Shown: one piece after another, positions 1 through 64,000 of the stretch
How the letters are laid out: each line of letters begins with the position of its first letter
Numbering within the stretch: position 1 is the first letter of the stretch
Virus record (IMG/VR): IMGVR_UViG_3300042367_000228
Span: 186,001-250,000 of that record
Direction: 5' to 3' (one strand)
DNA: 64,000 bases
Notes under the pieces: generated by a model
Database searches by the model: none
What the model saw: the letters and a program-made list of their open reading frames with translations, nothing else
Told to the model about the DNA's origin: nothing
Translations under genes and position numbers: made by a program

Positions 1-120
1 AGGAATGCTTTTTTGTTCAAGCCAACTGCGTATTTGTTGTTGTTGTTTTTCATCTTTAAAAACATACCCGTCAATAGTTGACGGACGATAAGATTCGACC
101 CATAATGATTTTGTTGCCAT
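1..120 (-). CDS. Sliding-clamp loader large subunit (RFC/T4 gp44-like), N-terminal part, runs off the window
   Basis: ATG at 120 after RBS AAGG; translation MATKSLWVESYRPSTIDGYVF contains the RFC-family LWVEKYRP motif. Confidence 0.8.
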   Translation of the reverse strand, partial: MATKSLWVESYRPSTIDGYVFKDEKQQQQIRSWLEQKSIP

Positions 121-150
121 ATTAATGCCTTTTGTTTAAGTTAAAAGTGT

Positions 151-179
151 ATTATAGAGTAAAAGACACAACATGTCAA
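151..179 (-). promoter_or_regulatory. sigma70-type early promoter
   Basis: TTGACA-17 nt-TATAAT on the - strand upstream of the clamp loader. Confidence 0.8.
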
Positions 180-198
180 ATGCTGTGTCTTCAAATGA

Positions 199-579
199 TT
201 AGTACATCGGTTGACTAAAGTCAAACTCTTGTACAGTTGATGCGTTTGATGCGCCTAAATTAATGTCTGTAGGTCGATGATCTGATACTGCTAAAATTGA
301 CTTAGTTTCAACTCGTCTAACGGTGAATACAGTATTATTATCTTCTACTTGAACACCACGTGTCCACCGTCCGTGTTCAACTAAGATCCAATCACCAATT
401 TTTACATCGTGTTGATCAGGACCGATTTTATAAACTTTACCCCAACGAGGTTTAATTCCTTCAGTTTTTCCATTATCGCTACTAACAATAATACCGCTAG
501 CGGTTACTTGTTCTTCAAAATTCATATCCGAAACAAGTACATTATCATGAATAGTTTCTAATTGTTCTGTTATAATCAT
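199..579 (-). CDS. Divergent GroES/Cpn10-like co-chaperonin
   Basis: HDNVLV..EQVTASGIIV..GKVYKIGP..VKIGDWIL pattern of Cpn10. Confidence 0.75.
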   Translation of the reverse strand: MIITEQLETIHDNVLVSDMNFEEQVTASGIIVSSDNGKTEGIKPRWGKVYKIGPDQHDVKIGDWILVEHGRWTRGVQVEDNNTVFTVRRVETKSILAVSDHRPTDINLGASNASTVQEFDFSQPMY

Positions 580-902
580 TGTTTACCTTTATAGTTGCTA
601 GGCTTTTCTGATTCTTTTACAATCGGGTCGATTAGTGTATCGACTATCGGTGCTGGCTTTATTAATGCCGGTTGCACTCTTTGTTCAACAACTGGTTCAG
701 TTACTATATGACGTTCAACTGGAATTCCAGTTGATGGAACATGTGGAATGTCTGATTGTTTACGAATAATCTGTCCACCTGGACCTAATATATCGCCCCG
801 TGCATTAATTTGCACATTACTAACTGCGACTGCAAGTTCATTTTGACTTACTAGTCTGCCCATATCAATTGTTTTACCTTTAGCTGATTTATATATTGCC
901 AT
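576..902 (-). CDS. Hypothetical protein
   Basis: 108-aa ORF, GGAG RBS, overlaps downstream gene. Confidence 0.7.
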   Translation of the reverse strand: MAIYKSAKGKTIDMGRLVSQNELAVAVSNVQINARGDILGPGGQIIRKQSDIPHVPSTGIPVERHIVTEPVVEQRVQPALIKPAPIVDTLIDPIVKESEKPSNYKGKQ

Positions 903-922
903 GTTGTTCTCCTTTATTCTAC

Positions 923-1432
923 TTATCTTAAAAAGTCACGCCAATCTAAATTATATTTAATACTGTTAATCTTATGAACGTCTAACAAATATAAAACAAA
1001 ACTAGAAACACTGGATCCTCGACCTACACCCCATATTATATTTTCTTGTAAACACGTATCTACAAAAAATTTAAGCCATTGTAGCACTCGAATCATTTTT
1101 CTTTTTTCAAATTCTAACAATTCGTCTTTTACTCTAGATTCTTCAAAAGGTGAATTACATTTTGAAATACAATAAGCGTATACATCAAAGGAATAGTATT
1201 CCGTTGGCATAAACCATAAATCTTGTGCGTTGCTATCAAACTCGTCAATTGATAAATCATATAAAGATGGATCAATTTTAGCAAAATTTAATTCTGCAAT
1301 GTTAGCAAGCTGTGAAAGTTCGTAGGTATCTTCAACTACGATATCTGATAAAGCTGTTTGATGTCCTGAGTACAAGACATCAAATATGTCAGCTTCGTTA
1401 AAAATTGGGTTTGCAAATTTATCTAATTTCAT
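923..1432 (-). CDS. Small stand-alone DNA polymerase III alpha (DnaE)-like fragment
   Basis: WGVGRGSSVSSFVLYLLDV matches the DnaE GxGRGSxxGSLVxYxLxI motif; only 169 aa. Confidence 0.7.
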   Translation of the reverse strand: MKLDKFANPIFNEADIFDVLYSGHQTALSDIVVEDTYELSQLANIAELNFAKIDPSLYDLSIDEFDSNAQDLWFMPTEYYSFDVYAYCISKCNSPFEESRVKDELLEFEKRKMIRVLQWLKFFVDTCLQENIIWGVGRGSSVSSFVLYLLDVHKINSIKYNLDWRDFLR

Positions 1433-1441
1433 GCATGTATT

Positions 1442-1672
1442 TTAACTTACATTTATTAGTTTGTCAAGTCCTTTATTCCTCGATTCCATAACTTTATTCC
1501 ATTCTTCACGTTGTCTGTTACTTAATTCTTCTTTGTAAGCATCTAACATGTTAGTAATTTGAGATTGCACTTCAAAATTTGAAGTCATAAAGTATTTTTT
1601 AGTTAAATCGTTTATTTTTGCTTCAATTTCAGCAGTTTTTAACTCTGATAAATTATATATTAGTGGATGCAT
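1442..1672 (-). CDS. Hypothetical coiled-coil protein
   Basis: 76-aa ORF in operon context. Confidence 0.65.
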   Translation of the reverse strand: MHPLIYNLSELKTAEIEAKINDLTKKYFMTSNFEVQSQITNMLDAYKEELSNRQREEWNKVMESRNKGLDKLINVS

Positions 1673-1675
1673 AAA

Positions 1676-2284
1676 TTACGGAATAGCATAACGACCTAAA
1701 TACTTCACAAATACAGTAGCACCACCGTCATAAGTATAAGCTTCAATAGCATGATATGCTGAATTGTCAATTTCAATTGCCGGAAATGACGCTTCACGGA
1801 TAACAACACCAGCATTAGCTGACGATATTGCAGTTAATTCATGTGAAGACACACCTAAACCAATTAAATGAACTCTTATAGAAGCGTAAACTCCTCTTGC
1901 GTTAACTGGCCAGTTACTAAAACGAAGAGTCGAAGCACGAGCAACTGAAAATAATTGAAAAACGCCGTTATATAATGATGCTTCGAGTATATTATCTCCA
2001 GTATCAGTTAAACTTTGTGAATAAGTAGAACGCACACCGTAAAACTTATTATATCCGCCATTTAAAATTACTCCTTCGCCTAAATCACTTGTAACTGCAG
2101 TAGCAGTGTCACCAATTGACGATTTTAATACTGCTTTATTTTGCAATTCTTCAATTTCAACCTTAGCTACTTGTAATGCAGTTTTGATTGCACCGAAGTT
2201 ATTTCGAAAACCGGCACTATCATTGTCTTGCCCTGCAACCGGATAAAGGGCGTTGATTGTTGTTGTTGTTATATCACTACTCAT
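1676..2284 (-). CDS. Putative virion structural protein
   Basis: N-terminal YPVAGQDNDSAGFRNNF plus coiled coil, typical of baseplate/tail-associated proteins; follows baseplate-like gene. Confidence 0.55.
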   Translation of the reverse strand: MSSDITTTTINALYPVAGQDNDSAGFRNNFGAIKTALQVAKVEIEELQNKAVLKSSIGDTATAVTSDLGEGVILNGGYNKFYGVRSTYSQSLTDTGDNILEASLYNGVFQLFSVARASTLRFSNWPVNARGVYASIRVHLIGLGVSSHELTAISSANAGVVIREASFPAIEIDNSAYHAIEAYTYDGGATVFVKYLGRYAIP

Positions 2285-4914
2285 TGGAGGTTCCTATTAT
2301 TAAATACAATATATTTATCGGAATCTTCACCGATAATTTTGTTTATTATAAATCTGTCAACTGTATAATCTACCAGTTTAAAATCAAAATTGCTATTTTT
2401 AATGTTTAGCATAACAGTATCTGCACTTCCTACTTTACAAAAACATAAAGGAACTGCTAATATAAATCCTAGTTCCATTCTAGAATCAGATTGGACAGAT
2501 CTCATCCATAATGGAAGATAATCCCATTTTATTTCTCCTAGATTTGAAATTTGAGATCGCCACGAGTTAACGTTATTTTTATTAGATGATGTTTGATACA
2601 TTAACGGGTCAATCATTTTAATGTATATTACTTCGTACACTGGAGTTTTAGTTCCTGGAAGATATGCGGTTGCTTTGTATACATCTTCAAATTGAAACCG
2701 TTTAATAGAATTATTAGTTAATGAACTATAATCTGATAATAATTTTGTTTCAATACCGGCATAAATTAACATTGATAACGAATCCTGAACTCCAAATGAA
2801 GTATCGTATGGTCGATATATCGATGATGATGTAAAAATATCCAAGTTGTTAATAAATTTAGACCAGATATCTCTATGAGTTAGTGTCATAAAAGGTTTAA
2901 CGTATATATTACTGTAATTAAGCTTATTTGGAGTATCAACTGTTATTAAAAACTCACGATTTGAAATTCCTAGTTGATATTGATCAGATGCGGCAACTGT
3001 AAATTTATACACTCGGTCGATTGTAGTAGTGTTGTTATCAAATGTAGTATATTGAGGTAACCGTAAGTCAAATGTTAACAGTCCGACTTTTTTAATTGTA
3101 TCATTAAATGTTGTAAAATATGCCGGTGTAAATGTTGTTAGATTATTATCAAAAATTCGTAACTCTGTTACATTGATTTCAGTTGTATCGTAAAATCTAG
3201 TTAGTAACGTATCTGCTTTTAAAATAGATGTTCCGAATGTTGTAAGGCTTGAATCAAATACGCAGTTATTATTATCAAATGACACATAGTGTATTAATGG
3301 ATTAGAGTCAAATACTGTAGTGTAATTATCAAAGCTAAGATGATTAGAATATTGAGATATCGTTCCGGTAATTTCACCGTCGTATTCTAATTTTAATCCA
3401 GGTGGTAATTTCCCATCAACTATCGTATAAACAACAATTGCATTAGAAAGAGTGGTAGTTGCGTTAATACTTAACACCGAGCTGTATCCTGCATTAATAC
3501 GTCCTAAGTCAGTTGCGGTGCTCCATTGGATGACACTGTCGATTTCACCAATTATATCAACAGTAAACACACGAGAAACACTATTAGTTTCGTCTGTATC
3601 GTTATCTCCAATTCGAATTGCTGTTACTGTAAAGTTGTAAGTATTTGTAATAGCTGATTGTGCAGGAACTCTTCCAAATACATCACCGGTGATACTATCA
3701 AAACTCATCCCTAACGGAAGTTCGCTTTTTGTTCCAATAAAGAATCTAGTACCATTAGCAATATTAACATCTAATGGAGACGACATGGTCAATGTGTATT
3801 CAGTTGAATTGCTTATTGATACTTGAGTGACCTGATTGTATATATTAGACCCGTTAAATTTTATATAATGGCCGACTTGTGGCGCCTTAGTAGTCGATGT
3901 AGTTGATACTGTGTAACTACCAATTCGATTGTCTTGTAACGTTTTTCGATTAGCAATTGCAATTGAATTTGCGTTGACTAATTCTAATTTGTAATATATT
4001 AGCTTAGTATCAAATACATCTAATACAAATGTAAGGTAATTGTTAGCGCGATGTGTTCCTAGATTAGACGGAGTAATCCAAACTGGCTGTTGATTATAGG
4101 TTACGTCTGCTGTAAAGATATTCGAGTTTGAAATTAACGATTCTGAATCAGCTCTAAAATACATTGGATTAATAACATATAATTGAAACTTGCGGTAAGG
4201 CGGAGATAATGTATCACCGTCTGTAACTGCAACTACAAAATCGTAAATTCTATTAAGAGCTCTAGGCTGAGATATAGTAAAATAATCATATCCAAGACCT
4301 GCATAATCATACTTTAAAACATCGTACCCATTTTGTGCTTGTGGGCTTGCAAAATCGTATGGTCCGACACCATAAAAACCGTGATCATATGATCCGTTTC
4401 CTTCTTCAAGCCGTAATGTTGTTACTGAATTAACTTCACCATAAATCACTCCGTCAGGTGTAAGCGATAACCCAGGCGGCAATACTCCTTCTGTTATAAA
4501 ATAAGTTAATGATTGTCCAGCAAGCGTATCAGTATCTATTGCGGTTAGTTGATAGTTAACAACTGAGTTATCAACTACAAATAATTGTTGGTAAGGTCCA
4601 ACGTCTAATAACCCTGTAGGTGTTAAAATTACTGGCGCGTCTGCACCGCTAACAGTAATAGTAAATGTTCTGTCAGCAATTTGATTATTCTTAGTTGCTC
4701 TGATACAGAAAGAAAAATCAGTATCTCGAGCAACTTCAAATGGCGACCCGAGTATATAATCGTTATATAACCATAATCCGCCAGGGAGCTTTCCAGAAAT
4801 AACTGAATATTTGACCTCGTTATCGGGATTAACAGGTAGTTGTAAATTAAAATTAGAGCCTTCTTGGAATATACCAAGAGACCCGGATGGTTGTGTCCAA
4901 ACAGTTAGTGCCAT
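2281..4914 (-). CDS. Baseplate wedge-like protein with repeated Ig-like (LPPGLxL) domains
   Basis: 877 aa; repeated GxLPxGLxL motifs and FDNNxTTFD repeats; late-promoter-like TATAAATA upstream. Confidence 0.6.
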   Translation of the reverse strand: MALTVWTQPSGSLGIFQEGSNFNLQLPVNPDNEVKYSVISGKLPGGLWLYNDYILGSPFEVARDTDFSFCIRATKNNQIADRTFTITVSGADAPVILTPTGLLDVGPYQQLFVVDNSVVNYQLTAIDTDTLAGQSLTYFITEGVLPPGLSLTPDGVIYGEVNSVTTLRLEEGNGSYDHGFYGVGPYDFASPQAQNGYDVLKYDYAGLGYDYFTISQPRALNRIYDFVVAVTDGDTLSPPYRKFQLYVINPMYFRADSESLISNSNIFTADVTYNQQPVWITPSNLGTHRANNYLTFVLDVFDTKLIYYKLELVNANSIAIANRKTLQDNRIGSYTVSTTSTTKAPQVGHYIKFNGSNIYNQVTQVSISNSTEYTLTMSSPLDVNIANGTRFFIGTKSELPLGMSFDSITGDVFGRVPAQSAITNTYNFTVTAIRIGDNDTDETNSVSRVFTVDIIGEIDSVIQWSTATDLGRINAGYSSVLSINATTTLSNAIVVYTIVDGKLPPGLKLEYDGEITGTISQYSNHLSFDNYTTVFDSNPLIHYVSFDNNNCVFDSSLTTFGTSILKADTLLTRFYDTTEINVTELRIFDNNLTTFTPAYFTTFNDTIKKVGLLTFDLRLPQYTTFDNNTTTIDRVYKFTVAASDQYQLGISNREFLITVDTPNKLNYSNIYVKPFMTLTHRDIWSKFINNLDIFTSSSIYRPYDTSFGVQDSLSMLIYAGIETKLLSDYSSLTNNSIKRFQFEDVYKATAYLPGTKTPVYEVIYIKMIDPLMYQTSSNKNNVNSWRSQISNLGEIKWDYLPLWMRSVQSDSRMELGFILAVPLCFCKVGSADTVMLNIKNSNFDFKLVDYTVDRFIINKIIGEDSDKYIVFNNRNLQ

Positions 4915-5000
4915 ATTTGTTCTCGTTTGCAGTATTTATAAGATTTCTGTGTGTCTGCTACTCGCCGTAATTATGATAAATATTAAAAAGAGACTTAATT

Positions 5001-6458
5001 ATGACACATTTATTTACTATTCAAGACAATACCGTTGTTATTGACAATTTAGTTGTTTCGCAGATTAATAGCGATATTACTATTAATGGAACTACCATAG
5101 CAAACGGTTCGGTTAAGATTACCGGTGATTTACAAACTGCTAATATTACAGCAGGAACTTTAAGAGTTAAGGAGTTAATTTCCGAAACTACTGAGTTTGG
5201 AAATTGGTCAGCAGCAACATTTAATGAACTTAATGGTAAAGGTATTACATGGACTTGCGACGAAGGCAACACTCAATTAATATATCGAACAGGTAATCGT
5301 ATTTGGACTTCAAGTAATGTTGATATTGCAGCCGAATCAACTTACATGATCGATAGCATTCCGGTGTTAAGTTCGACCACATTAGGACAAAGTATTACTA
5401 GAAGTAATCTTAGACAAGTCGGTGCGTTAACTGCATTATCAGTTATTGGCGCAGCATCGATAGGCGGATTTGCATACTTTGATAATAATACAAACCGATT
5501 TGGATTAGGTACATCAGAGCCAAACGCGTCAATTAGCATTGTTGATAACAATGTTGAAATTTCATTAGGAAGTCCTGCATATAATTTAGCAACTGTTGGA
5601 ACATATTCAAATCATGATTTTGCTATTATTACTGATAATACCGCTCGCATAACTGTAAAACAATCAGGTGAGGTTCATATTAGTGATGCAATTAGTAAGT
5701 CTGGAATTTTGCGAGTATATGGTTCAATATATGCAGATGAAATTGTTACAGATACAAGAGTTGCACGTACTTCGTCGTTAGAATTTAACGAAACTAGAGC
5801 AGATAGTATATACAATAAAGGTCTAGTATGGAAAACTGAAACTAGTACAAGACAACTATTGTTAATCAACAACCCGTCTAGAATATGGTCAAGTGAATCA
5901 TTTGATTTAGCTGCAGACAAATCATATTATATTAATGGTAGAGAAGTTATTACACAAACGGCATTAGGCGATACTATATTAAATTCTAGTTTAGAAACTG
6001 TTGGTATTTTAAAAGATTTAACAGTCGATGGCAATATAACAGTAAATGGTAACTTAAATTTAAATAATCCATTAGTTGTTAACTCTTTAGATTTAAATGA
6101 ATTAACATCAGCTAGCTCTATATCAATTAAAGCTGCAGAAACTGATGTATTTTATGCAAACGAATCTGAAATAATTGTTGGTTCAAAACAACAAAGTCGT
6201 CGTCCATTTAAAGTATTTGGGTCAGTATCTATCGGAATTACTAATCCGGATCCGTCAGTTAGTTTAGCTGTAAATGGAGATGTTAGTTTTAATAATAAAA
6301 GATTTATGAATGGTGTGGGAATACCGGTTACTGGTTCGTATGTAAAAGGAGATATCATATGGAGTGAAAATCCAGTAGAAGATGGTTATGTAGGTTGGGT
6401 TTGTATCCGCAGTGGCGCCCCAGGTGAATGGAGACCGTTTGGTGCTTTAGGAGCATGA
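5001..6458 (+). CDS. Structural/tail-fibre-like protein
   Basis: 485 aa, beta-rich internal repeat, GxGTSEP/IGITNP fibre motifs, C-terminal GWVCxxSGxPGEW; ATAAATA upstream. Confidence 0.55.
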   Translation: MTHLFTIQDNTVVIDNLVVSQINSDITINGTTIANGSVKITGDLQTANITAGTLRVKELISETTEFGNWSAATFNELNGKGITWTCDEGNTQLIYRTGNRIWTSSNVDIAAESTYMIDSIPVLSSTTLGQSITRSNLRQVGALTALSVIGAASIGGFAYFDNNTNRFGLGTSEPNASISIVDNNVEISLGSPAYNLATVGTYSNHDFAIITDNTARITVKQSGEVHISDAISKSGILRVYGSIYADEIVTDTRVARTSSLEFNETRADSIYNKGLVWKTETSTRQLLLINNPSRIWSSESFDLAADKSYYINGREVITQTALGDTILNSSLETVGILKDLTVDGNITVNGNLNLNNPLVVNSLDLNELTSASSISIKAAETDVFYANESEIIVGSKQQSRRPFKVFGSVSIGITNPDPSVSLAVNGDVSFNNKRFMNGVGIPVTGSYVKGDIIWSENPVEDGYVGWVCIRSGAPGEWRPFGALGA

Positions 6459-6850
6459 TAGAATATGATAACAGAATTAAAATAAAAGATCACACCAACA
6501 AGTTAGAGACGATTTATAAACAACGCAGGATGTGGTTATATTCTAGTTCACTAGTGTATACCGCTGTTATATTTTTAATTTTTGGGTGGAATTATTTAGA
6601 TGCTATGCATGATAGTAAAATTTGGTGGGTTGTTATTTCATTAAGTTTACTAATTAGTGTAAATTGGTGGTATTGGACAATGAAGTCATTATCAGAGTTA
6701 GCGAGTAGCATTGATAGTGAATACAAAATATTGTCTGATATAACAGATAGCATAGAACAGGTAAAGATAATATTAAAATGTAGAGAAGATAACAACACAA
6801 TTTGTAACAAATGTCCTGTTGTCGGTGGTTGTTCTAATAACAAGAAGTAG
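6455..6850 (+). CDS. Two-TM membrane protein with C-terminal Cys cluster
   Basis: Two hydrophobic segments; ATG at 6455 overlaps upstream stop (ATGA) with GGAG RBS. Confidence 0.6.
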   Translation: MIEYDNRIKIKDHTNKLETIYKQRRMWLYSSSLVYTAVIFLIFGWNYLDAMHDSKIWWVVISLSLLISVNWWYWTMKSLSELASSIDSEYKILSDITDSIEQVKIILKCREDNNTICNKCPVVGGCSNNKK

Positions 6851-6879
6851 TTGACTTCTTGAAGCAATGATTATATAAT
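6851..6879 (+). promoter_or_regulatory. sigma70-type promoter for queD
   Basis: TTGACT-17 nt-TATAAT. Confidence 0.7.
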
Positions 6880-6906
6880 ATAGCTTTTTAATAGACAGGC
6901 AATTAT

Positions 6907-7440
6907 ATGAAATGGGAAATAGATAAAGAGTTTCATTTTGAAATGGGACACAGAGTATGGGCACAAAAATTAAATCATGTTGAGTTAAGTATTTCAACTG
7001 ACTGTGCCTGCAAGCATTTACACGGACACAGCTATTCAATTAAAGTATTTTTAGGTTCTGATACGTTAGATCATTCAGAAATGGTTACAGACTTTAAGAA
7101 TTTAAACTTTATGAAACAATTTGTAGATGATGTGTTAGATCATAAGTTTATGATTGATATCAATGATCCAAACTTTAAGTTAATTACAGGTAACGAATGG
7201 AGCAAAGCCAAACACCCATTTGCAAACTTTACTAACTTAGGAAGTTACAACTGGGTTGGATTAACTGAAGGTGAACAATTACATTATAACAGTTTTGTAC
7301 TAGTAGATTTTGTACCAACTAGTGAAAACATTTGTAAGTATTTGTTTGAATATGCTCAATCACGTATAGGTGATGTAGCAAAGGTTACTGCAGTTGAGCT
7401 GTGGGAAACTCGCAAAAGCCATTGTAGATATACAGGATAA
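6907..7440 (+). CDS. queD: 6-carboxytetrahydropterin synthase (QueD/PTPS family)
   Basis: FEMGHRV, CKHLHGHSY, DFKNL, LDHKF, PTSENI, LWET motifs. Confidence 0.88.
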   Translation: MKWEIDKEFHFEMGHRVWAQKLNHVELSISTDCACKHLHGHSYSIKVFLGSDTLDHSEMVTDFKNLNFMKQFVDDVLDHKFMIDINDPNFKLITGNEWSKAKHPFANFTNLGSYNWVGLTEGEQLHYNSFVLVDFVPTSENICKYLFEYAQSRIGDVAKVTAVELWETRKSHCRYTG

Positions 7441-7441
7441 G

Positions 7442-7469
7442 AAAAAAGGCAGCGTAAGCTGCCTTTTTT
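7442..7469. terminator. Bidirectional intrinsic terminator
   Basis: AAAAAAGGCAGC-GTAA-GCTGCCTTTTTT between convergent queD and uvsE. Confidence 0.85.
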
Positions 7470-7474
7470 ATTGA

Positions 7475-8470
7475 TTACATAAATTCTTCTTTAAACTGGT
7501 CAAACAGTTCAAATGATGCTAGGTTCTTAGCTTTAGATTCCGCCATCATGTTACCCCATTCAAGATGTGTTAGTGCCCATCTGTTAATATCTTTATTTGT
7601 ATAAAAATCACTATGAGCTCGTAATTTACTTTTAGAAGTAGATTCAAGTAATGTTTCCATAGTTGTCATACCAGTACGAGGTATTAATTCTGATTTTGAT
7701 TGACTGTAATGGAATGTTGGTCTAACACCTTGCCAACTTTCAAGTACACCTTGTATTCTAGGATCAGATGCTTTTATATATTCGCCTGTTTTAATAAAAT
7801 GATGATGTATATCAAGCACGATACCAACCTTGTCTTTCAAAGCTAACAACTCATCTAACCCTTGTTGGTACTCGTCGTTCTCTAATGTTAAGCAGTTACG
7901 CAGTTCTGGACTCATTCGTTGCCATGCAGCATCAAAACCTGCTATACCACGTCTACCACTAACATGTACATTAATCTTAAAATCTAATTTAGACTGACCG
8001 AATCCCATAAATCTTGCCATGTCAGCGTGATATTCAAGTTCTTCCAAAGATCTAGTAATGACATCATCTCTGTCGCTAGCAATGCACACAAACTGACCAG
8101 GATGAAAACTGAGACGAATATTAGAATCTTTAGCATATTGTCCAATCTTAGATAAGTTTTGTTCGATAATTTTGATTCTTGATGGTTCTTGCCAAAAGCT
8201 GCGATATAAATCATGAGTATACATTGGAATAACATCAGACCCGATACGAACCATACGTAAATGTTCATCTAAAGTACCTACCTTTCTAATAAGATTAGAA
8301 GTTGCTGTGAGATTTTGCATAGCAATTTCCCACAGCTTTTTTTCTGCTACTTGTTTAGATTGACGACCTAGCCATGCAACTGTAGTTGCTCCCATGTTTA
8401 ATTCTTTAACATTTTCAAACCCGGTTTTAGTGCTGTCAACATACTTGCAAGCAAAGCCGATTTTTTTCAC
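7475..8470 (-). CDS. uvsE: UV-damage endonuclease (UvsE/UvdE)
   Basis: IGFACK, RIGSD, RLSFHPGQF, LENDE, LDIHHH, HYSQ, AHSDF, ESKAK motifs. Confidence 0.9.
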   Translation of the reverse strand: MKKIGFACKYVDSTKTGFENVKELNMGATTVAWLGRQSKQVAEKKLWEIAMQNLTATSNLIRKVGTLDEHLRMVRIGSDVIPMYTHDLYRSFWQEPSRIKIIEQNLSKIGQYAKDSNIRLSFHPGQFVCIASDRDDVITRSLEELEYHADMARFMGFGQSKLDFKINVHVSGRRGIAGFDAAWQRMSPELRNCLTLENDEYQQGLDELLALKDKVGIVLDIHHHFIKTGEYIKASDPRIQGVLESWQGVRPTFHYSQSKSELIPRTGMTTMETLLESTSKSKLRAHSDFYTNKDINRWALTHLEWGNMMAESKAKNLASFELFDQFKEEFM

Positions 8471-8531
8471 AGTAGCACCTCGTAGTTATTATAAAGTAGT
8501 ATAATAACATAATTGTGCAAATATTACAATA

Positions 8532-8861
8532 TTATACTTTGTCTTTCTTAGGACGACCTTTTTTCTTAACCGGTAACGGTTGAACAAGTTGAACAATCTT
8601 TGCAGGTTCGGCTTTTTCTGTAGGTTTTTTAGCAGCGGGTTTTTTAGTAGCAGGTTTAACACCTTTAGCTACAACTGGAGCTTCTACTGGTTTAACTTCT
8701 GTTAATTTAGTCACTTTTGGTTTAGCTTTTTTTGGTTTTACCTCTGCTAAAGCAACTTCTTTAATAACAATACTTTCATTGATGTCGGTATGCACTAGTA
8801 CTGGAGTAGATTGGTCTTCAGTAGTCTTTCTTTTAAATAACGATTTGATAAATTCAAACAT
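8532..8861 (-). CDS. Lys/Pro/Ala-rich basic protein (histone H1-like tail)
   Basis: KPATKKPAAKKP composition; C-terminal KKKGRPKK AT-hook-like motif. Confidence 0.6.
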   Translation of the reverse strand: MFEFIKSLFKRKTTEDQSTPVLVHTDINESIVIKEVALAEVKPKKAKPKVTKLTEVKPVEAPVVAKGVKPATKKPAAKKPTEKAEPAKIVQLVQPLPVKKKGRPKKDKV

Positions 8862-8880
8862 AAAATCTCCTTTCCCATAT

Positions 8881-9168
8881 TTATAATTGGTCTAATGTCT
8901 TTAAACTACTAACTGGCATTTCCCATATTTTTCTACGTTCAACACCTTTGGATTGTGCAAATTGTTTAGCATTACATTTACTACAAACATGATAAAATTG
9001 ATTAGTTAATCTTGCTGGATCCATTGATCCTTTATCACGATTAAATATCCGATTACAATTGTCGCACCTTAATACGATTACAGTTTTTTTTCGAAAGTAA
9101 GTGTGAGATTTTCCATATTTACTAATCCTTGTATACTCAGTAGTAACATATTCTGTAGAAATAATCAT
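8881..9168 (-). CDS. Small zinc-binding hypothetical protein
   Basis: CDNC...CSKC. Confidence 0.6.
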   Translation of the reverse strand: MIISTEYVTTEYTRISKYGKSHTYFRKKTVIVLRCDNCNRIFNRDKGSMDPARLTNQFYHVCSKCNAKQFAQSKGVERRKIWEMPVSSLKTLDQL

Positions 9169-9250
9169 ACAGTATTTACGTTAAGATTATAAAATTTATT
9201 TGATAAATACCGTATCAAACAACATTCTCACAAAAGGGGTGACACGTAAT

Positions 9251-12200
9251 ATGAAACAAGAAATTAAAATCGGTGTACAGGGTAACGACGGCACCGGTGA
9301 TAGTATACGCGATGCATTTCGTAAAGTTAACGAAAATTTTAATGAAGTTTATAGTATATTTGGAGAAGGCCGTATAACATTTTCCGAATTAGCTGATGGT
9401 TCTGATTATACAGGAAATCAGCTTATTATGGGCAATGCAGTCGGTGATAGCTTAACCGCAAGAACATTAACAGCAGGTGAAAATATTGCTATCGTAGTTA
9501 GCAGTTCTGCAGTAACTATTGCTTCTAAAGCATCGCAACTTTCAGAAGATACAACACCTCAGATTAAATATCCGTTTAACGTAAATTTAAAAGCAATTGG
9601 TCGTGTGCCGGAACCAAGCGAAGCATTAGTAGATGCGTTTAATGCGGCATGGATCGAACAAACTACACTTGATCAGTTACCAGTTAACGTTGGTTATGCA
9701 AATAAGACTTATCTAGCTGTATATAACGGTGTAATTGGGTATAAAGATAGTACCGGTAATGTAATTCAACCATCATTAACTACAGTTGAAGGACATCTTG
9801 ATACTACTAGTGAATTTTACGATCCAGCATTAACTGGTAATTATTTGTCAACATCAATAGTACCTCGTAAAGATTTAGTTTATCGAGGCGGTGATACGAT
9901 GTCAGGGCCGCTTTATTTGAATGATCATCCAAATGAGTTAGCTGGTATTGTTGGAACCGCAGATAGATCTGAATATCAAGCTGCTACTTCGTTTTATGTT
10001 GATAACAAAACATTTTCTAGTAACGTAAACCTATATGTTACTACAAGTGGTGATGATTTACAATTAACATCACCGCCAGGTAAAGAAGGAAGATTCTGGA
10101 ATTATTCATTTAATACTATCAGTGCAGCATTATTACATGCTGAATCGTTGATTAATGTAGCAAGTCAAGAACCCGGACCGTACACACAACGGGTTTCATA
10201 TTCACTTGGTCCTAATCGTTATTTTTCAAAAATACAAAAAGTTACATTAACTGGGGGCAACGCTGCTAATCCGGGATATGTTGCTGCATTTAACTTACTA
10301 CAAGCAAATAAAGAGTTTATTCAATCAGAAACAATTGCATATATTAATAAAAAATATGTTAATTCATTTTCATATGATCATGAAACATTAACTATTAAAA
10401 TTAACTCGTTATTATCTAATATCGGTGAAGATTTAGTATTAGGTGCAACTAGCCCAGATTCAGATACATCGAGTACTAACTATAATTCATATTGGGAAGG
10501 TGTAAGTTATATTCATGATAATCTTACTAGTGAAGGGTTAATTCAGTGGGTTGAAACTGTTAATTTTGTAAGAGATCAGATCATCGACTTTTCGTATAAT
10601 ACAACAGCATTACAAACATATACTGAGCAGATTATTAATGCACTACTATATGATATGTTGTTTAAAACAAATTACCTAAGTATCCAAACAGGTATAGCAT
10701 TTAAAGATGCAAATACTAAAGTAAGTGCTGAACAGTTAGCATCGATGTTAACAATTAATCCGATTACTATTACTGCAGCAGAGTGCAAAGACGGTAATGT
10801 GATATTGTCATTTAATACACAATCGTCTATTTTATTCCCAATAGGAAGTGAAATTTTACTCAATGCATCGTTTATTAGTAAAACAGTTAGTTCTACACCA
10901 GTAACTATTTCGTCATACAACAACGGAGCAGTTGTTTCGTTTAGTGTTATTGATTCATCTACTTCATCTGTAACATTATCAAACACTAGTCTTAGCTTAG
11001 TTGCTGATAAGTTTACAGTGTCAGGAACAATTGATCGTAAAAATTTAATTAATCAATTATTGTTAATTCCTGCAGTAAAATCTCTTCCGACTGAAACAAA
11101 AACTCTATGGATTATTTCAAACGTTAACATTATTAAAAATTATATTTTAAATGATACTTTGCCAACTGTAACTTTTCCAACTCCATCGAATCCGCTAGTT
11201 GGTTATAATGTAGTAGGTTATAATTCAGCAAAACAATTATTATTAGAAAATATTTCATTTATACAAGCAGAAACGTTATCATTTTTAAATTCAGAGTATC
11301 CGACTGTAATTTATGATAGAGATTTAATTATTCGAGATGTAAATTATATAATTTGGAGTTTAGTATATGATTTAACGTACGGTGGAAACAGTCAAAGTGT
11401 ATACATCGGTAAACACAATTGGGCCACATTATCTAATTTTGTTAATGCAGCTGAATTAGAAGCATGGGTTCAATCAATAAGACACATTAATATCTTAGCG
11501 CAGTCAATTATTACTAATGTGAAATCAGGAGTTACATATCAACAGTCGGTAAGACAATATAGAAATGATACATTAACTAATGGTAGTGTTGCTTCTACAT
11601 CAGTATCTACAAATATTACATTAATTGCAGACATTACATCTGATATTAATAATGTGCCTTCGTCAATTACGTATCCAACAATTACAATCGGTGTTACTGA
11701 ATGGCAATCTGTTTATACTAATACATCAAGAACTATATTTACTACCGGATCGACTACATCAACTTCTTGGTTTATGAACAAGTATTATCCAGTTATTGAT
11801 ACAGAAATTAAACAAACTAAAATTATAAAATTGTTTAAAGTTATAACTGATATTATCGAATCCGGGCAATTTCCGACAACATTGCCAACTTATCCGTTAC
11901 TGGCTCCGGCTATACGAGTTCATAGTGTATCAACAATTACACCAGCAATGACTGCCCAAGCAAGAGATTTATTACCATTATCAGTTATAACTAATATTGC
12001 AACAAATACTAATGCGTATGTTCTAACAACCTATTCTTCTATTACGTATGATCAAACATTGTTTATTAAAGAATTAAAAAGTTTGTTAATTGCGTTATGC
12101 TATGATATAACGTTTGGTGGAACTACTGCATTGTACCGTGCATCTAGTAAATTTACTAAAATTAGTGTTAATTCTACGGTAATTCAAAACATATTTGAAC

Positions 12201-15200
12201 ATGCAAAAACTGTTACAGTTTCTTACATTACTGGTCATATTACAGGTGATACTGTGTCAAATACTGTAGCAGCATTAATTAACTCAAAATTTGATAAAAT
12301 CGTTTATTTTTTAACAACATCGTCAGCAACTAATACATTAGTTCCTATTAGTGTCTTTACAAACAACGATACTAACGATATGTATAGTAATGCAATAAAA
12401 TTAAAAAATCTTATTATAGATAACTCTTCGTTAATTATAAGTAACACTATTTCGTTTGTTGATACTACATTATCAGGTGGGTTTGTATACGACGAGTCGT
12501 TATGTTATAGAGATATTGGATTACTTGTTGATGCAATGTCGATAGACTTGATAACAGGCGGGACATGGCAGGCAATTACATCGGGTAAAAGTTTTTACAA
12601 AAATTCTAGTGCAAGAACAGTTACAGTTGGCGGATCTCATTATATACAATCTTTAGATGGAATCGAGTTTGCTAGAAAAGTTGGTTTACAAGTATTAAAT
12701 AAACAAACTGCGGTTAGATTCCAATCATTACAACAAACAGTAAGTTTTTCATCATTAAATAGCTTGCCATCTACGGGAATTAATATAACAGGTAGCACAT
12801 CAGCAGTTGTTACAGTATCGCAAACAGTAACATTTACTGATTCGGGTAACACTGTTACATTGGCAAATCATGGATTTGCCAATGGTACTACGATAGTATT
12901 TTCTTCTATCACATCAACTACTGGAATTACAACTAATACACCGTATTATATAATTAATTCAGCAACAGATACGTTTAAGTTATCAACTTCGTTAGGCGGT
13001 AGTGCAATTACACTAACAACTAACGGTTCTGGTATTATATATGATCCAATTACGAAATTTACTGAAAGTTTCCAATCAGTCATTGACATCTTAAATTATG
13101 GTATTAGTGTAGCAGCTACACCGTCGTATGGTACAGGATTATGGCATATTGCAATTGATAATGGTGGCAATGGGTACGTTGAACAAGGTGCATCAAACAA
13201 CAATGACTTATTCCCGTCTAAGATTGTAGTCGGGGTCGGATCAACTAATGTTACTGCATCTAATGCACATGGTAGTATTGTAAAATACATTTCGGCTACA
13301 GATACTTCAGGTACGTCGACAGTATTATCAAATGTTGATACTTTACAATTACAATTAACAACTCCGGGGTTTTTCAAAATCTATGAAGAAATTGAATTTG
13401 GTGAGCCAGTTAATGGATTAAACTTTACGATTTTTGTTGAAAGTGGTATTTATTACGAAGATTACCCAATGAGAATCCCGCCAAACGTTACACTTAAAGG
13501 CGATGATGCAAGAAGAACAATTGTTCGACCAAAAGACAGAGCAAGTCAAAGTTCGTGGAAACGTATATTCTTCTATCGAGATTCAATTATCGATTCGATG
13601 GAAATAGGTAATGTTAATTATACTGCTACTTATAGCAGTAGCAATAACCATGCTCCAGCAATCGTAGACAATATTTCAGCTACACTAGACAATACTACTG
13701 GATCTGTAGTAGTTACATTGAGTGGAAACTATCAAGCACCACTTTCATGGATTGGTTTAATATTTGCTGATAATATTACTAGCGGTTTTGGGACAAATTT
13801 AACAGAACGAGGTCGAGCTGTTGTTGATTCAGTTAGTGGTAATACACTAAACTGTACAGTAATTTATCCATTCTCAGCAAGCGGAGTAAAAGCAGCTGGA
13901 TCTTGGTACTTATTTGATTCTCAAAATTACGGATACCATTACTTAACTAATCCTGCCGATATTACAAGTACAGCTAAGAACAATAAAGAACTTGATGTAT
14001 TCTTGTGTAATGAAGGTGTAAGAATTGTTGGATTTACATTCCAAGGACACGGTGGATTTATAATGGTATTAGATCCGACTGGGAATGTTAAAGCAAAATC
14101 ACCATATATTCAGGAATGTACAAGTTTTGCACAGAGCATTAATTCTAAAAGATTTGCCGGAGCTCAATTTATCGACGGTTTTGCAGGAAGATTATACGGA
14201 ACTCTTACTGCAGTAGCAGATGGAGGTATTACTGTTACAGTAACCGGTGGATCAACTAGTGGTTTACATTTACGACCACCTCAACCACCATGTTCGTTTT
14301 ATGTATCAGGTGTTCGCTATCAAATAGACCAAGTATTATCTCATACTATTAATACAACAACTGCAGTATCTGGAATTGCAGCACCAAACGGAACAGTTGT
14401 ATTAAGGTTAGATACAACAACACCATATGCAGGTGCTACAGGTATTGGTATTAACATTGAAACAGGCGGTAACCGTTCAATGTTAGCAAACAATTTATCA
14501 ATGTTTAACGATTTAGGGTACGGTGTTATTGTAACCAATGGTGGTTTCTCTGAACAAGTATGTTCGTTTACATATTATGCTTACACAGGGTATTGGGCAA
14601 ATAACGGTGGTAACATAAGAGCAGTAGGGTGTTCAAATACATTTGGAAAATATGGTTTAAGAGCATCTGGATATGACGTAACTGAGTTACCTGATTCGGT
14701 ATCACTTGTAAATAACCTAGTACAGACTGCAAGGGTTTATAAAACAGGTGCAACTGCATCTGAGATGGCAGCAAATGCAATCAATATTTGGATTAGCGAT
14801 TATGATTATATTCCAACTAATGTATCTGAATTAGAAATTAATCATATTACATCTGGCGGGACAATTACACAGTATTCTGTTTCGTCGGTAACTACAACGT
14901 CGATTACCGTTAACAGTAAACTTGTATTAATGTTAACGTTAAACACATCGGGTAGAACTAATTCTGTTGGTTCTACAGGATTAACTTACCCGTTGTATCA
15001 TGACCAGTTACTTATAATTCGAATTTCTCAAAACTTTAAATTTTCAGGAATTGACAATGTTAAACCAACTAGACCGTCAACTGCTTTACAATTTGTTGAT
15101 AAGTTAAATGAAGTTTATCGTATCGGTTCGTATAATTTAGTCGATTCGTTAGGTACGCAATTACCTGCAAACACATCTATTTTACAAAGTGATGTAAATT

Positions 15201-18200
15201 TCTCATATTATAAATTTTACACTGATACTACTAATATTACAACAACTGATACCGGTAGTAAAACATGTGGTTCAAAAATTGGTGATACTAAGATTGCTAT
15301 TCTTGCACTAAGTTTAACTGAAGATGTTGCTACAATTAACCAACTTGCAAAAGGTACATATATTGTAGCATGGAATGGTAGAATCCATAAAGTATTATCA
15401 TACGGTACAACACCAGTACCACATTTATTAATCGATAGCACTCCGGTATTGGATAATGCGTCAAATTCAATTTCATCGTTAACGTTAACATTTGTATCTA
15501 CTTCGTCAGGTACAGTAATTGGATCACAATATGCAGTATTTTCGTTCGCATCAGGAACTGCTCCGTTAGTTGATACGTTTATGGTGTTAACTGGCAATGC
15601 ACGATATAGTGGAACATACCAAGTTACTGGAAGTACTACGACCAGTGTAACATTATATTATCCAGCTGGTGTTGGTAGTTCAGGTACAGGTACGATTACT
15701 GCATCAAGCAATAATAATACTGGTATTAGTTTAGCATTTGATCCAACTACTGCAACAATATTAAAAGTTGGTTATGCAGCAAATGCACCAGCTATTGTTA
15801 CTACTCGAATTAGTACTTGCCGTGCAACCGGTCATGATTTTTGTGATATCGGTACAGGAAGTTATAGTACAACGAATATTCCATATTCGATTTATGGTGA
15901 CCCAACTAACCCACGTGATTCAACACTTGAAGTATTAGAGCAAGGTGTGGGTCGGTGTTTTTATGTATCTACTAACCAAGACGGTATATTTAGAGTCGGT
16001 AGATTCTTTTCAGTTGACCAAGGAACAGGAACAGTTTCGTTTAGCTCAAAAATTGCATTAACAAACGTTCAAGGTTTAGGGTTTGATCGAGGCGTAATTG
16101 TAAGTGAGTTTAGTGCGGATTCGTCGTTTAACAACAATGCATCTGATGTTGTTCCTGTTATAAGTGCAATTAGAGGATATATTGATAAAAGATTAGGTAT
16201 TACTCATTCTGGTTCAGTCTTATTGCAACCATCAAGAGTAGGTCCGGGGTTTGTTGCATTAAACGGAAGCACACCGATCGAAGGTTCGCTAGCAATGCAA
16301 GGAAATCTAATTACTGGATTAGGCAATCCAGTAAGCGATCAAGATGCTGCAACTAAATGGTTTGTAGTAAATCAAGTTTCATCAAGAGATGCTGTTTCAA
16401 AATTAGGTGATGTTAAAATTGGAACTTCACAATCTGCAGAAGTATTAACTTATTCACTTGGTCCAACAGATAGTGGTTCATCAACTGAGTATAAATGGCG
16501 TAATAAAACATTAAATGGAGATGTAACACTTTCTGTAGTGTACGATGCACCGTCATTATCTTATAATTTAACATCGACTATCGGTTCTGGTAAAATTCTT
16601 AATAGCATGGTAAGTAGCTCGGCAGCGATTGCACAAAGTAAATTATCTTTATCATATGCTACTACAAGAGCATCGGCTGATGGTGTCCTGCAGGAAAATT
16701 TAGGAGTTGCTAGTTTTAACGATAAAATATTTACATCAACAAGCGGTTGGGTAGATTTAGTTGATTCATCGTCAACTAGTACAGGTGTATTATTAACTAA
16801 ACTTCAGTATATTGCAAAATCTACAATTTTAGGTAATATAGATGCCGGAACAGGATCCGGTATAGTAAAAGCATTAACTCCATTATCGGTTGTCCAAGCC
16901 GGTGACGGTATTACAAATTCGTTATTTACGTCATCTGGTGTGTTAACTGTTGCATATAGTTCGTCAACTACTAATAACGTTTATAGTGTTACCGCTGTAA
17001 CTACATCTGCATCGTCTACTGACGGTGGTAAATTAGTAAAAACTAAATCAAGTGGCGAAATCGATGTAGCGCAACTACAAATTGATACCTATAAAATTAT
17101 CGATACAGTTGCAGGAACAGGAACAGCATCAACTGCAAAAGTAGTGTTTACTACACCAGGACAGTCAGAATTCTTAACTGCTACTGGTGGTTCTGATAAT
17201 GCAATTGTTGTTAAAGTATCTGGAACTTTAGATGTAACAGGTACTAATAATAGTTTAAAAACTACATCGATTACAACAGGCAGTTCAACAACAACAGGTG
17301 AACTTATTGGTTCATGGACAGTTCCTGCAGGCAGTGAGTTAAAAGTACCAGGTGGTATTAATGCGTCAGGTGAAGGATTAACAGCAAGTTCACTAAGACC
17401 ATTAATAAAACCATTAGTATTATTTGATTTTGCTAATGCAAAAACATTGGATCCTAGAATTACATTTGCTCGCAATTCGATAGGCACATATTATAATTCT
17501 GCAGGAATATTAACAACTGCGATTGCTAACCAACCTAGATTTAATTTTAATCCAACTACAAAAATATCAGAAGGATTACTAGTTGAAGAATCGCGTAGAA
17601 ATTGGATAGTTTCGTCGGCTGCATTTGCAACATCCGGTGGATCACAAAACTGGACTTATACAAACGTAACTAGATCAACATCAACTACTATTGCACCTGA
17701 CGGTACCACTGCATATCAATTTACATCAACAAGTGCAATGGCAACAATGATGTTTGCTGGAGGGACGTCAACTGGGCCTACCTTAAGAACATTTTCAGTA
17801 TGGATGAAACGTATTAATGGTTCAGGTAATATTAAGTTTACTATGGATTCTAATACTCCGGTAGTAGCTGGTATTTCATCACCAACATGGTATACAATTC
17901 CAGTAACAACTACATTAACACGACATGTATTTACAAATGCAACATCAGATCATGTAGGTATACGAATTGAAACATCCGGTGATGTTGTAGTAATATGGGG
18001 TGCGCAATTAGAAGATGGCGGTATGGAAACAAGTTATATTCCAACTACAACTACTGATGTATTAAGAGCTGCTGACACAGTTTATGTAGATAGTACTAAT
18101 TTCTCAAGATGGTATAATCAAAATGAAGGAACTATTTTAATTTCGCATGCAGTAACTGCAGTTGACACAACGACTGATCCAAGAGACTATGGTGGATTTG

Positions 18201-18580
18201 TTGTTATAAATTCTACACCAACTTCATCAATGGGGGTAAGATGTTATTCAAACGGTGCAAGTGGAATAACATTCGATGCGTACTCTTCGATATCGGGATC
18301 CACTCAGTTTGATTTTACTGGATTAACATTTCCATTTCCGCCTACTCTTCAAAATCCGCGAGTAAATACATTTGTTACTCATGCATTAGCGTATTCAACT
18401 AATTCATGTTCACATAGTTATAACAATATAACAGCAGAAGTAGATTCAGTTGCAACAATATCAACTGATATGATTAGATTAAACATAGGTAATGAAATTG
18501 GTACGCAAACGATTGCTAAAATTGCATATTACCCAATAAGATTAAGCAATACAGAAATACAAACGATTACAACTCAATAA
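9251..18580 (+). CDS. Very large baseplate/tail-fibre protein (~3110 aa)
   Basis: N-terminal IKIGVQGNDGTGDSIRDAFRKVNENF resembles the T4 gp9/gp10 baseplate N-terminal motif; C-terminal GLLVEESRRN..WGAQLEDG..TSYIPT lectin-like fibre domain; ATAAATA late promoter at ~9203. Confidence 0.75.
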   Translation: MKQEIKIGVQGNDGTGDSIRDAFRKVNENFNEVYSIFGEGRITFSELADGSDYTGNQLIMGNAVGDSLTARTLTAGENIAIVVSSSAVTIASKASQLSEDTTPQIKYPFNVNLKAIGRVPEPSEALVDAFNAAWIEQTTLDQLPVNVGYANKTYLAVYNGVIGYKDSTGNVIQPSLTTVEGHLDTTSEFYDPALTGNYLSTSIVPRKDLVYRGGDTMSGPLYLNDHPNELAGIVGTADRSEYQAATSFYVDNKTFSSNVNLYVTTSGDDLQLTSPPGKEGRFWNYSFNTISAALLHAESLINVASQEPGPYTQRVSYSLGPNRYFSKIQKVTLTGGNAANPGYVAAFNLLQANKEFIQSETIAYINKKYVNSFSYDHETLTIKINSLLSNIGEDLVLGATSPDSDTSSTNYNSYWEGVSYIHDNLTSEGLIQWVETVNFVRDQIIDFSYNTTALQTYTEQIINALLYDMLFKTNYLSIQTGIAFKDANTKVSAEQLASMLTINPITITAAECKDGNVILSFNTQSSILFPIGSEILLNASFISKTVSSTPVTISSYNNGAVVSFSVIDSSTSSVTLSNTSLSLVADKFTVSGTIDRKNLINQLLLIPAVKSLPTETKTLWIISNVNIIKNYILNDTLPTVTFPTPSNPLVGYNVVGYNSAKQLLLENISFIQAETLSFLNSEYPTVIYDRDLIIRDVNYIIWSLVYDLTYGGNSQSVYIGKHNWATLSNFVNAAELEAWVQSIRHINILAQSIITNVKSGVTYQQSVRQYRNDTLTNGSVASTSVSTNITLIADITSDINNVPSSITYPTITIGVTEWQSVYTNTSRTIFTTGSTTSTSWFMNKYYPVIDTEIKQTKIIKLFKVITDIIESGQFPTTLPTYPLLAPAIRVHSVSTITPAMTAQARDLLPLSVITNIATNTNAYVLTTYSSITYDQTLFIKELKSLLIALCYDITFGGTTALYRASSKFTKISVNSTVIQNIFEHAKTVTVSYITGHITGDTVSNTVAALINSKFDKIVYFLTTSSATNTLVPISVFTNNDTNDMYSNAIKLKNLIIDNSSLIISNTISFVDTTLSGGFVYDESLCYRDIGLLVDAMSIDLITGGTWQAITSGKSFYKNSSARTVTVGGSHYIQSLDGIEFARKVGLQVLNKQTAVRFQSLQQTVSFSSLNSLPSTGINITGSTSAVVTVSQTVTFTDSGNTVTLANHGFANGTTIVFSSITSTTGITTNTPYYIINSATDTFKLSTSLGGSAITLTTNGSGIIYDPITKFTESFQSVIDILNYGISVAATPSYGTGLWHIAIDNGGNGYVEQGASNNNDLFPSKIVVGVGSTNVTASNAHGSIVKYISATDTSGTSTVLSNVDTLQLQLTTPGFFKIYEEIEFGEPVNGLNFTIFVESGIYYEDYPMRIPPNVTLKGDDARRTIVRPKDRASQSSWKRIFFYRDSIIDSMEIGNVNYTATYSSSNNHAPAIVDNISATLDNTTGSVVVTLSGNYQAPLSWIGLIFADNITSGFGTNLTERGRAVVDSVSGNTLNCTVIYPFSASGVKAAGSWYLFDSQNYGYHYLTNPADITSTAKNNKELDVFLCNEGVRIVGFTFQGHGGFIMVLDPTGNVKAKSPYIQECTSFAQSINSKRFAGAQFIDGFAGRLYGTLTAVADGGITVTVTGGSTSGLHLRPPQPPCSFYVSGVRYQIDQVLSHTINTTTAVSGIAAPNGTVVLRLDTTTPYAGATGIGINIETGGNRSMLANNLSMFNDLGYGVIVTNGGFSEQVCSFTYYAYTGYWANNGGNIRAVGCSNTFGKYGLRASGYDVTELPDSVSLVNNLVQTARVYKTGATASEMAANAINIWISDYDYIPTNVSELEINHITSGGTITQYSVSSVTTTSITVNSKLVLMLTLNTSGRTNSVGSTGLTYPLYHDQLLIIRISQNFKFSGIDNVKPTRPSTALQFVDKLNEVYRIGSYNLVDSLGTQLPANTSILQSDVNFSYYKFYTDTTNITTTDTGSKTCGSKIGDTKIAILALSLTEDVATINQLAKGTYIVAWNGRIHKVLSYGTTPVPHLLIDSTPVLDNASNSISSLTLTFVSTSSGTVIGSQYAVFSFASGTAPLVDTFMVLTGNARYSGTYQVTGSTTTSVTLYYPAGVGSSGTGTITASSNNNTGISLAFDPTTATILKVGYAANAPAIVTTRISTCRATGHDFCDIGTGSYSTTNIPYSIYGDPTNPRDSTLEVLEQGVGRCFYVSTNQDGIFRVGRFFSVDQGTGTVSFSSKIALTNVQGLGFDRGVIVSEFSADSSFNNNASDVVPVISAIRGYIDKRLGITHSGSVLLQPSRVGPGFVALNGSTPIEGSLAMQGNLITGLGNPVSDQDAATKWFVVNQVSSRDAVSKLGDVKIGTSQSAEVLTYSLGPTDSGSSTEYKWRNKTLNGDVTLSVVYDAPSLSYNLTSTIGSGKILNSMVSSSAAIAQSKLSLSYATTRASADGVLQENLGVASFNDKIFTSTSGWVDLVDSSSTSTGVLLTKLQYIAKSTILGNIDAGTGSGIVKALTPLSVVQAGDGITNSLFTSSGVLTVAYSSSTTNNVYSVTAVTTSASSTDGGKLVKTKSSGEIDVAQLQIDTYKIIDTVAGTGTASTAKVVFTTPGQSEFLTATGGSDNAIVVKVSGTLDVTGTNNSLKTTSITTGSSTTTGELIGSWTVPAGSELKVPGGINASGEGLTASSLRPLIKPLVLFDFANAKTLDPRITFARNSIGTYYNSAGILTTAIANQPRFNFNPTTKISEGLLVEESRRNWIVSSAAFATSGGSQNWTYTNVTRSTSTTIAPDGTTAYQFTSTSAMATMMFAGGTSTGPTLRTFSVWMKRINGSGNIKFTMDSNTPVVAGISSPTWYTIPVTTTLTRHVFTNATSDHVGIRIETSGDVVVIWGAQLEDGGMETSYIPTTTTDVLRAADTVYVDSTNFSRWYNQNEGTILISHAVTAVDTTTDPRDYGGFVVINSTPTSSMGVRCYSNGASGITFDAYSSISGSTQFDFTGLTFPFPPTLQNPRVNTFVTHALAYSTNSCSHSYNNITAEVDSVATISTDMIRLNIGNEIGTQTIAKIAYYPIRLSNTEIQTITTQ

Positions 18581-18648
18581 GGAATTAATATGAGACAAAA
18601 TTATAATTTTTTAAAAAATACAAACACATTTTCTAAGGAGTTGCAATA

Positions 18649-21600
18649 ATGAGTAGTTTTATTGGAACAGGTCCAAATCAAGTACCATCTAATAGTGATC
18701 TTGGCCGATTAGCGTATTTAGATTATACAGGATTGCAAGATGTAGGTACATATATACCTACAATTGCATCAGCAACTAGTATTTCACCGTTAACTGAAAT
18801 TGTATTTGTTTCTGGTACTACTACTATTACCACAATTGTTCCCCCTCCATTATTTGTAAATGGTGGCCGTATTACATTAATACCAACTGCAAAATTTAGT
18901 ATTGCAGCGACCGATAACGTTGCTATTGCAATATCTGCAGAGGTATCAAAACCTATTATACTAACGTATGTTGCATCACAAAGCAAATGGTATCCAAGTT
19001 ATGGAAACACTGTTAATCGTGTTACAGTTACAGCTCCTGCTACTGGATCAACATTAACTATTGCAGATAATAAAACACTAACAGTTAATAATACATTAAC
19101 ATTTTCAGGAACTGATAGTAAAACATTAACTGTAAATAAAAATGTTACACTAGACGGTGTAGATGGTAAAACATTAACTTTAAATGCTGGTATAACGGTT
19201 AACACTACTTCTAGTAATGCAGTAATAGTTGACTTTGTTACAGGTGGAACAGTAGTGTTTGCAACGGCAGGGATAAATCAGTTTGCTGCTTCGTCAACAA
19301 CGTCAGCCCAGTTAGCAGGTGTTATGTCAGATAAAACTGGAACTGGCTCATTAGTATTTGGAACTAGTCCAGCATTTACTACGTCAATAACTACTGCATC
19401 TACTAGTTTTGATTTGTTTAATACTGGTGCTACTACGTTAAACATAGGCGGTGCTGCTACTACTTTAAAATTGGGAGCAAGTTCTGGCAGTACTTATATC
19501 GGTAATTCAATGTTAGTCGGTGCTTCAACTGGCACAATAACTGGTAAATTACACTTAGTAACTCCTGCTCTTACTGGTGCTGTTGGTGATCGACAAACTA
19601 TAGCAAGATTCCAAACTACTCAAAGCGGGAACACTTCATTGTTAGATATCTCAAGTTTTAGAGATTCTACTAGTGTAATTGGAACAAACGGTACTGTAGC
19701 TGTAGGTGATTGGGTTACTGCTGGCACTCGAATTCAACAACAAATTGATAGTACCTGGATGGCGTGGCAGCAATTTAATGGAACACTTAATCCACAAGGA
19801 ATTGCGTGGGGCACTGGAAATAGCACAGTATCACCTCAAGCTGTTACAGAGAAAATGCGATTAGATAATAACGGTACTTTAGGACTTGGTACTGGTAGTT
19901 CAACACTTGCAACTAGTGTAACACATTTGCAATTGCCAACCGGTGCAGTTATTACTGCGTCAACTGGGAACCAGTTGACGATAGGTTCAAACGCAGTATG
20001 GAATTCCGCATGGAAATATGCAACTACATCAGCTGCTGCATATTATCAAGTGTATAACGGCGGCCATTCTTGGACTACTGCAGCATCTGGAACTGCAGGT
20101 TCAAATATAACGTTCAACGAAATAATGAAACTTGATTCTAGCGGAAATTGTTACCATATTGGGTCAGCTTTAGAACTTCGCCAAATTAATAATAGTCTAA
20201 GAATACGGGCAGTAAATTCAAGTTCAGAAACAACTAGATATCCAGGTCTAGAAGCATTTAACTATTCAGGTAATTTAGCAGCAACTGCCGATAATGGCGG
20301 GTTTCCAGTATTAGAATTGTACAGAAGTAGAGGTACTGAGGCAGCAAAACTTCCAGTAGCAATTAACGATACATTAGGAAGTATGACCGGATGGGGTTGG
20401 GATACATCAGTGTTTAACGATGTATGTCGAATAAATTTCTTAGCAGACAATACATTCAGTGCAGCTGATGCACGTGGTAGAATTGAATTCCAAACACAGA
20501 CCGGTACTACACTATCTACTAAAATGATTATCGATTCTAGTGGTAATGTTGGTATCGGAACCACCGGGTCTTTATCTCCTAAATTTCAAGTTGTAGGTTC
20601 GTCAACTTTCTCTAGTCAACCAAATGTTGCAGCAGTTTTCGGATCAGCAGTTACATCTGATTTGCTTTTAGGTTCAATTAATGGTAATGCTCCGTTTATT
20701 GCATCACAAGGTGCATATCCGTTATTGATGTATACTAATGCAACAGAACGAGTACGTATTGATTCTACCGGTAATGTTGGTATTGGAACAACTACACCAG
20801 GTTATAAACTTGATGTTGTTACAACTGGGGTTAGATTTCAAAGCGGTACTGCTGAAACTAATATTATATTAGGACCTCAAACTAATCAAGGATATGTGTA
20901 TGGTAATAGCACACAAATTGGATTTTATAGCGCAACTACTAGCGCCAATTTTTCAGTAAGCAAAGATTCTGCTAACCCTGGAATTGGCATAAATTCCGGA
21001 ACAAATGGCGATATAACATTTTCTTCTTCTAATACTACTAGAGCTAGAATAGTTGGAACAAATGGTAATTTTTTAATTGGCACAAATACTGATGGCGGTT
21101 ACAAACTTCAAGTAAACGGTACATTTAATGTTAATAACACAGTAACATTTACCGCAACTACTACTGCAACAAGCACTTCAACTGGCGCACTTCGAGTATC
21201 AGGTGGTGTTGGTATTGCTGAAAATGTATATGCTGGTGGTTCTATATCTGCAGTTGGTACTATTTATTCAGGAAGTAGTGCTACGATTAGTACGGATTTA
21301 AGTGTTGGAGGCAGATCATTATTGGCAGTAACGCCAAAATATATTAATTCATTTACAATTGGAGCAAACGACACCACTTGGTGGCGAATTGCGTCAATGG
21401 ATGGAAATAACCAACCTAGGTATTCGAGGTTTATATTATCTACTACTAACCATTTAAATATGGAATTTATTTTCTCTAACGGTGCAGGTGGTGATAATGG
21501 CCATGTTGAAGTTAGAGTCCGAGGGCATTATTCATATTGGTCATCATATCCATGGTATGTTAGATACAATCCAACAGGAACTAATTTACCATCGTATGTA

Positions 21601-22674
21601 GAGATAAAAATGCCATCTAGCAATGTTGAAAATACATTTAGCATGTATGAATTAGAATCATATGCAGACAGTGATATTTATGTAACATATCCAATAGCAA
21701 CAACTAACAGTTCAGCTGCTGCATTAAATGGAACTAATTTACAATTCTTTAATAGTACTTCAATTTTACGTAGAGATGGATATCTAGGAGCTAGTGTTAC
21801 TAGAGAAATTTCTGTACCAGCTGCAGGAACTAGTGGTAATTTATTAACTAGTAATGGGTCAACATGGGTTAGTTCAGTAGCTCCAAAATCCGGTTTAGGA
21901 TCTACACCAATTAAAACATCAGTATCACCTGCTTATACTGCATCAGCATACGATTTAGTTAGATGCGACACTACAACTGCTGCATTTTCAATTACATTTC
22001 CAGCTTCCCCTACTGATGGTGATTTAATTGGGGTTGTTGATGTTGGTGGAACATTTGCTACAAAGAATTTAACAATTAATCGAGGAGGAACAACTACGAT
22101 TGAGGGCGATACTTCGGTTATATTAGATATTAGCAATGCGTATGTTGAATTTGTATATAACTCAACAGGCACTAATTGGAAATTATTAGAAACACCAGTT
22201 AACGTAGCAGGAGCAGTATCCACATCAGTTACGTTATCGAGTTTAACTAAAGGCACTGGATCAGTATTAACTAATGCAATAGCTGGAACAGATTATGTTG
22301 CACCTAATGTTGCAACGTTATTTACAAAACCACAACGTGCATCTTTATCAACTGAAACTGCACCTAGTTCCGGTACAGTTACATGGGATTTAACATCAGA
22401 TCAAGTTTTTAGGATTAACTTAAATTCTAATATTACTACATTTTCTGTAACTGGTACATTAAGTTCATTGATAGGGTATCAGTATCAAGTTATTGTTAGA
22501 TACAATGGAGGAACATCGATAGCGTGGAACAATAATATGAAATGGCCAAGTGGAGCTTCACCGATGCTAACTGGAATTTCTAATAAAGTTGATGTGTTAA
22601 CATTTATCGTAACTTCGATAGACGGTACTAACTATTATCTAGTTAATACCGGTATTAATCAGAATGTGGGGTAA
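18649..22674 (+). CDS. Long tail fibre protein
   Basis: 1341 aa, Thr/Gly/Ser rich, repeated RIDSxGNVGIGTT motifs; AAGGAG RBS. Confidence 0.8.
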   Translation: MSSFIGTGPNQVPSNSDLGRLAYLDYTGLQDVGTYIPTIASATSISPLTEIVFVSGTTTITTIVPPPLFVNGGRITLIPTAKFSIAATDNVAIAISAEVSKPIILTYVASQSKWYPSYGNTVNRVTVTAPATGSTLTIADNKTLTVNNTLTFSGTDSKTLTVNKNVTLDGVDGKTLTLNAGITVNTTSSNAVIVDFVTGGTVVFATAGINQFAASSTTSAQLAGVMSDKTGTGSLVFGTSPAFTTSITTASTSFDLFNTGATTLNIGGAATTLKLGASSGSTYIGNSMLVGASTGTITGKLHLVTPALTGAVGDRQTIARFQTTQSGNTSLLDISSFRDSTSVIGTNGTVAVGDWVTAGTRIQQQIDSTWMAWQQFNGTLNPQGIAWGTGNSTVSPQAVTEKMRLDNNGTLGLGTGSSTLATSVTHLQLPTGAVITASTGNQLTIGSNAVWNSAWKYATTSAAAYYQVYNGGHSWTTAASGTAGSNITFNEIMKLDSSGNCYHIGSALELRQINNSLRIRAVNSSSETTRYPGLEAFNYSGNLAATADNGGFPVLELYRSRGTEAAKLPVAINDTLGSMTGWGWDTSVFNDVCRINFLADNTFSAADARGRIEFQTQTGTTLSTKMIIDSSGNVGIGTTGSLSPKFQVVGSSTFSSQPNVAAVFGSAVTSDLLLGSINGNAPFIASQGAYPLLMYTNATERVRIDSTGNVGIGTTTPGYKLDVVTTGVRFQSGTAETNIILGPQTNQGYVYGNSTQIGFYSATTSANFSVSKDSANPGIGINSGTNGDITFSSSNTTRARIVGTNGNFLIGTNTDGGYKLQVNGTFNVNNTVTFTATTTATSTSTGALRVSGGVGIAENVYAGGSISAVGTIYSGSSATISTDLSVGGRSLLAVTPKYINSFTIGANDTTWWRIASMDGNNQPRYSRFILSTTNHLNMEFIFSNGAGGDNGHVEVRVRGHYSYWSSYPWYVRYNPTGTNLPSYVEIKMPSSNVENTFSMYELESYADSDIYVTYPIATTNSSAAALNGTNLQFFNSTSILRRDGYLGASVTREISVPAAGTSGNLLTSNGSTWVSSVAPKSGLGSTPIKTSVSPAYTASAYDLVRCDTTTAAFSITFPASPTDGDLIGVVDVGGTFATKNLTINRGGTTTIEGDTSVILDISNAYVEFVYNSTGTNWKLLETPVNVAGAVSTSVTLSSLTKGTGSVLTNAIAGTDYVAPNVATLFTKPQRASLSTETAPSSGTVTWDLTSDQVFRINLNSNITTFSVTGTLSSLIGYQYQVIVRYNGGTSIAWNNNMKWPSGASPMLTGISNKVDVLTFIVTSIDGTNYYLVNTGINQNVG

Positions 22675-22680
22675 TTGGAT

Positions 22681-25635
22681 ATGTTTACATTAATAGCAAA
22701 CGGTAAATTAAATGCTCCTTACGTAGACGATGTATTTTCAACTTATTTATATACTGGTACTGGTGCTGCAAACACTATTAATAACGGAATTAATTTATTA
22801 ACATACTCGGAATCTATTCAATTTAATACACCAACGACAATGAACAATTCTACTTCGGCTGTAACACTAAATTCAGTAGCATATAGTGCGAGCCTAAATA
22901 TATTTGTTGCTGTTGGATATAATGGTGCAAATTATCCAGTGTTTGCAACATCAACCGATGGGTCTACTTGGACTACTCCGGCATTAATGAATGGTTCTAC
23001 TACAATTGCATATTTAAGAGCTGTATCATTTACTTATGGTATATTTATTGCTGTTGGTTTTAACAACAGCACTATGCCAGTATATGCAACGTCAGCTAAC
23101 GGAACTTCGTGGACAACTCCGGCTTCTTGGGGAACCATAGCTGACAACGGAGCTGCTAGAGCAATTGCAGTAAATAGCTCTGGTAAGATGGTTGTAGTTG
23201 GGTCTAATTCTATGGGAGAACCTGTATTTTCAACATCTGTTAACGGAACTTCGTGGACAACAATGGCACGAATGAACGGTTCTACTACGGCAGCAACTAT
23301 GAGGTCAGTAGCTGTTAATAGTGCTGGTAAATTTGTTGCTGTTGGGTATGATAATTCAAGTTATCCAGTTTTTGCAACATCAACCGATGGGTCTACTTGG
23401 ACTACACCAGCAACAATAAATGGTACAACTACAGTTACATACATGTTTTCAGTAACATACAGTTCAGTGTTAAATAAATTTGTCGCAGTTGGAAGAAATT
23501 CAACAATGCAACCAATGTTTGCAACATCAACTGATGGGTCTACTTGGACTACGCCGGCAGTGATGAATAATTATAGTTTATCTGCATCTATGATGTCGGT
23601 AATAGTTAATAGTGCTGGTAAATTTGTTGCTGTTGGGTTTAATAATTCAACTTATCCAGTTTTTGCAACATCAACCGATGGTTCTACGTGGACAACGCCA
23701 ACTGTGTTTTCTTCTTCTACATTAGCTGTAAGTTCTGCTGTATTAAAAACTGGATATAATGATATTGTTGTTGTAGGAGTTACTACTCAATCATATCCTG
23801 CAGTAACAATCGGAACTTACCCTTCACTTGGTACGTATTCTGGAGGATTAGTTTGGATTAAAGATAGATCACGTGCAACAGCTGGTCATGTATTATATGA
23901 TACTATAAAAGGTGGTGGTTATTTTTTAACACCATCTGGAAGTCCTAATGGGTCAATCGCAAGTACTGCGGCATATAGTTATGGTGCAGGTAGTACAGAT
24001 ATTAGCTTTACGTCATCCGGTTTTAAACTTGGTACTGATACAGCATGGGCAGTTAATAACTATTACACTAGTGATCAATATGTCTCATGGACATTTCGCA
24101 AAGCCGCAAAGTTTTTTGATATAGTAACTTATACAGGGGATGGAACAATAAGCAAATTACTCAACCATTCACTTACAGTTGCTCCAGGAATGGTTATTAT
24201 AAAAAATATAAGTACAACTTCAAATTGGGGCGTATGGCATGCTCAAGGTCGAGGTGCAGGGTTGGATGGAGCGTTAGCATTAAATTTAATAGATGCTGCA
24301 ATCATACCATCGTTTAGCGTATCTGAAACTACATTTAGAGTGTACCAAGGTACATCTAATTTTAAAATGGACGCTAACATTTCTGGGAATACTTACGTCG
24401 CCTACTTATTCGCTCACGACACGTCAGCTAATGGGGTCATTCAGTGTGGGTCGTTTACTACGGGGGTGGCAGGAACTACAACTTCAGTGAATTTAGGATG
24501 GGAACCACAATACGTTCTAATAAAAGGCGTCGGCGCGTCAAATTGGTTAATTATTGACGCGATGCGAGGATGGTCAAACTCTTTAAATGCAGACCAAATG
24601 ATTCAAGCCAATAGTAGCGGTGCAGAAAATGTAGGGAATGAATACGGTAATCCGACTGCTGTTGGTTTTGATTTGCCAGTTTCATCTTTTGGTGCTGCTA
24701 CGACATGGATCTACATGGCAATCCGTCGCCCAAACAAGCCGCCTACAACGGGGACGCAGGTGTTTAACGCAGTGTCATGTTCATCATCCGCTCAAGTTGT
24801 ATTAAGCGGGTTTCCGATTGACACGGCTTTTTGGAAGGCAACTAATATTAGCGAACTATTTGCTTTTATGGATAGGTTAAGAGGGAGTAATGTGACACTT
24901 GCGTCAAATTCAAGTCAAAGTGAAGCAGATTTAGCTTATTTCACACCGGCAGGATATTATGGGTTTGACCAAAGCAATGGGTTTAGACGAGGACTTGGTT
25001 CTGGGAGTTACATCAATTATTTCTTCAAACGCGCCCCCGGATTCTTTGATGTGGTTTGTTATACAGCGACTGCAACTACTGTAAAATCTCATTCACTTGG
25101 AGTTCCTCCTGAATTCGTACTAGTTAAAAATAGATCACAAATCTCAAATTGGTCTGTTGCTCATTTTGGTTCTGATAAAGCATTATATTTAGAAAGTAAT
25201 ATAGCATCTTACGGTTTAGCATCAGCTACTGGAATATCTACACCAACTGCATCATCTATAACCTTAGCATATAGTGCAGTCAATAATGTTGGGGATAATT
25301 ACGTCGCCTACCTATTCGCCACACTCGCTGGTATCAGCAAAGTGGGTTCTTATACGGGTAATGGAACAAGTCAGAATATTAATTGTGGATTTGCAGCAGG
25401 CTCAAGATTTGTCCTAATAAAACGTACAGATTCTACTGGTGACTGGTATGTTTGGGACACAGCTCGTGGCATTGTAACAGCAAACGATCCACATCTTTCA
25501 TTAAATACTACCACAGCCGAAGTAACTACAGACGATTCAATTGATCCATATTCTGCAGGATTCACAGTAAACCAAGTAGCAGCAACCAATATTAACGTCA
25601 CATCAGCAACATATATCTATCTAGCAATATCATAA
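22681..25635 (+). CDS. Tail fibre/receptor-binding protein with BNR-like repeats and duplicated C-terminal domain
   Basis: About six ATSTDGSTWTTP repeats; two FFDxVxYTG..HSLxVxP..YVAYLFA units. Confidence 0.75.
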   Translation: MFTLIANGKLNAPYVDDVFSTYLYTGTGAANTINNGINLLTYSESIQFNTPTTMNNSTSAVTLNSVAYSASLNIFVAVGYNGANYPVFATSTDGSTWTTPALMNGSTTIAYLRAVSFTYGIFIAVGFNNSTMPVYATSANGTSWTTPASWGTIADNGAARAIAVNSSGKMVVVGSNSMGEPVFSTSVNGTSWTTMARMNGSTTAATMRSVAVNSAGKFVAVGYDNSSYPVFATSTDGSTWTTPATINGTTTVTYMFSVTYSSVLNKFVAVGRNSTMQPMFATSTDGSTWTTPAVMNNYSLSASMMSVIVNSAGKFVAVGFNNSTYPVFATSTDGSTWTTPTVFSSSTLAVSSAVLKTGYNDIVVVGVTTQSYPAVTIGTYPSLGTYSGGLVWIKDRSRATAGHVLYDTIKGGGYFLTPSGSPNGSIASTAAYSYGAGSTDISFTSSGFKLGTDTAWAVNNYYTSDQYVSWTFRKAAKFFDIVTYTGDGTISKLLNHSLTVAPGMVIIKNISTTSNWGVWHAQGRGAGLDGALALNLIDAAIIPSFSVSETTFRVYQGTSNFKMDANISGNTYVAYLFAHDTSANGVIQCGSFTTGVAGTTTSVNLGWEPQYVLIKGVGASNWLIIDAMRGWSNSLNADQMIQANSSGAENVGNEYGNPTAVGFDLPVSSFGAATTWIYMAIRRPNKPPTTGTQVFNAVSCSSSAQVVLSGFPIDTAFWKATNISELFAFMDRLRGSNVTLASNSSQSEADLAYFTPAGYYGFDQSNGFRRGLGSGSYINYFFKRAPGFFDVVCYTATATTVKSHSLGVPPEFVLVKNRSQISNWSVAHFGSDKALYLESNIASYGLASATGISTPTASSITLAYSAVNNVGDNYVAYLFATLAGISKVGSYTGNGTSQNINCGFAAGSRFVLIKRTDSTGDWYVWDTARGIVTANDPHLSLNTTTAEVTTDDSIDPYSAGFTVNQVAATNINVTSATYIYLAIS

Positions 25636-25645
25636 AGGAAATAAA

Positions 25646-26128
25646 ATGGAAATTATATTCACAAAAACACAACAAGTAGTTTCTGAACAAGAATTTAGAA
25701 ACATGTATCCAAATACAAGTTTTCCATCGGTGTTAACAGCTGATGTATTAGCTGATTACGAAGCAGAGTCAGTTTTTGAAGGAAAACAAGTTAATCCATT
25801 ACCGCCATATGAATATTCATTTCGTAACGGAGTTGAAAAAATTAATGGTAAGTATTTTACTAAGTACAGTATAGGACCAATTTTTATAGATACTGATGAT
25901 AAAACTGCAGACGATCAACAAGCAGAATACAAAGCAACAATAGATGCGCAATTAGCATCTGGCATTAGAAATACTAGAAATCAATTATTAAAAGATAGTG
26001 ATTGGACTCAGATTTCGGATGCAACGGTTGATAAAGATGCATGGTTAGCATATAGATGTCAGTTAAGAGATATCACATTACAAAAAGGGTTCCCATTAAC
26101 TGTAAAGTGGCCAGCTGAACCAGTTTAA
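25646..26128 (+). CDS. Tail fibre assembly chaperone
   Basis: C-terminal RNQLLKDSDWTQ..W..YR..LRDI..WP motif. Confidence 0.8.
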   Translation: MEIIFTKTQQVVSEQEFRNMYPNTSFPSVLTADVLADYEAESVFEGKQVNPLPPYEYSFRNGVEKINGKYFTKYSIGPIFIDTDDKTADDQQAEYKATIDAQLASGIRNTRNQLLKDSDWTQISDATVDKDAWLAYRCQLRDITLQKGFPLTVKWPAEPV

Positions 26129-26156
26129 GTATAACAAAAATTTATAAGGAATAATA

Positions 26157-26753
26157 ATGGCAAAATCACTTTCAACACTTTTAGGTGCAACACCGGCTTC
26201 GTCGATATTAGTATCGTCACTTGCTGCTACTGGGACAAGAGATGCTACAACATACTTAGCAGGCGACGGTACATGGAAATCTTTATCGTTTGCTAATATT
26301 GCTGTAACAGGTACAAGAGATGCTACAACATACTTAGCAGGTGATGGTACTTTAAAATCGACTAAAGAAACATCTTATACAGTTAATGGAACCGGATCCG
26401 GAGCAATTTCTTTTAACGTAGATTTATCAGCAATAAATAATAGTACTACAATTATTATTAATTTAGCATCCGGCGTTACTGGAGCTACTATTACATTTAC
26501 TAATTTAACAACCCAAGCAACAAGTGGAACAGTGTTTTCATTTTCGGTAATTTTATCTCATGTAACTGCATTAACAACTACTGCATCGGTTGTATTTAAA
26601 CATGGTGCAGCAGTACTACCAAAATGGACTGGAAATATTGTTCCGCCTAGTACAGTTACTGCAAATGCAATCGACATATGGACATTTTTTACTTATGATG
26701 CAGGGACGTCATTAGTAGGTAGTTTATCAATGGCTGATGTTAGAAATGCATAA
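26157..26753 (+). CDS. Tail fibre-associated protein
   Basis: Tandem TGTRDATTYLAGDGT repeats; C-terminal WTGN.PP..T.NAIDIWTFFTYD domain. Confidence 0.6.
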   Translation: MAKSLSTLLGATPASSILVSSLAATGTRDATTYLAGDGTWKSLSFANIAVTGTRDATTYLAGDGTLKSTKETSYTVNGTGSGAISFNVDLSAINNSTTIIINLASGVTGATITFTNLTTQATSGTVFSFSVILSHVTALTTTASVVFKHGAAVLPKWTGNIVPPSTVTANAIDIWTFFTYDAGTSLVGSLSMADVRNA

Positions 26754-26762
26754 GGACATATA

Positions 26763-27563
26763 ATGTTTAAGAATTTTATTAAAAATTTATTTAAAGAACC
26801 GACAAATGTTGCTGATATTAGTCCGGTTACATTTAATTCTCCCGGAACATATAATCCTAGGTATGGAAAAGCAAAAGTAAAGTTTGTTGGTAGAGGCGGT
26901 TCTGGAAGTTACTCTCCAGGCTACCTAACTGGTTATTATAATACTTCTACTCAAAATGTAAATCAAACTACAAATTATATATCAGATGTTACATTCGTTG
27001 GCCACGCTAGTATAATTGCATATACTGCAAATGGTGTAGTTGCATATACAGACAGTGTTAATTCAAATCCAGGATCGATTGGAGCTCAAGCTGCTACTGG
27101 CGCCACAACAAATTCCGGTAACTGGGGACTGTATTATAGTTGGCCAAATGCTACTCCTGCAGCAGCTATAAATACAAGTAGTGTATGGACAATAACGTAT
27201 ACTAATAATGGTAATTCATCAATTGTATTCACACCCGGTTATTCAAATTCAAACTTTCCTAATGGTGGAAGGCTTGATCAAACTATTTCTGTTAATGTTG
27301 CATCTGCAGTACCACCTATTTCGATAGTACTAGGTGGAAATCCGGGAAATTGGAACCCATCTACTTTTGTACCAACTGGGTATCAACCAGAATCGGCATA
27401 TACCGGGGCGGCTTACACGTTTGACGGTATATCTGTTCCCGGTGGGTACGGTGGACAAGCTACTGATATTTCTATGGTTTCATTACCATATCGCGATTTA
27501 TGGTTGTCAACAACCGTAACTATCCCTAGTGGCGGTTATGCCACTATAAATTTTTCATTATAA
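26763..27563 (+). CDS. Gly/Thr-rich structural protein (fibre tip-like)
   Basis: 266-aa ORF in tail operon. Confidence 0.55.
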   Translation: MFKNFIKNLFKEPTNVADISPVTFNSPGTYNPRYGKAKVKFVGRGGSGSYSPGYLTGYYNTSTQNVNQTTNYISDVTFVGHASIIAYTANGVVAYTDSVNSNPGSIGAQAATGATTNSGNWGLYYSWPNATPAAAINTSSVWTITYTNNGNSSIVFTPGYSNSNFPNGGRLDQTISVNVASAVPPISIVLGGNPGNWNPSTFVPTGYQPESAYTGAAYTFDGISVPGGYGGQATDISMVSLPYRDLWLSTTVTIPSGGYATINFSL

Positions 27564-27572
27564 GGAGCTTTT

Positions 27573-27776
27573 ATGATAAAATATATTTTGTTTAATGAAG
27601 ATAATACAGAAGTTATTAATACAATTTTGTGTGACTACGAGTTAGATAACGCTACATTTGATGTAACTAGATTAGTTAAACTTCAATCAACCGAGCACTG
27701 GGATCAAACTACATCTACTATAGAAACGTCTATAAGACTAACAACGGCTGTTGCTACATCTGATACTCCTAGATAA
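27573..27776 (+). CDS. Hypothetical protein
   Basis: 67-aa ORF with AAGGAG RBS. Confidence 0.6.
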   Translation: MIKYILFNEDNTEVINTILCDYELDNATFDVTRLVKLQSTEHWDQTTSTIETSIRLTTAVATSDTPR

Positions 27777-27878
27777 TATCCTATGTAAAATAATATTAAT
27801 AAATATAGTACATGTCTATTAGACATGTACTATGCATGTTTAGGTAAGCATGCATTACCTACATTTTAAGTAAAAATT

Positions 27879-28478
27879 ATGTTTACAATACCAGATATAC
27901 ACTCAGCACTTGAGCCACTAGTTTGTTGGTCAGGTGCATTTACAGATGAAGAAATTGAAGAAATTATTAATATTGGTGATAATTTAGAATTCCAGCAAGC
28001 TAAAGTTGGAAATAACGGATTAGGAGAGGAAGACTTAAAAGTTAGAAATAGTTCAATTTCATGGATTGCTCCTTCTGAACATACACGTTGGCTTTTTAAT
28101 AAGATGGCAGAAATCGTTGCTAGAGTTAATACAGATAAATTTCAATTTGATCTATCCTATATTGATTCGTTTCAATACACCACATATGAAGTAGGTGGCT
28201 ATTACAAATGGCATATTGACGGTGATGCAAAAGATACGTATGGACCACAACATCGAAAATTAGGAATATCAGTAGTTCTATCTGAACCAGAAACCGAGTT
28301 TACAGGCGGCGAGTTCCAGATCATACCATCGGGTAATCCTGAACAAATAAATAGTACAAAAGTTAAAAAAGGAGATATACTAATGTTTCCTGCATTTGTA
28401 CCGCATCAAGTAACTGAAATTTTATCAGGTAAACGTAAAAGTTTAGTATGTTGGGTACTCGGTCCAAAATTTAAATAA
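27879..28478 (+). CDS. 2OG-Fe(II) oxygenase (PKHD/prolyl-hydroxylase-like)
   Basis: YKWHID..RKLG..FTGGEF..HQVT..GKRKSLV (HxD...H...R). Confidence 0.85.
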   Translation: MFTIPDIHSALEPLVCWSGAFTDEEIEEIINIGDNLEFQQAKVGNNGLGEEDLKVRNSSISWIAPSEHTRWLFNKMAEIVARVNTDKFQFDLSYIDSFQYTTYEVGGYYKWHIDGDAKDTYGPQHRKLGISVVLSEPETEFTGGEFQIIPSGNPEQINSTKVKKGDILMFPAFVPHQVTEILSGKRKSLVCWVLGPKFK

Positions 28479-28493
28479 CACTCAGAAGGGTAT

Positions 28494-29213
28494 ATGCCAT
28501 TAATTTCTATTTTTAAATCACCAATAATTGAATTCTTAACAACAGCAGAATTTGCAGACGTATTAATACCTCCTGCACCTGCTAATAAGTTTATTCCAGA
28601 TTGGTACAAATCTATCCCGTCACATTCTAAATCTAAGAGAGATGTAACCGGTGCACTAGCAATGACTGCTAAAAAATGTTTACCAATGTTAGACGCTATG
28701 ACACACGGTTATATTATCCCGTTAGCAGGAGATGTTCATATTAGAACAAACGACGATGCGTCATTAATTGATATTACCGAAAATCAGTTTATTAAACAAA
28801 CAGAAGAACATTCACAAGAGCAAGTAAGTCCTAATTTTCCATTTCCTAAAAAGCATTTAGTTAAGTTTATTAATCATTTTGTGATTAAAACTCCTCCCGG
28901 ATATTCATGTTTGTTTGTTTCTCCTATTAATCATTTAGAAACAAGATTTACAACATTAGGTGCAGTAGTTGATACTGATAAGTATGATAGAGAAATAAAT
29001 TTTCCTACAGTATGGATGGCTAATAATTATGATGACACTGTGCTAGCCGGAACTCCTATAATTCAATGTATTCCATTTAAACGTAGTACAACAATTGAAA
29101 AATATGAAGTACGACCATATACACCTGCAGAATGGCATAATCGAGAAGTTACACGATTAAAACAATCAAATCAATTGAGTTATTATGTTAAAAATCTTAG
29201 AGTAAAAAAATAA
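28494..29213 (+). CDS. Conserved phage hypothetical protein (beta-barrel, AGTP motif)
   Basis: KKCLPMLDAMTHGYIIP..KTPPGYS..AGTPIIQCIPFKR; paralogue of next gene. Confidence 0.7.
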   Translation: MPLISIFKSPIIEFLTTAEFADVLIPPAPANKFIPDWYKSIPSHSKSKRDVTGALAMTAKKCLPMLDAMTHGYIIPLAGDVHIRTNDDASLIDITENQFIKQTEEHSQEQVSPNFPFPKKHLVKFINHFVIKTPPGYSCLFVSPINHLETRFTTLGAVVDTDKYDREINFPTVWMANNYDDTVLAGTPIIQCIPFKRSTTIEKYEVRPYTPAEWHNREVTRLKQSNQLSYYVKNLRVKK

Positions 29214-29965
29214 TGCCAATATTATCTAGTATTAAATCAATGATTGTTGATATAGTAAATCCTCAACCTATGATTAAATTTAAATGCGATGTACCGGGAT
29301 ACGAAATTGGACAACCGGTTTGCCGTGCGATGGACGTAAAACCTGAATGGCTAGTTAATCAGATTAAAACTGCTGAAAAAAACAAGACTGTTAAATTTTC
29401 AGCATGTCCCGGAATGCATGATTATTATCGAGCTGGGTATATTATTCCAGCATGGGAAGATTTTGAAATTATAGTTACTAATAAAAAAGCAAATATTATT
29501 ATCGGAACCGGACACAATGCAGTATCTAAATCATTCGAACAAATGGACTACCGAGTAGTTGCAGGAGCTGCAAATATCGATGATGATATTGCGCATCATG
29601 CATTAAAGCTACCGTGCCCGTGGAAGGTATTTACTAAACCCGGGTATTCGGCATTTGTAATGCCTGCATTGTATCATTCTCCTTTTTTAAGAGATTTATT
29701 TTTATATCCCGGAATTAACGATTATGACGCGTATCACACTATTAACGTAATGTTTTCTCCATTAAGAGAAATGCATGTTAAGATATACGCAGGTACTCCA
29801 ATGTTGCAAGTAATCCCTTATAAACGAGAAACCATTACTGCCGAAGTTGGGTTAATCACTCAACAAGAAAATGGAATTGCAAATTTTACATACAGAACTA
29901 AAGCACCTGGGTTTTATAGAAAATGGCTTTATAAAAAGAAAACTACGGAAATTAATTACATTTAA
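29213..29965 (+). CDS. Conserved phage hypothetical protein, paralogue of 28494-29213
   Basis: CPGMHDYYRAGYIIP..TKPGYS..AGTPMLQVIPYKR. Confidence 0.7.
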   Translation: MPILSSIKSMIVDIVNPQPMIKFKCDVPGYEIGQPVCRAMDVKPEWLVNQIKTAEKNKTVKFSACPGMHDYYRAGYIIPAWEDFEIIVTNKKANIIIGTGHNAVSKSFEQMDYRVVAGAANIDDDIAHHALKLPCPWKVFTKPGYSAFVMPALYHSPFLRDLFLYPGINDYDAYHTINVMFSPLREMHVKIYAGTPMLQVIPYKRETITAEVGLITQQENGIANFTYRTKAPGFYRKWLYKKKTTEINYI

Positions 29966-31167
29966 CCAATCTTTAACAAAATAGTATCTTCATTAATGCG
30001 ACCGGTCAATTTAGTATCAGTTGCATTAATATCTTCTATAAACTTCCTTAACATTATTTTATTAGCAGCTTTAAACTCTTTAAGTTTTTCTTCTGGCTTA
30101 CGTATAGTCTTTTGAATACTCTTATGCTCATCATAACCTAAAATTGCAGCACCTTTTACAGTTAAAGGTCCTGTCATTTCATCTGCTATAAACTTACCTA
30201 ATTTTCTATTCTTAGTGTTGTATACCCATAATTCTTTAGCACCTATAATTTCTGTAGGATTAATAGAAACAAGTTTTAATGGTTCGAACGTTTTTAAGTA
30301 TTTTAATTTTTCAACTAGTTTATCTTTTGGTACAGATTTTTTAGCACGCGGTGCTTTGTTAACTTTACTTTCTTCAATTAACATAGTACACGCAGATTCG
30401 ACTTCTTTGTAAAATGCAATTAAACTTTTAATTTCTCGTTTACTTTTATGATTATATGCTTCTTGTAACTGTTCATACGCATCGTGCTTTTCTTCATCAG
30501 CAGGTTTACCAGCAGCAAGTTCTTCTAATTCCAACAAATTACGCGAGTACATGTCTTTAATAATACGTGCATGCGCTGCTTTTGCTTCCTTAGCTTTAAG
30601 CGCATTTATTACTTTAATAGCTTTAGGATCAAACGTAGCTGTGTTAGTTATCCATTGGTCTACAGCATCTTCAATGACTTCTGTCATACCAATTGCGGCT
30701 TCTTTTACACGAGCTTGTATATTAATAACTGCAGCTGGCTTTTTAACTTCACTTTCTTCATCTGGTTCAATGTCTACTTCACCTGCTTCAATTGTAGCAG
30801 CAATAGCATCTCTTAGCCAAGCAGCCGCATCTCTTCCGTTATTAAAAGTGTCATGAACAGCTGGCATACCTCTGAGGAGACAAGAAGCAATAGAACCCAT
30901 AGTAGTACTTGTGCGCCAATCTTTAGTAGCTTTATAAGTGTTAATATATTCTGTGTTACAGCCATTTAGTGTCATCCATTTAACAACTGCAGGTTTTAAA
31001 TCTTTTACGCTAAACTGCAGGTTATAGTATTGCATAGCGTTATGCCATTTTTTTCTATATTCAGTAGGCGTCCAATCTTCCCAGTTGTCCCAAACAGGAC
31101 TGCTATCCTTTTTAGCATTTTCACGTATTGTAACAGAGGTTACTTTTGTTTTTTTCTTAAGTGCCAT
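29962..31167 (-). CDS. Hypothetical protein (401 aa)
   Basis: Long ORF with RBS; no recognisable motif. Confidence 0.75.
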   Translation of the reverse strand: MALKKKTKVTSVTIRENAKKDSSPVWDNWEDWTPTEYRKKWHNAMQYYNLQFSVKDLKPAVVKWMTLNGCNTEYINTYKATKDWRTSTTMGSIASCLLRGMPAVHDTFNNGRDAAAWLRDAIAATIEAGEVDIEPDEESEVKKPAAVINIQARVKEAAIGMTEVIEDAVDQWITNTATFDPKAIKVINALKAKEAKAAHARIIKDMYSRNLLELEELAAGKPADEEKHDAYEQLQEAYNHKSKREIKSLIAFYKEVESACTMLIEESKVNKAPRAKKSVPKDKLVEKLKYLKTFEPLKLVSINPTEIIGAKELWVYNTKNRKLGKFIADEMTGPLTVKGAAILGYDEHKSIQKTIRKPEEKLKEFKAANKIMLRKFIEDINATDTKLTGRINEDTILLKIG

Positions 31168-31174
31168 ATTATTC

Positions 31175-31975
31175 CTATGTCCACATGTGATGTCTAACTT
31201 TAATGAGTCTAATCATCATATCTTCGTCTTCTTGTTCTTGTGCTAATTCAATATCATTACTAAGCATTAATAATTTTAATGATTTTTCTTCTTCCTCTTT
31301 AGTACGGTTATTGTTAAACATTGTACCATACTTTTCTTCTTCGTAATTGTAAAAATCACCAAGACCTGATTCGTCTATTGGATCTTTACGTTTAGGATAT
31401 TCTTCAGTCCACCATAAGTACAATTTTTTTATTTCAATTGCAGCAAGTGCTTGTGGAGATAGATCATAATGTGTTTTATCTTTATTTTCGTAAACTAACT
31501 CTGATGCCCAATCTAAGTAATCTAAACCAGCTTGTTTACTACGCCATGATCTCCAATGAAAGTTTGGAACATTGTACTTTTCGTATTGTGCTTTATCATC
31601 CCAACGAATAAAATTCCAAGCAAGTTCAACTTCAACAAAGTCAACTAGTTCATTAAACATACAAGGTAAAAATCTATAACCAACATCACACCAGTCACCT
31701 GGTTTAATGTCTTTAGGATGTGCAGTTAACCCGTGTGTACGACTAACCCATCTGTTTTCAACATAATATTTAATATTGTAAAAAGTATCTGATGGAAACA
31801 TAACAATATCTTGAAGTTTATCAAGTAGTTCTTCTGCAATCCAAAAGCGAAGTGGGTGGGTGGCCTTTGCAAGTTTTTGAATAGAGACCCACCCTTCACT
31901 AGACTCATATTCTGGATATTTTGTACCGCGGATCCAATCCGCAAAATCACCGCATGACCAATAGTTACTTCTCAT
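31175..31975 (-). CDS. Hypothetical Trp-rich protein
   Basis: 266-aa ORF in operon. Confidence 0.7.
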   Translation of the reverse strand: MRSNYWSCGDFADWIRGTKYPEYESSEGWVSIQKLAKATHPLRFWIAEELLDKLQDIVMFPSDTFYNIKYYVENRWVSRTHGLTAHPKDIKPGDWCDVGYRFLPCMFNELVDFVEVELAWNFIRWDDKAQYEKYNVPNFHWRSWRSKQAGLDYLDWASELVYENKDKTHYDLSPQALAAIEIKKLYLWWTEEYPKRKDPIDESGLGDFYNYEEEKYGTMFNNNRTKEEEEKSLKLLMLSNDIELAQEQEDEDMMIRLIKVRHHMWT

Positions 31976-31979
31976 TTGT

Positions 31980-32348
31980 TTATCCTCTTGTTAAAAATGG
32001 TGTTAGTTCAGGAGCGGAATATGTAGCTGGTTTTAGAACCTTGCCATCTTCCCTTTTAATAACTTTACCAGTCGCTGGATCTACTTTAGACATATTTGAT
32101 CTAATTACTTCATTCCATGCACCTTCGGCATCTGCACCTAATGAATGTAACGCGCCTACAACTACAACTAAAATATCAATCAATGCATCAAGTTGTTCAA
32201 CTTTATCATCTTGATCAACTGCGTCCTGTAGTTCTTGTACTTCTTCTTTGATTAAGTCTAAGTACATATTATATTGTGATTTGTTATAATTGTCAACTGT
32301 TTGATCACCGGCAATCATAAATTTTTCTTGGTCTTTGAAAATAGACAT
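31980..32348 (-). CDS. MazG-like nucleoside triphosphate pyrophosphohydrolase (PRA-PH family)
   Basis: LIKEEVQEL..DALIDILVV..EVIRSNMSK..REDGKVLKP; GAGG RBS before ATG 32348 (an in-frame upstream start near 32495 is also possible). Confidence 0.8.
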   Translation of the reverse strand: MSIFKDQEKFMIAGDQTVDNYNKSQYNMYLDLIKEEVQELQDAVDQDDKVEQLDALIDILVVVVGALHSLGADAEGAWNEVIRSNMSKVDPATGKVIKREDGKVLKPATYSAPELTPFLTRG

Positions 32349-32491
32349 AGTGTTCCTCTTGGTTTGTTTTTGTATCTGCTTTATTTTTTCTTGTGTTGCT
32401 CGTAAATCTTCTATAATTAATTTATCTAGTTCGTAAGTTATCTCTTTTTTTAGATCTTTTAATATACGTTCTTCAATAGTTGGTTTACGTT

Positions 32492-32686
32492 TCATCTTCT
32501 TACGTTGTCTGTGAATGCCCAGCCTAAGCAAATAATCCATATTACTACAGACCAGCCGGCTAAGAAGTTAAAAATAAAAATTGGCATAAAATTATTATGT
32601 CCACGTTCGCTTGCTATAAGTGTCGGAGCAAAGTATATAAAAAATGTCAATATTGCCGCAAACAGGATTATAATATCAATCATCAT
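32492..32686 (-). CDS. imm: Superinfection immunity (Imm-family) membrane protein
   Basis: YFAPTLIA..RGH.N...IF.FN.LAGWSVV.W...L.WA pattern. Confidence 0.8.
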   Translation of the reverse strand: MMIDIIILFAAILTFFIYFAPTLIASERGHNNFMPIFIFNFLAGWSVVIWIICLGWAFTDNVRR

Positions 32687-32766
32687 CTTCCGGTTCCATT
32701 GCTGAGTATATTAACGCGCATTCTTCTAACATTTTAAATTCTCTTTGCATACTTGTCAATTCTTCT

Positions 32767-32961
32767 TCATTCATTTTTAATGTCTTTAGTTAGGGTTGGT
32801 GTAACACATCCAACTGGTTTAGGTCGGACGTATGGTTCTTTTATAAACTCTACGTGGCAATCCACGCATATAAACATATCCCTAGATACTATTATTAGCA
32901 TCCCAGCGCCGCAACGCGGACACTGGTTCCCTGTTACTTCATCATATGACTGTGTGGTCAT
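32767..32961 (-). CDS. Small zinc-ribbon protein
   Basis: CPRC...CVDC. Confidence 0.55.
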   Translation of the reverse strand: MTTQSYDEVTGNQCPRCGAGMLIIVSRDMFICVDCHVEFIKEPYVRPKPVGCVTPTLTKDIKNE

Positions 32962-34316
32962 TTAGTCTTTCCCATTGCACTATCAAACTGATCCTGAACT
33001 CTTTCTAATGAATCAGCTTCTGTTTTGTCTTTACGGAATTCTACAAATCTTGGTAAAAACAAACTGTAATACACATTGCTTGATGTTGGCGGCATAATGT
33101 TGTTGGATCTAACTGTTACAATTGTTCCATATAATTCATCTTTGCGATTAAAGATGTCTTTACGTAAATCATCTGTAAATCCTGATACGTTAACTACTAA
33201 CTTGCTATCTGATGATTGACATGTAATAGATCCAAACAATGCAGCATTCTTACCATTACCTTCTGTAAATGCTACAATTTCTAAATCAACATCTACTTCA
33301 AGTTTAAGTTTAACTTGATCTTTGCTTGTACCGTCACGCCATTTAGCATCTGGACGTTTAATAATAGTACCTTCAAGTCCTTGTTCTACTAACTCAAGAT
33401 AATGGTTAAATGCTTCTTCCCATGAAAACACTAATTTTGTTTCAATCATTTGTACATGTTGTGGATCAGTTACTGCTTGCGATGCAACTTGATTTTTTAA
33501 TGGATAGTATCTATCAGCATATTCTACAGTGCCTTTACCTTTTGGTACAGCTTCAGATAACGGAATTTGATCCCATATTAAAAATAAAGGTTCTTCATTT
33601 TCAGCAAACGAACCACCATCTGCTATACTGTTTAAGATACCATTGCCTATTTCACGTGGCAAAATAACACCATCACGCTTTACAACAAGTTCACCATGTG
33701 TTTGTGTATTACAATGCATTTTACGTTGCATGTAATCAATGATGTTTTTAAACGGTTCTAATGGCATTGGATTACCACTTCTGCTTAATAACTCAATAGA
33801 CAAGTCTTCATAGAAGTTAGCATTGATATACATGCCATCTGCTTTTAACTGTGAATACACGCCTTTAGACCATGGCCAAGTATCAAGTTTAACATGTTTA
33901 GGTAATGAGCAACGTTGATATGGAAACTCTGGAATTAATCCTTTCCATACTTTATTTACTGTAGCTGCTTGTACACCGCAACGTAAGTCTTTATTTATAA
34001 CTTTGATAACGACTTGTGCATCACTTTCTGTTACAGATTCTAAAATATTTTTAAGATGATCAATGCCTGCGTAACCTGTATAAGTACGGTCAGCTAATGC
34101 ATGTAAGTGAACAATAGCTTCGTCAAGAAGCATTGTAGGTGTTCCTGTATTAGGAATGTAATCAGGAATTTTTTTGATGTTAAAAGGAAGTAATTTATTA
34201 GTGGCACAAAAGCACACATCTTTCAATAATTCATTAGTGCTATTGTTTTTAAGAATGTCAATTTTGCTGTTAGTTTTTGGTTCATTAGCTAACTGTTCTA
34301 AAATTGCAGTGATCAT
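32958..34316 (-). CDS. ATP-dependent DNA ligase (T4 gp30-like)
   Basis: KADG motif I, HGEL, WDQI, EGTIIK, VKLK, SLFLPRFVEFRKDK. Confidence 0.92.
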   Translation of the reverse strand: MITAILEQLANEPKTNSKIDILKNNSTNELLKDVCFCATNKLLPFNIKKIPDYIPNTGTPTMLLDEAIVHLHALADRTYTGYAGIDHLKNILESVTESDAQVVIKVINKDLRCGVQAATVNKVWKGLIPEFPYQRCSLPKHVKLDTWPWSKGVYSQLKADGMYINANFYEDLSIELLSRSGNPMPLEPFKNIIDYMQRKMHCNTQTHGELVVKRDGVILPREIGNGILNSIADGGSFAENEEPLFLIWDQIPLSEAVPKGKGTVEYADRYYPLKNQVASQAVTDPQHVQMIETKLVFSWEEAFNHYLELVEQGLEGTIIKRPDAKWRDGTSKDQVKLKLEVDVDLEIVAFTEGNGKNAALFGSITCQSSDSKLVVNVSGFTDDLRKDIFNRKDELYGTIVTVRSNNIMPPTSSNVYYSLFLPRFVEFRKDKTEADSLERVQDQFDSAMGKTK

Positions 34317-34380
34317 GTGTACTCCTAGTAATTAATTAAAATGCTATTATACAACAGTACACATAACTTGTCAACTGATT

Positions 34381-35049
34381 TTACATATAATGTGCTCTAT
34401 GCACTGCATCTGTATAACCAACATCAATTACAACTGGTTTACCGTTAAATATACCCCAATTAGCTGTTCTTACGAAGTCAAATAACCCGATATTAAAATT
34501 AACTGCAAGCTCAGTTAATGCCTGTGCATATTCTTCGCATAACTCAACATCTTCGTCTGTGTAATTAAAGCGTTCTGATTGTAATTCACGGATAACTTCA
34601 TTGTGACTTAATATCAGACCTTTTGCATCGGTACTAGCTGCTGCCATTGAAACTAATAACTGTAATGTACCGCACTTCATTATGTTACACAATTGTTTTT
34701 CAGTAGCTTTCTGTGCTTTTTCCATATGAATCCAAACAGGAGCATCATGCGCTTCGTCATAATCAATAATTGGAATAGTAATACCTAATTGTTGCACATA
34801 ACCATCATCTAATATATTTGCTTCTGCTTTGTTTTGTGCCATGCCTTTTATATTATGGGCAACTTTAAGAACAGTAGTCCTACCTAGGTATTCTATTTCA
34901 AATGCAGTCCTTGATGAGCCCCTGCCTAACTTTTGAGCTCGTGCTGCAGTATAATCCATTCTTTTTTTGTAAGTGTTATCCGGAGTAAATACATTGCTAT
35001 CCCAATCCGGAGGTAAGGGAGCTTCGTTGAGTAATTCTGATATTTTCAT
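34381..35049 (-). CDS. Kinase-like hypothetical protein with MKISELLNE leader
   Basis: LGRGSSRTAF..VLKVA..E..D..NWG..PVVIDVG resembles a minimal kinase fold; TAAATA upstream. Confidence 0.55.
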   Translation of the reverse strand: MKISELLNEAPLPPDWDSNVFTPDNTYKKRMDYTAARAQKLGRGSSRTAFEIEYLGRTTVLKVAHNIKGMAQNKAEANILDDGYVQQLGITIPIIDYDEAHDAPVWIHMEKAQKATEKQLCNIMKCGTLQLLVSMAAASTDAKGLILSHNEVIRELQSERFNYTDEDVELCEEYAQALTELAVNFNIGLFDFVRTANWGIFNGKPVVIDVGYTDAVHRAHYM

Positions 35050-35167
35050 ACTATTATTTAGTCATCACAATCTAATAAAACCATTAATGTTATAATTGTA
35101 AAAATTATCGCAATCATTACTGCTCCAAATTCGTCTGCTATGTTAACCATACTTTTCCCCCTTAGAC

Positions 35168-35195
35168 AAGAAAGGGGACCTAAGTCCCCTTTCTT
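35168..35195. terminator. Intrinsic terminator hairpin
   Basis: AAGAAAGGGGAC-CTAA-GTCCCCTTTCTT. Confidence 0.75.
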
Positions 35196-35254
35196 AAAGT
35201 ACTTAACTATTAATATTTATTAAGCAGATAAGTCTTGTTTTAGAAATTTTGAAT

Positions 35255-35428
35255 TTATCTTTCTTTGTGATGTTCTAAAGGAAGATGATGTCCTGGATGT
35301 TTGTAGTGTCGCTTGTAGTAGTGATCAAAGTTACCATCACGTAAATACTCACGATGTACAGGCTGTTCAGTACAGCCTGTAGTTAAATATGCCGCTAAAA
35401 ATATACTAGCGACGAGTAATAATTTCAT
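35255..35428 (-). CDS. Small His-rich putative lipoprotein
   Basis: Signal peptide ending LTTGC. Confidence 0.5.
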
Positions 35429-35987
35429 CAACAAGTCCATAATCCACACTCTCTTGAGCACTCATAAAATAGTCACGACTCATATCTTGTTTGAGTTTAT
35501 CAAACGATTGACCAGTATTTTTTACATACACTTCTGTTAAGTAGGTATTTAACTTCAATGTTTCTTCAAGTGCAATTTGCATGTCAATAGCAGTACCGCG
35601 TGTACCTGAACTAACTTGATGGATCATGTGTCTTGCGCTTGGAAGAATTTTACGTTTACCTTTAGCACCTGAGCTAGCAAGTAAGCTACCCATGCTGCAT
35701 GCTTGACCCATTACAATAGTTGAAACATCAGGTTTGATAAAGTTCATTGTATCAAGAATAGCAAGTCCTGCCGTAACTGAACCGCCTGGACTGTTAATAA
35801 AGAAACTAATATCTTCGTTGCCTTGACTTTCTAAAAAAAGCAACTGAGCAACAATAATACTTGCAGAATGCTCGTTAACATCTGAATCAAGCATAAGAAT
35901 TCTATCTTTAAGCAATCGCGAATAAATGTCATAGGATCGTTCGCCTTTTGCTTCTGACTCTACAACCATTGGGATTAAAGCTGGCAT
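35406..35987 (-). CDS. clpP: ATP-dependent Clp protease proteolytic subunit
   Basis: [41 protein letters not shown]. Confidence 0.95.
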
Positions 35988-36051
35988 ATATGTATCTCCT
36001 TGTTAAGTAATAAAAATATAATTATACAGTAAATGTTACAGTTTGTCAACA

Positions 36052-36285
36052 CTAACGTTTAGCGTTGACAACCGTAATATCAGGTCCATTACTAACAAAA
36101 CTTAGTTGTCCCATATATCCTTCAAACTGATGACCATTCCACTCAAGATGTAATTTAACATTTTTATCAATTACTACGTTAAGGTGTTTCTTTTCCTTAA
36201 ACGATGCAACCTCTGCAACCATCTTTTTACCGTTATCTTCACAGATAATTTCGCATGTGTCATCTACATATTCTCGTCTTTGCAT
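36052..36285 (-). CDS. Hypothetical protein
   Basis: 77-aa ORF downstream of operon genes. Confidence 0.6.
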   Translation of the reverse strand: MQRREYVDDTCEIICEDNGKKMVAEVASFKEKKHLNVVIDKNVKLHLEWNGHQFEGYMGQLSFVSNGPDITVVNAKR

Positions 36286-36449
36286 TATTCCCCCGATACA
36301 GCGTTATGAAGTTCGACTAGTTGTGCTTCTAATGTTGCAATGTAGTTTTCAAGTTTATCAATGTGATCTGCAACTTGAGTTAAAAAAGTGTTAGTATTAG
36401 TTGATGTTGTTCTAATCATCTCACTAATTGAAATTTTTTCTTCTGTCAT
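36285..36449 (-). CDS. Small coiled-coil hypothetical protein (not in ORF track)
   Basis: AAGGA RBS; MTEEKISISEMIR...VSGE, stop overlaps next ATG. Confidence 0.55.
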   Translation of the reverse strand: MTEEKISISEMIRTTSTNTNTFLTQVADHIDKLENYIATLEAQLVELHNAVSGE

Positions 36450-36457
36450 AATATCCT

Positions 36458-36790
36458 TTATAGTTGAATGTTAAGTTCAGTTACTTTTTTAGTTATAGTA
36501 TTACGACCATACCCTAAAACTATAGCTGTTTCTTGACGTCTATTTTCATTAAACTCAAGTGCAGTTTTGATTAACACATGTTCTGCATCAGCTCCGATAT
36601 TTTTAATCGCAGGATCTTTATTAACTAACAATTGAATAACTTCGGCACGCAATAAATCTTTCCAAGATTTATTAGGACCGGTTACAAGTTGTTGATAGTC
36701 TTTTACTTGACTTTCGAGAGATTTAATTTTGTCTTCTAGCCCGTTAATATAATCGTCAATTTGTGCTAGAGTTAAATTTTTTGTATCCAT
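36458..36790 (-). CDS. Coiled-coil + Fis/NtrC-type HTH protein
   Basis: C-terminal EHVLIKTAL..RQETAIVLGYGRNTITKKVTEL closely follows the NtrC DNA-binding domain pattern. Confidence 0.75.
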   Translation of the reverse strand: MDTKNLTLAQIDDYINGLEDKIKSLESQVKDYQQLVTGPNKSWKDLLRAEVIQLLVNKDPAIKNIGADAEHVLIKTALEFNENRRQETAIVLGYGRNTITKKVTELNIQL

Positions 36791-36799
36791 AATAACTCC

Positions 36800-37579
36800 T
36801 TAAATAGTAATGTATTGTAACTTAAACTTATCATGCATGTGTTCTCCAGGATATCCTCTAGAATTGTTTAGCATAACACATTCGTTAACAATTGGTGTTT
36901 TTGGATCGTGTTGATGTCCAAAGAAAGCATAATCAAAATTAGTTAATAAATGATCTAAATTAGATCCAAACAACCCATTCATAATAGGATCATTTTTATA
37001 ATGATCAGCAGTTGTTTGCATCGATGGTGAATGATGAGTAATTAAAATATTGTTGTCATAACCAGCCTTGTCAACATGTTCCACCCATTTAACAAAGTGT
37101 TTATGACGTGCAAGTATGTCGGGTACACTAACACGAGCTTCGCCATTAAAAATAACTCGATAGTCATTTATTAATGTAGGTGCGCGTATTAATGTAAATG
37201 GATCTTCATTATTATAATCAGTCCATAATGTACCGCCTACAAACAAGTTATTATCGATGACTATATAGTCACCGTTGAGAATATGAAAGTTTTCGTATGG
37301 AAGTAATTCTTTCAATGTATCTATTGCTTCGTCAATCGACGAACCATAATATTCATGATTTCCCATAACCATAAGCACATGCTTAAACTTATCAGTAACA
37401 GTATCAAAGAAATTTGTAATATCGTCACCATCACTTGTTCTAGTTGATTCTGTAATTCTTTTAAATCTTGATACATTAAGTATATCTCCAGCTAAAATTA
37501 GCACATCTGCAGGTTCAATATCGTCTAAGATTAATGGTTCAAATTCAAAATGTAAATCTGATGCATAAGCAATTTTCAT
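36800..37579 (-). CDS. Calcineurin-like metallophosphoesterase
   Basis: SDLH, AGD, GNHE, THH, GHQH motifs. Confidence 0.88.
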   Translation of the reverse strand: MKIAYASDLHFEFEPLILDDIEPADVLILAGDILNVSRFKRITESTRTSDGDDITNFFDTVTDKFKHVLMVMGNHEYYGSSIDEAIDTLKELLPYENFHILNGDYIVIDNNLFVGGTLWTDYNNEDPFTLIRAPTLINDYRVIFNGEARVSVPDILARHKHFVKWVEHVDKAGYDNNILITHHSPSMQTTADHYKNDPIMNGLFGSNLDHLLTNFDYAFFGHQHDPKTPIVNECVMLNNSRGYPGEHMHDKFKLQYITI

Positions 37580-37587
37580 ATTCTCTC

Positions 37588-37806
37588 CTACAATCTATAA
37601 ACAACTCTACCCTTGTTAAGATCGTATGCGCTAACTTCGATCTTAACTTTGTCACCAGCAATAACTCTAATCTTGTGCCGTTTAAGCTTCCCGCTTGTAT
37701 AGCACACTAATTCATGTTCAGATTGATCTATTTTAACTCTAAACATGTTACCCGGTAACACTTCATTTACTTTTCCTGTAAATTCAATTATATCTTCTTT
37801 GCTCAT
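37588..37806 (-). CDS. infA: Translation initiation factor IF-1
   Basis: MSKEDIIEFTGKV.EVLP..FRV..SGK....IRV..GDKV.IE.S.YDL.KGR..YR. Confidence 0.92.
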   Translation of the reverse strand: MSKEDIIEFTGKVNEVLPGNMFRVKIDQSEHELVCYTSGKLKRHKIRVIAGDKVKIEVSAYDLNKGRVVYRL

Positions 37807-37818
37807 ATATCTCCAATG

Positions 37819-38148
37819 TTAGTATTTGTGAAAGCTGCCTTGAAAGCAATGACGAAGTTCATGTCCAAATGTCCAGTAGTCTGGAGTTCTTGATGTCATA
37901 ATAAGACATGAATCGCCAAATATTGTAGTAGTCCAAAATGAACACGCTTCGATCGGTTTAGGATAACCACTAAACCCTCGACGTTTACTTTCTTTGTCGC
38001 ACCCTGCTCTAATATCATCTACTTGAACCCATTTGACAGTTGTTTTATCTGTAAGATTAGTTTTTGCAGAAAACTTATCATATGGTGATTCAGCGGCAGT
38101 TGCAGTAATTGCAGTTAAGAACAATGTAGCAAAAAAAGCATGTTTCAT
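37819..38148 (-). CDS. Exported hypothetical protein with HExxH motif
   Basis: Signal peptide MKHAFFATLFLTAITATAA; GHELRHC. Confidence 0.6.
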   Translation of the reverse strand: MKHAFFATLFLTAITATAAESPYDKFSAKTNLTDKTTVKWVQVDDIRAGCDKESKRRGFSGYPKPIEACSFWTTTIFGDSCLIMTSRTPDYWTFGHELRHCFQGSFHKY

Positions 38149-38206
38149 AGTAGTTACCCCGTGTGCTGTAAATAAAGTAATATTATAGTACATTTTGTGT
38201 GCTACG

Positions 38207-38737
38207 TCAAACTTTATTTAGCTCTTTTACTTGTGCAATCATATCATTTAATAACACTGGTCTATAGTCATGATGCTCAACACAAACATTAACATATCTA
38301 GGATCAGGAACATCACCGTCCATTACTAGGTTACTATGCAAATGACCATGTAGCTGTCCGCTCCATCTATTCAGTTCACTTGGGTGAATTGGAATATGAC
38401 TCATTAACACATTTTGTTGAACATGGTATGCTCTAATATCTCTAAAGTAAGGAGTATACTCATTAAGTCTAAAGATATCGTGGTTGCCTTTGATAAGAAC
38501 CATATCTTTACAATGTAATCTTGCTAACGTTGACAACGCTCTGCGATTAATTGCAACATCACCAAGAATGTACAATTTGTCAGTTGGTTTAACAGTTTCG
38601 TTGAACCGTTTAATAAGTTCTTCATCCATCTCTTCGTAGTTATCCCACGGACGAACTGGTTTACCAGTTGATGATATAAATTTACAAATTCCAACGTGTC
38701 CAAAGTGAGGATCAGACGTTACCCATACATCTTGCAT
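38207..38737 (-). CDS. Metallophosphoesterase
   Basis: SDPHFGH, LGD, GNHD, SHIP, HGHLH. Confidence 0.85.
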   Translation of the reverse strand: MQDVWVTSDPHFGHVGICKFISSTGKPVRPWDNYEEMDEELIKRFNETVKPTDKLYILGDVAINRRALSTLARLHCKDMVLIKGNHDIFRLNEYTPYFRDIRAYHVQQNVLMSHIPIHPSELNRWSGQLHGHLHSNLVMDGDVPDPRYVNVCVEHHDYRPVLLNDMIAQVKELNKV

Positions 38738-38745
38738 TAGTTCTC

Positions 38746-39207
38746 CTATACATGCCAAATTTCAGCAAAGCCTTCTTCTTCAGATGGCATTTGAAAAATA
38801 CTAGTCATCGATGCAATAACTGCATCGGATATGTTTTTGCCTGGACGACTTGCTAATCGTCTTGTAAGTTCATCAGGGTCTGGTGTAGAAAATACTACAG
38901 CAATCTTTTTATAACATAGAAACAGTTTTAACTTGTTAGCTCGCGACTTAACTGTTAAATTAGTTTGATCCCATATTGCATCGGTTTCTGCCACATTTGT
39001 AGTGATTGCTCGTTTGTTTAATAGTTGAGTTGCAGTTTTAACATAATCATCAAAAACTTCATTGTATGTTTTTCCAACTGACACTGCATACTCCTCTATA
39101 AACTTGTCTGAGCTAAGATACACACAATTCTTAGCCCAACTTTGATTGTTAACCCATGTAGACTTACCTGAACCAGGTACACCTACTAACATATAAAGTG
39201 TATTCAT
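38746..39207 (-). CDS. Polynucleotide kinase-like P-loop protein (AAA_33)
   Basis: GVPGSGKST, SSD, DQTNL, RxxxR lid. Confidence 0.8.
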   Translation of the reverse strand: MNTLYMLVGVPGSGKSTWVNNQSWAKNCVYLSSDKFIEEYAVSVGKTYNEVFDDYVKTATQLLNKRAITTNVAETDAIWDQTNLTVKSRANKLKLFLCYKKIAVVFSTPDPDELTRRLASRPGKNISDAVIASMTSIFQMPSEEEGFAEIWHV

Positions 39208-39216
39208 GTTTATTCC

Positions 39217-39645
39217 TTATTGTTTTTTTAATTCCCAAGTTTCCATTGCTAGCTTTGTTGTAACAGGAGACTTACCGTGAATAAAATTAAGTTGGTTACC
39301 GCTATCACTTACAACAAAGTATAATGGATCAGCATTACCGCCCATTTGGCCAACACACGATGTATTATCAAACACATATAATGTTGAACCTGTTACATCA
39401 GGTTGTGCTGGACGTCCGTTACCAGTTGCAGCAAAATACGATCTTACTACAACCATATTAGTATTAGTTACAGTTACCGACATAATTTGACTTTCCATAT
39501 AACCAATAACCGGGATCTTGTTAATAAATTGTTGTTCAGTATATTGGCCGTAGCCTACATATTTACCAATTATTGTTTTAGGACAAGTTGCATGTGCAGT
39601 TAATGTAGTTAATCCAAGTGTTGCTGCTAAAAGTAAACGTTTCAT
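39217..39645 (-). CDS. Exported hypothetical protein
   Basis: N-terminal signal peptide; GGAG RBS; sigma70-like promoter upstream. Confidence 0.6.
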   Translation of the reverse strand: MKRLLLAATLGLTTLTAHATCPKTIIGKYVGYGQYTEQQFINKIPVIGYMESQIMSVTVTNTNMVVVRSYFAATGNGRPAQPDVTGSTLYVFDNTSCVGQMGGNADPLYFVVSDSGNQLNFIHGKSPVTTKLAMETWELKKQ

Positions 39646-39718
39646 GTGCGCTCCTGTGTAGTTATTAAGTATGCATATATTATATTATTGTACATTGCAA
39701 TTGTCAATAAATATTTAC

Positions 39719-40027
39719 ATGAAACCACGAGATTTAAACATCATACTTAATAGATTAAGACAGTCTGCTAAAAAACGCGGAATTGAATTTAATTTAAAAA
39801 CTACTGATTTAGACGAAATTGGAATTCCAATCTCATGTCCTATTTTAGGAATACCGTTACATTGGCATAATGGAAAAGCTGAAGACGATTCTTATTCTAT
39901 TGATAGAATAGATTCAAATAAAGGATATGTGAAAGATAATATACAGTTTATGTCTGTAAAGGCAAATCGCGCCAAAAACAACTTAACAAGCGCAGAACTA
40001 AAGTTACTTAGTACATACTATAAATAA
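39719..40027 (+). CDS. Small HNH-like nuclease domain protein
   Basis: AKKRGIEF.L, CPILG, SIDRIDSNKGY..DN....S..AN..KN; ATAAATA immediately upstream. Confidence 0.7.
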   Translation: MKPRDLNIILNRLRQSAKKRGIEFNLKTTDLDEIGIPISCPILGIPLHWHNGKAEDDSYSIDRIDSNKGYVKDNIQFMSVKANRAKNNLTSAELKLLSTYYK

Positions 40028-40098
40028 AAAAATGCGCTTGTTACAGCGCATTTAAATGTTGTTAAATTATAATTATTTTATATGTGTTTACGTTACGC

Positions 40099-40992
40099 TT
40101 ACGGCGCAACATAAAATGCAACATCAGTTGTTTCTAATACAGCGACACCAGTTAACTGGATTGCAAAGTCTGCGACTGTATTGGATGTTGTACTTCCGTA
40201 TAAAATACTTGTATCAGTATCAAACCAGACTTTATGAGCAGCAGGAGAGTTATCAGAACTGAAACCTAACAAGGTAGTAATACCACTTAGATCAATCTTA
40301 TCTTTTTGTGAGTGATTAAAATCAGTGATTACATCACGAGTAGCATTAGTATTAGTTGATGTAATTGAATTAGCAAATACAAATGTATCAGAACCTAATC
40401 CGCCAGTTAACTTATCTAATATCATAGTACTTGTTAAAATATCGTTAGCTGCTGATGTTTGTTTGCTATATGTAATAAATCCAGTTGATTTTGTTTCAGA
40501 TTCTGCATATCCTAATTTATCAGTATAAGACACTGTTAAATTGATATAATTATACGAATTTGCATAATCAGCCGGTTTTACTTTATAGGTCATTTTATCG
40601 CCTAACGTCTCTCCAGCACTGTTTGTCCATTTATAAGACAACGTTCCTAATCCGTCTGCATCTTTAAGACTAGTTGCTGCAGTTAAGGTGTTACCAACGG
40701 TTGTTGCACCATTAATTGATACGGTGCCGGTATGAACGTGATTAAAAATATGAGATGTAGTTGATGTAGTCGGAGTTCCATCTGAATGAACATATAATGC
40801 AGTTACTGAAATATCAGTTTTAAGATCGGCTGCAGTTAAAATATAAGACGAATTAGTTGATAACACAGTATTACCACTTTTCCATTCATATGTAAGATTG
40901 TATATGCCATTGCTATCTGCAAGTGTTCCCGGAGCAACAGTTAATGTACTACCTGCAGTTTTTTTCCCAGTGATTTTTAATGTTCCTGTCAT
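40099..40992 (-). CDS. Ig-like repeat protein with RTX/serralysin-type C-terminal (T1SS) domain
   Basis: Two GxTLT..L.DxxG...LxYxW repeats; DKLTGGLGSDTFVF..DVITDF....DKIDLS..ADFAIQLTG. Confidence 0.7.
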   Translation of the reverse strand: MTGTLKITGKKTAGSTLTVAPGTLADSNGIYNLTYEWKSGNTVLSTNSSYILTAADLKTDISVTALYVHSDGTPTTSTTSHIFNHVHTGTVSINGATTVGNTLTAATSLKDADGLGTLSYKWTNSAGETLGDKMTYKVKPADYANSYNYINLTVSYTDKLGYAESETKSTGFITYSKQTSAANDILTSTMILDKLTGGLGSDTFVFANSITSTNTNATRDVITDFNHSQKDKIDLSGITTLLGFSSDNSPAAHKVWFDTDTSILYGSTTSNTVADFAIQLTGVAVLETTDVAFYVAP

Positions 40993-41026
40993 AGTTTTCC
41001 TTATTGGTGTATTTGTTAATAAAAGT

Positions 41027-41135
41027 GTAGTTGTTCTTTTGTGTCAGGTACAACTACTAAACCCCGTGAGAGCAGCCCATTCCAGTCATTTCGCTTCAGC
41101 CGACGCAGAGTACTTAAAGTAAGTGCTGGATCTGC
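41027..41135 (-). ncRNA. Structured intergenic element (hairpin + H-type pseudoknot) downstream of TROVE gene
   Basis: GC-rich; pairings GGGT/ACCT and GTAGTTGT/ACAACTAC interleaved. Confidence 0.4.
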
Positions 41136-41142
41136 AGAATTG

Positions 41143-42555
41143 TTAGACCGCGTAGCGATCGTTCATAATTGTTTGTAACATAATTGCTTGTGGAGTAAAG
41201 TCATCCATATCAGCTGCAAGTACACTTGTCATAATACTTGGACTAAATCCACTTACTAATGCTGCACCTTTTGCATTATACTTAACTGGCACATTGTCAT
41301 GTGAGTTTAAGTTCCAAAATACAACTTGTGGTACTGTATACCCTGCATCTTCATACTTACGACGAATCATTTTTATTGCAGAATCATCATGTGTTACACA
41401 AGCATCAAATTGCATATCAGATAATATTAAAAGTATCTGTGGCATTTCTTCAACAGGTACATTACCATTAACTGCAACTTCTAAAATCTTAGAAAAAGCT
41501 GCATGTAAGTTAGTGCCCATTTGCCAATCACTTTTTGACATCTGCGCATACTTCTCAACTATATTACCTTTTAGTGTAACTAACTCTGGTTTAGAGCTAA
41601 ATGTTAAGAATGTGTCTTTAAACTTACCAGCATTTTTATCTGCTAAGTATATTCCTAAAGATAATGAAACATCCATACATGTAACAGTTTTGCTTTTACC
41701 TGCAGGACAGCCCATAGAACCTGATACATCAACTAATGGTAAAATACTTGCATCACCGACATAGTTAGGTAACGCGTCCCATTGTGCAATAATGTGTTGT
41801 TTTTCAAGTAGTGATGGTTGAGACCACCAACCACCTAACCCCTTAACAATTTCATATGGATAGATCGCACCTGCGTTAACTTTAACAGTTGGATCATCAC
41901 CTTTAACTAATTTAGCAATGTATTCAGCATACTTATCAGTGTGACGAGCAAATGCTTTTTTGTAGCGTGAAGAAGCTACAGATGGAACATGGCTAAAGTT
42001 AATAGCGTCCCATTGGTTAGCACACATTTGTGTTTCAACTACTTTAGTAAGTGAAACAAGTGTTTTGCGATAACGTTTTGGAGACCAACCTAAGTAGTTA
42101 CGTAATTGTACAGCAGTATCTCCTTTACGTGGAATCCATTTAGCAGCAAGTCCATTTTGCGCTTCTAATGCATCTTTAATTAATCCAAATGCATAGTCCT
42201 TTAAGTTTTGTGTTTTGAACACAAGTAAGTCATCGTAGCGACCGAGTTCAGGAACTTTAGCTGCAAGTTTTTTAGCAGCATCTGGATCTGAGTTTTCAAG
42301 ATGTAATAAAATATCTCTAAACAACTGACGTTCACCTGCACCGCCACGTACATCACGTACCCAAGCTGCAATACGTAATGCAAGATCTCTATCTTCTACA
42401 TAAGCAGCAACAAACTCTGGGGTGATGTTTTTCCCACGTGATGCACCTGCCTTAAAGAAGAGATCAACTAATGCACTTGAGGTTGATTTACGTGCTTTCA
42501 TACCGTTTTCAGTACGTGCTTCTTGATTTGCTATTGCTTCAATAAATGTTGACAT
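41143..42555 (-). CDS. TROVE/vWA-domain protein (Ro60/Rsr-like, DUF2828-type)
   Basis: N-terminal TENG..VDLFF..RDVRGGAGER..GRYDDL..AAKWIPR helical region; C-terminal vWA with MIDAS DVSGS, T (MGTN) and SDMQFD. Confidence 0.8.
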   Translation of the reverse strand: MSTFIEAIANQEARTENGMKARKSTSSALVDLFFKAGASRGKNITPEFVAAYVEDRDLALRIAAWVRDVRGGAGERQLFRDILLHLENSDPDAAKKLAAKVPELGRYDDLLVFKTQNLKDYAFGLIKDALEAQNGLAAKWIPRKGDTAVQLRNYLGWSPKRYRKTLVSLTKVVETQMCANQWDAINFSHVPSVASSRYKKAFARHTDKYAEYIAKLVKGDDPTVKVNAGAIYPYEIVKGLGGWWSQPSLLEKQHIIAQWDALPNYVGDASILPLVDVSGSMGCPAGKSKTVTCMDVSLSLGIYLADKNAGKFKDTFLTFSSKPELVTLKGNIVEKYAQMSKSDWQMGTNLHAAFSKILEVAVNGNVPVEEMPQILLILSDMQFDACVTHDDSAIKMIRRKYEDAGYTVPQVVFWNLNSHDNVPVKYNAKGAALVSGFSPSIMTSVLAADMDDFTPQAIMLQTIMNDRYAV

Positions 42556-42566
42556 ATTATTCTCCT

Positions 42567-42601
42567 CAGTTTATGTTGTGTTTTGTGCTGTTAATAAACT
42601 T
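42567..42601 (-). promoter_or_regulatory. Payload-less Y-like stem element in the 5' UTR of the TROVE gene
   Basis: AGTTTAT-TA-ACAGCAC..ATAAACTG directly followed by AGGAG RBS and ATG. Confidence 0.6.
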
Positions 42602-42617
42602 ATTGTTTATGCTGTGT

Positions 42618-42645
42618 ATTATACACTAAAAAAAGTATTTGTCAA
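42618..42645 (-). promoter_or_regulatory. sigma70-type promoter of TROVE gene
   Basis: TTGACA-16 nt-TATAAT. Confidence 0.8.
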
Positions 42646-42683
42646 CTATTTTTTAGAGAATAAAAAACCGCGTATTAAGCGGT

Positions 42684-42854
42684 TTATTCTTCTTCAAATT
42701 CAAATTCCCAACCTTCTGGCATGTTACTTCCTATCCAGTTAGCTTTTTCTAATGTAATCTCACCGGATGCTAATTTTTGTTGAGTTGTTGCAAAAATTTC
42801 TGCAAGATTATCTGGGTCAAGTGTAAAAAATACATCGTCGTCTTTATCGGACAT
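42684..42854 (-). CDS. Small acidic hypothetical protein (not in ORF track)
   Basis: GAGG RBS; MSDKDDDVFF...EFEEE; followed by terminator-like hairpin 42665-42685. Confidence 0.55.
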   Translation of the reverse strand: MSDKDDDVFFTLDPDNLAEIFATTQQKLASGEITLEKANWIGSNMPEGWEFEFEEE

Positions 42855-42889
42855 AATATACCTCTATAAATTGTTAGTGGAAGGAATAG

Positions 42890-43029
42890 CAGGATAGTTT
42901 GGGCGTTTAGTTGTTTATTTTACAGTCGAGCATTGCCCCTCGACTGATGCTTGCACAATGACTGCTAGTGCAAGCTAATTAGAAAGCTAGTTCTTAGACC
43001 AGCAAATTCTGTTTGCTGAACCTATCCTA
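42890..43029 (-). ncRNA. Y-like RNA with multi-hairpin payload
   Basis: TAGGATAG-GT-TCAGCAA..CTATCCTG; internal hairpins GCTTGCAC/GTGCAAGC and CAGTCGAG/CTCGACTG. Confidence 0.65.
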
Positions 43030-43036
43030 TTTTTAA

Positions 43037-43135
43037 CGGTATAGTAGTTCTTACTTTTTTTATACTAGGTAAAGAGTCCTAGGGTTGTCTGTGACACCAC
43101 AGACCAGCCATAGTTGTGTTGCAGTATCTATACCA
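43037..43135 (-). ncRNA. Y-like RNA with two-hairpin payload
   Basis: TGGTATAG-AT-ACTGCAA..CTATACCG; hairpins GTCTGTG/CACAGAC and CTAGG/CCTAG. Confidence 0.65.
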
Positions 43136-43140
43136 AACTG

Positions 43141-43749
43141 TTAACCAACTTTCATTACAAAGTTGATTATAAATCTATTTTTATTAAATCTTGGATTTGA
43201 TGAAGCATGAAATCTATCTGATTCAAAAATTACTGCTCTGTTTCGTTTAGGTGTGACACGTTGATTAAGTGTTAATTGGGTTGGTGGTTGTCCACTAACT
43301 GGATCCCAGAATTCATTAAACAAGAATGTATCGCCGTCTGAATCGTTTACATAGTAAATCATACTGTAATGAGATCCAGTTTTATCATCAGTATGTGGAA
43401 AATTATAATGATCAGCTGATGCATTTGATTGTTTTAATAATAAGTTAACTTTAACTCGATCAACAGAACAAATATCTTTTTCAACGTGTTCACCTGCAGT
43501 AAATACTACTGCTTTAAGTCTTTCAAAATAATCTTTAAACTTAGATTCTTCAGTATATGACGAATTTAATAATGTACAAACAAACTGTCCATAGTCTTCA
43601 CAATTGTCATCTATAACAAATGATACATCACCGTATTGATCAGCTGATGATGTTTTTTCTTTGTATTTGTACATTAATTCAGTTTCAAGTTCATACTGAA
43701 TTTGATTAGCATACATTATTGGTAAAAAATTATCAATTACTTTAATCAT
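43141..43749 (-). CDS. 2OG-Fe(II) oxygenase-like protein
   Basis: PHTD..YYVNDSDGDT..PKRNR...F....FHAS....RFIIN. Confidence 0.75.
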   Translation of the reverse strand: MIKVIDNFLPIMYANQIQYELETELMYKYKEKTSSADQYGDVSFVIDDNCEDYGQFVCTLLNSSYTEESKFKDYFERLKAVVFTAGEHVEKDICSVDRVKVNLLLKQSNASADHYNFPHTDDKTGSHYSMIYYVNDSDGDTFLFNEFWDPVSGQPPTQLTLNQRVTPKRNRAVIFESDRFHASSNPRFNKNRFIINFVMKVG

Positions 43750-44024
43750 TAACCGGTACGTTGAATTAAATGCCAACCAAACTGAGTTTGTACTGGTTTA
43801 CTAAAGTTACCAATGCCTAACGAAAATGCTGCTTCTTCAAATGGTTGAACCATTTGTCCTCGACCAAATGCGCCTAAGTTTCCACCACTTTGACCACTTG
43901 GACATTTACTATTGGTTAATGCTAACGCACCGAAATCTGCACCTTCGTTAACAATTTTATTGTATAAGTCATTTGCTTGTTCTTCAGTTTCTACTAAAAT
44001 GTGTTTTGCTTGAATTGATGTCAT
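43749..44024 (-). CDS. ppiC: Parvulin-type peptidyl-prolyl isomerase
   Basis: AKHILV, SKCPSG..GG.LG.F.RGQMV.PFE.AAF, PVQTQFGWHLI. Confidence 0.92.
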   Translation of the reverse strand: MTSIQAKHILVETEEQANDLYNKIVNEGADFGALALTNSKCPSGQSGGNLGAFGRGQMVQPFEEAAFSLGIGNFSKPVQTQFGWHLIQRTG

Positions 44025-44035
44025 ATTATTTCTCT

Positions 44036-44605
44036 TTAAAATTCGTAATATAAGTTAAAAGTATTAATACCGGTTTCTAATTGATTATTTTGAAAGTCAG
44101 TTTTCTCATTATATATAGGAGTTGATGCCATTTCTTGTAATGAGCTAACTTCATATGTCCACCACTTGCTAGTTTGACGATATGGAGTTCCGTAGGAGTC
44201 AAATGGAATCTCAATAGTTGATCCGCTGTTTTCGTATGCAAATCTTGGAATTACAAAATAATAAAACTTATCAAAAATTCTATCATAAACTTGTACACGT
44301 AATCCGCCAGTTTTATTTTTAAAAGAACTTATAGGAGCACTATAAGTAGTATTAAAGTTTCGACGTCTAACTGTAACCATTTTGCAATCAGAACCATCGG
44401 ATAAATCTGCAAAATCTTTTGATATTACAGTTTGTCCTCCAAGATTTGCTACTGCATATTCTAATGCAGTTGATACTTGAATTAACCCGTAACTTTGCAA
44501 AATACCAAAAGTTTTTTTGCACATTTCTTCCCACTGTGGAAGAAACTCTTTAATATTATCAAGATGTGCATTTTCTAACTCAAGATTTTCTAACTTATTT
44601 GCCAT
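44036..44605 (-). CDS. Hypothetical protein, possible PD-(D/E)XK nuclease
   Basis: E..V...DLSDGSDCK pattern. Confidence 0.55.
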   Translation of the reverse strand: MANKLENLELENAHLDNIKEFLPQWEEMCKKTFGILQSYGLIQVSTALEYAVANLGGQTVISKDFADLSDGSDCKMVTVRRRNFNTTYSAPISSFKNKTGGLRVQVYDRIFDKFYYFVIPRFAYENSGSTIEIPFDSYGTPYRQTSKWWTYEVSSLQEMASTPIYNEKTDFQNNQLETGINTFNLYYEF

Positions 44606-44630
44606 ATGTTGCCTATATGTAATAGTTAAT

Positions 44631-44662
44631 TGGAGCGGGAGACTAGTGTTATCTAGTATCCC
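44631..44662 (-). pseudogene. Remnant 3' end of a tRNA-Gly-like gene
   Basis: ...CTAGTCTCCCGCTCCA (Gly-type acceptor 3' strand, U73, CCA) with no 5' half. Confidence 0.5.
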
Positions 44663-44684
44663 TAAGTTATGTATAAATAATAGC

Positions 44685-45437
44685 ATGAATCTATTATTTT
44701 GTCAATGCTGTAATGCATCTTTTATTCCAAAAGCAGGATCTCTTGGAAAGTTTTGTTCTTTATCATGCTCGTCTCGGCATAATAACAAACTTAGTACTGA
44801 AAAGAAAATTTCTAAATACATGTTAAATCCTCTAGCATGCAACTGTTGTAATAAATCGTTAGCATATGAAAAACGTAAAAATAAATTTTGTTCTAATCGA
44901 TGCGCTGCTATAGTTTCTAATAAGGTTGAACGAAAACGTGGACCAACACCTAAAGAAAAACTACTATATTCAAAAGTAAAATTTTATTTATGTACACATA
45001 CTAACAAGTGGTATGTAAATCGAAATCCTAACGGTACTGTGCGTCGTTCATCGCCATATATTAAATCCGAAAAAGAAAAATATTACGCTGCATCAAGATT
45101 TAAATTTAACGTGTATCACTTTCCTAACGAGTTTAATTTGTCTTTAATCGAAACTCACGGGTGGTATACGTGCCCAGGTAAAAAACGATCAACCTTCCCT
45201 AAAAACTTATTAGGTGTAAGCAGAGATCACATTATATCAGTTAGCTACGGATTTGCAAATAATATCGATCCTGCTATTATATCGCATCCTGCTAATTGTA
45301 GAATTGTTCTACAATCAGATAATAAGAAAAAACATTCTACTTGTGATATAACTTTATCTGAACTATTACAAAAAATTATTATATGGGATCAAAAATACAG
45401 TGAGCGACGTACCGGGCTCGAACCGGTCTTGTTCTAA
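44685..45437 (+). CDS. Free-standing HNH-family endonuclease with N-terminal Zn fingers
   Basis: KFCSxxC repeats; SRDHIISV..HPANCRI...DN.KK; TATAAATA directly upstream; 3' end overlaps tRNA-Gly antisense. Confidence 0.7.
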   Translation: MNLLFCQCCNASFIPKAGSLGKFCSLSCSSRHNNKLSTEKKISKYMLNPLACNCCNKSLAYEKRKNKFCSNRCAAIVSNKVERKRGPTPKEKLLYSKVKFYLCTHTNKWYVNRNPNGTVRRSSPYIKSEKEKYYAASRFKFNVYHFPNEFNLSLIETHGWYTCPGKKRSTFPKNLLGVSRDHIISVSYGFANNIDPAIISHPANCRIVLQSDNKKKHSTCDITLSELLQKIIIWDQKYSERRTGLEPVLF

Positions 45438-45476
45438 CTTGGAAGGATAGTGCCATACCTACTAGGCGAACGTCGC
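45403..45476 (-). tRNA. tRNA-Gly(UCC), CCA not encoded
   Basis: Acceptor GCGACGT/ACGTCGC, loop CT-TCC-AA, T arm ACCGG-TTCGAGC-CCGGT; one mismatch in anticodon stem. Confidence 0.8.
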
Positions 45477-45501
45477 TCACTGTACTCTTTTTCTAAAATA
45501 A

Positions 45502-45557
45502 CTGGATGCATTTTAAATTTCATGGAAAGAAAGTTTAAAGTTGCAGTTAGCATCCAA
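45502..45557 (-). ncRNA. Y-like RNA carrying a Gly(UCC)-like anticodon stem-loop
   Basis: TTGGATGC-TA-ACTGCAA..GCATCCAG; TTTC-TTTCCAT-GAAA. Confidence 0.65.
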
Positions 45558-45581
45558 AACTGTTGTATGCAAATACTATAA

Positions 45582-45632
45582 CTGAATGCATTAAATTCAC
45601 CATTGAAAGTAATAATTGCTGTTAGCATTCAA
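45582..45632 (-). ncRNA. Y-like RNA carrying a Glu(UUC)-like anticodon stem-loop
   Basis: TTGAATGC-TA-ACAGCAA..GCATTCAG; TTATTA-CTTTCAA-TGGTGA (weak, GU-rich stem). Confidence 0.62.
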
Positions 45633-45657
45633 AAACTATAGTATTCGCGTACTATGT

Positions 45658-45734
45658 TGGTCGGGATAACACGATTCGAACATGCGACCTGACCGCCCCA
45701 AACGGCCCGCTCTACCAAACTGAGCTACATCCCG
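45658..45734 (-). tRNA. tRNA-Pro(UGG)
   Basis: Full cloverleaf CGGGATG..TT-TGG-GG..TATCCCG-A-CCA. Confidence 0.92.
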
Positions 45735-45770
45735 GTAATTTGTTTAAACTGTTGTTTAACTAATGCGTGT

Positions 45771-45798
45771 ATTATACATTGTTTTATGTATTTGTCAA
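45771..45798 (-). promoter_or_regulatory. sigma70-type promoter for tRNA-Pro / Y-like RNAs / tRNA-Gly
   Basis: TTGACA-16 nt-TATAAT. Confidence 0.75.
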
Positions 45799-45822
45799 CT
45801 ATTAATTAAACCTTTTTGTATT

Positions 45823-45907
45823 TGGAGCCAGGTAGGAGACTCGAACTCCTGATGGGTTTCCCCGACGGATTACAAATCCGTTGCAATGGCCACTATGCGA
45901 ACCTGGC
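45823..45907 (-). tRNA. tRNA-Thr(UGU) with long variable arm
   Basis: GCCAGGT/ACCTGGC-T-CCA; ACGGA-TTTGTAA-TCCGT; variable arm GGG-GAAA-CCC. Confidence 0.8.
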
Positions 45908-46011
45908 AAATATAACTATTACTAAAACACTTGATATTTAGTGCTTTAGTAATAGCTATCATTTAAAAATGACAACTACTACACTTTCGTTAATGGAGAA
46001 AGTTTTCTGTT

Positions 46012-46315
46012 GTTTAATGGTGTGCTTTTACGCTAAAGACCTGTCTGCGACATCCTAATTAACTCTCGGACATGTTAAGTTTAACTATTAGGAAAAACAT
46101 CCTTAACATTAGGGGGTACCTCCCTCATCCGTTTAATATAGCAATCACTTTAGACTCGTAACAGCCATTAAGGCATATTGCCGGACTCTATATTAACGCA
46201 GTTACATACACTTACAGGTTGCTTTCGCACTGCCGTAAGTTTAAGTATCACTTTAGCAAAGTTTGCGGGTCACTCTTTAAATGATGGCTGCTTATAAGCC
46301 TACATCCCAATAAAC
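46012..46315 (-). ncRNA. 23S rRNA L11-binding domain (H43/H44) mimic with ~238-nt insertion
   Basis: GGATGTAGGCTTATAAGCAGCCATCATTTAAAGAGT ... GCGTAAAAGCACAC closed by GTTTATTGG/CCATTAAAC. Confidence 0.75.
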
Positions 46316-46639
46316 TTATGTTAATGCAATCAATCTATCAATGTTTTGTTCCATTAATAGCTTGATTCTATCTTTATCAAAATTGTTATTTTGTAAACAG
46401 TTTTGATGTTGTAATCTAAACAAAGTTTCTTTTGCTTCGTCATATATTGATAATGCCCATATCTGCGTACCACAAAACCCACTTGCAGCTAACTTGATCA
46501 TTTGCCATCCGTCACCTTTGATAAACGAATGTTTTCGTTCAAGTTCAGGACCAACATATTTTCTTAGAAACTCATGTGTATCTGATATTCTATTTTCATA
46601 GTCTTCATTATACATTACATTTCCATATATTACTAACAT
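46316..46639 (-). CDS. Hypothetical protein
   Basis: 107-aa ORF with AAGG RBS. Confidence 0.6.
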   Translation of the reverse strand: MLVIYGNVMYNEDYENRISDTHEFLRKYVGPELERKHSFIKGDGWQMIKLAASGFCGTQIWALSIYDEAKETLFRLQHQNCLQNNNFDKDRIKLLMEQNIDRLIALT

Positions 46640-46693
46640 TAGAAACCTTTGTTTAAATTGTTAAATGGGGTAACTGCCTTTACGGTAGCATCC

Positions 46694-47344
46694 TTATTTG
46701 TTATATGTTATTTTTCTACCTTTATACCATCCTTCTGGAATATTAGTAGTTTTAGGAATGGATTTATTTTCAATTCCGTTTGTAATCCACATTTTACCAT
46801 ATTGAGAATTTTTATTTCCTTTTTGATGAATAGAACTTTTTTCACCAATAAGTTTCTTAGTATGTTCAGAATGTGTTTTACCATTAAATGTACCAGACCT
46901 ACCTTTTAATGAATCTGATATTTTTTTAGATATTAACGCAGCAAAAACTGGATCTTCTTTTTTGCGATTTTCAAGAGTAATTTTCCCTCGTGCAAAGTTA
47001 TCTTTTACATTAGAAGTATATCCATTATTTCCATACAAATTCTTTTTATTGTTGTTTATATAATCAAAGCCGCCACGACCGCCTATTTTAATATTATAAG
47101 TTCTAGTACTAGCAACAAATGATTCGTTTACTATTTCAGCTTCTTTATCATACATTTCTTTTGAATTATTAAAAACATGCAATATTTGTTTACTAAACTT
47201 TTCAATACCGTATTTTATTTTAGCTCGATTTAAAATCTTACCTGATCCCATATAATCATCATTTATGTCTAATGTTTTATGACAACCTATATAGATTTTA
47301 TTATTAATGATATTTGTAATTTTGTATATTATGTAATAAGTCAT
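46694..47344 (-). CDS. GIY-YIG homing endonuclease (Seg-like) with NUMOD3
   Basis: YIIYKITN.INNKIYIG.H..Y.GSG; TYN.K.GG.GG; GKTHSEHTK. Confidence 0.85.
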   Translation of the reverse strand: MTYYIIYKITNIINNKIYIGCHKTLDINDDYMGSGKILNRAKIKYGIEKFSKQILHVFNNSKEMYDKEAEIVNESFVASTRTYNIKIGGRGGFDYINNNKKNLYGNNGYTSNVKDNFARGKITLENRKKEDPVFAALISKKISDSLKGRSGTFNGKTHSEHTKKLIGEKSSIHQKGNKNSQYGKMWITNGIENKSIPKTTNIPEGWYKGRKITYNK

Positions 47345-47457
47345 GCATTTAGTGTTAGTAAGGTGTTAACACCTTACTAATCCAATTATTCTTTTAGGAT
47401 AATGATTTAACGTGCGGAACTTTTATAAAGCATCCTAAACCACACAAACATACTAAT

Positions 47458-47532
47458 TGGCGTCGCTACGGGGAATTGAACCCCGGTTGCAAGGATGAAA
47501 ACCTTGTGTCCTAACCACTAGACGATAGCGAC
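47458..47532 (-). tRNA. tRNA-Glu(UUC)
   Basis: GTCGCTA/TAGCGAC-G-CCA; CAAGG-TTTTCAT-CCTTG. Confidence 0.92.
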
Positions 47533-47538
47533 ATATAT

Positions 47539-47622
47539 TGGTGGAGATCCCTGGATTCGAACCAGGTGCCCAGAGGGCATGGATTTACAGTCCACTGCAG
47601 TCGCCAATGCCGCTCGACCTCC
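47539..47622 (-). tRNA. tRNA-Tyr(GUA)
   Basis: GGAGGTC/GATCTCC-A-CCA; GTGGA-CTGTAAA-TCCAT; long variable arm. Confidence 0.9.
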
Positions 47623-47634
47623 GACGTTCTTTAT

Positions 47635-47868
47635 TTATACAAGTTCTGCATGATTAGTTGTAGTTGTGACTAAATCTAACACACCTATTTTTTTAGCACG
47701 ATTTTCTAAAAGTACAATTCTGTTACGAATTTTATTTTTATCACGTCCACGACCTGCTTTTTCAAGTGCTGTCTTAGCTTGAGCTAAGTTTAGCAATTTA
47801 AGTCTAGGTCTGCCATTACGTGTTACTTTTGGATCTGCAGTTCTATTTGCTTTACTGATGTTCGCCAT
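47635..47868 (-). CDS. Small basic hypothetical protein
   Basis: AAGGA RBS; Arg/Lys rich. Confidence 0.6.
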   Translation of the reverse strand: MANISKANRTADPKVTRNGRPRLKLLNLAQAKTALEKAGRGRDKNKIRNRIVLLENRAKKIGVLDLVTTTTNHAELV

Positions 47869-48034
47869 CTTGTGTTCCTTTATCTAAATTTTCGTTATTA
47901 GCATGACTGCCGTGTGAGTTTGAAATGATTTCTGTTTTGGGTTCTTCTTTCTTACCAAAAATCTTATCCCAGTTATCATCAAACTGAGATTTGCTAACGC
48001 TTAATGGTCTTGCTCTACTGCCTTTACCTGCCAT
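47852..48034 (-). CDS. Small conserved phage hypothetical protein
   Basis: MAGKGSRARP..FDDNWDKIF; AGGAG RBS. Confidence 0.65.
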   Translation of the reverse strand: MAGKGSRARPLSVSKSQFDDNWDKIFGKKEEPKTEIISNSHGSHANNENLDKGTQDGEHQ

Positions 48035-48050
48035 AATAATCTCCTTTTGT

Positions 48051-48154
48051 TATATTAGAACACACTACAATAACGGAGTCGAACCGTATACTAAATTGCG
48101 ATTTAGTAGTGAACCGCACTACGTTGATCAGACGCTGTAGTATGCTTTAATATA
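48051..48154 (-). ncRNA. tRNA-like RNA on a long closing stem
   Basis: Three hairpins including T-arm ACGG-TTCGACT-CCGT inside a ~20-bp terminal helix; no CCA. Confidence 0.5.
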
Positions 48155-48164
48155 ACAACTTTAA

Positions 48165-48250
48165 CAGAATAGCTTGCTCACCATTGAGCATTATCGCTAA
48201 GATAGCAATAATGGAATCGAACCATTAAATAATTTGCTGTGACTATTCTA
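48165..48250 (-). ncRNA. YrlA-like RNA (permuted tRNA domain)
   Basis: TAGAATAG-TC-ACAGCAA; T arm ATGG-TTCGATT-CCAT; closed acceptor TATTGCTA/TAGCGATA; D arm GCTC-AATGGT-GAGC; CTATTCTG. Confidence 0.8.
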
Positions 48251-48257
48251 AAATTAA

Positions 48258-48317
48258 CAGGATAGAATTTACTTTTAGATTAAGAGTCCAATGTAAATTG
48301 TTGCTGTTACTATCCTA
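48258..48317 (-). ncRNA. Y-like RNA carrying a Lys(CUU) anticodon stem-loop
   Basis: TAGGATAG-TA-ACAGCAA; AATTTAC/GTAAATT; TTGGA-CTCTTAA-TCTAA; CTATCCTG. Confidence 0.72.
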
Positions 48318-48323
48318 AAACTG

Positions 48324-48536
48324 TTAAGTCCAAACCAATCTTGCTATTGTAGCTTGCTTTGGATCTTTAAATTGAAATATTATTATGTGAGTAGTGTCTG
48401 TTCGTCCACAATGATATTTATAATCAACTTCGTGTACTAAATTGCGTTCCTTGCACCATTTTGATATTTCAAATGCTCTTTTTACATCCCCTGTAAATGT
48501 AGCAAATCCTTCTGCATGTGCGTAATCTGTATTCAT
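48324..48536 (-). CDS. Small hypothetical protein (C-terminal F..L.W family)
   Basis: AAGG RBS; ends FKDPKQATIARLVWT. Confidence 0.6.
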   Translation of the reverse strand: MNTDYAHAEGFATFTGDVKRAFEISKWCKERNLVHEVDYKYHCGRTDTTHIIIFQFKDPKQATIARLVWT

Positions 48537-48555
48537 AGTTACCTTATGTGTTTAT

Positions 48556-48679
48556 CAGAATGCATTTTATTTACCAGTGCGTCTACTCTTTCGCCAAATG
48601 CAATATTGCATTGCAGGACTTGCACCTGCACATCGTTAGATACCGGTTTCCATTAAATTATGATGCAGTTAGCATTCTA
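48556..48679 (-). ncRNA. YrlA-like RNA (permuted class II/Leu-like tRNA domain)
   Basis: TAGAATGC-TA-ACTGCAT; ACCGG/CTGGT stem; short variable hairpin; GCAGG-TGCAAGT-CCTGC; AATGCAA/TTGCATT; GGCGAAAGAGTAGACGC D arm; GCATTCTG. Confidence 0.8.
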
Positions 48680-48686
48680 AATATAG

Positions 48687-48805
48687 CAGGATCCGTTTAA
48701 TATACGCGCTCTAACCGTTAAGCTAACTGTTATTACTAACAGTGTAGGATTCGAACCTACATCACGTGCTTCAAATGCAAATTATTTTATGCTGTTTAGA
48801 TCCTA
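48687..48805 (-). ncRNA. YrlA-like RNA (permuted tRNA domain)
   Basis: TAGGATCT-AA-ACAGCAT; GTAGG-TTCGAAT-CCTAC; ACTGTTA-GTAA-TAACAGT; TA-GCTT-AACGGTTA-GAGC; GGATCCTG. Confidence 0.82.
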
Positions 48806-48818
48806 AAACTTTTAAAAC

Positions 48819-49061
48819 TTATTAAAAAGAACCTTGTAAAGTTTTGGTTTCATCGAGCTGATGCGGTCAACGTTTTACAGACGCCCTTTACTAGTTCCGC
48901 CAACATGACTACCATAGTAACTAGAATCAAAGCACTGTAATTGCCTGAAACTCTCACTCATTACAACTTGCAGTCTATAACTACCCACTGTGCCCCTTCC
49001 GGAGAACACGTTGTGCTTGCTTGCGCAAAAGTTTTTTCAGTAGTTGGGTTCTTTTTAATAA
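48819..49061 (-). ncRNA. Unknown ~240-nt structured RNA
   Basis: Perfect 15-bp terminal stem TTATTAAAAAGAACC/GGTTCTTTTTAATAA around a GC-richer ORF-free core. Confidence 0.55.
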
Positions 49062-49070
49062 ACTTTTTAA

Positions 49071-49147
49071 CAGGTTCCACATAGTGTTACAAATATGTAC
49101 GGAACATCTTTTCCGCACTTCTGCAATGTATTGCTGTAGGAAACCTA
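49071..49147 (-). ncRNA. Y-like RNA with single-hairpin payload
   Basis: TAGGTTTC-CT-ACAGCAA..GTGCGGAA/TTCCGTAC..GGAACCTG. Confidence 0.68.
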
Positions 49148-49160
49148 AAAAACTATTTAA

Positions 49161-49215
49161 CAGAATGTATTTTAGTCATATTCAAAAATGATGTTAAGTT
49201 GCTGTTAACATTCTA
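49161..49215 (-). ncRNA. Short Y-like RNA (possible Gln(UUG)-like loop)
   Basis: TAGAATGT-TA-ACAGCAA..TCAT-TTTTGAAT-ATGA..ACATTCTG. Confidence 0.65.
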
Positions 49216-49220
49216 AAACT

Positions 49221-49249
49221 ATTGTACTACGTAACTAACTGCTTGTCAA
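49221..49249 (-). promoter_or_regulatory. sigma70-type promoter starting at the first base of a Y-like RNA
   Basis: TTGACA-17 nt-TACAAT; predicted +1 falls at ~49214. Confidence 0.75.
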
Positions 49250-49282
49250 CACTTTTTTTTTAATTTTTTTAAGGAGTTTTAA

Positions 49283-49396
49283 CAGGTTTCACAATTTTGA
49301 TCAATTACTCTACCAACTGAGCTAATGTTACAAGTAACATGCAGGAATCGAACCTGCGACACACTGAGATATTAAATTGTTGCTGTAGGAAACCTA
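49283..49396 (-). ncRNA. YrlA-like RNA (permuted tRNA domain, Lys/Asn-like arms)
   Basis: TAGGTTTC-CT-ACAGCAA; TCAGT/ATTGA; GCAGG-TTCGATT-CCTGC; ATGTTAC/GTAACAT; TA-GCTC-AGTTGGTA-GAGT; GAAACCTG. Confidence 0.85.
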
Positions 49397-49407
49397 TTTT
49401 CTTTTTG

Positions 49408-49713
49408 CTAATCTCTTAGGATAGCTAATACTTCATCTTCACGCATAATGATAACTTCATCATCATGTAATTTAATAGGCTCTCCAGCGTGCTTTCCGTA
49501 TAACACTTTATCGCCAATTGCAACTTTTATTTCTCGGAACTGACCATTATCCATATGTTTCCCTGTTCCTATTGCTAGTACTGTTCCAATTACAGATTTC
49601 TCTTTTGAAACAGGTGCAATTAAAATACCACCTTCCGTTATACTTTCTGCAGGATCTTGTCTTACAACAATACGATCGTGCAAAGGAATTACGTTTTCTT
49701 GTGTTACTGCCAT
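49408..49713 (-). CDS. groES: Co-chaperonin GroES
   Basis: PLHDRIVV, TEGGILI, GTVLAIGTG, VAIGDKVLYGK, IMREDEVLAI. Confidence 0.92.
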   Translation of the reverse strand: MAVTQENVIPLHDRIVVRQDPAESITEGGILIAPVSKEKSVIGTVLAIGTGKHMDNGQFREIKVAIGDKVLYGKHAGEPIKLHDDEVIIMREDEVLAILRD

Positions 49714-50038
49714 GTTGTGTACCTTTGTTGTTTAGTATGTGCATATTATACACTAATAAAATTGTTTGTCAAGTGTTTTTTATTCTTTTGGATATAACAT
49801 TTCACCAATAAGTAAACAACCAAACGATAATATTAAGTAATCAATAGGTGACAACAGGTATCCACTATCATGTATATACATTAATAAAGTTACATAAAAC
49901 AATATACCTGCTGCTAACCCTTTATTGATCATTTCTTTAACTCATCCAGTCTTTGTATCTCCTTGAAAGCTGCAACTGTTTTAGTAATTGCAATTCCAAA
50001 TAAAGTTCCTACTGCTAACGCTATCGGTACTAGTGGCA

Positions 50039-50272
50039 TTATTTTTCTCCTTTTAGTAAATTATATAGTATTTCAAATGGATAATATATTCCAAATGCTA
50101 TAATTAAAAAGAGTGATAGTGGCCAACAAAAGAATCCTATCACAATAAAGTAGTTGCGAAACGGACTATGCTTAACAACTGGTGCATTTGATAAAATTGT
50201 AGCACACCCGGCCCCTAATATTAAGTATGAAATACTTAGCATTCCTATCACAATTACATCTGTTGATACCAT
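50039..50272 (-). CDS. Small membrane protein
   Basis: Two hydrophobic segments. Confidence 0.55.
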   Translation of the reverse strand: MVSTDVIVIGMLSISYLILGAGCATILSNAPVVKHSPFRNYFIVIGFFCWPLSLFLIIAFGIYYPFEILYNLLKGEK

Positions 50273-50424
50273 TACTTAACATCTCCACATTACTACTGGC
50301 CAAAAGACCATGCGGTGTGTCCATGACACTAAACTTCCAGCATCATCACTGTTATCAAATGACAACGTTGCAAAAAGTGCACCTGCTATGTAGTACGCTA
50401 TTGCTATCATTATTAAAAATTCCA

Positions 50425-51528
50425 TTACATTTCCTCTTGGGCTAAAAACCATGTACGTGCTACATATTTAACTCTTGTTATTACATCTTTGATTTCTAGA
50501 TGGCTAGCAACAAGTGTATCAGTTTCTTCTTTAACAACATCGTCTGCAATCCATTTTAAGAATACAGGAGTGCTTTTAGGTTCAATACTGATGTTGTTTA
50601 CTTTTAAGTATTCTAAACCTTGAGTAAGTCTAGATTCAGTAACTACTGTATCAGCAAACTCGTTAATGGAGTTAACTTTTTCTACATCAACACTTGCTAG
50701 TGTTTTAACTTTAGATGAACTGTGTTTTTCACCTTTAACTTTAAACATAAATCGTGATTGTTCATAACCAGGAGTAACACATTTCCAAACAATACCTTCA
50801 CCTACACCTTCAACACCAAAGTGTTGAGCAATTGGACATTGTTGTTCTACTGCAACAGTAAGATCCGCAAGCTTGTTTTGCGCAAGCTCAGGTTCGTTAA
50901 AGTTGATATCCATTGTGTATGTTTGGAAGTCATAAATTGTAAATAAATTTTCAGGCCATGCTTCGGTATTAAAACCTGCAATTTCTTTAGCATACGCAAT
51001 AGTATGCTTAAACTCAGTTGGAGTAAAATAAACGCGTTGAACATCTTCGTCTTCATTTTTACCAGCTGACCATGCAACAATGCCAAAGATAATAAACATT
51101 TTAGGAACATTACTAATTCCTACACCTTTTTGAACACCTTGCCCGCACCATTCGCCAAAGATAGAATAATGTGTTAAGTTGTAATCAACTTTGTGATGTG
51201 CAGCTGAAGTTAATAAGTTAATAAACGTTTCTTTATGTTGTTGTGCATATTTTGCCCAACCATAATTGTCATCATCTATTGTTAAAATACGTTCACGTGA
51301 TTGCGCCCAAAATTCATTATATTTAGGAAACTCGCAAGCAACGCTAGCATTAGTGCCATGTGCCTTAACAGAACCTTCAAACGTTAAAGTTGGCATAGGT
51401 GCAAATGGATCAAAGGTTGGTGCACCATTGTCATCTAACCCTTTAAAGGTAGCACGACTTTTAACTTCTCTAACTACTTGTCTAAATTGATTAATGCTGG
51501 GCCATGATTTGTGTACTTGTTTTGACAT
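50425..51528 (-). CDS. RNA ligase, Rnl2 family
   Basis: KAHGTN (motif I), QSR, FGEWCG (III), FG (IIIa), EGIVW (IV), FKVK (V) plus C-terminal Rnl2 domain. Confidence 0.85.
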   Translation of the reverse strand: MSKQVHKSWPSINQFRQVVREVKSRATFKGLDDNGAPTFDPFAPMPTLTFEGSVKAHGTNASVACEFPKYNEFWAQSRERILTIDDDNYGWAKYAQQHKETFINLLTSAAHHKVDYNLTHYSIFGEWCGQGVQKGVGISNVPKMFIIFGIVAWSAGKNEDEDVQRVYFTPTEFKHTIAYAKEIAGFNTEAWPENLFTIYDFQTYTMDINFNEPELAQNKLADLTVAVEQQCPIAQHFGVEGVGEGIVWKCVTPGYEQSRFMFKVKGEKHSSSKVKTLASVDVEKVNSINEFADTVVTESRLTQGLEYLKVNNISIEPKSTPVFLKWIADDVVKEETDTLVASHLEIKDVITRVKYVARTWFLAQEEM

Positions 51529-51585
51529 TGCGTACTCCTGTGTTAGTTAAATAAAAATATATTATATAATAAGTGTTAGCACTTG

Positions 51586-51807
51586 TCAAACTTTATTAAC
51601 AAGTAATTGTGCCGCATCACTTTTCCTTAGTGTTAATGAAAACCCACGTAGCTTAATTTCAATCGGATCTCCTAATGGCGCAACTCTAACTACTTGTACT
51701 TCTGTATTACGAGTAAGTCCCATGGCTAGTAGTTGCTTACGAGATGTTTTGCCTACATATCCAGTAACAACACCAACTTCATTAACCTTTAAGAGATCTA
51801 GTGTCAT
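51586..51807 (-). CDS. feoA: FeoA ferrous iron transport protein A
   Basis: LLAMGL..V.VVRVAPLGDPIEI..RG..L.LRK.DA. Confidence 0.9.
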   Translation of the reverse strand: MTLDLLKVNEVGVVTGYVGKTSRKQLLAMGLTRNTEVQVVRVAPLGDPIEIKLRGFSLTLRKSDAAQLLVNKV

Positions 51808-52451
51808 TAGTGTAATTGTGAAATACGTGTTTCGTTAATGTTAATATGTTCTAGATTGTCAAAGTATCCAGTCCATGGCAGATAGCTAAAGTTAATAGAT
51901 TGGCCATCTGAAGTATGTAAATACATTTTAATTTTCCCATGGGAGGTACCTTCATCTGGAATAAACTCATAAGTAACATTGTGCGGCTGATTAACTTCGC
52001 TAATAAGTTTTTCAGCTTGGTACTTAGTTATGCGCCATGCAGATACAATTTTATCATAATATCCCGAAGCTTCTAAAAACGATTCTAATTCAGCTGCTGA
52101 TTTATAATCTTTAAATACAGCAATTGGTTCAGATGAACCGCAATGTGCTGATCCAAATGAATTTCCAGTGGACCACTCAACCCATACTACAATCACGTCA
52201 TCGCCTGCTCTAACATCTAATGTTGTAACGATGTCCGGCATATGATCAGTAAGTTTTACAGTAGATAACATGTTTATATAAGATTCACTCCACTCACCAA
52301 ATTCTTCTTCAGACTGATAATGGTTAGTACAAGTTCTGTTAATCTCAATACTTAAACCAATATTAACTGGTTTGTCTTCAATTTTATGAATATCATAATC
52401 ATCTAATGATGGATCAATATATTCTTCGTGTTCGCCTGTGTACGCTGTCAT
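51807..52451 (-). CDS. Hypothetical protein
   Basis: GAGG RBS before ATG 52451; WSTGNSFG..PWTGYFD. Confidence 0.65.
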   Translation of the reverse strand: MTAYTGEHEEYIDPSLDDYDIHKIEDKPVNIGLSIEINRTCTNHYQSEEEFGEWSESYINMLSTVKLTDHMPDIVTTLDVRAGDDVIVVWVEWSTGNSFGSAHCGSSEPIAVFKDYKSAAELESFLEASGYYDKIVSAWRITKYQAEKLISEVNQPHNVTYEFIPDEGTSHGKIKMYLHTSDGQSINFSYLPWTGYFDNLEHININETRISQLH

Positions 52452-52669
52452 ACTTGCCTCTCTATAAAATTGTGTTGTGGTATTGAAAACCAATCTTTGC
52501 TGCAATAGCATTTTGGATTTATAGTTTGTCCTTGTGTTGGTATCGGCTGATTTGGCATATAATCAAATGCATCTCCGTACTGGTCTGAAAAACCTAACTC
52601 TCTATTAGTAATTGCAACTAAATGTCCTGAAGGACAAAATATAAAAGTACTACGAGGAACATATTTCAT
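52448..52669 (-). CDS. Small zinc-binding hypothetical protein
   Basis: CPSGH...CYC; overlaps both neighbours by ATGA. Confidence 0.55.
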   Translation of the reverse strand: MKYVPRSTFIFCPSGHLVAITNRELGFSDQYGDAFDYMPNQPIPTQGQTINPKCYCSKDWFSIPQHNFIERQV

Positions 52670-53112
52670 TCAAGTCTCACAATAACTACATCTCTATCAA
52701 TTGACCATTCAGAAAGAATTCGCATTATCTTAATTGGATCGCCACCTGCTAATCCGCAACCTATCATTGGAAATCCAAACTTAGTTTCTTTAGGAAAGTG
52801 TTTTCCTATATTATGTAATACATCTTCAAATGCTTGGTAATCAAATGGGGGACCAAATTTTTGTCCGTAATGATACTGTGTATAAGCATTAACTACTTTA
52901 CAACAAGGAGTTTCTGCAACAGTGAATGTTCCGAGCTTGGCTTTGTCAGCCATGTTAGTAGCACGATCAACTTCTGCAACTTGTGGCCATCGTATTGCAA
53001 GTTGTTTAGCAATACCTGCGCCCATTGTATTAAAACAATTACAACCATGCACAATAACATCAAATCGTTCTTGCAATGCTAGTTGTATTAAATCGCCATT
53101 TATTACTCTCAT
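52666..53112 (-). CDS. Macro domain protein (ADP-ribose binding/hydrolase)
   Basis: GDL, VHGCNC..MGAGIA, FPMIGCGLAGG. Confidence 0.88.
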   Translation of the reverse strand: MRVINGDLIQLALQERFDVIVHGCNCFNTMGAGIAKQLAIRWPQVAEVDRATNMADKAKLGTFTVAETPCCKVVNAYTQYHYGQKFGPPFDYQAFEDVLHNIGKHFPKETKFGFPMIGCGLAGGDPIKIMRILSEWSIDRDVVIVRLE

Positions 53113-53345
53113 AATTCCTCACATACATAAAAAGATTCAGGGGAATCAACTTCCCCTTCATTGTCCTCTAAGTAAAAATCATATAAGTCATATTCTAATT
53201 CCGGAATATGTTCTTTCTTAGGTTGATGTACTCCTCCTTTACCTAATATAGGCGCAGGATTATGTCCTCTTATGTAATGCGCTTTCATGATAACTCCTTA
53301 TGTAAATAATATTTTTGCGTATTATATAATGTACTTATAATAAAG

Positions 53346-54023
53346 TCAAGGTTTAAGTTTGCAATTATTTCCGTGATATCGTTTCATGCCATTAGATTTT
53401 CCTAATTTATTGCAATAAGGGCATATAATTATCTCCATCGGCGATGTTTGAAAAACTTTACCTTTTCTTACAGCACTCATTTTATTGCGAGTCTCTATAG
53501 ATGGAGATTTGCCTTTATTAGGAGGTATCCTTCCTTTATTTGAATTGCTGATTTTAGATTTGTGTTCTTCTGATAAAGGTTTTCCTTTTTTAGCTACAGA
53601 TAATTTAGATTTATACTCTATAGACATGTTTTCTTTAGCTTTACTAATTTTACTTCGAGTTTCGGATGTATGAGTTTTTCCTGTATTTGCTATAGCAATT
53701 TTAGATTTGTGTTCTTCTGATAAAGGTTTTCCTTTATGCATTACACTAACTGCTTTAGCAAATTCTTTTCTAATCCAACCATAACTTTTATTAGTAGCGC
53801 GACCAACTGACATCATATGTGCTGCTTTAATTAATTTATGATTATTTGGATATATCTTTATAAGTACTTGATGTGCTACATAATGAGCTTCAGGTGTTAA
53901 CTTTACTATATTAGTTGCATGATTAGTACCTCCCATACATTTGGGAATGATATGATGCTTTTCTGTATAATCTGCAATCATATCTTTTGCAGTTAATTGT
54001 TCGTATATTTTTTGATAATTCAT
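53346..54023 (-). CDS. HNH homing endonuclease with NUMOD3 repeats
   Basis: EKHHIIPKCMGG.N...N...LT..AH..AH; repeated KGKPLSEEHKSKI. Confidence 0.88.
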   Translation of the reverse strand: MNYQKIYEQLTAKDMIADYTEKHHIIPKCMGGTNHATNIVKLTPEAHYVAHQVLIKIYPNNHKLIKAAHMMSVGRATNKSYGWIRKEFAKAVSVMHKGKPLSEEHKSKIAIANTGKTHTSETRSKISKAKENMSIEYKSKLSVAKKGKPLSEEHKSKISNSNKGRIPPNKGKSPSIETRNKMSAVRKGKVFQTSPMEIIICPYCNKLGKSNGMKRYHGNNCKLKP

Positions 54024-54154
54024 TTAAATTCCATTTAAGTATAAAAGGCTAAAGCCTAAAACATTCAAAGCTCATATTCACTAACGTTCATATTCACTTA
54101 TCATGTTTTTATTTTATTTCTTTTTTAATAATGAATAATTATGAATGCTTTTTA

Positions 54155-54555
54155 TATTCATGTAGATTCTTTGTGTCAATATGATACCTAAAACCGGTAT
54201 CATAAGAAAGGTTTTCATGTGAGTTCCTCTTAGCCTTTTTTTAGATAACGGGTATTTTGTTGTGAATTCTGTTGTTTGGCTCTGTCCTTACCATTCCCGC
54301 GACTATTTTTAAGAGCACCTCGTATCATTGTGCTCATACAACATTTAATGAATTCTGTGAATATAACATTCACAACTAATATCACTATTAGTTAACCTAT
54401 TCCAACTACACTAACGTTATCAGTCAAAGGACTGTCGTTTTAAGGCATCTCTAAGAGGTAGAGTGTAGAGGCCTGACTATAGCAATCAGAACTAGCTACC
54501 ATCACACATCAGAATGGATTCACTAACGGTATTACGATTGGCCCGTCAACCTTAA
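54155..54555 (-). ncRNA. Candidate large structured ncRNA (~400 nt)
   Basis: ORF-free, many hairpins, promoter-like ATGACT-17-TATACT at ~54571-54599. Confidence 0.45.
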
Positions 54556-54631
54556 GCTATAATTTCAACTAGTATACACTCACTGTTTTCAAAAGTCATC
54601 TTTCATTTTACCAAACGATAAATATATTACT

Positions 54632-55021
54632 ATGAAAATACATGAATTATTAGAAAACCACCATGGCTCGTTAGCACGGGATAACGGTGATGTAATCACA
54701 ATCGGTGATGCAAGAATTGATATCGATACTAAAGCACAGTTTTCACCAAGACCACAATCTGTTATTGAATTCTTAGTTCCTAAAGAATTACGCGGACAAG
54801 GAATCGGAACACAGTTACTAACAAAAGCTGTAGCAAAGTATCCAATGTTAGGCGGACAAGTAAGCTCTATAGCATCGTTAAAAGTATTTTGGAATTTAGG
54901 GTTTAGAAATCCAAGAATGCCAGAAGCATCGTTTCAAGATCATGCTGATAGAATGAATGAATACAGTTCAGTGTTTATGGCACGTACTAACGAACACGGA
55001 GTTCCATATGAAAATACATGA
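54632..55021 (+). CDS. GNAT acetyltransferase with MKIHELLE leader
   Basis: VPKELRGQGIGTQLL acetyl-CoA motif, FWNLGF; ATAAATA upstream. Confidence 0.75.
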   Translation: MKIHELLENHHGSLARDNGDVITIGDARIDIDTKAQFSPRPQSVIEFLVPKELRGQGIGTQLLTKAVAKYPMLGGQVSSIASLKVFWNLGFRNPRMPEASFQDHADRMNEYSSVFMARTNEHGVPYENT

Positions 55022-55412
55022 AATAATCTCTGAAGAAATTAAAACAAGACTTGATGCCAAATGCTGGAAAGGCAAACATAAAGAAGGTACTAAAGTAAAA
55101 GGTGGTACTAGAGTTAACAACTGTGTGCCAAATGAATCAGTAGATGAAGCAGCAGCATGGCAAAAGAAATCAGGAAAGAACAAAAACGGTGGATTGAATG
55201 CTAAAGGTGTTGCTAGTTATCGTAAAGAACATCCTGGAAGTAAATTACAAACTGCAGTAACTACTAAACCGAGTAAACTTAAACCTGGAAGTAAAGATGC
55301 AAAACGCCGTAAAAGTTTTTGTGCAAGAATGGGCGGTATGGAAGGACCTATGAAAGACGAAAAAGGCAAACCAACTAGAAAAGCATTAGCATTGAGAAAA
55401 TGGAATTGCTAA
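55008..55412 (+). CDS. Basic conserved phage protein with MKIHEIISEE leader
   Basis: CWKG..NNCV module and GGLNAKG..RRKSFCARM..ALRKWNC module. Confidence 0.7.
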   Translation: MKIHEIISEEIKTRLDAKCWKGKHKEGTKVKGGTRVNNCVPNESVDEAAAWQKKSGKNKNGGLNAKGVASYRKEHPGSKLQTAVTTKPSKLKPGSKDAKRRKSFCARMGGMEGPMKDEKGKPTRKALALRKWNC

Positions 55413-55421
55413 ATTAAAATT

Positions 55422-56615
55422 ATGAAAATACAAGAAATTATAAGCGAAGCAATATCAGGTGCTCACTGGATACACGGATTGCACAATGGGTTAAATGATA
55501 TTTTAGAACAACCGTTAGGACTTACATTTAACTTAGAAACTATAAATGGATTTAATGCCATTGCAGTATACCTTAAAGATATGTCCGACGGCAGGATATG
55601 TAGTTTTTATGAGAAAATGCAACCTAGTGATATTATTTACATGTTAGAAGAGATAGTAAAGATAGCACATTATGTTATACAGCAGAAATATGCTAAAGTG
55701 TGCGCGGATGTAAGTGGAACAAACTTTTCTCATATTCAAATTCTACCTCAGTCTAATAATCCAGGAGCCCTCGCCTCGGCTGGTTATGACTATGTAACAT
55801 TCTATGAAACTGATAAGAATGCTTTCCAACATCGAGATATAGATATGCTAAAAGACTTGTTATATAGTACAGAAGCAATGACTGATGTTAACAGAGGATG
55901 GAGTAATGCTGAACAAAAGAATCTATATGTGCCTGTGATAACTGATATGTTTCAAATCGAACCTGCATTTAGAAATTTGAAACTAGGTGATTTTAGTTTA
56001 GCTGAATTCTTCTTAGACACTAAAAACATAGATACTATGGTTCACGAATTAGTACATATTAGACAACACGCACCTCAATCTAGATATAAAACTAAACGAG
56101 TATTTGATAAAGATACTAAACAGCACAAATTGGTTACTAAACAAGGCACTGAATTTAGAAGTAAAGTAGAGCCAAATCAAGAAAAGTTTTATAATGCAAT
56201 TAGAGATTTAGATAAGTCGCCTGAAAACTATAAAATATATAGTTCGTCGTTACAAGAAATACCAGCACATGCGCATGATGCAGCAGTTAGCGTTATACGT
56301 CATTTAGATTTTGCATGGGGCGGTTCGGTTGATGAATATGGCAGAGACGTGTCACATTTAAAATCTCAAGTAAAAGCACTTAAATTGATTATTGCTAATT
56401 TGTCTAATGGACCAACCGCGTTAAAAGATGTTTATGGTCACCCGATTAAAATTAGAAGATTTGAATATTTCAGTAAGACATTTAATCATCCTAACGATAA
56501 AAAGTTATATCCGGTATATAAAAAATTTGTAAAAATAATGAGTCAAGAATTAATCAATTATTACAATTATTGGAATGAAAAACTTATTAACCTTAGTAAA
56601 TCAAATGGTCAATAA
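55422..56615 (+). CDS. Hypothetical protein with HExxH motif and MKIQEIISE leader
   Basis: VHELVHIRQ followed by Y....QEIPAH (zincin-like). Confidence 0.65.
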   Translation: MKIQEIISEAISGAHWIHGLHNGLNDILEQPLGLTFNLETINGFNAIAVYLKDMSDGRICSFYEKMQPSDIIYMLEEIVKIAHYVIQQKYAKVCADVSGTNFSHIQILPQSNNPGALASAGYDYVTFYETDKNAFQHRDIDMLKDLLYSTEAMTDVNRGWSNAEQKNLYVPVITDMFQIEPAFRNLKLGDFSLAEFFLDTKNIDTMVHELVHIRQHAPQSRYKTKRVFDKDTKQHKLVTKQGTEFRSKVEPNQEKFYNAIRDLDKSPENYKIYSSSLQEIPAHAHDAAVSVIRHLDFAWGGSVDEYGRDVSHLKSQVKALKLIIANLSNGPTALKDVYGHPIKIRRFEYFSKTFNHPNDKKLYPVYKKFVKIMSQELINYYNYWNEKLINLSKSNGQ

Positions 56616-56638
56616 AAAAGCTGCCCTAAGGCAGCTTT
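56615..56638. terminator. Intrinsic terminator between tmRNA and convergent CDS
   Basis: AAAAAAGCTGCC-CTAA-GGCAGCTTT. Confidence 0.8.
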
Positions 56639-56641
56639 AGT

Positions 56642-56983
56642 TGTATTTTGGTTAATAAGGCATACATGCCCCAGAGGGGTAGGTTATTAAGCTACCATGT
56701 CAGCTGCTTCCAAAGAGAAGTCAACTGTCATATACTCGAATTTAGATGCTTTTGCGTCTATAAGTTTTGCGCTGTTTAGGACAGTCACCTCACCTGTTGC
56801 CGTCTCCATTATCTCACCAAGTCGAATCCAATTCATCCCCATTATAAAACACACTATCACTTCCCATTTGAGGGGCAGGAAGTCTACGGCTGTTGCCCCA
56901 CTCCGATACCTCTAATGTGTTTTATGGTGGAGATGTGGGGTTTCGAACCCCAGTGTTTGATGCCGTCACTTTGAAGGAATTAC
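56642..56983 (-). ncRNA. ssrA: Permuted two-piece tmRNA
   Basis: Acceptor piece ends GGGGTTCGAAACCCCACATCTCCACCA (56925); coding piece starts GGGGATGAATTGGATTCGAC (56840); G3.U70 pair; tag frame 56755-56687 AKASKFEYMTVDFSLEAADMVA followed by two TAA stops. Confidence 0.88.
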
Positions 56984-57039
56984 AACAATAATAAACACAC
57001 TAAAATATTTAATGTGCTTATTATTGTTAACTTGTGCAT

Positions 57040-57067
57040 ATTATAACATAAAAATAATATTTGTCAA
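57040..57067 (-). promoter_or_regulatory. sigma70-type promoter of tmRNA
   Basis: TTGACA-16 nt-TATAAT. Confidence 0.78.
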
Positions 57068-57149
57068 GTGTTAATGATAAATAAAAATGTAGTTCACGAT
57101 GCGCTAACATCTAACTACTCTAAACATTTTTAACTTTTAAGGAACAACA

Positions 57150-57947
57150 ATGTCCAGCAACATTATTTATACCAAACCAATCTGCGCCTGTATTATTTGT
57201 AAAAAAGAATTTTCTATTTACGGAATTCATACACATTTTGAACGTGCGCACGGAACACCTGAACAAAAACAAAAATATCCATCTGGTAATCATGGAAGAT
57301 ATAATGATGAATCATATCTTCAAAAAATAAAAACCCCTCGGCATGTAATTACTGATACATGTAAACAGTGTGGTAACACATTTACTTATGAAAAATTAGT
57401 GTCTAATACATATAAGAAAGGTTGTAGTAAATCCTGCATAACAAGTTTAAATAATAAAGCAAGAATTAACAATGGGTTTGTGCAACCTAAACATTCTTCC
57501 GAAGCAAGAAAACAAGCCTCAGAACGATCAAAAGCATTATGGCAAAATTCTGAATACGCTAAAAAAGTAATGTCGCAATCAAAACGATTTACATCAAAAA
57601 ATGAAGTCTTAATAAGAGATCATTTTATAAACACTCATCCAGAAGATGAATGGACATTTGGCGGCGGCTTAAAACATAATGGAGAAACAATTGTACGTGA
57701 TTTATTTTCTAAAAAATTAAAGATATGTTTTGAATATGACGGCATATGGCATTTTAAAGAAGTGCATGGCCAACTTGCTCGTAAGCAGTTAAAGGATAAG
57801 TTATTAGAGGAATGGTGTATTGAAAATAAATATTCTCTAATAAGACTTGATGAAAATAAGTTCAACAGTAGTTCAATTGCTGAACTAACTAAAATATTTT
57901 ATTCATTAGATAAACCTACAATTTTAAAAATTGGTGATAGGTACTAA
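57150..57947 (+). CDS. Free-standing endonuclease (Zn fingers + Vsr/DUF559-like PD-(D/E)XK domain)
   Basis: CIIC..H...H, CKQC..CSKSC; SKNE..RDLF....KICFEYDGIWHF..D..L. Confidence 0.7.
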   Translation: MSSNIIYTKPICACIICKKEFSIYGIHTHFERAHGTPEQKQKYPSGNHGRYNDESYLQKIKTPRHVITDTCKQCGNTFTYEKLVSNTYKKGCSKSCITSLNNKARINNGFVQPKHSSEARKQASERSKALWQNSEYAKKVMSQSKRFTSKNEVLIRDHFINTHPEDEWTFGGGLKHNGETIVRDLFSKKLKICFEYDGIWHFKEVHGQLARKQLKDKLLEEWCIENKYSLIRLDENKFNSSSIAELTKIFYSLDKPTILKIGDRY

Positions 57948-58154
57948 TTACTCCCATCTTAAAACAAACCATGCATGATTAGATTTAACTTGGAATACAT
58001 GTACGCCAGTGCTACAATATTGTAATAAGAATTCTTTACATTTATTCCTTAACATCCAAGTTAACACTTCATTGTAATCGTCAGATGTATTACACCTGTA
58101 TACAGGATAGTTATTCCAACCTGGATAAGTTGTTCTTGTTACTTGTTTCTTCAT
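57948..58154 (-). CDS. Small hypothetical protein (F.L.W family)
   Basis: Ends AWFVLRWE; GAGG RBS. Confidence 0.6.
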   Translation of the reverse strand: MKKQVTRTTYPGWNNYPVYRCNTSDDYNEVLTWMLRNKCKEFLLQYCSTGVHVFQVKSNHAWFVLRWE

Positions 58155-58164
58155 GTTACCTCAG

Positions 58165-58389
58165 TTAAATGCTTAATAAGAACCAGGCTAAATCTTTTTC
58201 AGATTCAAATGTTATGTGACCAAAACCTACATCCATGTTAAGATCACCTTTAAACTTATCTTTAACAAAATTTTTTGTTCTAGGTACTGATGTAACATTT
58301 TCAGGTAAGTAAACCTTATCGTGTGTTGCAATATATTGCCATTGTTTAAATGTTAGTTTATGTACTATCAAAATATCTCCCCCGCCCAT
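58165..58389 (-). CDS. Small hypothetical protein (F.L.W family)
   Basis: Ends FESEKDLAWFLLSI. Confidence 0.55.
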   Translation of the reverse strand: MGGGDILIVHKLTFKQWQYIATHDKVYLPENVTSVPRTKNFVKDKFKGDLNMDVGFGHITFESEKDLAWFLLSI

Positions 58390-58592
58390 AGCAAAGTAAA
58401 TACAAAGAAATCATCTTTATCCATATACCAATAACCAGATTGGTCACGACTTGTTTCATTGGTTATAACAAACTTTGCTGATGTGTAGCCTTGCTGTCTC
58501 ATAAATTCGTCACACAGCAATTTAGCATCAGGATCTCTGCTCCATAATTCATAAAACTCAGGATAATTATCGTATAAATCTTTTATCTTCAT
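58368..58592 (-). CDS. Small hypothetical protein (F.L.W family)
   Basis: Ends DFFVFTLLWAGEIF. Confidence 0.55.
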   Translation of the reverse strand: MKIKDLYDNYPEFYELWSRDPDAKLLCDEFMRQQGYTSAKFVITNETSRDQSGYWYMDKDDFFVFTLLWAGEIF

Positions 58593-58781
58593 TTAACCCC
58601 ACTTCAACACAAACCAGTTACGATCTTTCTCTTCTTTAAATTGAATAGTGTAATATAGCATAAACCATCTGCTGTTACTTGTTAATCCAGCAGATGGTCC
58701 AAACGTTTCAGTACACCATTCGTTAACTTCTACCTTACTTACACTGTGAGGCAGCCGTGCAGCATACCGTAACCCGCTCAT
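58593..58781 (-). CDS. Small hypothetical protein (F.L.W family)
   Basis: EWC.ETFG..FKEEKDRNWFVLKWG. Confidence 0.6.
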   Translation of the reverse strand: MSGLRYAARLPHSVSKVEVNEWCTETFGPSAGLTSNSRWFMLYYTIQFKEEKDRNWFVLKWG

Positions 58782-59053
58782 TACGAAACAGTAAGATACT
58801 TAATCTGGAACATCATAAAGCGTTTTTTGTCACTAACATCATAGTTCATAGTGTAGTAACCATCGTCATTTTTTAACATGATAACGCCGTACACTTTATC
58901 AATCCAATCTTGGAATGGCATTTGGGTAACTGCTTCAGATGCTAAAAACTCTTCTCTTGAATTACGTAACGCATTGCGATAACGATCACGGTGTTCAGTA
59001 GTTAGTTCTTCTTTTTTAGTTACAACTGGTTCTTGTTCAAGTAATAAAGACAT
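58781..59053 (-). CDS. Small hypothetical protein (F.L.W-like family)
   Basis: AGGAG RBS; ends DKKRFMMFQIKY. Confidence 0.6.
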   Translation of the reverse strand: MSLLLEQEPVVTKKEELTTEHRDRYRNALRNSREEFLASEAVTQMPFQDWIDKVYGVIMLKNDDGYYTMNYDVSDKKRFMMFQIKYLTVS

Positions 59054-59273
59054 ATAGTTCTCCTATAAAATTAAAAAAAAGTAAAATAGCAACACACTAA
59101 TGAATAATATATTAAGCTACAGATATGTAGCGGTTTGGTGTTCAATCTTGAGCAAATGTTATACAATGCTTTAAGTGTGTTGCGTATGTTGTATATTATA
59201 GCAGTATTTTAAATAATGTCAAACTTTATTAAACCTGTATTTAAATAAATACAATATACAGAGGAGTGCAAGG

Positions 59274-59555
59274 ATGCATGAAGTATTTAAACTTATAGGT
59301 GAGTTAGGCTTTCCTATCGCAGTAGCATTTGCTGGTGGGTATTTCGTATACCTAACCATTAAGCTATTGTTAGGTGGAGTGTTAGGAAGTATCAAAGGAA
59401 TGGCTGGAATCATTGTAGCATTAGATAACCGCGTTAAGACAATGAATCATGACGTCATCCGCATCGACACGATTGTATCAAATGCATTAGGGTTAAAACC
59501 AGATGTAGAACGTATATCGCGTGCTGATGGGAAAAATGATGCTCGTCGGGACTAA
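59274..59555 (+). CDS. Single-TM + coiled-coil membrane protein
   Basis: GFPIAVA TM segment; LDNRVKTMNHDVIRI. Confidence 0.65.
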   Translation: MHEVFKLIGELGFPIAVAFAGGYFVYLTIKLLLGGVLGSIKGMAGIIVALDNRVKTMNHDVIRIDTIVSNALGLKPDVERISRADGKNDARRD

Positions 59556-59566
59556 AAGGAATTAGT

Positions 59567-59764
59567 ATGCATTATTTAGATTATGTGTGGCAGTTATTTG
59601 AATTTGGAATGATCTTAGATGAAGAAATTGATCTTGATAGTTTAGGATGGGAAGATGGTTCTTATTTTAGATTAGACCGTACAACTGATGGTAGTCGTCC
59701 AGTTTTAAGAAAAGTTAAAGTAATTAAAAAATATACCCCGGGGGAAGAGAATGGATCCGAGTGA
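59567..59764 (+). CDS. Hypothetical protein (AbrB-like pattern)
   Basis: LDSLGWEDG motif. Confidence 0.55.
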   Translation: MHYLDYVWQLFEFGMILDEEIDLDSLGWEDGSYFRLDRTTDGSRPVLRKVKVIKKYTPGEENGSE

Positions 59765-60140
59765 ATTAGCTGGAGTTGTAAATAAGTACGGTTTTCCTAT
59801 TGTTATGGCAGTCGGAATGGGACTAATTATAAAATACGTGTGGGAATGGGCAACTAAAGAAGTTAAGCCGGTTATTAGTGAAGCTAATACTGTATTAATT
59901 GCTCTTATTGATCGTATTCGTATGTTAGATAATGATTTAATTAGATTAACTCAAAAGGTAAATACCGTATTACATTTACGTGGTAAGATTATTGAAAGTG
60001 ATCGTGTACTTGAACAAGTTAAAGTAGAGCGTGAAGCATCTAAACAATTTGACAAAGCTGTTCGTATGGACGATCCTAAACCGCCAAAGAAAAAAGCAAA
60101 ATCTGAAGATGATAATACTGCAGCAGCTGGAGAAAGTTAA
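59751..60140 (+). CDS. Single-TM + coiled-coil membrane protein, paralogue of 59274-59555
   Basis: YGFPIVMA TM; LIDRIRMLDNDLIRL. Confidence 0.65.
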   Translation: MDPSELAGVVNKYGFPIVMAVGMGLIIKYVWEWATKEVKPVISEANTVLIALIDRIRMLDNDLIRLTQKVNTVLHLRGKIIESDRVLEQVKVEREASKQFDKAVRMDDPKPPKKKAKSEDDNTAAAGES

Positions 60141-60142
60141 TA

Positions 60143-60385
60143 ATGAGAGTAAGTGAGATATTAGAAGGTATTGAGTTAGATGAAGCAAGAATACCTACTA
60201 GTAAAGAATTAAAAAGTGCGTTAATAAAGAAAGGATACACACCGAGTGAAGGTGGAGAACATATGAAGTTTCATGCACCTGATAAATCTCATCATATATC
60301 AATGCCTCGCGGGCCAAAACCATTAAGTATTGGCCTTGCAAGGTCTGTTATGAAAAAAGCTGGAATTACTGACGCTGATTTATAG
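60143..60385 (+). CDS. HicA-like protein with MRVSEILE leader
   Basis: KEL...L...GY....GGEH.KF......ISMP....L..GL...VMKKAG HicA pattern; no adjacent HicB. Confidence 0.65.
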   Translation: MRVSEILEGIELDEARIPTSKELKSALIKKGYTPSEGGEHMKFHAPDKSHHISMPRGPKPLSIGLARSVMKKAGITDADL

Positions 60386-60386
60386 C

Positions 60387-62435
60387 TTACTTTTCGTAAG
60401 CTATAAATTCTCCTTGCCACGAATCACCTAAGTCTTGTTGTTTCATAAACTCACAACGTTCAATCCACATTTTATAGTACTTGTCCATCTGTCCGCCAAA
60501 ACTACCTTTCATTGTTTTACAAATAGCAGCAGCATCATCAAATCTTTTTAGTTTGTATAAAATATGCATCATATCATGTTGATCTTTATCTGCACTGTAG
60601 TCGGCACCTTTAGTACGTAATGCAGTATAGATTAAATCTGCAACAGTTTTACCTTTTGGTTGTAAGTTGTCTAACATTAAGTAGAAGAAATCATCTTTAG
60701 TTCTATTATATGTTTCTGCACCTATAATACACAGTACACCATATGCTTTACAACGTGCTTCTAAACGAGCAGCAGTTGAAACCATATCGCCTAAGATATC
60801 ATAACTGTGTCTATCAGTAGAACCCATCTCTCCAATAAAGCCAATACCACTGTTACAACCCCAACCCATTGCTGCTGGAGGTAAACCTTGAGCTTCCATG
60901 ATCTTAGTATATTCGTCTACTGCGTCTAACATTTGTAAACCAACTTTAACAATAGTACGAGCATGATAGTCGTCATCAATAGGAGCACCGTGTATATGCA
61001 TAGATGCATCGCCTACGTATTTAATAACCATACCGTTGTTATCCATAATTGGTCTACTAATGCTATCCATGTATCCGTTCATGTATTTGCCAAGTCCTGC
61101 AACATCATCACCGTAGTGTTCACCAATTGGCGTAAAGCCGCGTAAATCAGAAAATAGCACCGATACATCTTTACGCACACCACGTTTAATTAGTTCTGGA
61201 TCTTTTTGTAGCATTTCGACTACTTCTTTAGAGCAGTAACCTGCAAATTGTTTTTTGATAGCTAGTTTTTGTGTTAGTTCAGAAACAAACTTAACAGTAT
61301 AAGCATGAGCATACACAAGGCCAAATCCAGACACAACAAACGTTGCATCCAGTAAAATGCTATAATTGGTGAAAACATAGCTAGCAGCATAAGGAATGCC
61401 GCCGATAAACATAATAATAGGAATAAAGCCATAACGCCACCTCGTTAAAAATATAGAACCTATTGCTAATACAATAAATGCTAATAGTTCTGCACCGTCT
61501 GCATAGTCTGGTCTAACAATGTTAGTACCAGATACTAGTGTATCTAATACAGCACTTTGAAGTTCATGAGGAAACCGTTCCCCTGTAGCTGTTGCCACTG
61601 GGTTGTTGAGTCCTCTTGCGGTAAGACCAACAATAACGATTCGTCCCTCAAAGGAGTCTGGAAGACTAGTGATTGAATAGCTTGTGGGCTTATGTGACCA
61701 GTCAATCCAAATTCTACTGTACGGGTCGGTTGCAATTTTTCCAAACTTAGGAATTCTGACAGCTTCAACTCCAAGCTCTGAGATTTTAACTTGGAAACTT
61801 GGATCTCCACTCGCGACTCGTAAAGTGTCAAGTCCAAGTGACGGGTATAACTTTCCTTTTGATGATACAACCATTGGCATTCTTCGTACAACGCCATCGA
61901 GTTCTGGGAAAGTGTTAACAATACCAGCACCTGCAGTAACATCGTTAAGTTGTTTAGTATTTGCTTGTATGTTTTCATAATTTACAGTAAATGGTTGATC
62001 TTCATTTCCTATTACACTAACACCTGGGCGAAATGCAATAGTATCTAATTTTACAGGTTCGTTAGTTGCGGTCTGCGGTAGTACAACAGGAGAAATTGAA
62101 ATAACGTTAGCTAAGTCTGCATCTCTTTTAAATCTATCTGCATCTGGCATAAAGATATTAAACACTACTAATCCTGCACCTCTAGCATATAAGTCTTCAA
62201 TTATCTGTGCGTATATGTCGCGAGAGAACGGAAATTGCCCATACTTCTCTAATGCAGCATCGTCAATGTTTACTGTAGTAACTGATGAGTCTTGTATTGG
62301 TTTACTTGTAATTAATGTATCAAAGTATCTTAGTCGCATACTTTCTACAAATGACGGATCTGCTATACGTACACCCGCTACTAACATAACTGTTAGTAGC
62401 GCAGTCCAGGGGTTTAATAATATTTTTTTAATCAT
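60387..62435 (-). CDS. CHASE2-domain class III adenylate/guanylate cyclase
   Basis: VNIDD..GQFPFSR, DGVVRR (CHASE2), 3 TM, FSDLRGFT, KYVGD, GDMVSTAARLE. Confidence 0.9.
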   Translation of the reverse strand: MIKKILLNPWTALLTVMLVAGVRIADPSFVESMRLRYFDTLITSKPIQDSSVTTVNIDDAALEKYGQFPFSRDIYAQIIEDLYARGAGLVVFNIFMPDADRFKRDADLANVISISPVVLPQTATNEPVKLDTIAFRPGVSVIGNEDQPFTVNYENIQANTKQLNDVTAGAGIVNTFPELDGVVRRMPMVVSSKGKLYPSLGLDTLRVASGDPSFQVKISELGVEAVRIPKFGKIATDPYSRIWIDWSHKPTSYSITSLPDSFEGRIVIVGLTARGLNNPVATATGERFPHELQSAVLDTLVSGTNIVRPDYADGAELLAFIVLAIGSIFLTRWRYGFIPIIMFIGGIPYAASYVFTNYSILLDATFVVSGFGLVYAHAYTVKFVSELTQKLAIKKQFAGYCSKEVVEMLQKDPELIKRGVRKDVSVLFSDLRGFTPIGEHYGDDVAGLGKYMNGYMDSISRPIMDNNGMVIKYVGDASMHIHGAPIDDDYHARTIVKVGLQMLDAVDEYTKIMEAQGLPPAAMGWGCNSGIGFIGEMGSTDRHSYDILGDMVSTAARLEARCKAYGVLCIIGAETYNRTKDDFFYLMLDNLQPKGKTVADLIYTALRTKGADYSADKDQHDMMHILYKLKRFDDAAAICKTMKGSFGGQMDKYYKMWIERCEFMKQQDLGDSWQGEFIAYEK

Positions 62436-63436
62436 TTTATTTTTGGCACCAAGTTGTCTTTAAATATTTCCCAACAATTTTCCCAAGTCCATCTAAATGA
62501 ACTTATATATACACGGTGTCTATCAAGTTTTAAACATTCTTCAATTGCTGTTTCTAAGTTAGTATCCATAATACCATTACGACCTTGTTCTATAATATCA
62601 ATAGGACCTGGCACTGGATATGCAGCAACTGGACAACCTAACGACATTGCTTCAATTATTACAATACCAAACGTATCAGCTGCACTTGGAAAAACAAATA
62701 CATCAGCATTAACATAATAATCAGCTAACTCTGATCCTGACTTGTATCCTACAAATTCTACTAATGGATATTTCTTTTCTAATCGTTTACGATAAGGACC
62801 ATCTCCTACAATTTGCACATGATACTTTTCGTTTTTAGATAATACACATAGATCATCTAATGATTTTTCTTTAGACACTCTGCCTACATATAGCAAAACA
62901 GTTTTGTCTGAATCTGCTTTGTGTGCAGTTGGTTGTAGTAATTCTCTATCAACACCGCGTGTCCATGGTATAACATTTGGTCTAAACTTATGTTCTTTAA
63001 GTTCTTCAACCATTGTTTGTGTAGTAGTTAATACTACAGTTGAATCTTTATGAAACCAACGCACGTATGCGTATGTAATCCATTTTGGTATTCCGTATAT
63101 TTTTTTAATAAACTCGGGAAACTTTGTATGATAGGACGTATTATAGTTAAACTTACGGTTGCGACAATATCCACGAGCTGCTAGCCCAATTGGCCCTTCT
63201 GTGCAAATATGAATATAATCTGGATTGATCCTGTCAATCATTTTTCTAATACCAGAGGTACGGCTAAGTTTTACTTCTGGATATTTTGGAGCATCTATAT
63301 AACGGAAATGACTAGGGTTTATAATTTCTATTTCATATCCGTTTAATTCTGCTTGTTTTTTTATATTAGTGAACGTAGTCACTACGCCGTTAACTTGATC
63401 AAACAAGTTGTCGGAAACTATTAAAATTTTTTTCAT
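62432..63436 (-). CDS. GT4 family glycosyltransferase
   Basis: NGVV, YVGRVSKEK, ADVFVFPS..DTFGIV..EAMSLG.PV. Confidence 0.9.
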   Translation of the reverse strand: MKKILIVSDNLFDQVNGVVTTFTNIKKQAELNGYEIEIINPSHFRYIDAPKYPEVKLSRTSGIRKMIDRINPDYIHICTEGPIGLAARGYCRNRKFNYNTSYHTKFPEFIKKIYGIPKWITYAYVRWFHKDSTVVLTTTQTMVEELKEHKFRPNVIPWTRGVDRELLQPTAHKADSDKTVLLYVGRVSKEKSLDDLCVLSKNEKYHVQIVGDGPYRKRLEKKYPLVEFVGYKSGSELADYYVNADVFVFPSAADTFGIVIIEAMSLGCPVAAYPVPGPIDIIEQGRNGIMDTNLETAIEECLKLDRHRVYISSFRWTWENCWEIFKDNLVPKIK

Positions 63437-64000
63437 TTGATTACCTTACAATTTTCAAAGTGCCAACGTTTCATAGAACTGTTTACTCCTGTTGTGTTGC
63501 AATGCGGGCAAGAGATATGTTGTCTATTTTGTTGAGAAGCAGACATTTTAGCTCTAGTTTCTATTGAGTGCGGTTTACCTGTATTATGTGCAGGTTTACC
63601 TGTTTTAATGCCTTTATTCCAAGCAGGCTTAGTTGCTTTGATTCCTTTATTTGGACCAGGTTTACCTTTCTTTGAATCACGTATTTTAGATTTAGTTTCT
63701 TCTGTACACGGTTTTCCTTGAACTGCTCCACTAATACCGTTTTCAGGTATTAAGTTAGCCCACTCTTTAGATTCTACTATATTATTTTCTTTTGAAAAGG
63801 TTAATGCAAATTCAGTTAACATAGTTTTATTTGTATATGGATCTGAAACCCAAATAGTTTCTACAAATTCCCTTCCGTGTGCAGTAATATGATTTTTCCA
63901 ATGTTTTCCTGATCCTAAATATCTTTTAGGATCTTGAGAAGTAGTTTTGCCGAAATATTTTAAACCTGTTACTGAATGTTGTTTGATATACAGATAAGTT
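63433..64000 (-). CDS. GIY-YIG-like homing endonuclease with NUMOD3 (5' end outside window)
   Basis: Frame stays open to window edge: YLYIKQH..TGLKYFGKT...Y.GSG; WANL.PENG; PAWNKG repeats. Confidence 0.75.
   Translation of the reverse strand, partial: TYLYIKQHSVTGLKYFGKTTSQDPKRYLGSGKHWKNHITAHGREFVETIWVSDPYTNKTMLTEFALTFSKENNIVESKEWANLIPENGISGAVQGKPCTEETKSKIRDSKKGKPGPNKGIKATKPAWNKGIKTGKPAHNTGKPHSIETRAKMSASQQNRQHISCPHCNTTGVNSSMKRWHFENCKVIK

What the first reader, a model, noticed from the sequence alone, without database searches (positions are those of the whole stretch)
34381..60385. Five unrelated proteins share an M(K/R)(I/V)xE(L/I)(L/I)(x)E leader: candidate capsid-packaged effectors
Seen: MKISELLNE (kinase-like, 34381-35049), MKIHELLE (GNAT, 54632), MKIHEIISEE (55008), MKIQEIISE (HExxH, 55422) and MRVSEILE (HicA-like, 60143). 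They lie in units preceded by late-type TAAATA motifs. Known: T4 internal proteins use a ~10-aa capsid-targeting peptide cut after Glu by the prohead protease. Inference: a portable packaging tag delivering acetyltransferase, kinase, protease and RNase-like cargo with the DNA.
Basis: partly seen in the sequence, partly recalled or inferred. Interest (0 to 1): 0.6.

Follow-up and report, generated by a model that had tools for sequence, protein, structure and literature searches.

The report
T4-type packaging leader on phage effectors
About nineteen unrelated proteins of an uncultivated 372-kb lake-water phage begin with the same nine-residue tag, which closely matches the tag phage T4 uses to load proteins into its head and then cuts off, so it probably marks proteins injected with the DNA.

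Summary
All five N-termini are as described. In the whole 372-kb genome, M[KR][IV]xE[LI][LI] occurs 12 times, always at a gene start (0.03-0.06 expected). A scoring matrix raises the set to about 19. The proteins are unrelated beyond the tag.

The phage has a T4-like head module, with a gp23-type capsid protein and a gp21-type (Peptidase_S77) prohead protease. The tag has the same pattern as T4's own cleaved propeptides: gp24 MAKINELLRE and IPII/IPIII MKTYQEFIAE.

Evidence that the tag is a portable module ending at a cleavage site:
- Homologues in other phages carry their own phage's version of the tag, shared with unrelated neighbouring genes.
- Fused homologues keep a hydrophobic-x-Glu site exactly at the domain border.
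- Natural strains of this phage swap the cargo directly behind an unchanged tag.
- AlphaFold leaves the tag unstructured.

Cargo identities: one kinase fold (confirmed), one HicA family member (confirmed), one weak GNAT match, DUF6321, and an HExxH protein with no recognisable fold.

Packaging and cleavage themselves are inferred, not shown. I classify this as a new member of the T4 capsid-targeting-sequence kind, in a distant jumbo phage and with unusually many cargoes.

The parts
34381..35049 (-). Cargo 1: 222-aa protein with a protein-kinase-like fold. The leader MKISELLNE is encoded at 35023-35049, and the predicted mature protein starts APLPPDWD.
   Evidence: Translation. 93 homologues; invariant G42, G44, R47, K62, E76, D191, N197 and D209. 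AF2 pLDDT 92, with residues 1-10 at 48. Foldseek top hits are all aminoglycoside or protein kinases, prob 1.0.
35055..35060 (-). TAAATA motif 6 nt upstream of the cargo 1 start codon
   Evidence: Upstream sequence. It is too close to the ATG for a typical T4 late promoter followed by an untranslated leader.
35406..35987 (-). ClpP protease subunit gene immediately upstream of cargo 1. This is context for the N-degron rival explanation.
   Evidence: Pfam CLP_protease, E=2.6e-71. The same ClpP/kinase-like adjacency occurs in an unrelated phage contig, L045.
54619..54624 (+). TAAATA (within GATAAATATA) 7 nt upstream of the GNAT-like gene, the first gene of a three-gene cargo unit
   Evidence: Sequence.
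54632..55021 (+). Cargo 2: 129-aa GNAT-like protein. Leader MKIHELLE (54632-54655); predicted mature start NHHGSLAR.
   Evidence: Four GNAT Pfam families match the same region at E=5e-5 to 6e-3, all below their cut-offs. Strain variants carry other leader alleles on an identical mature part, and a 649-aa fusion joins at ..TIKE|NHHGS.
55008..55412 (+). Cargo 3: 134-aa very basic DUF6321 protein (mature pI 10.3). Leader MKIHEIISE (55008-55034).
   Evidence: Pfam DUF6321, E=1.9e-23; pI. In T4-like cyanophages the domain is the C-terminus of 365-849-aa proteins encoded between the terminase genes.
55422..56615 (+). Cargo 4: 397-aa protein with an invariant HELVHxxQH motif. Leader MKIQEIISE (55422-55448); predicted mature start AISGAHW. 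This is a swappable cassette.
   Evidence: Homologues and the invariant motif. AF2 pLDDT 84.5, with residues 1-11 below 50. No PDB fold match. In natural strains the body is replaced by an unrelated 202-aa cargo directly after the leader.
59242..59251 (+). TAAATAAATA about 23 nt upstream of the first gene (59274) of the unit that ends with the HicA-like gene
   Evidence: Sequence; followed by a GAGGAG ribosome-binding site.
60143..60385 (+). Cargo 5: 80-aa HicA-family protein. Leader MRVSEILE followed by GIELDE (60143-60184). The Pfam domain starts at residue 21.
   Evidence: Pfam HicA_toxin 34.7 bits against a cut-off of 27. Homologues carry MKIFEILE, MKIREILE, MRISELLE or MKIYEIIE on a conserved KIPTSKEL start. 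No HicB was detected next to it.

Best explanation
The shared N-terminus is a T4-type capsid targeting sequence and propeptide. The proteins are made late in infection. The roughly 9-residue leader (M, K/R, I/V, x, E/D, L/I, L/I, x, E) docks them onto the scaffolding core of the assembling prohead. The phage's gp21-family prohead protease then cuts after the Glu of the (L/I)-x-E site. The mature proteins stay in the head and enter the host cell with the DNA. They include two or three kinase-like proteins, a GNAT-like protein, a basic DUF6321 protein, two HExxH proteins and a HicA-like protein.

Shown: the motif, its statistics, its modular behaviour, the presence of the protease, and its likeness to the T4 propeptides. 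Inferred: docking, cleavage, packaging and injection.
For: 1. Statistics: 12 strict matches, all at gene starts, against 0.03-0.06 expected. About 19 by matrix.

2. Machinery: Peptidase_S77 protease (E=5e-26) that keeps the EVDHP and GVSSRG motifs of T4 gp21; a gp23-type capsid protein; a scaffold gene and an acidic core gene, in T4 gene order.

3. Likeness to T4 propeptides read from NC_000866: gp24 MAKINELLRE, IPII/IPIII MKTYQEFIAE, IPI MKTFKEF... In T4, residues 4 and 7 of the targeting sequence direct targeting and residues 8 and 10 direct processing (PMC9026906). With the leader here being one residue shorter, these map onto I3/L6 and L7/E9.

4. The leader follows the phage, not the cargo family. 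The kinase-like family carries MKISELLNE here, MRAKEFINE in L045, MRAHEFIKE.. in L046, MKIYNLYSTLLE in Slicko01 and MKQVRLSQFLSE in XacN1, always ahead of A-PLPxDWD. In each of those phages, unrelated neighbouring genes share that phage's version. Slicko01 and XacN1 also encode S77 proteases.

5. Fused (polyvalent) homologues keep only a hydrophobic-x-E site at the same border: VVSE|APIP, EITE|APLP, VINE|AISG, TIKE|NHHGS.

6. Natural strains replace the 397-aa HExxH cargo with an unrelated 202-aa cargo. The DNA is identical up to the end of the leader and again from the stop codon and terminator. The GNAT cluster carries alternative leader alleles on an identical mature part.

7. Selection acts on the peptide. 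41% of codon pairs coding the same residue differ, against 48% expected from codon usage.

8. AF2 gives the leader pLDDT 48 and 34 on otherwise confident models.

9. TAAATA lies at -50..-8 of 9/19 leader genes against 72/494 genes overall (p=5e-4). It also precedes the scaffold and core genes, and a gp55-like sigma factor is present.

10. The cargo types (truncated kinase, GNAT, HExxH, ART-PolyVal in relatives) are those of the 'polyvalent proteins' predicted to be head-packaged (PMC5512222).
Against: - There is no virion proteome, no N-terminal sequencing and no expression data for this uncultivated phage, and the runs found hold no RNA.
- The nearest cultured relatives by capsid protein (GAP32, PA5oct, Vibrio 2.275.O) lack this leader, so proteomes from cultured relatives cannot be carried over to it.
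- The mature cargoes are not uniformly basic like the T4 internal proteins (pI 5.2-11.1).
- At least one matrix hit (genome 97982-99667, an HNH/endonuclease VII-like protein, not the first start of its ORF) is an unlikely cargo.
- In two window units the TAAATA motif is too close to the ATG to be a standard late promoter.
- The kinase-like gene lies next to clpP here and in L045.
- The complex prediction for protease plus cargo could not be run.
Confidence: 0.7

Rival explanations
1. Cleavage-only propeptide. The leader is cut by the prohead protease, or another protease, to activate or release the proteins, but it does not itself direct packaging.
For: Internal junctions of fused homologues keep only the hydrophobic-x-E site, so cleavage alone can explain that part of the pattern.
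Against: N-terminal leaders also conserve residues 2-7 (K/R, I/V, x, E/D, L/I, L/I), which a cleavage site does not need. The T4-type prohead protease acts inside proheads (PMC9026906), so a substrate has to be inside the prohead anyway.
Confidence: 0.1
2. N-terminal degron. The leader marks the proteins for timed degradation by the phage ClpP working with a host unfoldase.
For: clpP lies directly upstream of the kinase-like gene here and in the unrelated contig L045. PA5oct's single leader-like gene also lies next to its clpP.
Against: Only one of about 19 leader genes is next to clpP. A degron does not explain the conserved hydrophobic-x-E at internal domain borders, the match to the T4 gp24 and internal-protein propeptides, or the link with late promoters.
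Confidence: 0.05
3. DNA-level recombination site. The leader is conserved because it is the crossover point for exchanging cassettes, not because of what the peptide does.
For: The cassette swap begins exactly at the end of the leader, and the three adjacent genes share ATGAAAATACA.
Against: Across the 19 leaders, synonymous codons vary almost as much as codon usage predicts (41% against 48%). Other phages keep the same peptide pattern with different residues. Recombination at the leader is more likely a consequence of its conservation than the cause.
Confidence: 0.07
4. Translation-initiation feature. A/U-rich, unstructured first codons (MKI...) are favoured for expression in an AT-rich genome.
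For: Lys at residue 2 and Ile at residue 3 are the commonest residues at those positions genome-wide.
Against: Positions 5-9 (E, L/I, L/I, x, E) are not explained by this. Independent positional frequencies predict 0.03-0.06 matches against 12 seen. Related phages of similar size lack the motif.
Confidence: 0.03

Closest known systems
Capsid targeting sequence (CTS) of the phage T4 internal proteins IPI, IPII, IPIII and Alt
   Same: An N-terminal propeptide of about 10 residues on unrelated, dispensable, fast-evolving proteins. Same pattern: MK, hydrophobic, x, E, two hydrophobic residues, x, E, ending in the (L/I)-x-E site of a gp21-family protease. Cargo diverges behind a conserved tag. An ADP-ribosyltransferase cargo (like Alt) occurs in relatives (PMC9026906, PMC3012670).
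   Different: The host phage is a 372-kb freshwater jumbo phage of the Rak2/GAP32/PA5oct supergroup, not a Straboviridae member. About 19 candidate cargoes against about 4-5 in T4. Many are enzyme-like and not basic. The leader is one residue shorter, with I/V and L/I where T4 has Y and F/I.
N-terminal propeptide of the T4 vertex protein gp24 (MAKINELLRE) and the N-terminus of the gp23 propeptide
   Same: K-I-x-E-L-L-x-E is identical in pattern to the leader here. This phage's own capsid protein begins MSELLNGRW, which aligns with T4 gp23 ..KAELLNKW.
   Different: Those are shell proteins, whereas here the motif sits on non-structural, enzyme-like proteins. No separate gp24-type vertex gene was found.
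Processed ejection and inner-body proteins of phiKZ, 201phi2-1 and SPN3US
   Same: Giant phages pack many proteins that a gp21-related protease cuts after Glu (PMC5694885, PMC10052503).
   Different: Their motif is S/A-x-E. Their propeptides are mostly longer than 100 residues and are not a short shared N-terminal tag.
Polyvalent proteins of phages and conjugative elements (Iyer, Burroughs, Anand, de Souza, Aravind 2017)
   Same: The same domain repertoire: C-terminally truncated kinase, GNAT, HExxH, ART-PolyVal, RNase-type toxins. Fused homologues of the cargoes found here exist (P0067, P0095, P0102, P0118).
   Different: Here the domains are separate genes, each with its own leader. That paper did not describe a shared leader or a (L/I)-x-E border as far as my term search of it showed.
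Phage P1 Dar system and encapsulin cargo-loading peptides (the encapsulin part is from general knowledge)
   Same: Proteins are loaded into an HK97-fold shell by a dedicated signal or adaptor (P1: PMC9024508).
   Different: P1 uses ordered protein-protein dependencies. Encapsulins use C-terminal peptides that bind the shell, and no protease removes them.

Membership tests
T4-type capsid targeting sequence / gp21-cleaved propeptide | Short (about 10-20 residue) extension at the extreme N-terminus, outside the folded domain | tested here: met
   All matches lie at start codons. AF2 pLDDT is 48 and 34 for residues 1-10 on confident models. The Pfam HicA domain starts at residue 21.
T4-type capsid targeting sequence / gp21-cleaved propeptide | Ends in the (L/I)-x-E cleavage motif of the prohead protease | tested here: met
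   Sixteen of the 19 have a hydrophobic-x-E site ending at residue 8-14. Glu9 is at least 90% conserved in 68 kinase-like homologues. The same site is kept at internal borders of fusions.
T4-type capsid targeting sequence / gp21-cleaved propeptide | The phage encodes a gp21-family (Peptidase_S77) prohead protease within a T4-like head module | tested here: met
   PF03420, E=5e-26, at genome 87220-87846. The His and Ser motifs are conserved against T4 gp21. The gp23-type capsid protein lies nearby, separated from the protease only by the scaffold gene.
T4-type capsid targeting sequence / gp21-cleaved propeptide | Portable: the same tag on unrelated cargoes, with cargo exchangeable behind it | tested here: met
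   No similarity beyond the tag. Cassette swap in natural strains. Leader alleles on identical GNAT bodies. Each phage has its own version, shared with neighbouring genes.
T4-type capsid targeting sequence / gp21-cleaved propeptide | Sequence likeness to experimentally defined T4 propeptides | tested here: met
   Same hydrophobic-x-E-hydrophobic-hydrophobic-x-E pattern as gp24 and IPII/IPIII, read from NC_000866. This is a pattern match, not a statistical homology test.
T4-type capsid targeting sequence / gp21-cleaved propeptide | Late expression together with the head genes | tested here: inconclusive
   TAAATA is enriched upstream (9/19 against 72/494, p=5e-4) and is shared with the scaffold and core genes. 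A gp55-like sigma factor is present. There is no transcript data.
T4-type capsid targeting sequence / gp21-cleaved propeptide | The tag is sufficient for incorporation into the prohead core, and the protein is present in virions | not testable with these tools
   Uncultivated phage with no proteome.
T4-type capsid targeting sequence / gp21-cleaved propeptide | The tag is removed by the prohead protease | not testable with these tools
   This needs N-terminal or semi-tryptic peptide data, or an in vitro cleavage assay.
Protein kinase-like fold (cargo 34381-35049) | Gly-rich loop, beta-3 Lys, alpha-C Glu, catalytic Asp/Asn and a DFG-like Asp, on a kinase fold | tested here: met
   Invariant G42, G44, K62, E76, D191, N197, D209. 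Foldseek prob 1.0 to APH and eukaryotic-type kinases, TM 0.35-0.42. Phosphotransfer activity was not tested.
HicA toxin family (cargo 60143-60385) | Pfam PF07927 match above the gathering score | tested here: met
   34.7 bits against a cut-off of 27, residues 21-75. No HicB partner was detected in the adjacent ORFs. RNase activity was not tested.
GNAT acetyltransferase (cargo 54632-55021) | Pfam GNAT model above the gathering score | tested here: inconclusive
   Four GNAT models hit the same region, but all fall below their cut-offs (best 24 bits against 27; 20.5 against 20.7). Source annotations call cluster members GNAT.
Zincin-type metallopeptidase (cargo 55422-56615) | HExxH motif on a zincin fold | tested here: inconclusive
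   HELVHxxQH is invariant in 9 homologues. There is no Pfam family and no convincing PDB fold match (Foldseek best E=0.2; VIA best Z=6.6, helical matches only).

The most novel reading that the evidence does not exclude
A short address label that can be read directly from sequence (M, K/R, hydrophobic, x, E/D, two hydrophobic residues, x, E) is shared, in lineage-specific versions, across the wider T4 superfamily. Versions seen: T4 MKTYQEFIAE, cyanophage S-RIM8 MKSYNEFISE, lake phage contigs MRAKEFINE, and this jumbo phage MKIxELLxE. It would let the injected proteome of uncultivated phages be read from the genome alone. In this phage about 4% of genes would be head-delivered effectors (kinases, an acetyltransferase, a HicA-type RNase, HExxH enzymes). 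They would be organised as cassettes that recombine at the leader, so the label works both as a loading signal and as the joint for effector shuffling. The leader may act by mimicking the N-terminal ELL segment of the capsid and vertex protein propeptides that dock on the scaffold.
Probability: 0.4. Interest if true: 0.75.

Novelty: new member of a known kind. Interest (0 to 1): 0.6.

Why it matters
If the tag works as in T4, the set of proteins a phage injects ahead of gene expression can be predicted from sequence alone. That would apply to a large group of uncultivated freshwater jumbo phages and their relatives. It yields a concrete list of about 19 candidate first-strike effectors, most of them of unknown function, and exact predicted mature N-termini that mass spectrometry can check. 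It links the separate-gene effectors here to the fused 'polyvalent proteins', by showing the same domain borders marked with protease sites. It documents natural cargo swapping behind a fixed tag, the arms-race signature already known from the T-even internal-protein loci. It also offers a new, short targeting tag for loading foreign proteins into large capsids.

Tried and rejected
No structural test of docking was possible.
- The leader DNA pattern in the cultured relatives GAP32, PA5oct, Vibrio phage 2.275.O, XacN1 and Slicko01 gave 0-1 hits. Published virion proteomes of those phages therefore cannot be carried over. PA5oct's single hit (EST35_0271) is not homologous to any cargo here and carries no MS flag.
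- The main text of the XacN1 paper does not mention ORF170; the term search gave 0 hits. The virion protein list is in a figure that is not held.
- tblastn of two further cargoes (genome 95890-96738 and 287030-288016) against 50,697 phage records found no match.
- megablast of the window region against phage records found no match. The search for related loci found only near-identical contigs.
- Exact-pattern scans for the strain variant found only the two known IMG/VR contigs and nothing in metagenome contigs. The variant was reached instead through cluster members of the GNAT protein.
- Foldseek and VIA-align searches for the HExxH protein gave no convincing fold. I do not call it a protease.
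- TATAAATA as a strict 8-mer is not over-represented genome-wide (37 seen against about 80 expected from base composition). Only its position before starts is informative.
I reran it using references only.
- I considered and rejected two further ideas. A secretion signal does not fit, because the leader is acidic and amphipathic, not hydrophobic. Shared ancestry of the whole proteins does not fit, because there is no similarity beyond residue 12.

Full report
**What the window is.** The window is bases 186001-250000 of a complete 372,016-bp virus record with direct terminal repeats and 35.6% G+C. Its DNA occurs in lake-water and freshwater metagenomes from 24 studies, and no RNA run holds it.

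The genome carries a T4-like head module in T4 gene order (genome coordinates):
- portal, 89081-90829
- a small 83-aa protein
- an acidic 288-aa core-like protein
- a Peptidase_S77 prohead protease, 87220-87846 (PF03420, E=5e-26)
- a 364-aa coiled scaffold candidate
- a gp23-type major capsid protein, 84916-86091 (PF07068, E=2e-80)

The capsid protein is 66-70% identical to those of Sinorhizobium phage Phosso, Vibrio phage 2.275.O, GAP32, Serratia phage BF and PA5oct. The phage therefore belongs to the Rak2/GAP32/PA5oct supergroup of jumbo phages. Against T4 gp21 the protease keeps the EVDHP and GVSSRG motifs. The predicted capsid-protein maturation site, YLME|SPTAG, aligns with T4 FLTE|AEIGG. 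A gp55-like late sigma factor is present (E=3.7e-7).

**Checking the observation.** The five N-termini are exactly as reported.

- Genome-wide and in all six frames, M[KR][IVL]xE[LIV][LIV] occurs 12 times. Every one is at a start codon, and ten have a second Glu at residue 8 or 9.
- Positional residue frequencies at 494 N-termini predict 0.03-0.06 such matches. 5000 column shuffles gave at most 2.
- Without the leading Met, the motif occurs 12 times among the called gene products, 10 of them directly after a start Met. The motif is therefore specific to N-termini.
- Allowing Asp at position 5 and Met at position 7 adds four more.
- A matrix built from these 16 separates all 5652 possible starts into 19 with score 10.8 or more and the rest at 7.5 or less. 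The gap is partly circular for the 16 seed sequences, but three new members appear.
- Several low scorers have the same character: MRAQEFIKEE, MKLRELYTTIIIE and MLLRELFLLNE.
- Past residue 12 the proteins are unrelated. Only the two HExxH proteins share weak similarity, E=0.004.
- Codon choice within the leader varies nearly as freely as codon usage allows (41% against 48% differing among codon pairs coding the same residue). What is conserved is the peptide, not the DNA.
- Three related jumbo phages have 0, 1 and 0 matches.

**What the cargoes are.**

| Window position | Size | Identification | Evidence |
|---|---|---|---|
| 34381-35049 (-) | 222 aa | Compact protein-kinase-like domain. Invariant Gly-rich loop, Lys62, Glu76, Asp191/Asn197, Asp209. 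AF2 pLDDT 92. All top Foldseek hits are aminoglycoside or protein kinases. | |
| 60143-60385 | 80 aa | HicA family, above the Pfam cut-off. | |
| 54632-55021 | 129 aa | Hits four GNAT models, all below cut-off. | |
| 55008-55412 | 134 aa | Very basic DUF6321 protein. In T4-like cyanophages this domain ends 365-849-aa proteins encoded between the terminase genes. | |
| 55422-56615 | 397 aa | Invariant HELVHxxQH motif, but no Pfam family and no convincing solved fold. 'Protease' remains a guess. | |

Outside the window, other leader proteins include a second weakly kinase-like protein and a second HExxH protein. Most of the rest have no recognisable family.

**Why the leader looks like a T4 capsid targeting sequence.** I read the T4 propeptides from the T4 genome record rather than from memory:
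- IPII and IPIII begin MKTYQEFIAE|A
- IPI begins MKTFKEF..ITE|A
- the vertex protein gp24 begins MAKINELLRE|S

All follow the pattern hydrophobic-x-E-hydrophobic-hydrophobic-x-E and end in the (L/I)-x-E site cut by gp21. The leader here, K-I-x-E-L-L-x-E, is the gp24 propeptide pattern. According to the T4 literature, the first 10 residues of IPIII suffice for packaging. Residues 4 and 7 matter for targeting and residues 8 and 10 for processing, and the diverse internal proteins share only this tag (PMC9026906, PMC3012670). With the leader here being one residue shorter, those positions map onto I3, L6, L7 and E9, which are the conserved ones. This phage's own capsid protein begins MSELLNGRW, which aligns with T4 gp23 ..KAELLNKW. 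The tag may therefore copy the scaffold-docking end of the shell protein propeptide. That last point is inference.

**Comparative evidence that the leader is a module ending at a cut site.**

1. *The leader follows the phage.* Of the 93 hits to the kinase-like protein, the great majority of those whose conserved start is present carry a leader of this type, followed by Glu and then (A/T/M)-PLPxDWD. Leader lengths range from 9 to 27 residues. The leader matches the phage rather than the cargo family:
   - In contig L045 the kinase-like gene begins MRAKEFINE. Two amidoligase-like genes next to it begin MRAKEFITK and MRAKELTLD.
   - In L046 three adjacent unrelated genes begin MRAKEFIRE, MRAHEFILE and MRAHEFIKE.
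   - In Alishewanella phage Slicko01 five adjacent genes share an M-x4-LY..L-x-E leader.
   - In XacN1 two adjacent genes share ..L-x-Q-F/L-L/F-x-E|A.
   - Slicko01 and XacN1 both encode S77 proteases.

2. *Fusions keep the cut site.* In homologues where the domains are fused into one protein, the border directly before the conserved domain start keeps a hydrophobic-x-E site:
   - VVSE|APIP, EITE|APLP and ILDE|MPLP for the kinase
   - VINE|AISG for the HExxH domain, and a complete internal MLLRELFEHPIDE|AISL
   - TIKE|NHHGS for the GNAT

   Those fusions carry ART-PolyVal, GGACT and DUF4116 domains. This is the repertoire of the 'polyvalent proteins' that Iyer et al. predicted to be packaged in phage heads (PMC5512222).

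3. *Natural strains swap cargo behind the leader.* Laying lake-metagenome contigs on the window showed a dominant strain in which 55448-56607 is replaced by 586 other bases, starting right after the leader. I retrieved such contigs (L049-L052). They carry a 202-aa gene beginning MKIQEIINE|AHNRG.., with a kinase-type Gly loop and no relation to the HExxH protein. The DNA is identical through the upstream region and the leader, and again from the stop codon and terminator. Another contig joins the end of the HExxH gene to a second copy of the leader (table 5c), which suggests arrays of cassettes.

4. *Leader alleles are interchangeable.* Within the 90% GNAT cluster, identical mature parts carry MKIHELLE, MKIQEIINEE or MKIHEIINEE. 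HicA-like homologues vary the leader within the motif on a conserved KIPTSKEL start.

5. *The leader is outside the fold.* In both AF2 models the first 10-11 residues are the only low-confidence part.

**Expression timing.** TAAATA lies at -50..-8 of 9 of the 19 leader genes, against 72 of 494 genes overall (Fisher p=5e-4). Most of the other leader genes sit inside operons. The extended form TAAATA(T/G)A precedes 19 genes, including the scaffold and acidic core genes and several very large, probably structural, genes. Six of these 19 have leader-type N-termini. This fits T4-type late transcription, but it is a motif argument only. In the window, two of the motifs are only 6-9 nt from the ATG.

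**Most likely mechanism and rivals.** The best explanation (confidence about 0.7) is a T4-type capsid targeting sequence: late synthesis, docking on the prohead core through residues 2-7, cleavage after the Glu by the S77 protease, retention in the head, and delivery with the DNA. Only the sequence-level facts are shown.

| Rival | Confidence | Main objection |
|---|---|---|
| Cleavage-only propeptide | 0.1 | Does not explain conservation of residues 2-7. |
| DNA-level recombination site | 0.07 | Contradicted by the codon variation. |
| ClpP degron | 0.05 | Suggested by clpP lying next to the kinase-like gene here and in L045, but does not explain the internal cut sites or the T4 match. |
| Translation-initiation feature | 0.03 | Contradicted by the statistics and by its absence in relatives. 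|

**Novelty.** The principle is known from T4 and its close relatives. My literature searches found it discussed for T4 and, in a different form, for phiKZ-like phages (long propeptides, S/A-x-E). I found no description of such a leader in the Rak2/GAP32/PA5oct supergroup or in uncultivated jumbo phages. I therefore file it as a new member of a known kind. It is notable for the number and enzyme-like nature of the cargoes, for the lineage-specific versions of the tag, for the link to polyvalent proteins, and for the directly observed cassette swap.

Noticed in passing
window 60387-62435 (-): A 682-aa phage gene with an N-terminal membrane segment. Its copies in strain contigs are annotated with CHASE2 sensor and adenylate/guanylate cyclase domains. 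A phage-encoded sensor cyclase is unusual.
   Followed up: no
window 59222-59262; L053:11592-12572; L049:12178-12774; window 53346-54023: Strain-to-strain insertions and deletions of mobile genes. These are a Methyltransf_21 gene (1075 extra bases in runs X15 and X24), a GIY-YIG/NUMOD3 endonuclease between the HicA-like and cyclase genes in L049 and L050, and different HNH/NUMOD3 endonucleases upstream of the GNAT gene.
   Followed up: partly
window 55182-55375: Contig depth over the DUF6321 domain is 3-10 times that of its flanks in all four runs, with many partly fitting contigs. The domain is evidently shared by many other phages in the same lakes. It is also common in T4-like cyanophages and in pelagiphages.
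   Followed up: partly
L059:2869-3195 (Synechococcus phage S-RIM8): A small gene just downstream of the DUF6321 protein begins MKSYNEFISE, almost the T4 IPII/IPIII targeting sequence MKTYQEFIAE. The S-TIM4 DUF6321 protein begins MATNEIIE, ahead of a start that is conserved in the ACG-2014f homologue, which lacks this extension.
   Followed up: no
window 59274-59555 and 59751-60140 (+): Two small predicted membrane proteins that flank a 65-aa ORF and precede the HicA-like gene share a GFPI(A/V)(V/M)A segment near the N-terminus. They look like paralogues. Function unknown.
   Followed up: no
window 32958-34316 and 35406-35987 (-); PA5oct MK797984 176918-181020: DNA ligase and ClpP genes flank the kinase-like cargo. 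In PA5oct the ligase and ClpP homologues are both flagged as detected by ESI-MS/MS of virions.
   Followed up: no
genome 88833-89084 (-), outside the window: The small gp67-position head gene has a GTG-called start. An internal ATG gives MILRELFYIDP, which is leader-like and resembles MLLRELFLLNE of genome 315205-316524.
   Followed up: no
genome 24353-24979 (-), outside the window: A 208-aa gene preceded by TAAATA(T/G)A begins MKSFKQHLLE. This resembles T4 IPI MKTFKEF.. and may be a second type of leader.
   Followed up: no
window 49408-51807 (-), from the Pfam marks on syntenic contigs: Cpn10 (GroES), RNA ligase and FeoA-domain genes lie upstream of the cargo cluster.
   Followed up: no

What the first reader, a model, noticed from the sequence alone, without database searches (positions are those of the whole stretch)
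41143..49396. Ro60-like TROVE/vWA protein with a 12-member family of modular Y-like RNAs
Seen: twelve - strand non-coding elements at 42567-42601, 42890-43029, 43037-43135, 45502-45557, 45582-45632, 48165-48250, 48258-48317, 48556-48679, 48687-48805, 49071-49147, 49161-49215 and 49283-49396. All share one handle: a 7-bp terminal stem whose sequence varies while pairing is kept (AGGATAG/CTATCCT, GGTATAG/CTATACC, AGAATGC/GCATTCT, AGGTTTC/GAAACCT, AGTTTAT/ATAAACT), usually an extra terminal U.G pair, then two variable nt and unpaired (A/U)C(A/U)GCA. The enclosed payloads differ completely. All lie upstream of, and on the same strand as, a TROVE/vWA gene. Known: Ro60/Rsr proteins bind Y RNAs through a stem formed by their two ends, and bacteria usually have one or two Y RNA genes next to rsr. 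Inference: this is a phage RNP platform in which one ring protein loads many interchangeable RNA payloads. The handle motif differs from the canonical bacterial Y RNA motif as I recall it, and the protein looks DUF2828-type rather than classical Rsr.
Basis: partly seen in the sequence, partly recalled or inferred. Interest (0 to 1): 0.95.

Follow-up and report, generated by a model that had tools for sequence, protein, structure and literature searches.

The report
Phage Ro60-like protein with Y-like RNAs
A 372-kb freshwater phage encodes a divergent Ro60-type ring protein and twelve small RNAs that share a previously undescribed 'stem plus CAGCA bulge' handle, and the same protein-RNA pairing recurs in many phage lineages, which gives the large DUF2828 protein family a candidate RNA partner.

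Summary
All twelve minus-strand elements exist at the stated coordinates. They are the only such cluster in the complete 372-kb genome (about 0.3 expected in 6.8 kb).

The gene at 41143-42555(-) is Pfam DUF2828+DUF7788, not TROVE. Its high-confidence AlphaFold model matches Ro60/Rsr over its full length (Z 21.6 to Xenopus Ro60; all seven best PDB entries are Ro60). The vWA MIDAS motif is invariant.

The handle is a 7-bp stem P1, then NN, then (A/U/G)C(A/U)GCA, the payload, the P1 partner strand, and a G. It tracks the gene:
- 316 hits on the gene strand against 33 on the opposite strand in 80 related loci.
- 68 of 73 loci have a handle within 400 nt upstream of the gene.
- A search with the 5' half alone recovers the complementary 3' half in 110 of 152 cases.
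- That search finds the gene in 36 of 116 loci, against 0 of 113 controls.

The handle also sits beside DUF2828 genes in Listeria, Mycobacterium, Salmonella, Bacillus, Enterococcus, Sinorhizobium, Vibrio and Synechococcus phages. A canonical TROVE phage (Bxz1) has GNCGAA-type Y RNAs instead and no CAGCA handle.

Four payloads are YrlA-like tRNA mimics. One handle abuts the gene's Shine-Dalgarno sequence. Binding and function are inferred, not shown.

Verdict: a new variant of the Ro60/Y RNA system, widespread, and expanded to twelve RNAs here.

The parts
41143..42555 (-). Ro60-like ring protein gene (470 aa; DUF2828 + DUF7788; PHROG 850 'RNA-binding protein')
   Evidence: Pfam hits and PHROG hit. 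AlphaFold2 model pLDDT 93.8, pTM 0.92. Foldseek: top 9 PDB hits are all Ro60/Rsr. VIA-align Z 21.6 to 1yvr over 412 residues. MIDAS residues D276, S278, S280, T348, D380 are invariant in 120 homologues.
42567..42601 (-). Element 12: minimal handle in the 5' UTR (P1 AGUUUAU/AUAAACU, UA, ACAGCA). Its 3' G is the first base of the GAGGAG Shine-Dalgarno sequence.
   Evidence: Equivalent leader handles, with the 3' G 11-36 nt before the start codon, occur in 48 of 76 related loci. CM R1 gives only E 2.2.
42618..42645 (-). Sigma-70-type promoter (12 of 12 consensus) for the leader handle and the Ro60-like gene
   Evidence: It is preceded by a terminator-like hairpin at 42665-42685(-).
42890..43029 (-). 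Element 11 (138 nt): P1 AGGAUAG/CUAUCCU, GU, UCAGCA. The payload has several hairpins, a 3' hairpin and an A-rich single-stranded tail.
   Evidence: fold z-score -4.7. Same layout as the 105-170-nt class found just upstream of the gene in relatives. Not listed by CM R1.
43037..43135 (-). Element 10 (97 nt): P1 GGUAUAG/CUAUACC, AU, ACUGCA
   Evidence: Conserved in loci L009-L012. CM R1 gives only E 5.4.
45502..45557 (-). Element 9 (54 nt): P1 UGGAUGC/GCAUCCA, UA, ACUGCA; hairpin payload
   Evidence: z -3.5. CM R1 training member.
45582..45632 (-). Element 8 (49 nt): P1 UGAAUGC/GCAUUCA, UA, ACAGCA
   Evidence: CM R1 training member. Lies in one unit with tRNA-Pro and tRNA-Gly downstream of the 12-of-12 promoter at 45771-45798(-).
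48165..48250 (-). Element 7 (84 nt): P1 AGAAUAG/CUAUUCU, UC, ACAGCA; compact tRNA-like payload (T-arm, closed acceptor hairpin, D-arm)
   Evidence: z -3.1. CM R1 E 8e-5, not in the training set.
48258..48317 (-). Element 6 (58 nt): P1 AGGAUAG/CUAUCCU, UA, ACAGCA
   Evidence: z -3.0. CM R1 training member.
48556..48679 (-). Element 5 (122 nt): P1 AGAAUGC/GCAUUCU, UA, ACUGCA; divergent tRNA-like payload
   Evidence: CM R1 E 0.021, not in the training set.
48687..48805 (-). Element 4 (117 nt): P1 AGGAUCU/GGAUCCU, AA, ACAGCA; YrlA-like payload
   Evidence: Rfam YrlA 32.3 bits, E 4.5e-4, below the gathering score of 69. CM R1 E 0.004. A contig in one metatranscriptome run (X2) skips 48677-48813, which removes it.
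49071..49147 (-). Element 3 (75 nt): P1 AGGUUUC/GGAACCU, CU, ACAGCA; long hairpin payload
   Evidence: z -3.5. CM R1 E 0.009.
49161..49215 (-). Element 2 (53 nt): P1 AGAAUGU/ACAUUCU, UA, ACAGCA. Preceded by an 11-of-12 promoter at 49221-49249(-).
   Evidence: CM R1 training member.
49283..49396 (-). Element 1 (112 nt): P1 AGGUUUC/GAAACCU, CU, ACAGCA; YrlA-like payload (T-arm, closed acceptor, D-arm)
   Evidence: Rfam YrlA 38.9 bits, E 5.6e-6, below gathering. CM R1 E 7.5e-4.
45402..47622 (-). Five ordinary tRNA genes (Gly 45402-45476, Pro 45658-45734, Thr 45823-45907, Glu 45458-47532 region: Glu 47458-47532, Tyr 47539-47622) interleaved with the handle RNAs
   Evidence: ARAGORN and Rfam.
50425..51528 (-). 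RNA ligase gene, 1 kb upstream of the RNA cluster (RNA-repair context)
   Evidence: PF09414 and phrog_548.
38746..39207 (-). AAA_33 P-loop kinase gene downstream of the Ro60-like gene (possible polynucleotide kinase; context only)
   Evidence: PF13671, E 1.4e-20.

Best explanation
The gene at 41143-42555(-) encodes a divergent member of the Ro60/Rsr ring-protein superfamily: a helical-repeat toroid plus a MIDAS vWA domain, in the Pfam DUF2828/DUF7788 branch. The twelve RNAs are its cognate Y-RNA-like partners.

Each RNA pairs its two ends into a 7-8-bp helix, P1. The outer pairs A-U, G-C, G/A-C/U, A/U-U/A and U-A are semi-conserved. The two inner pairs covary freely. On the 5' strand P1 is followed by an unpaired NN-(A/U/G)C(A/U)GCA(A). 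A conserved G follows the 3' strand. This has the same architecture as the canonical Ro-binding module, which is an end-to-end stem followed on the 5' strand by GNCGAA/CGAA. The sequence code is different and matches the different protein branch.

Inferred mechanism:
- The ring binds P1 plus the CAGCA bulge on its outer face.
- The enclosed payload then determines what the RNP contacts. Four payloads are tRNA mimics like YrlA. One carries a hairpin plus an A-rich single strand that could hold an exoribonuclease or helicase. Several are short hairpins.
- The RNAs are made from sigma-70-type promoters together with the phage's tRNAs, in a region that also encodes an RNA ligase and a P-loop kinase. 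This points to tRNA/RNA surveillance, repair, or decoy functions during infection.
- The handle in the gene's own 5' UTR abuts the Shine-Dalgarno sequence. It most likely lets free protein repress its own translation.

Shown here: the motif, its covariation, its genome-wide restriction to this cluster, its strand-specific co-occurrence with the gene across distant phages, its absence from a TROVE-type phage locus, and the Ro60 fold of the protein model.
Inferred: binding, stoichiometry, autoregulation and biological role.
For: Protein:
- Ro60 fold over the full length.
- The family-profile search of PDB sequences puts TROVE/Ro60 proteins on top, though weakly, at E about 0.03.
- MIDAS motif invariant.

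RNA in the window:
- 12 of 12 elements confirmed, and this is the only cluster in the genome.
- All fold with P1 closed and the bulge open.
- Two hit Rfam YrlA below threshold.
- CM R1, built from short family members, recovers five non-training elements at exact coordinates with E 8e-5 to 0.02 over the 64-kb window.

Linkage to the gene:
- In 80 loci with homologues, 316 hits lie on the gene strand, 33 on the opposite strand and 33 in shuffles. 68 of 73 loci have a handle ending within 400 nt upstream.
- Register control: 62% of CWGCA sites have the complementary 7-mer at the exact offset, against 5-17% at offsets 0-2 and 5-12.
- A 5'-half-only seed finds the 3' partner in 110 of 152 matches, and finds the gene in 36 of 116 loci against 0 of 113 controls.
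- 4 of 5 contigs behind gene-less loci carry the gene elsewhere.

Breadth: handles lie beside DUF2828 genes in eight cultured phage lineages, and in variant form in a ninth.

Specificity: Bxz1 (TROVE + vWA_Ro60) has GCCGAGAG/GCCGAAGG Y RNAs and no R1 hit in 50 kb.

Covariation: 97 distinct P1 sequences. 7 of 8 pairs show double changes.

Leader: 48 of 76 loci have one.

Literature:
- The homologue in Listeria phage CKA15 was called Rsr-like by HHpred and lies downstream of very abundant unannotated RNAs (PMC12282133).
- Bas63 gp130 was called Ro60-like by structure (PMC11482910).
Against: - No direct evidence of binding.
- No mapped RNA ends.
- Metatranscriptome contigs cover the RNA clusters and not several ORFs. 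However, they come largely from relatives with different gene content, depths are summed over organisms, and DNA carry-over cannot be excluded.
- Three elements (10, 11, 12) are at or below noise for CM R1. They rest on the descriptor and on positional conservation in relatives.
- No handle was found by the strict descriptor within 6 kb of the gene in Aeromonas phage Aeh1.
- The DUF2828 gene usually lies in or beside tRNA arrays, so some co-occurrence could reflect shared location rather than partnership.
- The covariation counts come from sequences selected for pairing.
Confidence: 0.75

Rival explanations
1. The handle is an RNA processing or stability signal. A host or phage nuclease, or an RNA ligase, would use it to excise or protect small RNAs from tRNA-operon transcripts. 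It would co-occur with DUF2828 only because both live in the tRNA/RNA-repair region.
For: The elements are interleaved with tRNAs and share promoters with them. An RNA ligase and a kinase are nearby. The flanks are also semi-conserved: U-rich 5' flank and GUU 3' flank.
Against: The motif is conserved in phages of hosts with very different RNase sets (Mycobacterium, Listeria, Salmonella, cyanobacteria). It hugs the DUF2828 gene itself: 68 of 73 loci have one within 400 nt, and 48 of 76 have a leader copy. The tRNA-rich TROVE phage Bxz1 lacks it. A sequence-specific single-stranded bulge next to a covarying helix is the typical form of a protein-binding site.
Confidence: 0.1
2. The tRNA-like members are circularly permuted tRNA genes or precursors. 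They would be ligated and re-cut into functional tRNA-like molecules, with the handle acting as the joining or cleavage module.
For: The order T-arm, closed acceptor, D-arm is a permutation of tRNA. Phage BUCT-ZZ01 carries two CCA-ended tRNA-shaped genes that hold a hairpin-closed copy of the handle in the anticodon-arm position. These are the exact circular permutation. The phage encodes an RNA ligase.
Against: Eight of the twelve payloads are not tRNA-like. The permuted topology is that of known YrlA Y RNAs, which function as such (PMC4201824). The closed-handle form was not found in the window's genome or in 80 relatives.
Confidence: 0.05
3. The elements are cis-acting leaders or attenuators, or DNA-level repeats such as miniature inverted-repeat elements or recombination sites, rather than trans-acting RNAs.
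For: Element 12, and its counterparts in 48 of 76 loci, are true 5' UTR elements. Each unit is bounded by short inverted repeats.
Against: There is a strong strand bias, 316 against 33. The CAGCA motif is present on one arm only. The stem covaries while the payloads are unrelated. Most copies are not followed by an ORF and sit between tRNAs. There are no target-site duplications and no repeated payloads.
Confidence: 0.04

Closest known systems
Bacterial and phage Ro60 (Rsr, TROVE + vWA_Ro60) with YrlA/YrlB Y RNAs (Chen et al. 2014, PMC4201824; Thermus phage phiLo phiRo60 with Yrl1/Yrl2, PMC12135203; Rfam RF02553)
   Same: - Ring-shaped helical-repeat protein with a C-terminal MIDAS vWA domain.
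- Small RNAs encoded on the same strand next to the gene.
- RNA ends pair into a stem that is followed on the 5' strand by a short conserved unpaired motif.
- At least one RNA carries a tRNA-like T-arm / closed acceptor / D-arm module.
- Short RNAs without the tRNA module accompany it, like YrlB.
   Different: - The protein is DUF2828/DUF7788 by sequence, with no TROVE hit, and is about 70-80 residues shorter.
- The motif is NN-(A/U/G)CAGCA(A) after a 7-8-bp stem, instead of GNCGAAN0-1G/CGAA after a longer stem.
- There are 12 RNAs instead of 1-4, spread over 6.8 kb among tRNA genes.
- One copy lies in the gene's 5' UTR.
- The Rfam YrlA score is below gathering.
DUF2828 homologues already suspected to be Ro60-like: Listeria phage CKA15_055 (PMC12282133), Escherichia phage Bas63 gp130 (PMC11482910), cluster L mycobacteriophage 'Ro-like RNA binding protein'
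   Same: Same protein family: 33-37% identity, same Pfam domains. Same position next to tRNA arrays. I find the same CAGCA handle RNAs beside the genes in relatives of these phages (LP-125, SP116, Halena).
   Different: Those papers only guessed that Y RNAs might exist ('some tRNA genes are possibly Y RNAs'; 'abundant RNA species may be Y RNAs'). They did not define the RNAs or a motif. Those phages have about three RNAs, not twelve.
Metazoan Ro60 with Y RNAs (Xenopus Ro60, 1yvr/1yvp; Rfam RF00019)
   Same: Best structural match of the protein model (Z 21.6). Modular RNA: a protein-binding terminal stem plus a variable effector loop.
   Different: 11-14% sequence identity. Different RNA motif (GGUCCGA bulged helix). 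No tRNA-like module in metazoan Y RNAs.

Membership tests
Ro60/Rsr protein superfamily | Toroid of helical (HEAT-like) repeats closed by a C-terminal vWA domain | tested here: met
   AlphaFold2 model pLDDT 93.8. Full-length matches to all Ro60/Rsr PDB entries: Z 13.5-21.6, 381-416 residues aligned. The next matches cover the vWA domain only, Z 10.4 or less. This is a predicted structure, not a solved one.
Ro60/Rsr protein superfamily | MIDAS metal site (DxSxS...T...D) in the vWA domain | tested here: met
   D276, S278, S280, T348 and D380 are invariant in 120 homologues. The profile aligns this segment to Ro60 chains.
Ro60/Rsr protein superfamily | Sequence membership in Pfam TROVE (PF05731) / vWA_Ro60 (PF25045) | tested here: not met
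   Pfam gives DUF2828 + DUF7788 only. No TROVE match anywhere in the genome, while the control genomes do match. Bxz1 gp220 does hit both models. The protein is therefore a separate sequence family with the same fold.
Ro60/Rsr protein superfamily | Binds Y RNA on the outer ring surface and RNA 3' ends in the central hole | not testable with these tools
   Needs EMSA, CLIP or a structure of the complex.
Y RNA / YrlA (Rfam RF02553) | 5' and 3' ends pair to form the protein-binding stem | tested here: met
   All 12 fold this way. Covariation in the family: 97 distinct stems, 7 of 8 pairs with double changes. A seed search with the 5' half alone recovers the partner strand in 110 of 152 cases.
Y RNA / YrlA (Rfam RF02553) | Conserved GNCGAAN0-1G (CGAA) motif next to the stem | tested here: not met
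   Replaced by NN-(A/U/G)C(A/U)GCA in all 12 and in 282 family members. Bxz1 shows the canonical motif.
Y RNA / YrlA (Rfam RF02553) | tRNA-like domain (T-arm, closed acceptor stem, D-arm) | tested here: inconclusive
   Elements 1 and 4 align to the YrlA model over these arms. Their 38.9 and 32.3 bits are below the gathering score of 69. Elements 5 and 7 show the arms by inspection and folding. The other eight lack the domain, as YrlB-type RNAs do.
Y RNA / YrlA (Rfam RF02553) | Encoded within about 4 kb of the Ro60 gene and on its strand | tested here: met
   All 12 are on the gene's strand. Elements 8-12 lie within 3.1 kb. Elements 1-7 lie 5.6-6.8 kb upstream. In relatives most lie within 400 nt.

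The most novel reading that the evidence does not exclude
The DUF2828 ring plus CAGCA handle is a general phage docking system. It would display interchangeable RNA modules, above all anticodon-less tRNA bodies, to host or phage factors. Those bodies include the circularly permuted, CCA-ended form seen in cyanophage BUCT-ZZ01. The displayed modules would act as decoys, sensors or repair scaffolds against tRNA-targeting and other RNA-directed defences. The RNP may be carried in the virion so that it acts at the very start of infection: the Listeria phage homologue was detected in purified particles, and the Bas63 homologue counters the Ppl defence. The twelve-RNA expansion here would then be an arsenal of specificities loaded onto one protein.
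Probability: 0.2. Interest if true: 0.9.

Novelty: new variant of a known kind. Interest (0 to 1): 0.74.

Why it matters
DUF2828 proteins form a very large family. A full-library search found 6,160 clusters at 50% identity, and tblastn found the gene in 705 cultured phage records. These include model and applied phages such as Felixounavirus, Listeria P100-like phages and cluster L mycobacteriophages. Yet the family has no defined function or ligand.

A conserved, easily recognised RNA handle gives the family a concrete candidate partner. It also extends the Ro60/Y RNA paradigm to a second protein branch with its own recognition code.

It explains unannotated gaps in phage tRNA arrays, and it may account for the abundant unassigned RNAs reported next to the gene in a Listeria phage.

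Finally, it makes the function of phage Ro-like proteins directly testable in tractable systems, for example through binding mutants, leader autoregulation and defence counteraction.

Tried and rejected
- Rfam at gathering threshold finds only tRNAs and a tmRNA in the window and in 11 related loci. The handle RNAs are therefore not a curated family.
- Searching PDB sequences with the single protein found nothing. Only the family profile gave weak Ro60 hits.
- A relaxed descriptor found no thirteenth element.
- A scan for hairpin-closed (permuted) handles found nothing above chance in the genome or in 80 loci. The BUCT-ZZ01 cases were seen by eye and have a 3-nt spacer.
- A DNA-level repeat or MITE was rejected on strand bias and on the one-armed motif.
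- Megablast of the region against cultured phages found no near relative.
- Laying metatranscriptome contigs could not prove transcription. The pieces come from 90-99%-identical relatives. The depth peaks at 46274-46307 and in the tRNA-like arms come from other organisms' rRNA and tRNA.
- CM R1, trained on short elements, does not score elements 10-12 above noise. I did not build a second model for long-payload members.
- The supplementary alignments of Chen et al. 2014 are not held in the library. I therefore read the canonical motif from the paper's text and from the Bxz1 locus.

Full report
CONTEXT. The window is bases 186001-250000 of a complete, single-contig 372,016-bp virus genome with direct terminal repeats and 35.6% G+C. 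It is a freshwater jumbo phage, judging by the samples that hold it. The region 38-52 kb of the window is transcribed leftwards. It contains the gene 41143-42555(-), five ordinary tRNA genes, a Cpn10 gene, a PPIase, a 2OG-Fe(II) oxygenase and a GIY-YIG endonuclease. It also holds an RNA ligase at 50425-51528(-) and an AAA_33 kinase at 38746-39207(-).

THE OBSERVATION. I read the minus strand and scanned with a descriptor: a 7-bp stem with at most one G.U pair, 2 nt, WCWGCA, a payload, and the complementary strand. I then added the conserved 3' G and scanned the whole genome. The twelve form the only cluster. The remaining hits are scattered and match the 8-14 per strand seen in shuffled genomes. 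In 1.95 Mb of unrelated viral strand the descriptor fires 4.8 times per 100 kb, so 0.3 hits are expected in 6.8 kb where 12 are seen. Relaxing the descriptor adds no member. RNAfold closes the terminal stem and leaves NN-WCWGCA unpaired in every element. Six have fold z-scores of -3 or lower.

The payloads fall into groups. Elements 1, 4, 5 and 7 carry a T-arm, a hairpin-closed acceptor stem and a D-arm. Elements 1 and 4 hit Rfam YrlA at 38.9 and 32.3 bits, below the gathering score of 69. Element 11 has several hairpins and an A-rich tail. Element 12 is a 33-nt minimal handle. The rest are short hairpins. Consensus promoters lie at 49249-49221 (11 of 12 matches), 45798-45771 and 42645-42618 (both 12 of 12), all on the minus strand. 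A terminator-like hairpin lies at 42685-42665.

THE PROTEIN. Pfam assigns DUF2828 and DUF7788, not TROVE. PHROG 850 calls it an 'RNA-binding protein'. NCBIfam and a single-sequence PDB search find nothing. The family is huge: 6,160 clusters at 50% identity and 705 cultured phage records. I aligned 120 homologues. The vWA MIDAS residues are invariant, and there is a strongly conserved basic block at R67-R80. AlphaFold2 on this alignment gives pLDDT 93.8 and pTM 0.92. In Foldseek the nine best PDB matches are all Ro60/Rsr: Xenopus, human, Deinococcus and Thermus phage phiLo. Their E-values run from 3e-8 to 3e-6, and a four-log gap separates them from vWA-only hits. VIA-align gives Z 21.6 over 412 residues to 1yvr and Z 13.5-21.3 to the other six Ro60 entries. 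The next match is vWA-only at Z 10.4. The protein is therefore a Ro60-fold ring in a separate sequence family. The genome has no canonical TROVE gene.

IS THE HANDLE TIED TO THE GENE? I ran six tests.

(a) Eighty IMG/VR loci encode homologues of 62-100% identity. The descriptor hits 316 times on the gene strand, 33 times on the other strand and 33 times in shuffles. Of 73 loci with enough upstream sequence, 68 have a handle ending within 400 nt of the start codon.

(b) Register control. Of 306 CWGCA sites within 1 kb upstream of the genes, 62% have a downstream complement to the 7-mer ending exactly 3 nt before the C. The figure is 52% at offset 4, which reflects the eighth pair, and 5-17% at offsets 0-2 and 5-12.

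(c) Reverse test. I scanned the viral collection with the 5' half alone, TTTTAGGATNNNNNCAGCA. Of 152 matches, 110 have the complementary 3' strand plus G, although that was not asked for. Thirty-six of 116 loci contain the gene, against 0 of 113 loci found with the reversed pattern. I checked five gene-less loci, and four lie in contigs that carry the gene elsewhere. These include both complete genomes among them. The fifth is a 9%-complete fragment.

(d) Distant cultured phages. One to three strict handles (three in seven of the eight lineages, one in Vibrio D482) lie on the gene's strand beside the gene, or in the adjoining tRNA array, in eight lineages: Synechococcus BUCT-ZZ01, Listeria LP-125, Mycobacterium Halena, Salmonella SP116, Sinorhizobium phiN3, Enterococcus EF1, Bacillus Chewbecca and Vibrio D482. 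The stem differs by lineage, but the ACAGCA(A) core and the 3' G stay constant. A Staphylococcus phage has variant cores (CAGCU, CAGCG, CAGGCA) just downstream of the gene. Aeromonas Aeh1 gave nothing within 6 kb.

(e) A covariance model (R1) built from 55 short members finds five non-training elements of the window at exact coordinates, with E from 8e-5 to 0.02. All hits below E 0.05 in the other sources are in DUF2828 loci. Eighty control loci give a best E of 0.079.

(f) Specificity. Mycobacteriophage Bxz1 gp220 is TROVE + vWA_Ro60. It has a YrlA hit directly upstream and two RNAs whose terminal stems are followed by GCCGAGAG and GCCGAAGG. It has no R1 hit in 50 kb with filters off. The cluster L phage Halena infects the same host genus. 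Its protein is DUF2828 and its RNAs carry CAGCA. Its middle RNA is a clear YrlA-like tRNA mimic.

FAMILY PORTRAIT. The 80 loci hold 282 distinct elements with 97 distinct stems. The outer pairs are mostly A-U, G-C, G-C or A-U, A-U or U-A, and U-A. Pairs 6 and 7 use all four Watson-Crick types. The spacer is most often GU, UA, AU or UU. The core is ACAGCA (134) or UCAGCA (91). The next base is A. The 5' flank is U and the 3' flank is GUU. Lengths run from 32 to 261 nt, with modes near 55, 110, 160 and 230 nt. Counts per 12-kb locus have a median of 3-4 and a maximum of 11, reached by the window's closest relatives. On an unfitted MAFFT alignment, 7 of 8 pairs show changes on both sides, and the covariation score is 0.68 against 0.17 in shuffles. 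The sequences had been selected for pairing, so this describes the family and does not test it. Forty-eight of 76 loci have a leader handle whose 3' G lies 11-36 nt before the start codon. In the window that G is the first base of the GAGGAG Shine-Dalgarno sequence.

EXPRESSION. Four freshwater metatranscriptomes hold 6-16% of the region's words. Their contigs are 150-800 nt long and 90-99% identical. They cover elements 1-3, 5-9, the tRNAs and two non-coding stretches. They do not cover the GIY-YIG gene or 44810-45409. This is compatible with abundant small RNAs. It is weak evidence, because contigs have no ends, the relatives lack some of these ORFs (see the joints), and the depths include other organisms.

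Published data on the Listeria phage CKA15 are more telling. The most transcribed parts of that genome are unannotated regions within 2 kb upstream of its DUF2828 gene. The authors speculated that these might be Y RNAs, and they detected the protein in purified virions (PMC12282133). For the Felixounavirus Bas63, gp130 was noted to resemble Ro60 and to counter the Ppl defence. Those authors guessed that some neighbouring 'tRNA genes' might be Y RNAs (PMC11482910). Neither paper defines the RNAs. My searches for DUF2828, DUF7788, YrlA with phage, and Ro60 with phage found no description of this motif.

INTERPRETATION. The architecture is that of the Ro60/Y RNA module as described for bacteria and for a Thermus phage: an end-to-end stem, then a short conserved unpaired motif on the 5' strand, then a variable body that is often a tRNA mimic (PMC4201824, PMC12135203). 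Two things differ: the protein branch (DUF2828, not TROVE) and the RNA code (CAGCA, not CGAA). These two differences go together in every locus examined.

I therefore conclude, with confidence of about 0.75, that these RNAs are the ligands of the DUF2828 ring. The payloads would act as effector modules and the 5' UTR copy as an autoregulatory operator. All of these steps are inferred. The tRNA, RNA ligase and kinase context, together with the established roles of Rsr/Y RNA with PNPase, point to RNA surveillance, repair or decoy roles. I cannot decide between these.

The rivals are a processing signal, permuted tRNA precursors, and cis or DNA-level elements. Each is weighed in its own section of this report. 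Each is disfavoured mainly by the motif's tight, strand-specific association with the gene itself across hosts with unrelated RNA-processing machinery.

NOVELTY. Ro60 homologues with Y-like RNAs in phages are known, and the Ro60 likeness of DUF2828 proteins has been remarked on. What appears to be new:
- the RNA family itself and its recognition motif;
- its near-universal pairing with DUF2828 genes across phage taxa;
- the conserved leader copy;
- the scale of the expansion here, with twelve RNAs of which four are tRNA mimics.

I rate it a new variant of a known kind.

Noticed in passing
window 46274-46309 (-), within the non-coding stretch 45955-46318: A 36-nt segment is 94% identical to E. 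coli 23S rRNA and hits all seven rrl copies per genome. By my reading it is helix 43 of the L11/GTPase-associated centre. Many rRNA contigs of other organisms in the metatranscriptomes match only this segment. It could be a phage-encoded mimic of that rRNA domain. Its function is unknown.
   Followed up: partly
window 48055-48145 (-): A cloverleaf-like RNA that ARAGORN and Rfam miss. It has a 10-bp acceptor stem, a D-arm, a UUCGACU T-loop, and an anticodon arm with a 7-bp stem and 8-nt loop. It could be an aberrant tRNA or another tRNA mimic. It has no handle.
   Followed up: partly
window 48812-49066 (-): A 255-nt non-coding stretch between elements 3 and 4. Its two ends pair over about 20 bp (fold z-score -1.85), and metatranscriptome contigs cover it. 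It is end-paired like the handle RNAs but lacks the CAGCA bulge. No Rfam match.
   Followed up: partly
window 46316-47344 (-): The ORF 46316-46639 and the GIY-YIG/NUMOD3 homing endonuclease gene 46694-47344 are skipped in relatives' contigs (joint 46317 to 47536). The ORF 48324-48536 and element 4 are also skipped. Gene and RNA content of this array therefore vary between close strains.
   Followed up: partly
window 56596-57017 (-): The phage encodes a two-piece (permuted) tmRNA: Rfam tmRNA_permuted 101.9 bits, with an ARAGORN tag peptide. Cyanophage BUCT-ZZ01 has one too (L003 1737-2167).
   Followed up: no
L003 (Synechococcus phage BUCT-ZZ01) 7575-7826 (+), just downstream of its DUF2828 gene: Two CCA-ended tRNA-shaped genes carry a nearly identical insert of about 35 nt in the anticodon-arm position. 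The insert is a hairpin-closed copy of the handle: 3' strand, G, loop, 5' strand, spacer, UCUGCA. This is the circular permutation of the YrlA-like handle RNAs. Rfam tRNA scores one of them at 50.7 bits across the insertion.
   Followed up: partly
L018, L020, L024, L034, L045 and other relatives, within 400 nt upstream of the gene: Relatives have two conserved long-payload classes, of about 160 nt and about 226-260 nt, with no Rfam match. Some members of both classes share an inserted module of the form CUGGAGCC-GAAA-GGCUUUGAAGG. This suggests payloads are built from swappable sub-modules.
   Followed up: partly
window 42986-43003 (-) in element 11, and 43093-43110 (-) in element 10: Both payloads contain a small hairpin starting (G)GCUGGUC. 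It resembles the 5' end of metazoan Y RNAs (my recollection, not tested). It is not conserved in the homologous RNAs of relatives, so it is probably chance.
   Followed up: partly
L325 (Staphylococcus phage PG-2021_40) 6700-7010 (+): Three end-paired RNAs lie just downstream of the DUF2828 gene. Their cores are variants (CAGCU, CAGCG, CAGGCA), which suggests lineage-specific drift of the recognition code.
   Followed up: partly
G000 272707-272910 (-), outside the window: There are two tandem copies, 132 nt apart, of a 72-nt unit bounded by AUAAGUA/UACUUAU with CCUGCA after the 5' arm. It is a different repeat that the loose descriptor picked up.
   Followed up: no

What the first reader, a model, noticed from the sequence alone, without database searches (positions are those of the whole stretch)
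42556..42645. Empty copy of the RNA handle abuts the TROVE gene's own ribosome-binding site
Seen: between a TTGACA-16-TATAAT promoter and the ATG lies AGTTTAT-TA-ACAGCAC-AAAACACAAC-ATAAACT-GAGGAG-AATAAT-ATG. This is the same stem plus motif with no payload, and its terminal G is the first base of the Shine-Dalgarno. Inference: free protein binds its own leader and represses translation, matching protein level to the RNA pool. It is also the strongest internal evidence linking the RNA family to this protein.
Basis: partly seen in the sequence, partly recalled or inferred. Interest (0 to 1): 0.8.

Follow-up and report, generated by a model that had tools for sequence, protein, structure and literature searches.

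The report
Ro-like gene leader mimics its RNAs
A jumbo phage's Ro60-like RNA-binding protein gene carries, right against its ribosome-binding site, a cargo-less copy of the stem-and-motif "handle" shared by the phage's own small RNAs. This handle sits there in about 95% of related phages, so the protein probably throttles its own synthesis, although no experiment has tested that.

Summary
On the minus strand, a 12/12 TTGACA-16-TATAAT promoter (42645-42618) drives a ~55-nt leader. Positions 42601-42567 read AAG-UUUAU | UAACAGCAC | 10 nt | AUAAA-CUG, and the last G starts the GAGGAG Shine-Dalgarno, 6 nt before the ATG (42555).

This is the same handle ([U/A]AG, 5 covarying pairs, NNN-CAGCA, ..., CUG) that flanks at least 10 small RNAs at 42890-49396. 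Two of those are YrlA-like below Rfam's cut-off.

The 470-aa product is Pfam DUF2828+DUF7788, not classical TROVE. Its model's top five PDB matches are all Ro60/TROVE entries, and it is the genome's only such gene.

Six close relatives keep all 25 handle positions, while 7 of 10 loop positions vary. In 137 of 144 distinct homologue upstream regions, a handle unit ends 10-31 nt before the start codon. Handles with ≤20 nt between their arms are almost confined to that position (10/120 leader units against 1/342 elsewhere).

So this is a selected cis element. Autogenous translational repression is the best-fitting mechanism, but binding and repression are untested. A processing or co-production role remains a real rival. 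It would be a new variant of mimicry-based autoregulation, not found described for Ro/Y-RNA systems in four searches of the held papers.

The parts
42665..42685 (-). Intrinsic-terminator-like hairpin plus U-run that closes the upstream small ORF and insulates the Ro-like gene
   Evidence: 7 pairs, 4 G-C, U-run. Its core is invariant in six relatives.
42618..42645 (-). Sigma-70-type promoter, TTGACA-16-TATAAT
   Evidence: 12/12. It is one of four copies of a promoter family; the others precede the tRNA cluster, groES and the tmRNA (family D5). It is conserved in close relatives.
42556..42612 (-). Predicted 5' untranslated leader (~55 nt)
   Evidence: The start is inferred from the -10 position (sequence). 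A metatranscriptome contig spans 42063-42631, so leader and 5' coding region lie on one RNA-library contig. That contig also runs past the predicted start.
42594..42601 (-). Handle 5' strand, A-AG-UUUAU
   Evidence: Pairs with 42574-42567. Invariant in six relatives. Same register as the family's UAG-N5.
42585..42593 (-). Handle motif UAACAGCAC (family consensus NNN-CAGCA-A)
   Evidence: Invariant in six relatives. C-GCA is invariant in the 51 aligned family units, although that set was chosen with a pattern requiring it.
42575..42584 (-). 10-nt variable loop in the place where family members carry their cargo
   Evidence: 7 of 10 positions differ among six relatives. It is too short for the hairpins or tRNA-like modules of other units.
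42567..42574 (-). Handle 3' strand, AUAAA-CUG
   Evidence: Invariant in six relatives. CUG is invariant in the family. Its G is the first base of the Shine-Dalgarno.
42562..42567 (-). Shine-Dalgarno GAGGAG, 6 nt before the ATG
   Evidence: Sequence. Invariant in relatives.
41143..42555 (-). Gene for the 470-aa Ro60-like protein (helical ring part plus vWA domain carrying a DxSxS metal-site motif)
   Evidence: Pfam DUF2828 and DUF7788. PHROG 850 'RNA-binding protein'. AlphaFold model with pLDDT 75, whose top five PDB matches are all Ro60/TROVE entries, E 2e-8 to 7e-5 over the full length. DVSGS is invariant. It is the only such gene in the complete genome.
42890..43029 (-). Nearest full unit of the RNA family (116-nt cargo)
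   Evidence: Depth is 81-90 in RNA libraries against 10-19 for the gene. An adapter-joined end lies one base after its CUG.
48165..49396 (-). Array of seven family units, two with tRNA-like (YrlA-like) cargo
   Evidence: Rfam YrlA scores 38.9 and 32.3 bits, below the gathering score of 69.
45502..45632 (-). Two further small units between tRNA-Pro and tRNA-Gly
   Evidence: (42.6 and 41.9 bits).

Best explanation
The 35-nt element at 42601-42567 is an operator in the mRNA of the phage's single Ro60-like protein. It reproduces the basal stem and CAGCA bulge motif that this protein is inferred to recognise on the phage's Y-RNA-like small RNAs, but it carries no cargo.

Proposed mechanism:
- When the protein exceeds the free small RNAs, it binds the leader handle.
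- The handle's 3' strand ends in the first base of the Shine-Dalgarno, 12 nt before the AUG, so a bound ~53-kDa ring would keep the 30S subunit off the site.
- When small RNAs are in excess, they titrate the protein away and translation resumes.

Shown: the element's presence, its family membership, purifying selection on stem and motif but not loop, its position against the ribosome-binding site across relatives, and the Ro60-like fold.

Inferred: that this protein binds the handle, that binding blocks initiation, and the titration logic.
For: 1. Family membership.
- The leader fits the register [U/A]AG-N5-N3-CAGCA...N5'-CUG.
- It ranks directly behind the true units with two independent models.

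2. Selection.
- The 25 handle positions are invariant and 7 of 10 loop positions are variable across six relatives down to 80% protein identity.
- The competing upstream hairpin is deleted in L009.

3. Position in homologues.
- 137 of 144 distinct homologue upstream regions (54-100% identity) have a handle unit whose CUG lies 10-31 nt before the start codon.
- The same holds in cyanophage BUCT-ZZ01 at 50% identity and Campylobacter phage CPX at 37%.
- 14 of the 137 have a sigma-70-like promoter immediately before the unit, so there the unit is the 5' UTR.

4. The handle, not the cargo, is what is kept here.
- Handles with ≤20 nt between the arms make up 10 of 120 distinct leader-position units, against 1 of 342 elsewhere (Fisher 9e-6, about 7 lineages, not corrected for phylogeny).
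- L187 and L224 carry the evident homologue UAGGUUAU-UAACAGCAA...AUAACCUG fused to AGGAAA or AAAGGAAA. A G-C to U-A compensatory change separates it from the window's copy.
- L095 and L164 keep a ~30-nt payload on that same handle. By eye it contains a short hairpin, but no tool folded it.
- Jumbo phages PHA46 and XbC2 (39-40% identity) have an NAG-N5...N5'-CUG hairpin fused to AGAGG or AGAAGG. Its 5' loop motif is conserved and the rest of the loop varies.

5. The protein as partner.
- Ro60/TROVE fold and the sole such gene in a complete genome.
- The RNA model hits 3/3 whole genomes of DUF2828-encoding phages and 0/4 lacking it.
- It also finds units beside the gene in four of eight more such phages: P100, EFDG1 and CPX, with PJN02 weaker.
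- A phage Ro60 has been shown to bind Y-like RNAs encoded just upstream of its gene (PMC12135203).

6. Rationale.
- A consensus promoter plus a consensus Shine-Dalgarno would give very high expression unless it is restrained after transcription.
Against: - There is no binding or expression data.
- In most relatives the leader unit is a full-strength, cargo-bearing unit: median 38.8 bits against 38.5 for non-leader units. It could simply be excised as a small RNA.
- Units also sit shortly before other ORFs in this window. The unit at 43029-42890 lies 35 nt before the ORF starting at 42854, and a variant unit lies before the ORF at 48034.
- The feature is not universal. No handle is seen in the leaders of EFDG1, PJN02, Sf14 or mycobacteriophage Silverleaf.
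- The stem is marginal on its own (-2.0 kcal/mol).
- The leaders of PHA46, XbC2 and L108 have CAACA where the family has the otherwise invariant CAGCA. They may not be bound at all.
- The handle motif differs from the experimentally known Ro-binding motif (GNCGAA, PMC4201824).
Confidence: 0.5

Rival explanations
1. Co-production and processing. The handle marks the boundaries at which units are cut or trimmed out of longer transcripts, and the Ro-like gene is simply the last cistron of an RNA-plus-mRNA transcript. The leader copy then serves as a maturation or stability signal for the mRNA's 5' end, or as a leftover cutting site, with no feedback on translation.
For: - In most relatives an array of units runs straight into the gene with no room for a promoter.
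- Leader units there are ordinary full-strength units.
- The unit at 43029-42890 has a defined end one base after its CUG and 5-8 times the depth of neighbouring mRNA in RNA libraries.
- Inter-unit linkers are A/U-rich single strands, the kind cut by RNase E (established knowledge).
- Y-like RNAs encoded directly upstream of a phage Ro60 gene are already known (PMC12135203).
Against: - It does not explain why the handle is kept and the cargo repeatedly lost specifically in the leader position.
- It does not explain why stem and motif stay invariant behind a dedicated promoter and terminator.
- A cut at the equivalent place would sever the mRNA inside or at the Shine-Dalgarno.
- One RNA-library contig carries leader and coding region together, though this is weak evidence.
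Confidence: 0.25
2. Positive or assembly role. Protein bound at the leader stabilises the mRNA, or opens a weak helix that otherwise pairs ACAUA (42577-42573) with the start-codon region. Alternatively, it loads nascent protein onto RNA.
For: - The minimum-energy fold of the full leader contains a 5-pair helix across the AUG that competes with the handle's 3' strand.
- In PHA46 the hairpin lies within a few nucleotides of the predicted transcript start. In bacteria, 5'-terminal hairpins can protect mRNAs (established knowledge).
Against: - All these structures are worth only 2-3 kcal/mol and are no better than shuffled sequence.
- Positive autoregulation with a consensus promoter and Shine-Dalgarno has no obvious purpose.
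- In the window, about 9 nt precede the hairpin.
Confidence: 0.1
3. The handle is read by some other factor (a host or phage nuclease, a chaperone or a modification enzyme), and the Ro-like protein recognises another part of the RNAs. The leader copy then reports to that other factor.
For: - The handle motif CAGCAA is unlike the known Ro-binding CGAA motif (PMC4201824, PMC12135203).
- Nothing here tests binding.
Against: - The handle is the only feature common to all units, whose cargoes differ completely.
- The family travels with the DUF2828 gene across very different phages and is absent from four phages lacking it.
Confidence: 0.1
4. A decaying relic of a former unit, or a chance resemblance, with no function.
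For: - The covariance-model score is weak (15.3 bits, window-wide E about 1).
- There are two departures from near-invariant positions.
Against: - The conservation pattern.
- Recurrence in about seven lineages, and position specificity.
- Low chance expectation.
Confidence: 0.05

Closest known systems
Ro60 (Rsr) with Y RNAs / YrlA in bacteria and phages, including Thermus phage phiLo Ro60 with Yrl1 and Yrl2 (PMC4201824, PMC12135203)
   Same: - A ring-plus-vWA protein fold.
- Small RNAs whose 5' and 3' ends pair into a stem next to a conserved bulge motif.
- tRNA-like cargo in some units, with weak YrlA hits.
- RNA genes sit directly upstream of the protein gene.
- RNA ligase and a kinase lie nearby.
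   Different: - The protein is Pfam DUF2828+DUF7788, not TROVE.
- The bulge motif is CAGCAA, not GNCGAA.
- There are many units per genome, many with short anticodon-arm-like cargo.
- No leader copy of the binding site, and no autoregulation, was found described for Ro/Y systems in the four literature searches run on the held library.
Autogenous translational repression by molecular mimicry (ribosomal proteins L1, S8, L20, S15; threonyl-tRNA synthetase with its tRNA-like leader; phage T4 gp32 and RegA; MS2 coat protein). Established knowledge, not tested here.
   Same: An mRNA site that resembles the protein's main RNA ligand lies on or next to the ribosome-binding site. The expected logic is that free protein represses and the primary ligand competes.
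   Different: Binding and repression are not demonstrated here. The primary ligand would be a whole library of modular small RNAs rather than rRNA or tRNA.
Phage Bas63 gp130, a Ro60-like protein that counters the Ppl defence system and lies upstream of tRNA genes (bioRxiv 10.1101/2024.10.10.617714)
   Same: A phage Ro60-like protein encoded next to tRNA-type genes. In the Felix-O1-like phage Sf14, the model finds weak family units among the tRNAs just downstream of its DUF2828 gene.
   Different: I did not verify homology between gp130 and this protein. No handle is seen in the Sf14 leader. The paper does not describe an RNA handle or a leader element.

Membership tests
Ro60/TROVE protein family | Ring of helical repeats followed by a vWA domain with a metal-ion site | tested here: met
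   The AlphaFold model (pLDDT 75) has Ro60/TROVE entries as its top five Foldseek PDB matches: 9kop, 9l5y, 2nvo and 2i91 chains A and B. E-values are 2e-8 to 7e-5, the alignments are about 505 columns long, and TM is about 0.5 for the phage entries. The DVSGS motif is invariant.
Ro60/TROVE protein family | Sequence match to Pfam TROVE (PF05731), or to a solved Ro60 | tested here: not met
   Pfam gives DUF2828 and DUF7788 only. There is no PF05731 match anywhere in the genome. phmmer against PDB sequences finds nothing at E ≤ 10.
Y RNA / YrlA | Rfam YrlA (RF02553) match at the gathering score | tested here: not met
   Two units score 38.9 and 32.3 bits against a gathering score of 69. The leader itself has no Rfam match.
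Y RNA / YrlA | Conserved Ro-binding motif GNCGAAN0-1G (or GGUCCGA) on the 5' strand of the terminal stem (PMC4201824) | tested here: not met
   The conserved 5'-side motif is NNN-CAGCA-A. No CGAA is visible at that position in the 51 aligned handles or in the leader. I checked this by eye and ran no dedicated search.
Y RNA / YrlA | Terminal stem formed by the 5' and 3' ends next to a bulge, encoded beside the Ro gene | tested here: met
   An 8-pair stem with 5 covarying pairs. A unit lies adjacent to the gene in 137 of 144 upstream regions. An RNA end lies one base after the CUG.
Autogenous translational operator by mimicry | The mRNA site resembles the protein's primary RNA ligand | tested here: met
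   The leader fits the handle register and ranks next after the true units. The assumption that the family RNAs are the protein's ligand is itself inferred.
Autogenous translational operator by mimicry | The site overlaps or abuts the ribosome-binding site | tested here: met
   The G at 42567 is shared by the CUG and GAGGAG. The CUG lies 10-31 nt before the start in homologues, and 11-14 nt in the cargo-less ones.
Autogenous translational operator by mimicry | The protein binds the site and represses its own translation | not testable with these tools
   This needs binding assays, toeprinting and reporter fusions.

The most novel reading that the evidence does not exclude
A widespread phage Ro60-like protein (DUF2828) reads one portable handle: an 8-pair stem plus a CAGCAA bulge. 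That handle is displayed on a library of tRNA-part mimics (anticodon arms, T/D elbows) and, in cargo-less form, on its own mRNA. The empty handle would make protein synthesis track the pool of unbound RNAs. This would be the first autoregulatory circuit for any Ro/Y-RNA particle, and part of a phage tRNA-decoy or tRNA-repair system.
Probability: 0.3. Interest if true: 0.85.

Novelty: new variant of a known kind. Interest (0 to 1): 0.65.

Why it matters
Ro60/Y-RNA particles are found from bacteria to humans and matter in autoimmunity. How cells or viruses balance the protein against its RNAs is not known.

A binding-site copy in the protein's own leader, kept against the ribosome-binding site in ~95% of a large phage clade, gives a concrete hypothesis that is easy to test. 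It also defines a minimal 35-nt candidate binding site for the DUF2828 branch, useful for binding and structural work.

The handle also flags a large, apparently modular RNA family in many cultured phages, including KVP40, P100, CPX, PHA46 and Felix-O1-like phages, where experiments are feasible.

Tried and rejected
AGUUUAU/AUAAACU works as a stem, but the family comparison shows the proper register is [U/A]AG-N5 / N5'-CUG.
- **Pseudoknot between UAACAG and CUGUUA.** It looked possible in a few window units, but it is not kept in units with GUUCAGCAA / CUGUUG or in leader units. Rejected.
- **Riboswitch-like switch between the upstream hairpin (AUAAAC-AAUAA-GUUUAU) and the handle.** The upstream arm is deleted in L009/L010. 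Rejected as a conserved feature.
- **"Leader units are weaker operators than trans units."** This holds only for the cargo-less copies. Overall medians are equal.
- **Sequence searches.** PDB and NCBIfam gave nothing for the protein. DNA search of cultured phages found no close relative.
- **Profile-based locus search.** It returned only the closest 80 loci, so it did not reach distant relatives.
- **Metatranscriptome contigs.** They come from a 90-95% related strain and are assembled contigs, so they could not resolve the leader's ends. One contig runs about 20 nt past the predicted transcript start.
- **Handle-only covariance model.** I did not build one, because it would have required typing many sequences. 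I used a scripted log-odds model instead.

Full report
**1. What is there**

The finding's interval (42556-42645) reads on the minus strand. In order it contains:
- a terminator-like hairpin with a U-run (42685-42665);
- a perfect TTGACA-16-TATAAT promoter (42645-42618, 12/12);
- a leader of about 55 nt;
- GAGGAG (42567-42562), a 6-nt spacer, and the ATG at 42555;
- a 470-codon ORF (42555-41143).

Inside the leader, 42601-42567 reads AAG-UUUAU | UAACAGCAC | 10 nt | AUAAA-CUG. The final G is the first base of GAGGAG.

**2. The RNA family it resembles**

The same strand carries at least ten small-RNA units:
- seven at 49396-48165;
- two at 45632-45502, between tRNA genes;
- one at 43029-42890.

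A lower-scoring variant may lie at 43135-43037.

Each unit has [U]AG, five variable pairs, three variable bases, then CAGCA(A). A cargo of 27-116 nt follows, then the complementary five bases and CUG, usually followed by UU.

I aligned 51 small units from this phage's relatives. RNAalifold returns only this 8-pair stem, and five of its pairs show compensatory changes. A caution: I collected the units with a pattern that demands these features, so their invariance is partly built in.

Independent support for the family:
- There are 286 pattern matches on the gene's strand in the first 69 loci, against about 40 by my rough tally on the other strand.
- The strict pattern matches 14 times in the genome against 1.35 expected.
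- Covariance-model E-values reach 1e-11.

Two units contain a permuted T-arm / acceptor hairpin / D-arm module. They hit Rfam YrlA at 38.9 and 32.3 bits, below the gathering score of 69.

RNA-library contigs from a lake relative cover the 43029-42890 unit at 81-90 depth, against 10-19 for the protein gene. They end, joined to sequencing adapter, one base after its CUG. The units therefore appear to be discrete, abundant RNAs whose ends form the handle.

**3. The protein**

- Pfam assigns DUF2828 and DUF7788, not TROVE.
- PHROG 850 is labelled "RNA-binding protein".
- Sequence search of the PDB finds nothing.
- An AlphaFold model built on 26 homologues has pLDDT 75 and pTM 0.70.
- Its five best PDB matches are all Ro60/TROVE entries: Thermus phage phiLo Ro60 (two entries), Deinococcus Rsr, and two chains of Xenopus Ro60. 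They align over the full length with E from 2e-8 to 7e-5.
- A DxSxS metal-site motif is invariant.

The genome is complete (372 kb with terminal repeats). It has this one DUF2828 gene and no Pfam TROVE gene. "TROVE gene" is thus right at the level of fold but not of Pfam family.

**4. Is the leader copy more than chance?**

- The covariance model (R1) contained no leader of this clade, though it did include full-size leader units of more distant homologues. It places the leader 8th in the window, immediately after seven true units. The score is only 15.3 bits (window-wide E about 1), because the model expects cargo.
- A scripted handle-only log-odds model puts the ten known units in the top ten of the whole genome. 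The leader is 14th at 18.2 bits, and best among hits with a short gap. About three background hits reach that score in 744 kb. My back-of-envelope figure for a given 55-nt leader is about 2e-4; no tool computed it.
- Conservation is the stronger argument. In six distinct relatives down to 80% protein identity, the 25 handle positions never change, 7 of 10 loop positions do, and the region between the -10 box and the handle suffers substitutions and a 5-nt deletion.

**5. Homologues**

Three locus searches gave 229 loci at 54-100% protein identity, with 144 distinct upstream regions of at least 100 nt.
- In 137 of them (95%), a handle unit ends with its CUG 10-31 nt before the start codon. By eye, the Shine-Dalgarno then begins roughly 0-15 nt after the CUG.
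- The seven exceptions score below the cut-off. Three of them have coding-like sequence running into the start; I did not inspect the other four.
- In 14 cases a sigma-70-like promoter sits immediately before the unit, so the unit is the 5' UTR.

The arrangement recurs outside this clade:
- Cyanophage BUCT-ZZ01 (50% identity) has three units, the last 11 nt from GGAG.
- Campylobacter phage CPX (37%) has its last unit 9 nt from AAAGGA.
- KVP40 (43%) has UUACAGCAA 8 nt before GAGGA but no convincing stem.
- PHA46 and XbC2 (39-40%) have an NAG-N5...N5'-CUG hairpin fused to AGAGG or AGAAGG. The 5' loop motif AGUCAACA is conserved and the rest of the loop varies.

No leader handle is seen in EFDG1, PJN02, Sf14 or mycobacteriophage Silverleaf. 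P100 has its last unit about 75 nt upstream.

**6. The handle, not the cargo, is what the leader position keeps**

Handles with at most 20 nt between the arms account for 10 of 120 distinct leader-position units. Elsewhere the count is 1 of 342, and that single case looks like a mis-pairing (Fisher 9e-6, not corrected for phylogeny). The ten come from about seven lineages.

- L187 and L224 carry UAGGUUAU-UAACAGCAA-(10-13 nt)-AUAACCUG fused to AGGAAA or AAAGGAAA. This is plainly the homologue of the window's AAGUUUAU-UAACAGCAC-(10 nt)-AUAAACUG-AGGAG, and a G-C to U-A compensatory change separates them.
- L095 and L164 have that same handle with a ~30-nt payload. By eye it holds a short hairpin, but I did not fold it.

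Cargo has therefore been lost repeatedly, while stem and motif were kept. This is hard to reconcile with the leader unit being only one more small-RNA gene.

**7. Link between RNA family and protein**

- Synteny has been described above.
- R1 finds units in the whole genomes of KVP40, PHA46 and Sf14.
- It also finds units beside the gene in P100, EFDG1 and CPX, and more weakly in PJN02.
- It finds none in T4, T5, phiKZ or SPO1, which also lack DUF2828.

This is a small sample, but it matches the published finding that Y-like RNAs lie next to Ro genes and bind them (PMC4201824, PMC12135203). The conserved motif here (CAGCAA) is not the published CGAA motif, so recognition details must differ.

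**8. Mechanism**

The best fit is autogenous translational repression by mimicry. Free protein binds the empty handle and occludes the Shine-Dalgarno, and family RNAs compete for the protein. The geometry, the selection pattern and the very strong promoter and Shine-Dalgarno all fit.

It remains inference, for these reasons:
- Nothing here shows binding or repression.
- The hairpin is worth only -2 kcal/mol on its own.
- Most relatives carry a full-strength unit that could simply be processed away.
- Units also precede other ORFs.

The main rival is a processing or co-production role. Weaker rivals are activation or stabilisation, a different binding factor, and a functionless relic. I put the operator model at about 0.5.

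**9. Comparison with what is known**

It works like the classic mimicry operators of ribosomal proteins, threonyl-tRNA synthetase and T4 gp32/RegA (established knowledge). The particle is Ro/Y-like in fold and RNA architecture, but it fails Pfam TROVE, the Rfam YrlA threshold and the CGAA motif.

I found no description of a Ro-type protein regulated through a Y-like element in its own leader. This rests on four text searches of the held paper library, so it is not proof of absence. I therefore rate it a new variant of a known kind.

Noticed in passing
Window 48317-48258 and 45557-45502 (minus strand); loci L013, L023, L025, L037, L041 and others: The short cargoes of many family units look like anticodon arms: a 4-5-pair stem with a 7-nt loop of the form YU-NNN-R-N. 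24 of 51 small units fit, against 0.85 expected from shuffled cargo. The anticodon-like triplets are UGU, UGA, CUU, GCA, GUU, UUU, GGU, GUA, CAU, UCU and GGA. With the tRNA-elbow-like cargo of the larger units, the family reads as a library of tRNA-part mimics on one handle. Decoys for anticodon nucleases is a lead from memory only.
   Followed up: partly
Window 49288-49380 and 48676-48789 (minus strand): Two units carry a permuted T-arm / acceptor hairpin / D-arm module. They hit Rfam YrlA at 38.9 and 32.3 bits, below the gathering score of 69.
   Followed up: partly
KVP40 176659-176728 and 177340-177438; PHA46 4283-4353 and 11293-11357; Sf14 14317-14552; P100, EFDG1, CPX and PJN02 upstream regions: The same handle (NAG-N5-NNN-CAGCAA...N5'-CUG) occurs in cultured phages of very different families that encode a DUF2828 protein. 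It is not found in T4, T5, phiKZ or SPO1. In the records I fetched, the units that fall inside the fetched stretches carry no annotation.
   Followed up: partly
Window 42617-42665, 45770-45818, 49744-49792, 57039-57087 (minus strand): Four copies of one near-consensus promoter family drive the Ro-like gene, part of the tRNA cluster, groES and the tmRNA. This looks like a co-regulated translation and RNA-maintenance set.
   Followed up: no
Window 56596-57017 (minus strand): A phage-encoded tmRNA, called permuted by both ARAGORN and Rfam (tmRNA_permuted, 101.9 bits), with an unusually long 22-residue tag.
   Followed up: no
Window 43138-43748, 44029-44609, 44641-45495: RNA-library contigs from a 90-95% related strain skip these three segments. 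The skipped stretches include the 2OG-Fe(II) oxygenase gene and ORFs between the RNA genes, and the third is replaced by 72 other letters. These look like strain-specific insertions among the RNA genes. A homing-endonuclease-like ORF lies nearby at 46694-47344.
   Followed up: no
Window 45910-46315 and 48820-49065 (minus strand): Two stretches of about 400 and 245 nt sit inside the RNA-gene region without a credible ORF and without any Rfam match. They may be further structured RNAs.
   Followed up: no
Leader units in loci such as L031, L032, L041 and L047: The motif variant CCGCA is common in leader-position units (17/77) and rare in other units (2/185). This could be a leader-specific feature or just one clade. 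It is not corrected for phylogeny.
   Followed up: no
Window 38746-39207, 50425-51528, 43749-44024, 49408-49713: Genes around the RNA arrays include an AAA_33-type kinase, an RNA ligase (PF09414), a parvulin-type prolyl isomerase and GroES. The first two fit an RNA-repair context for the Ro-like particle.
   Followed up: no
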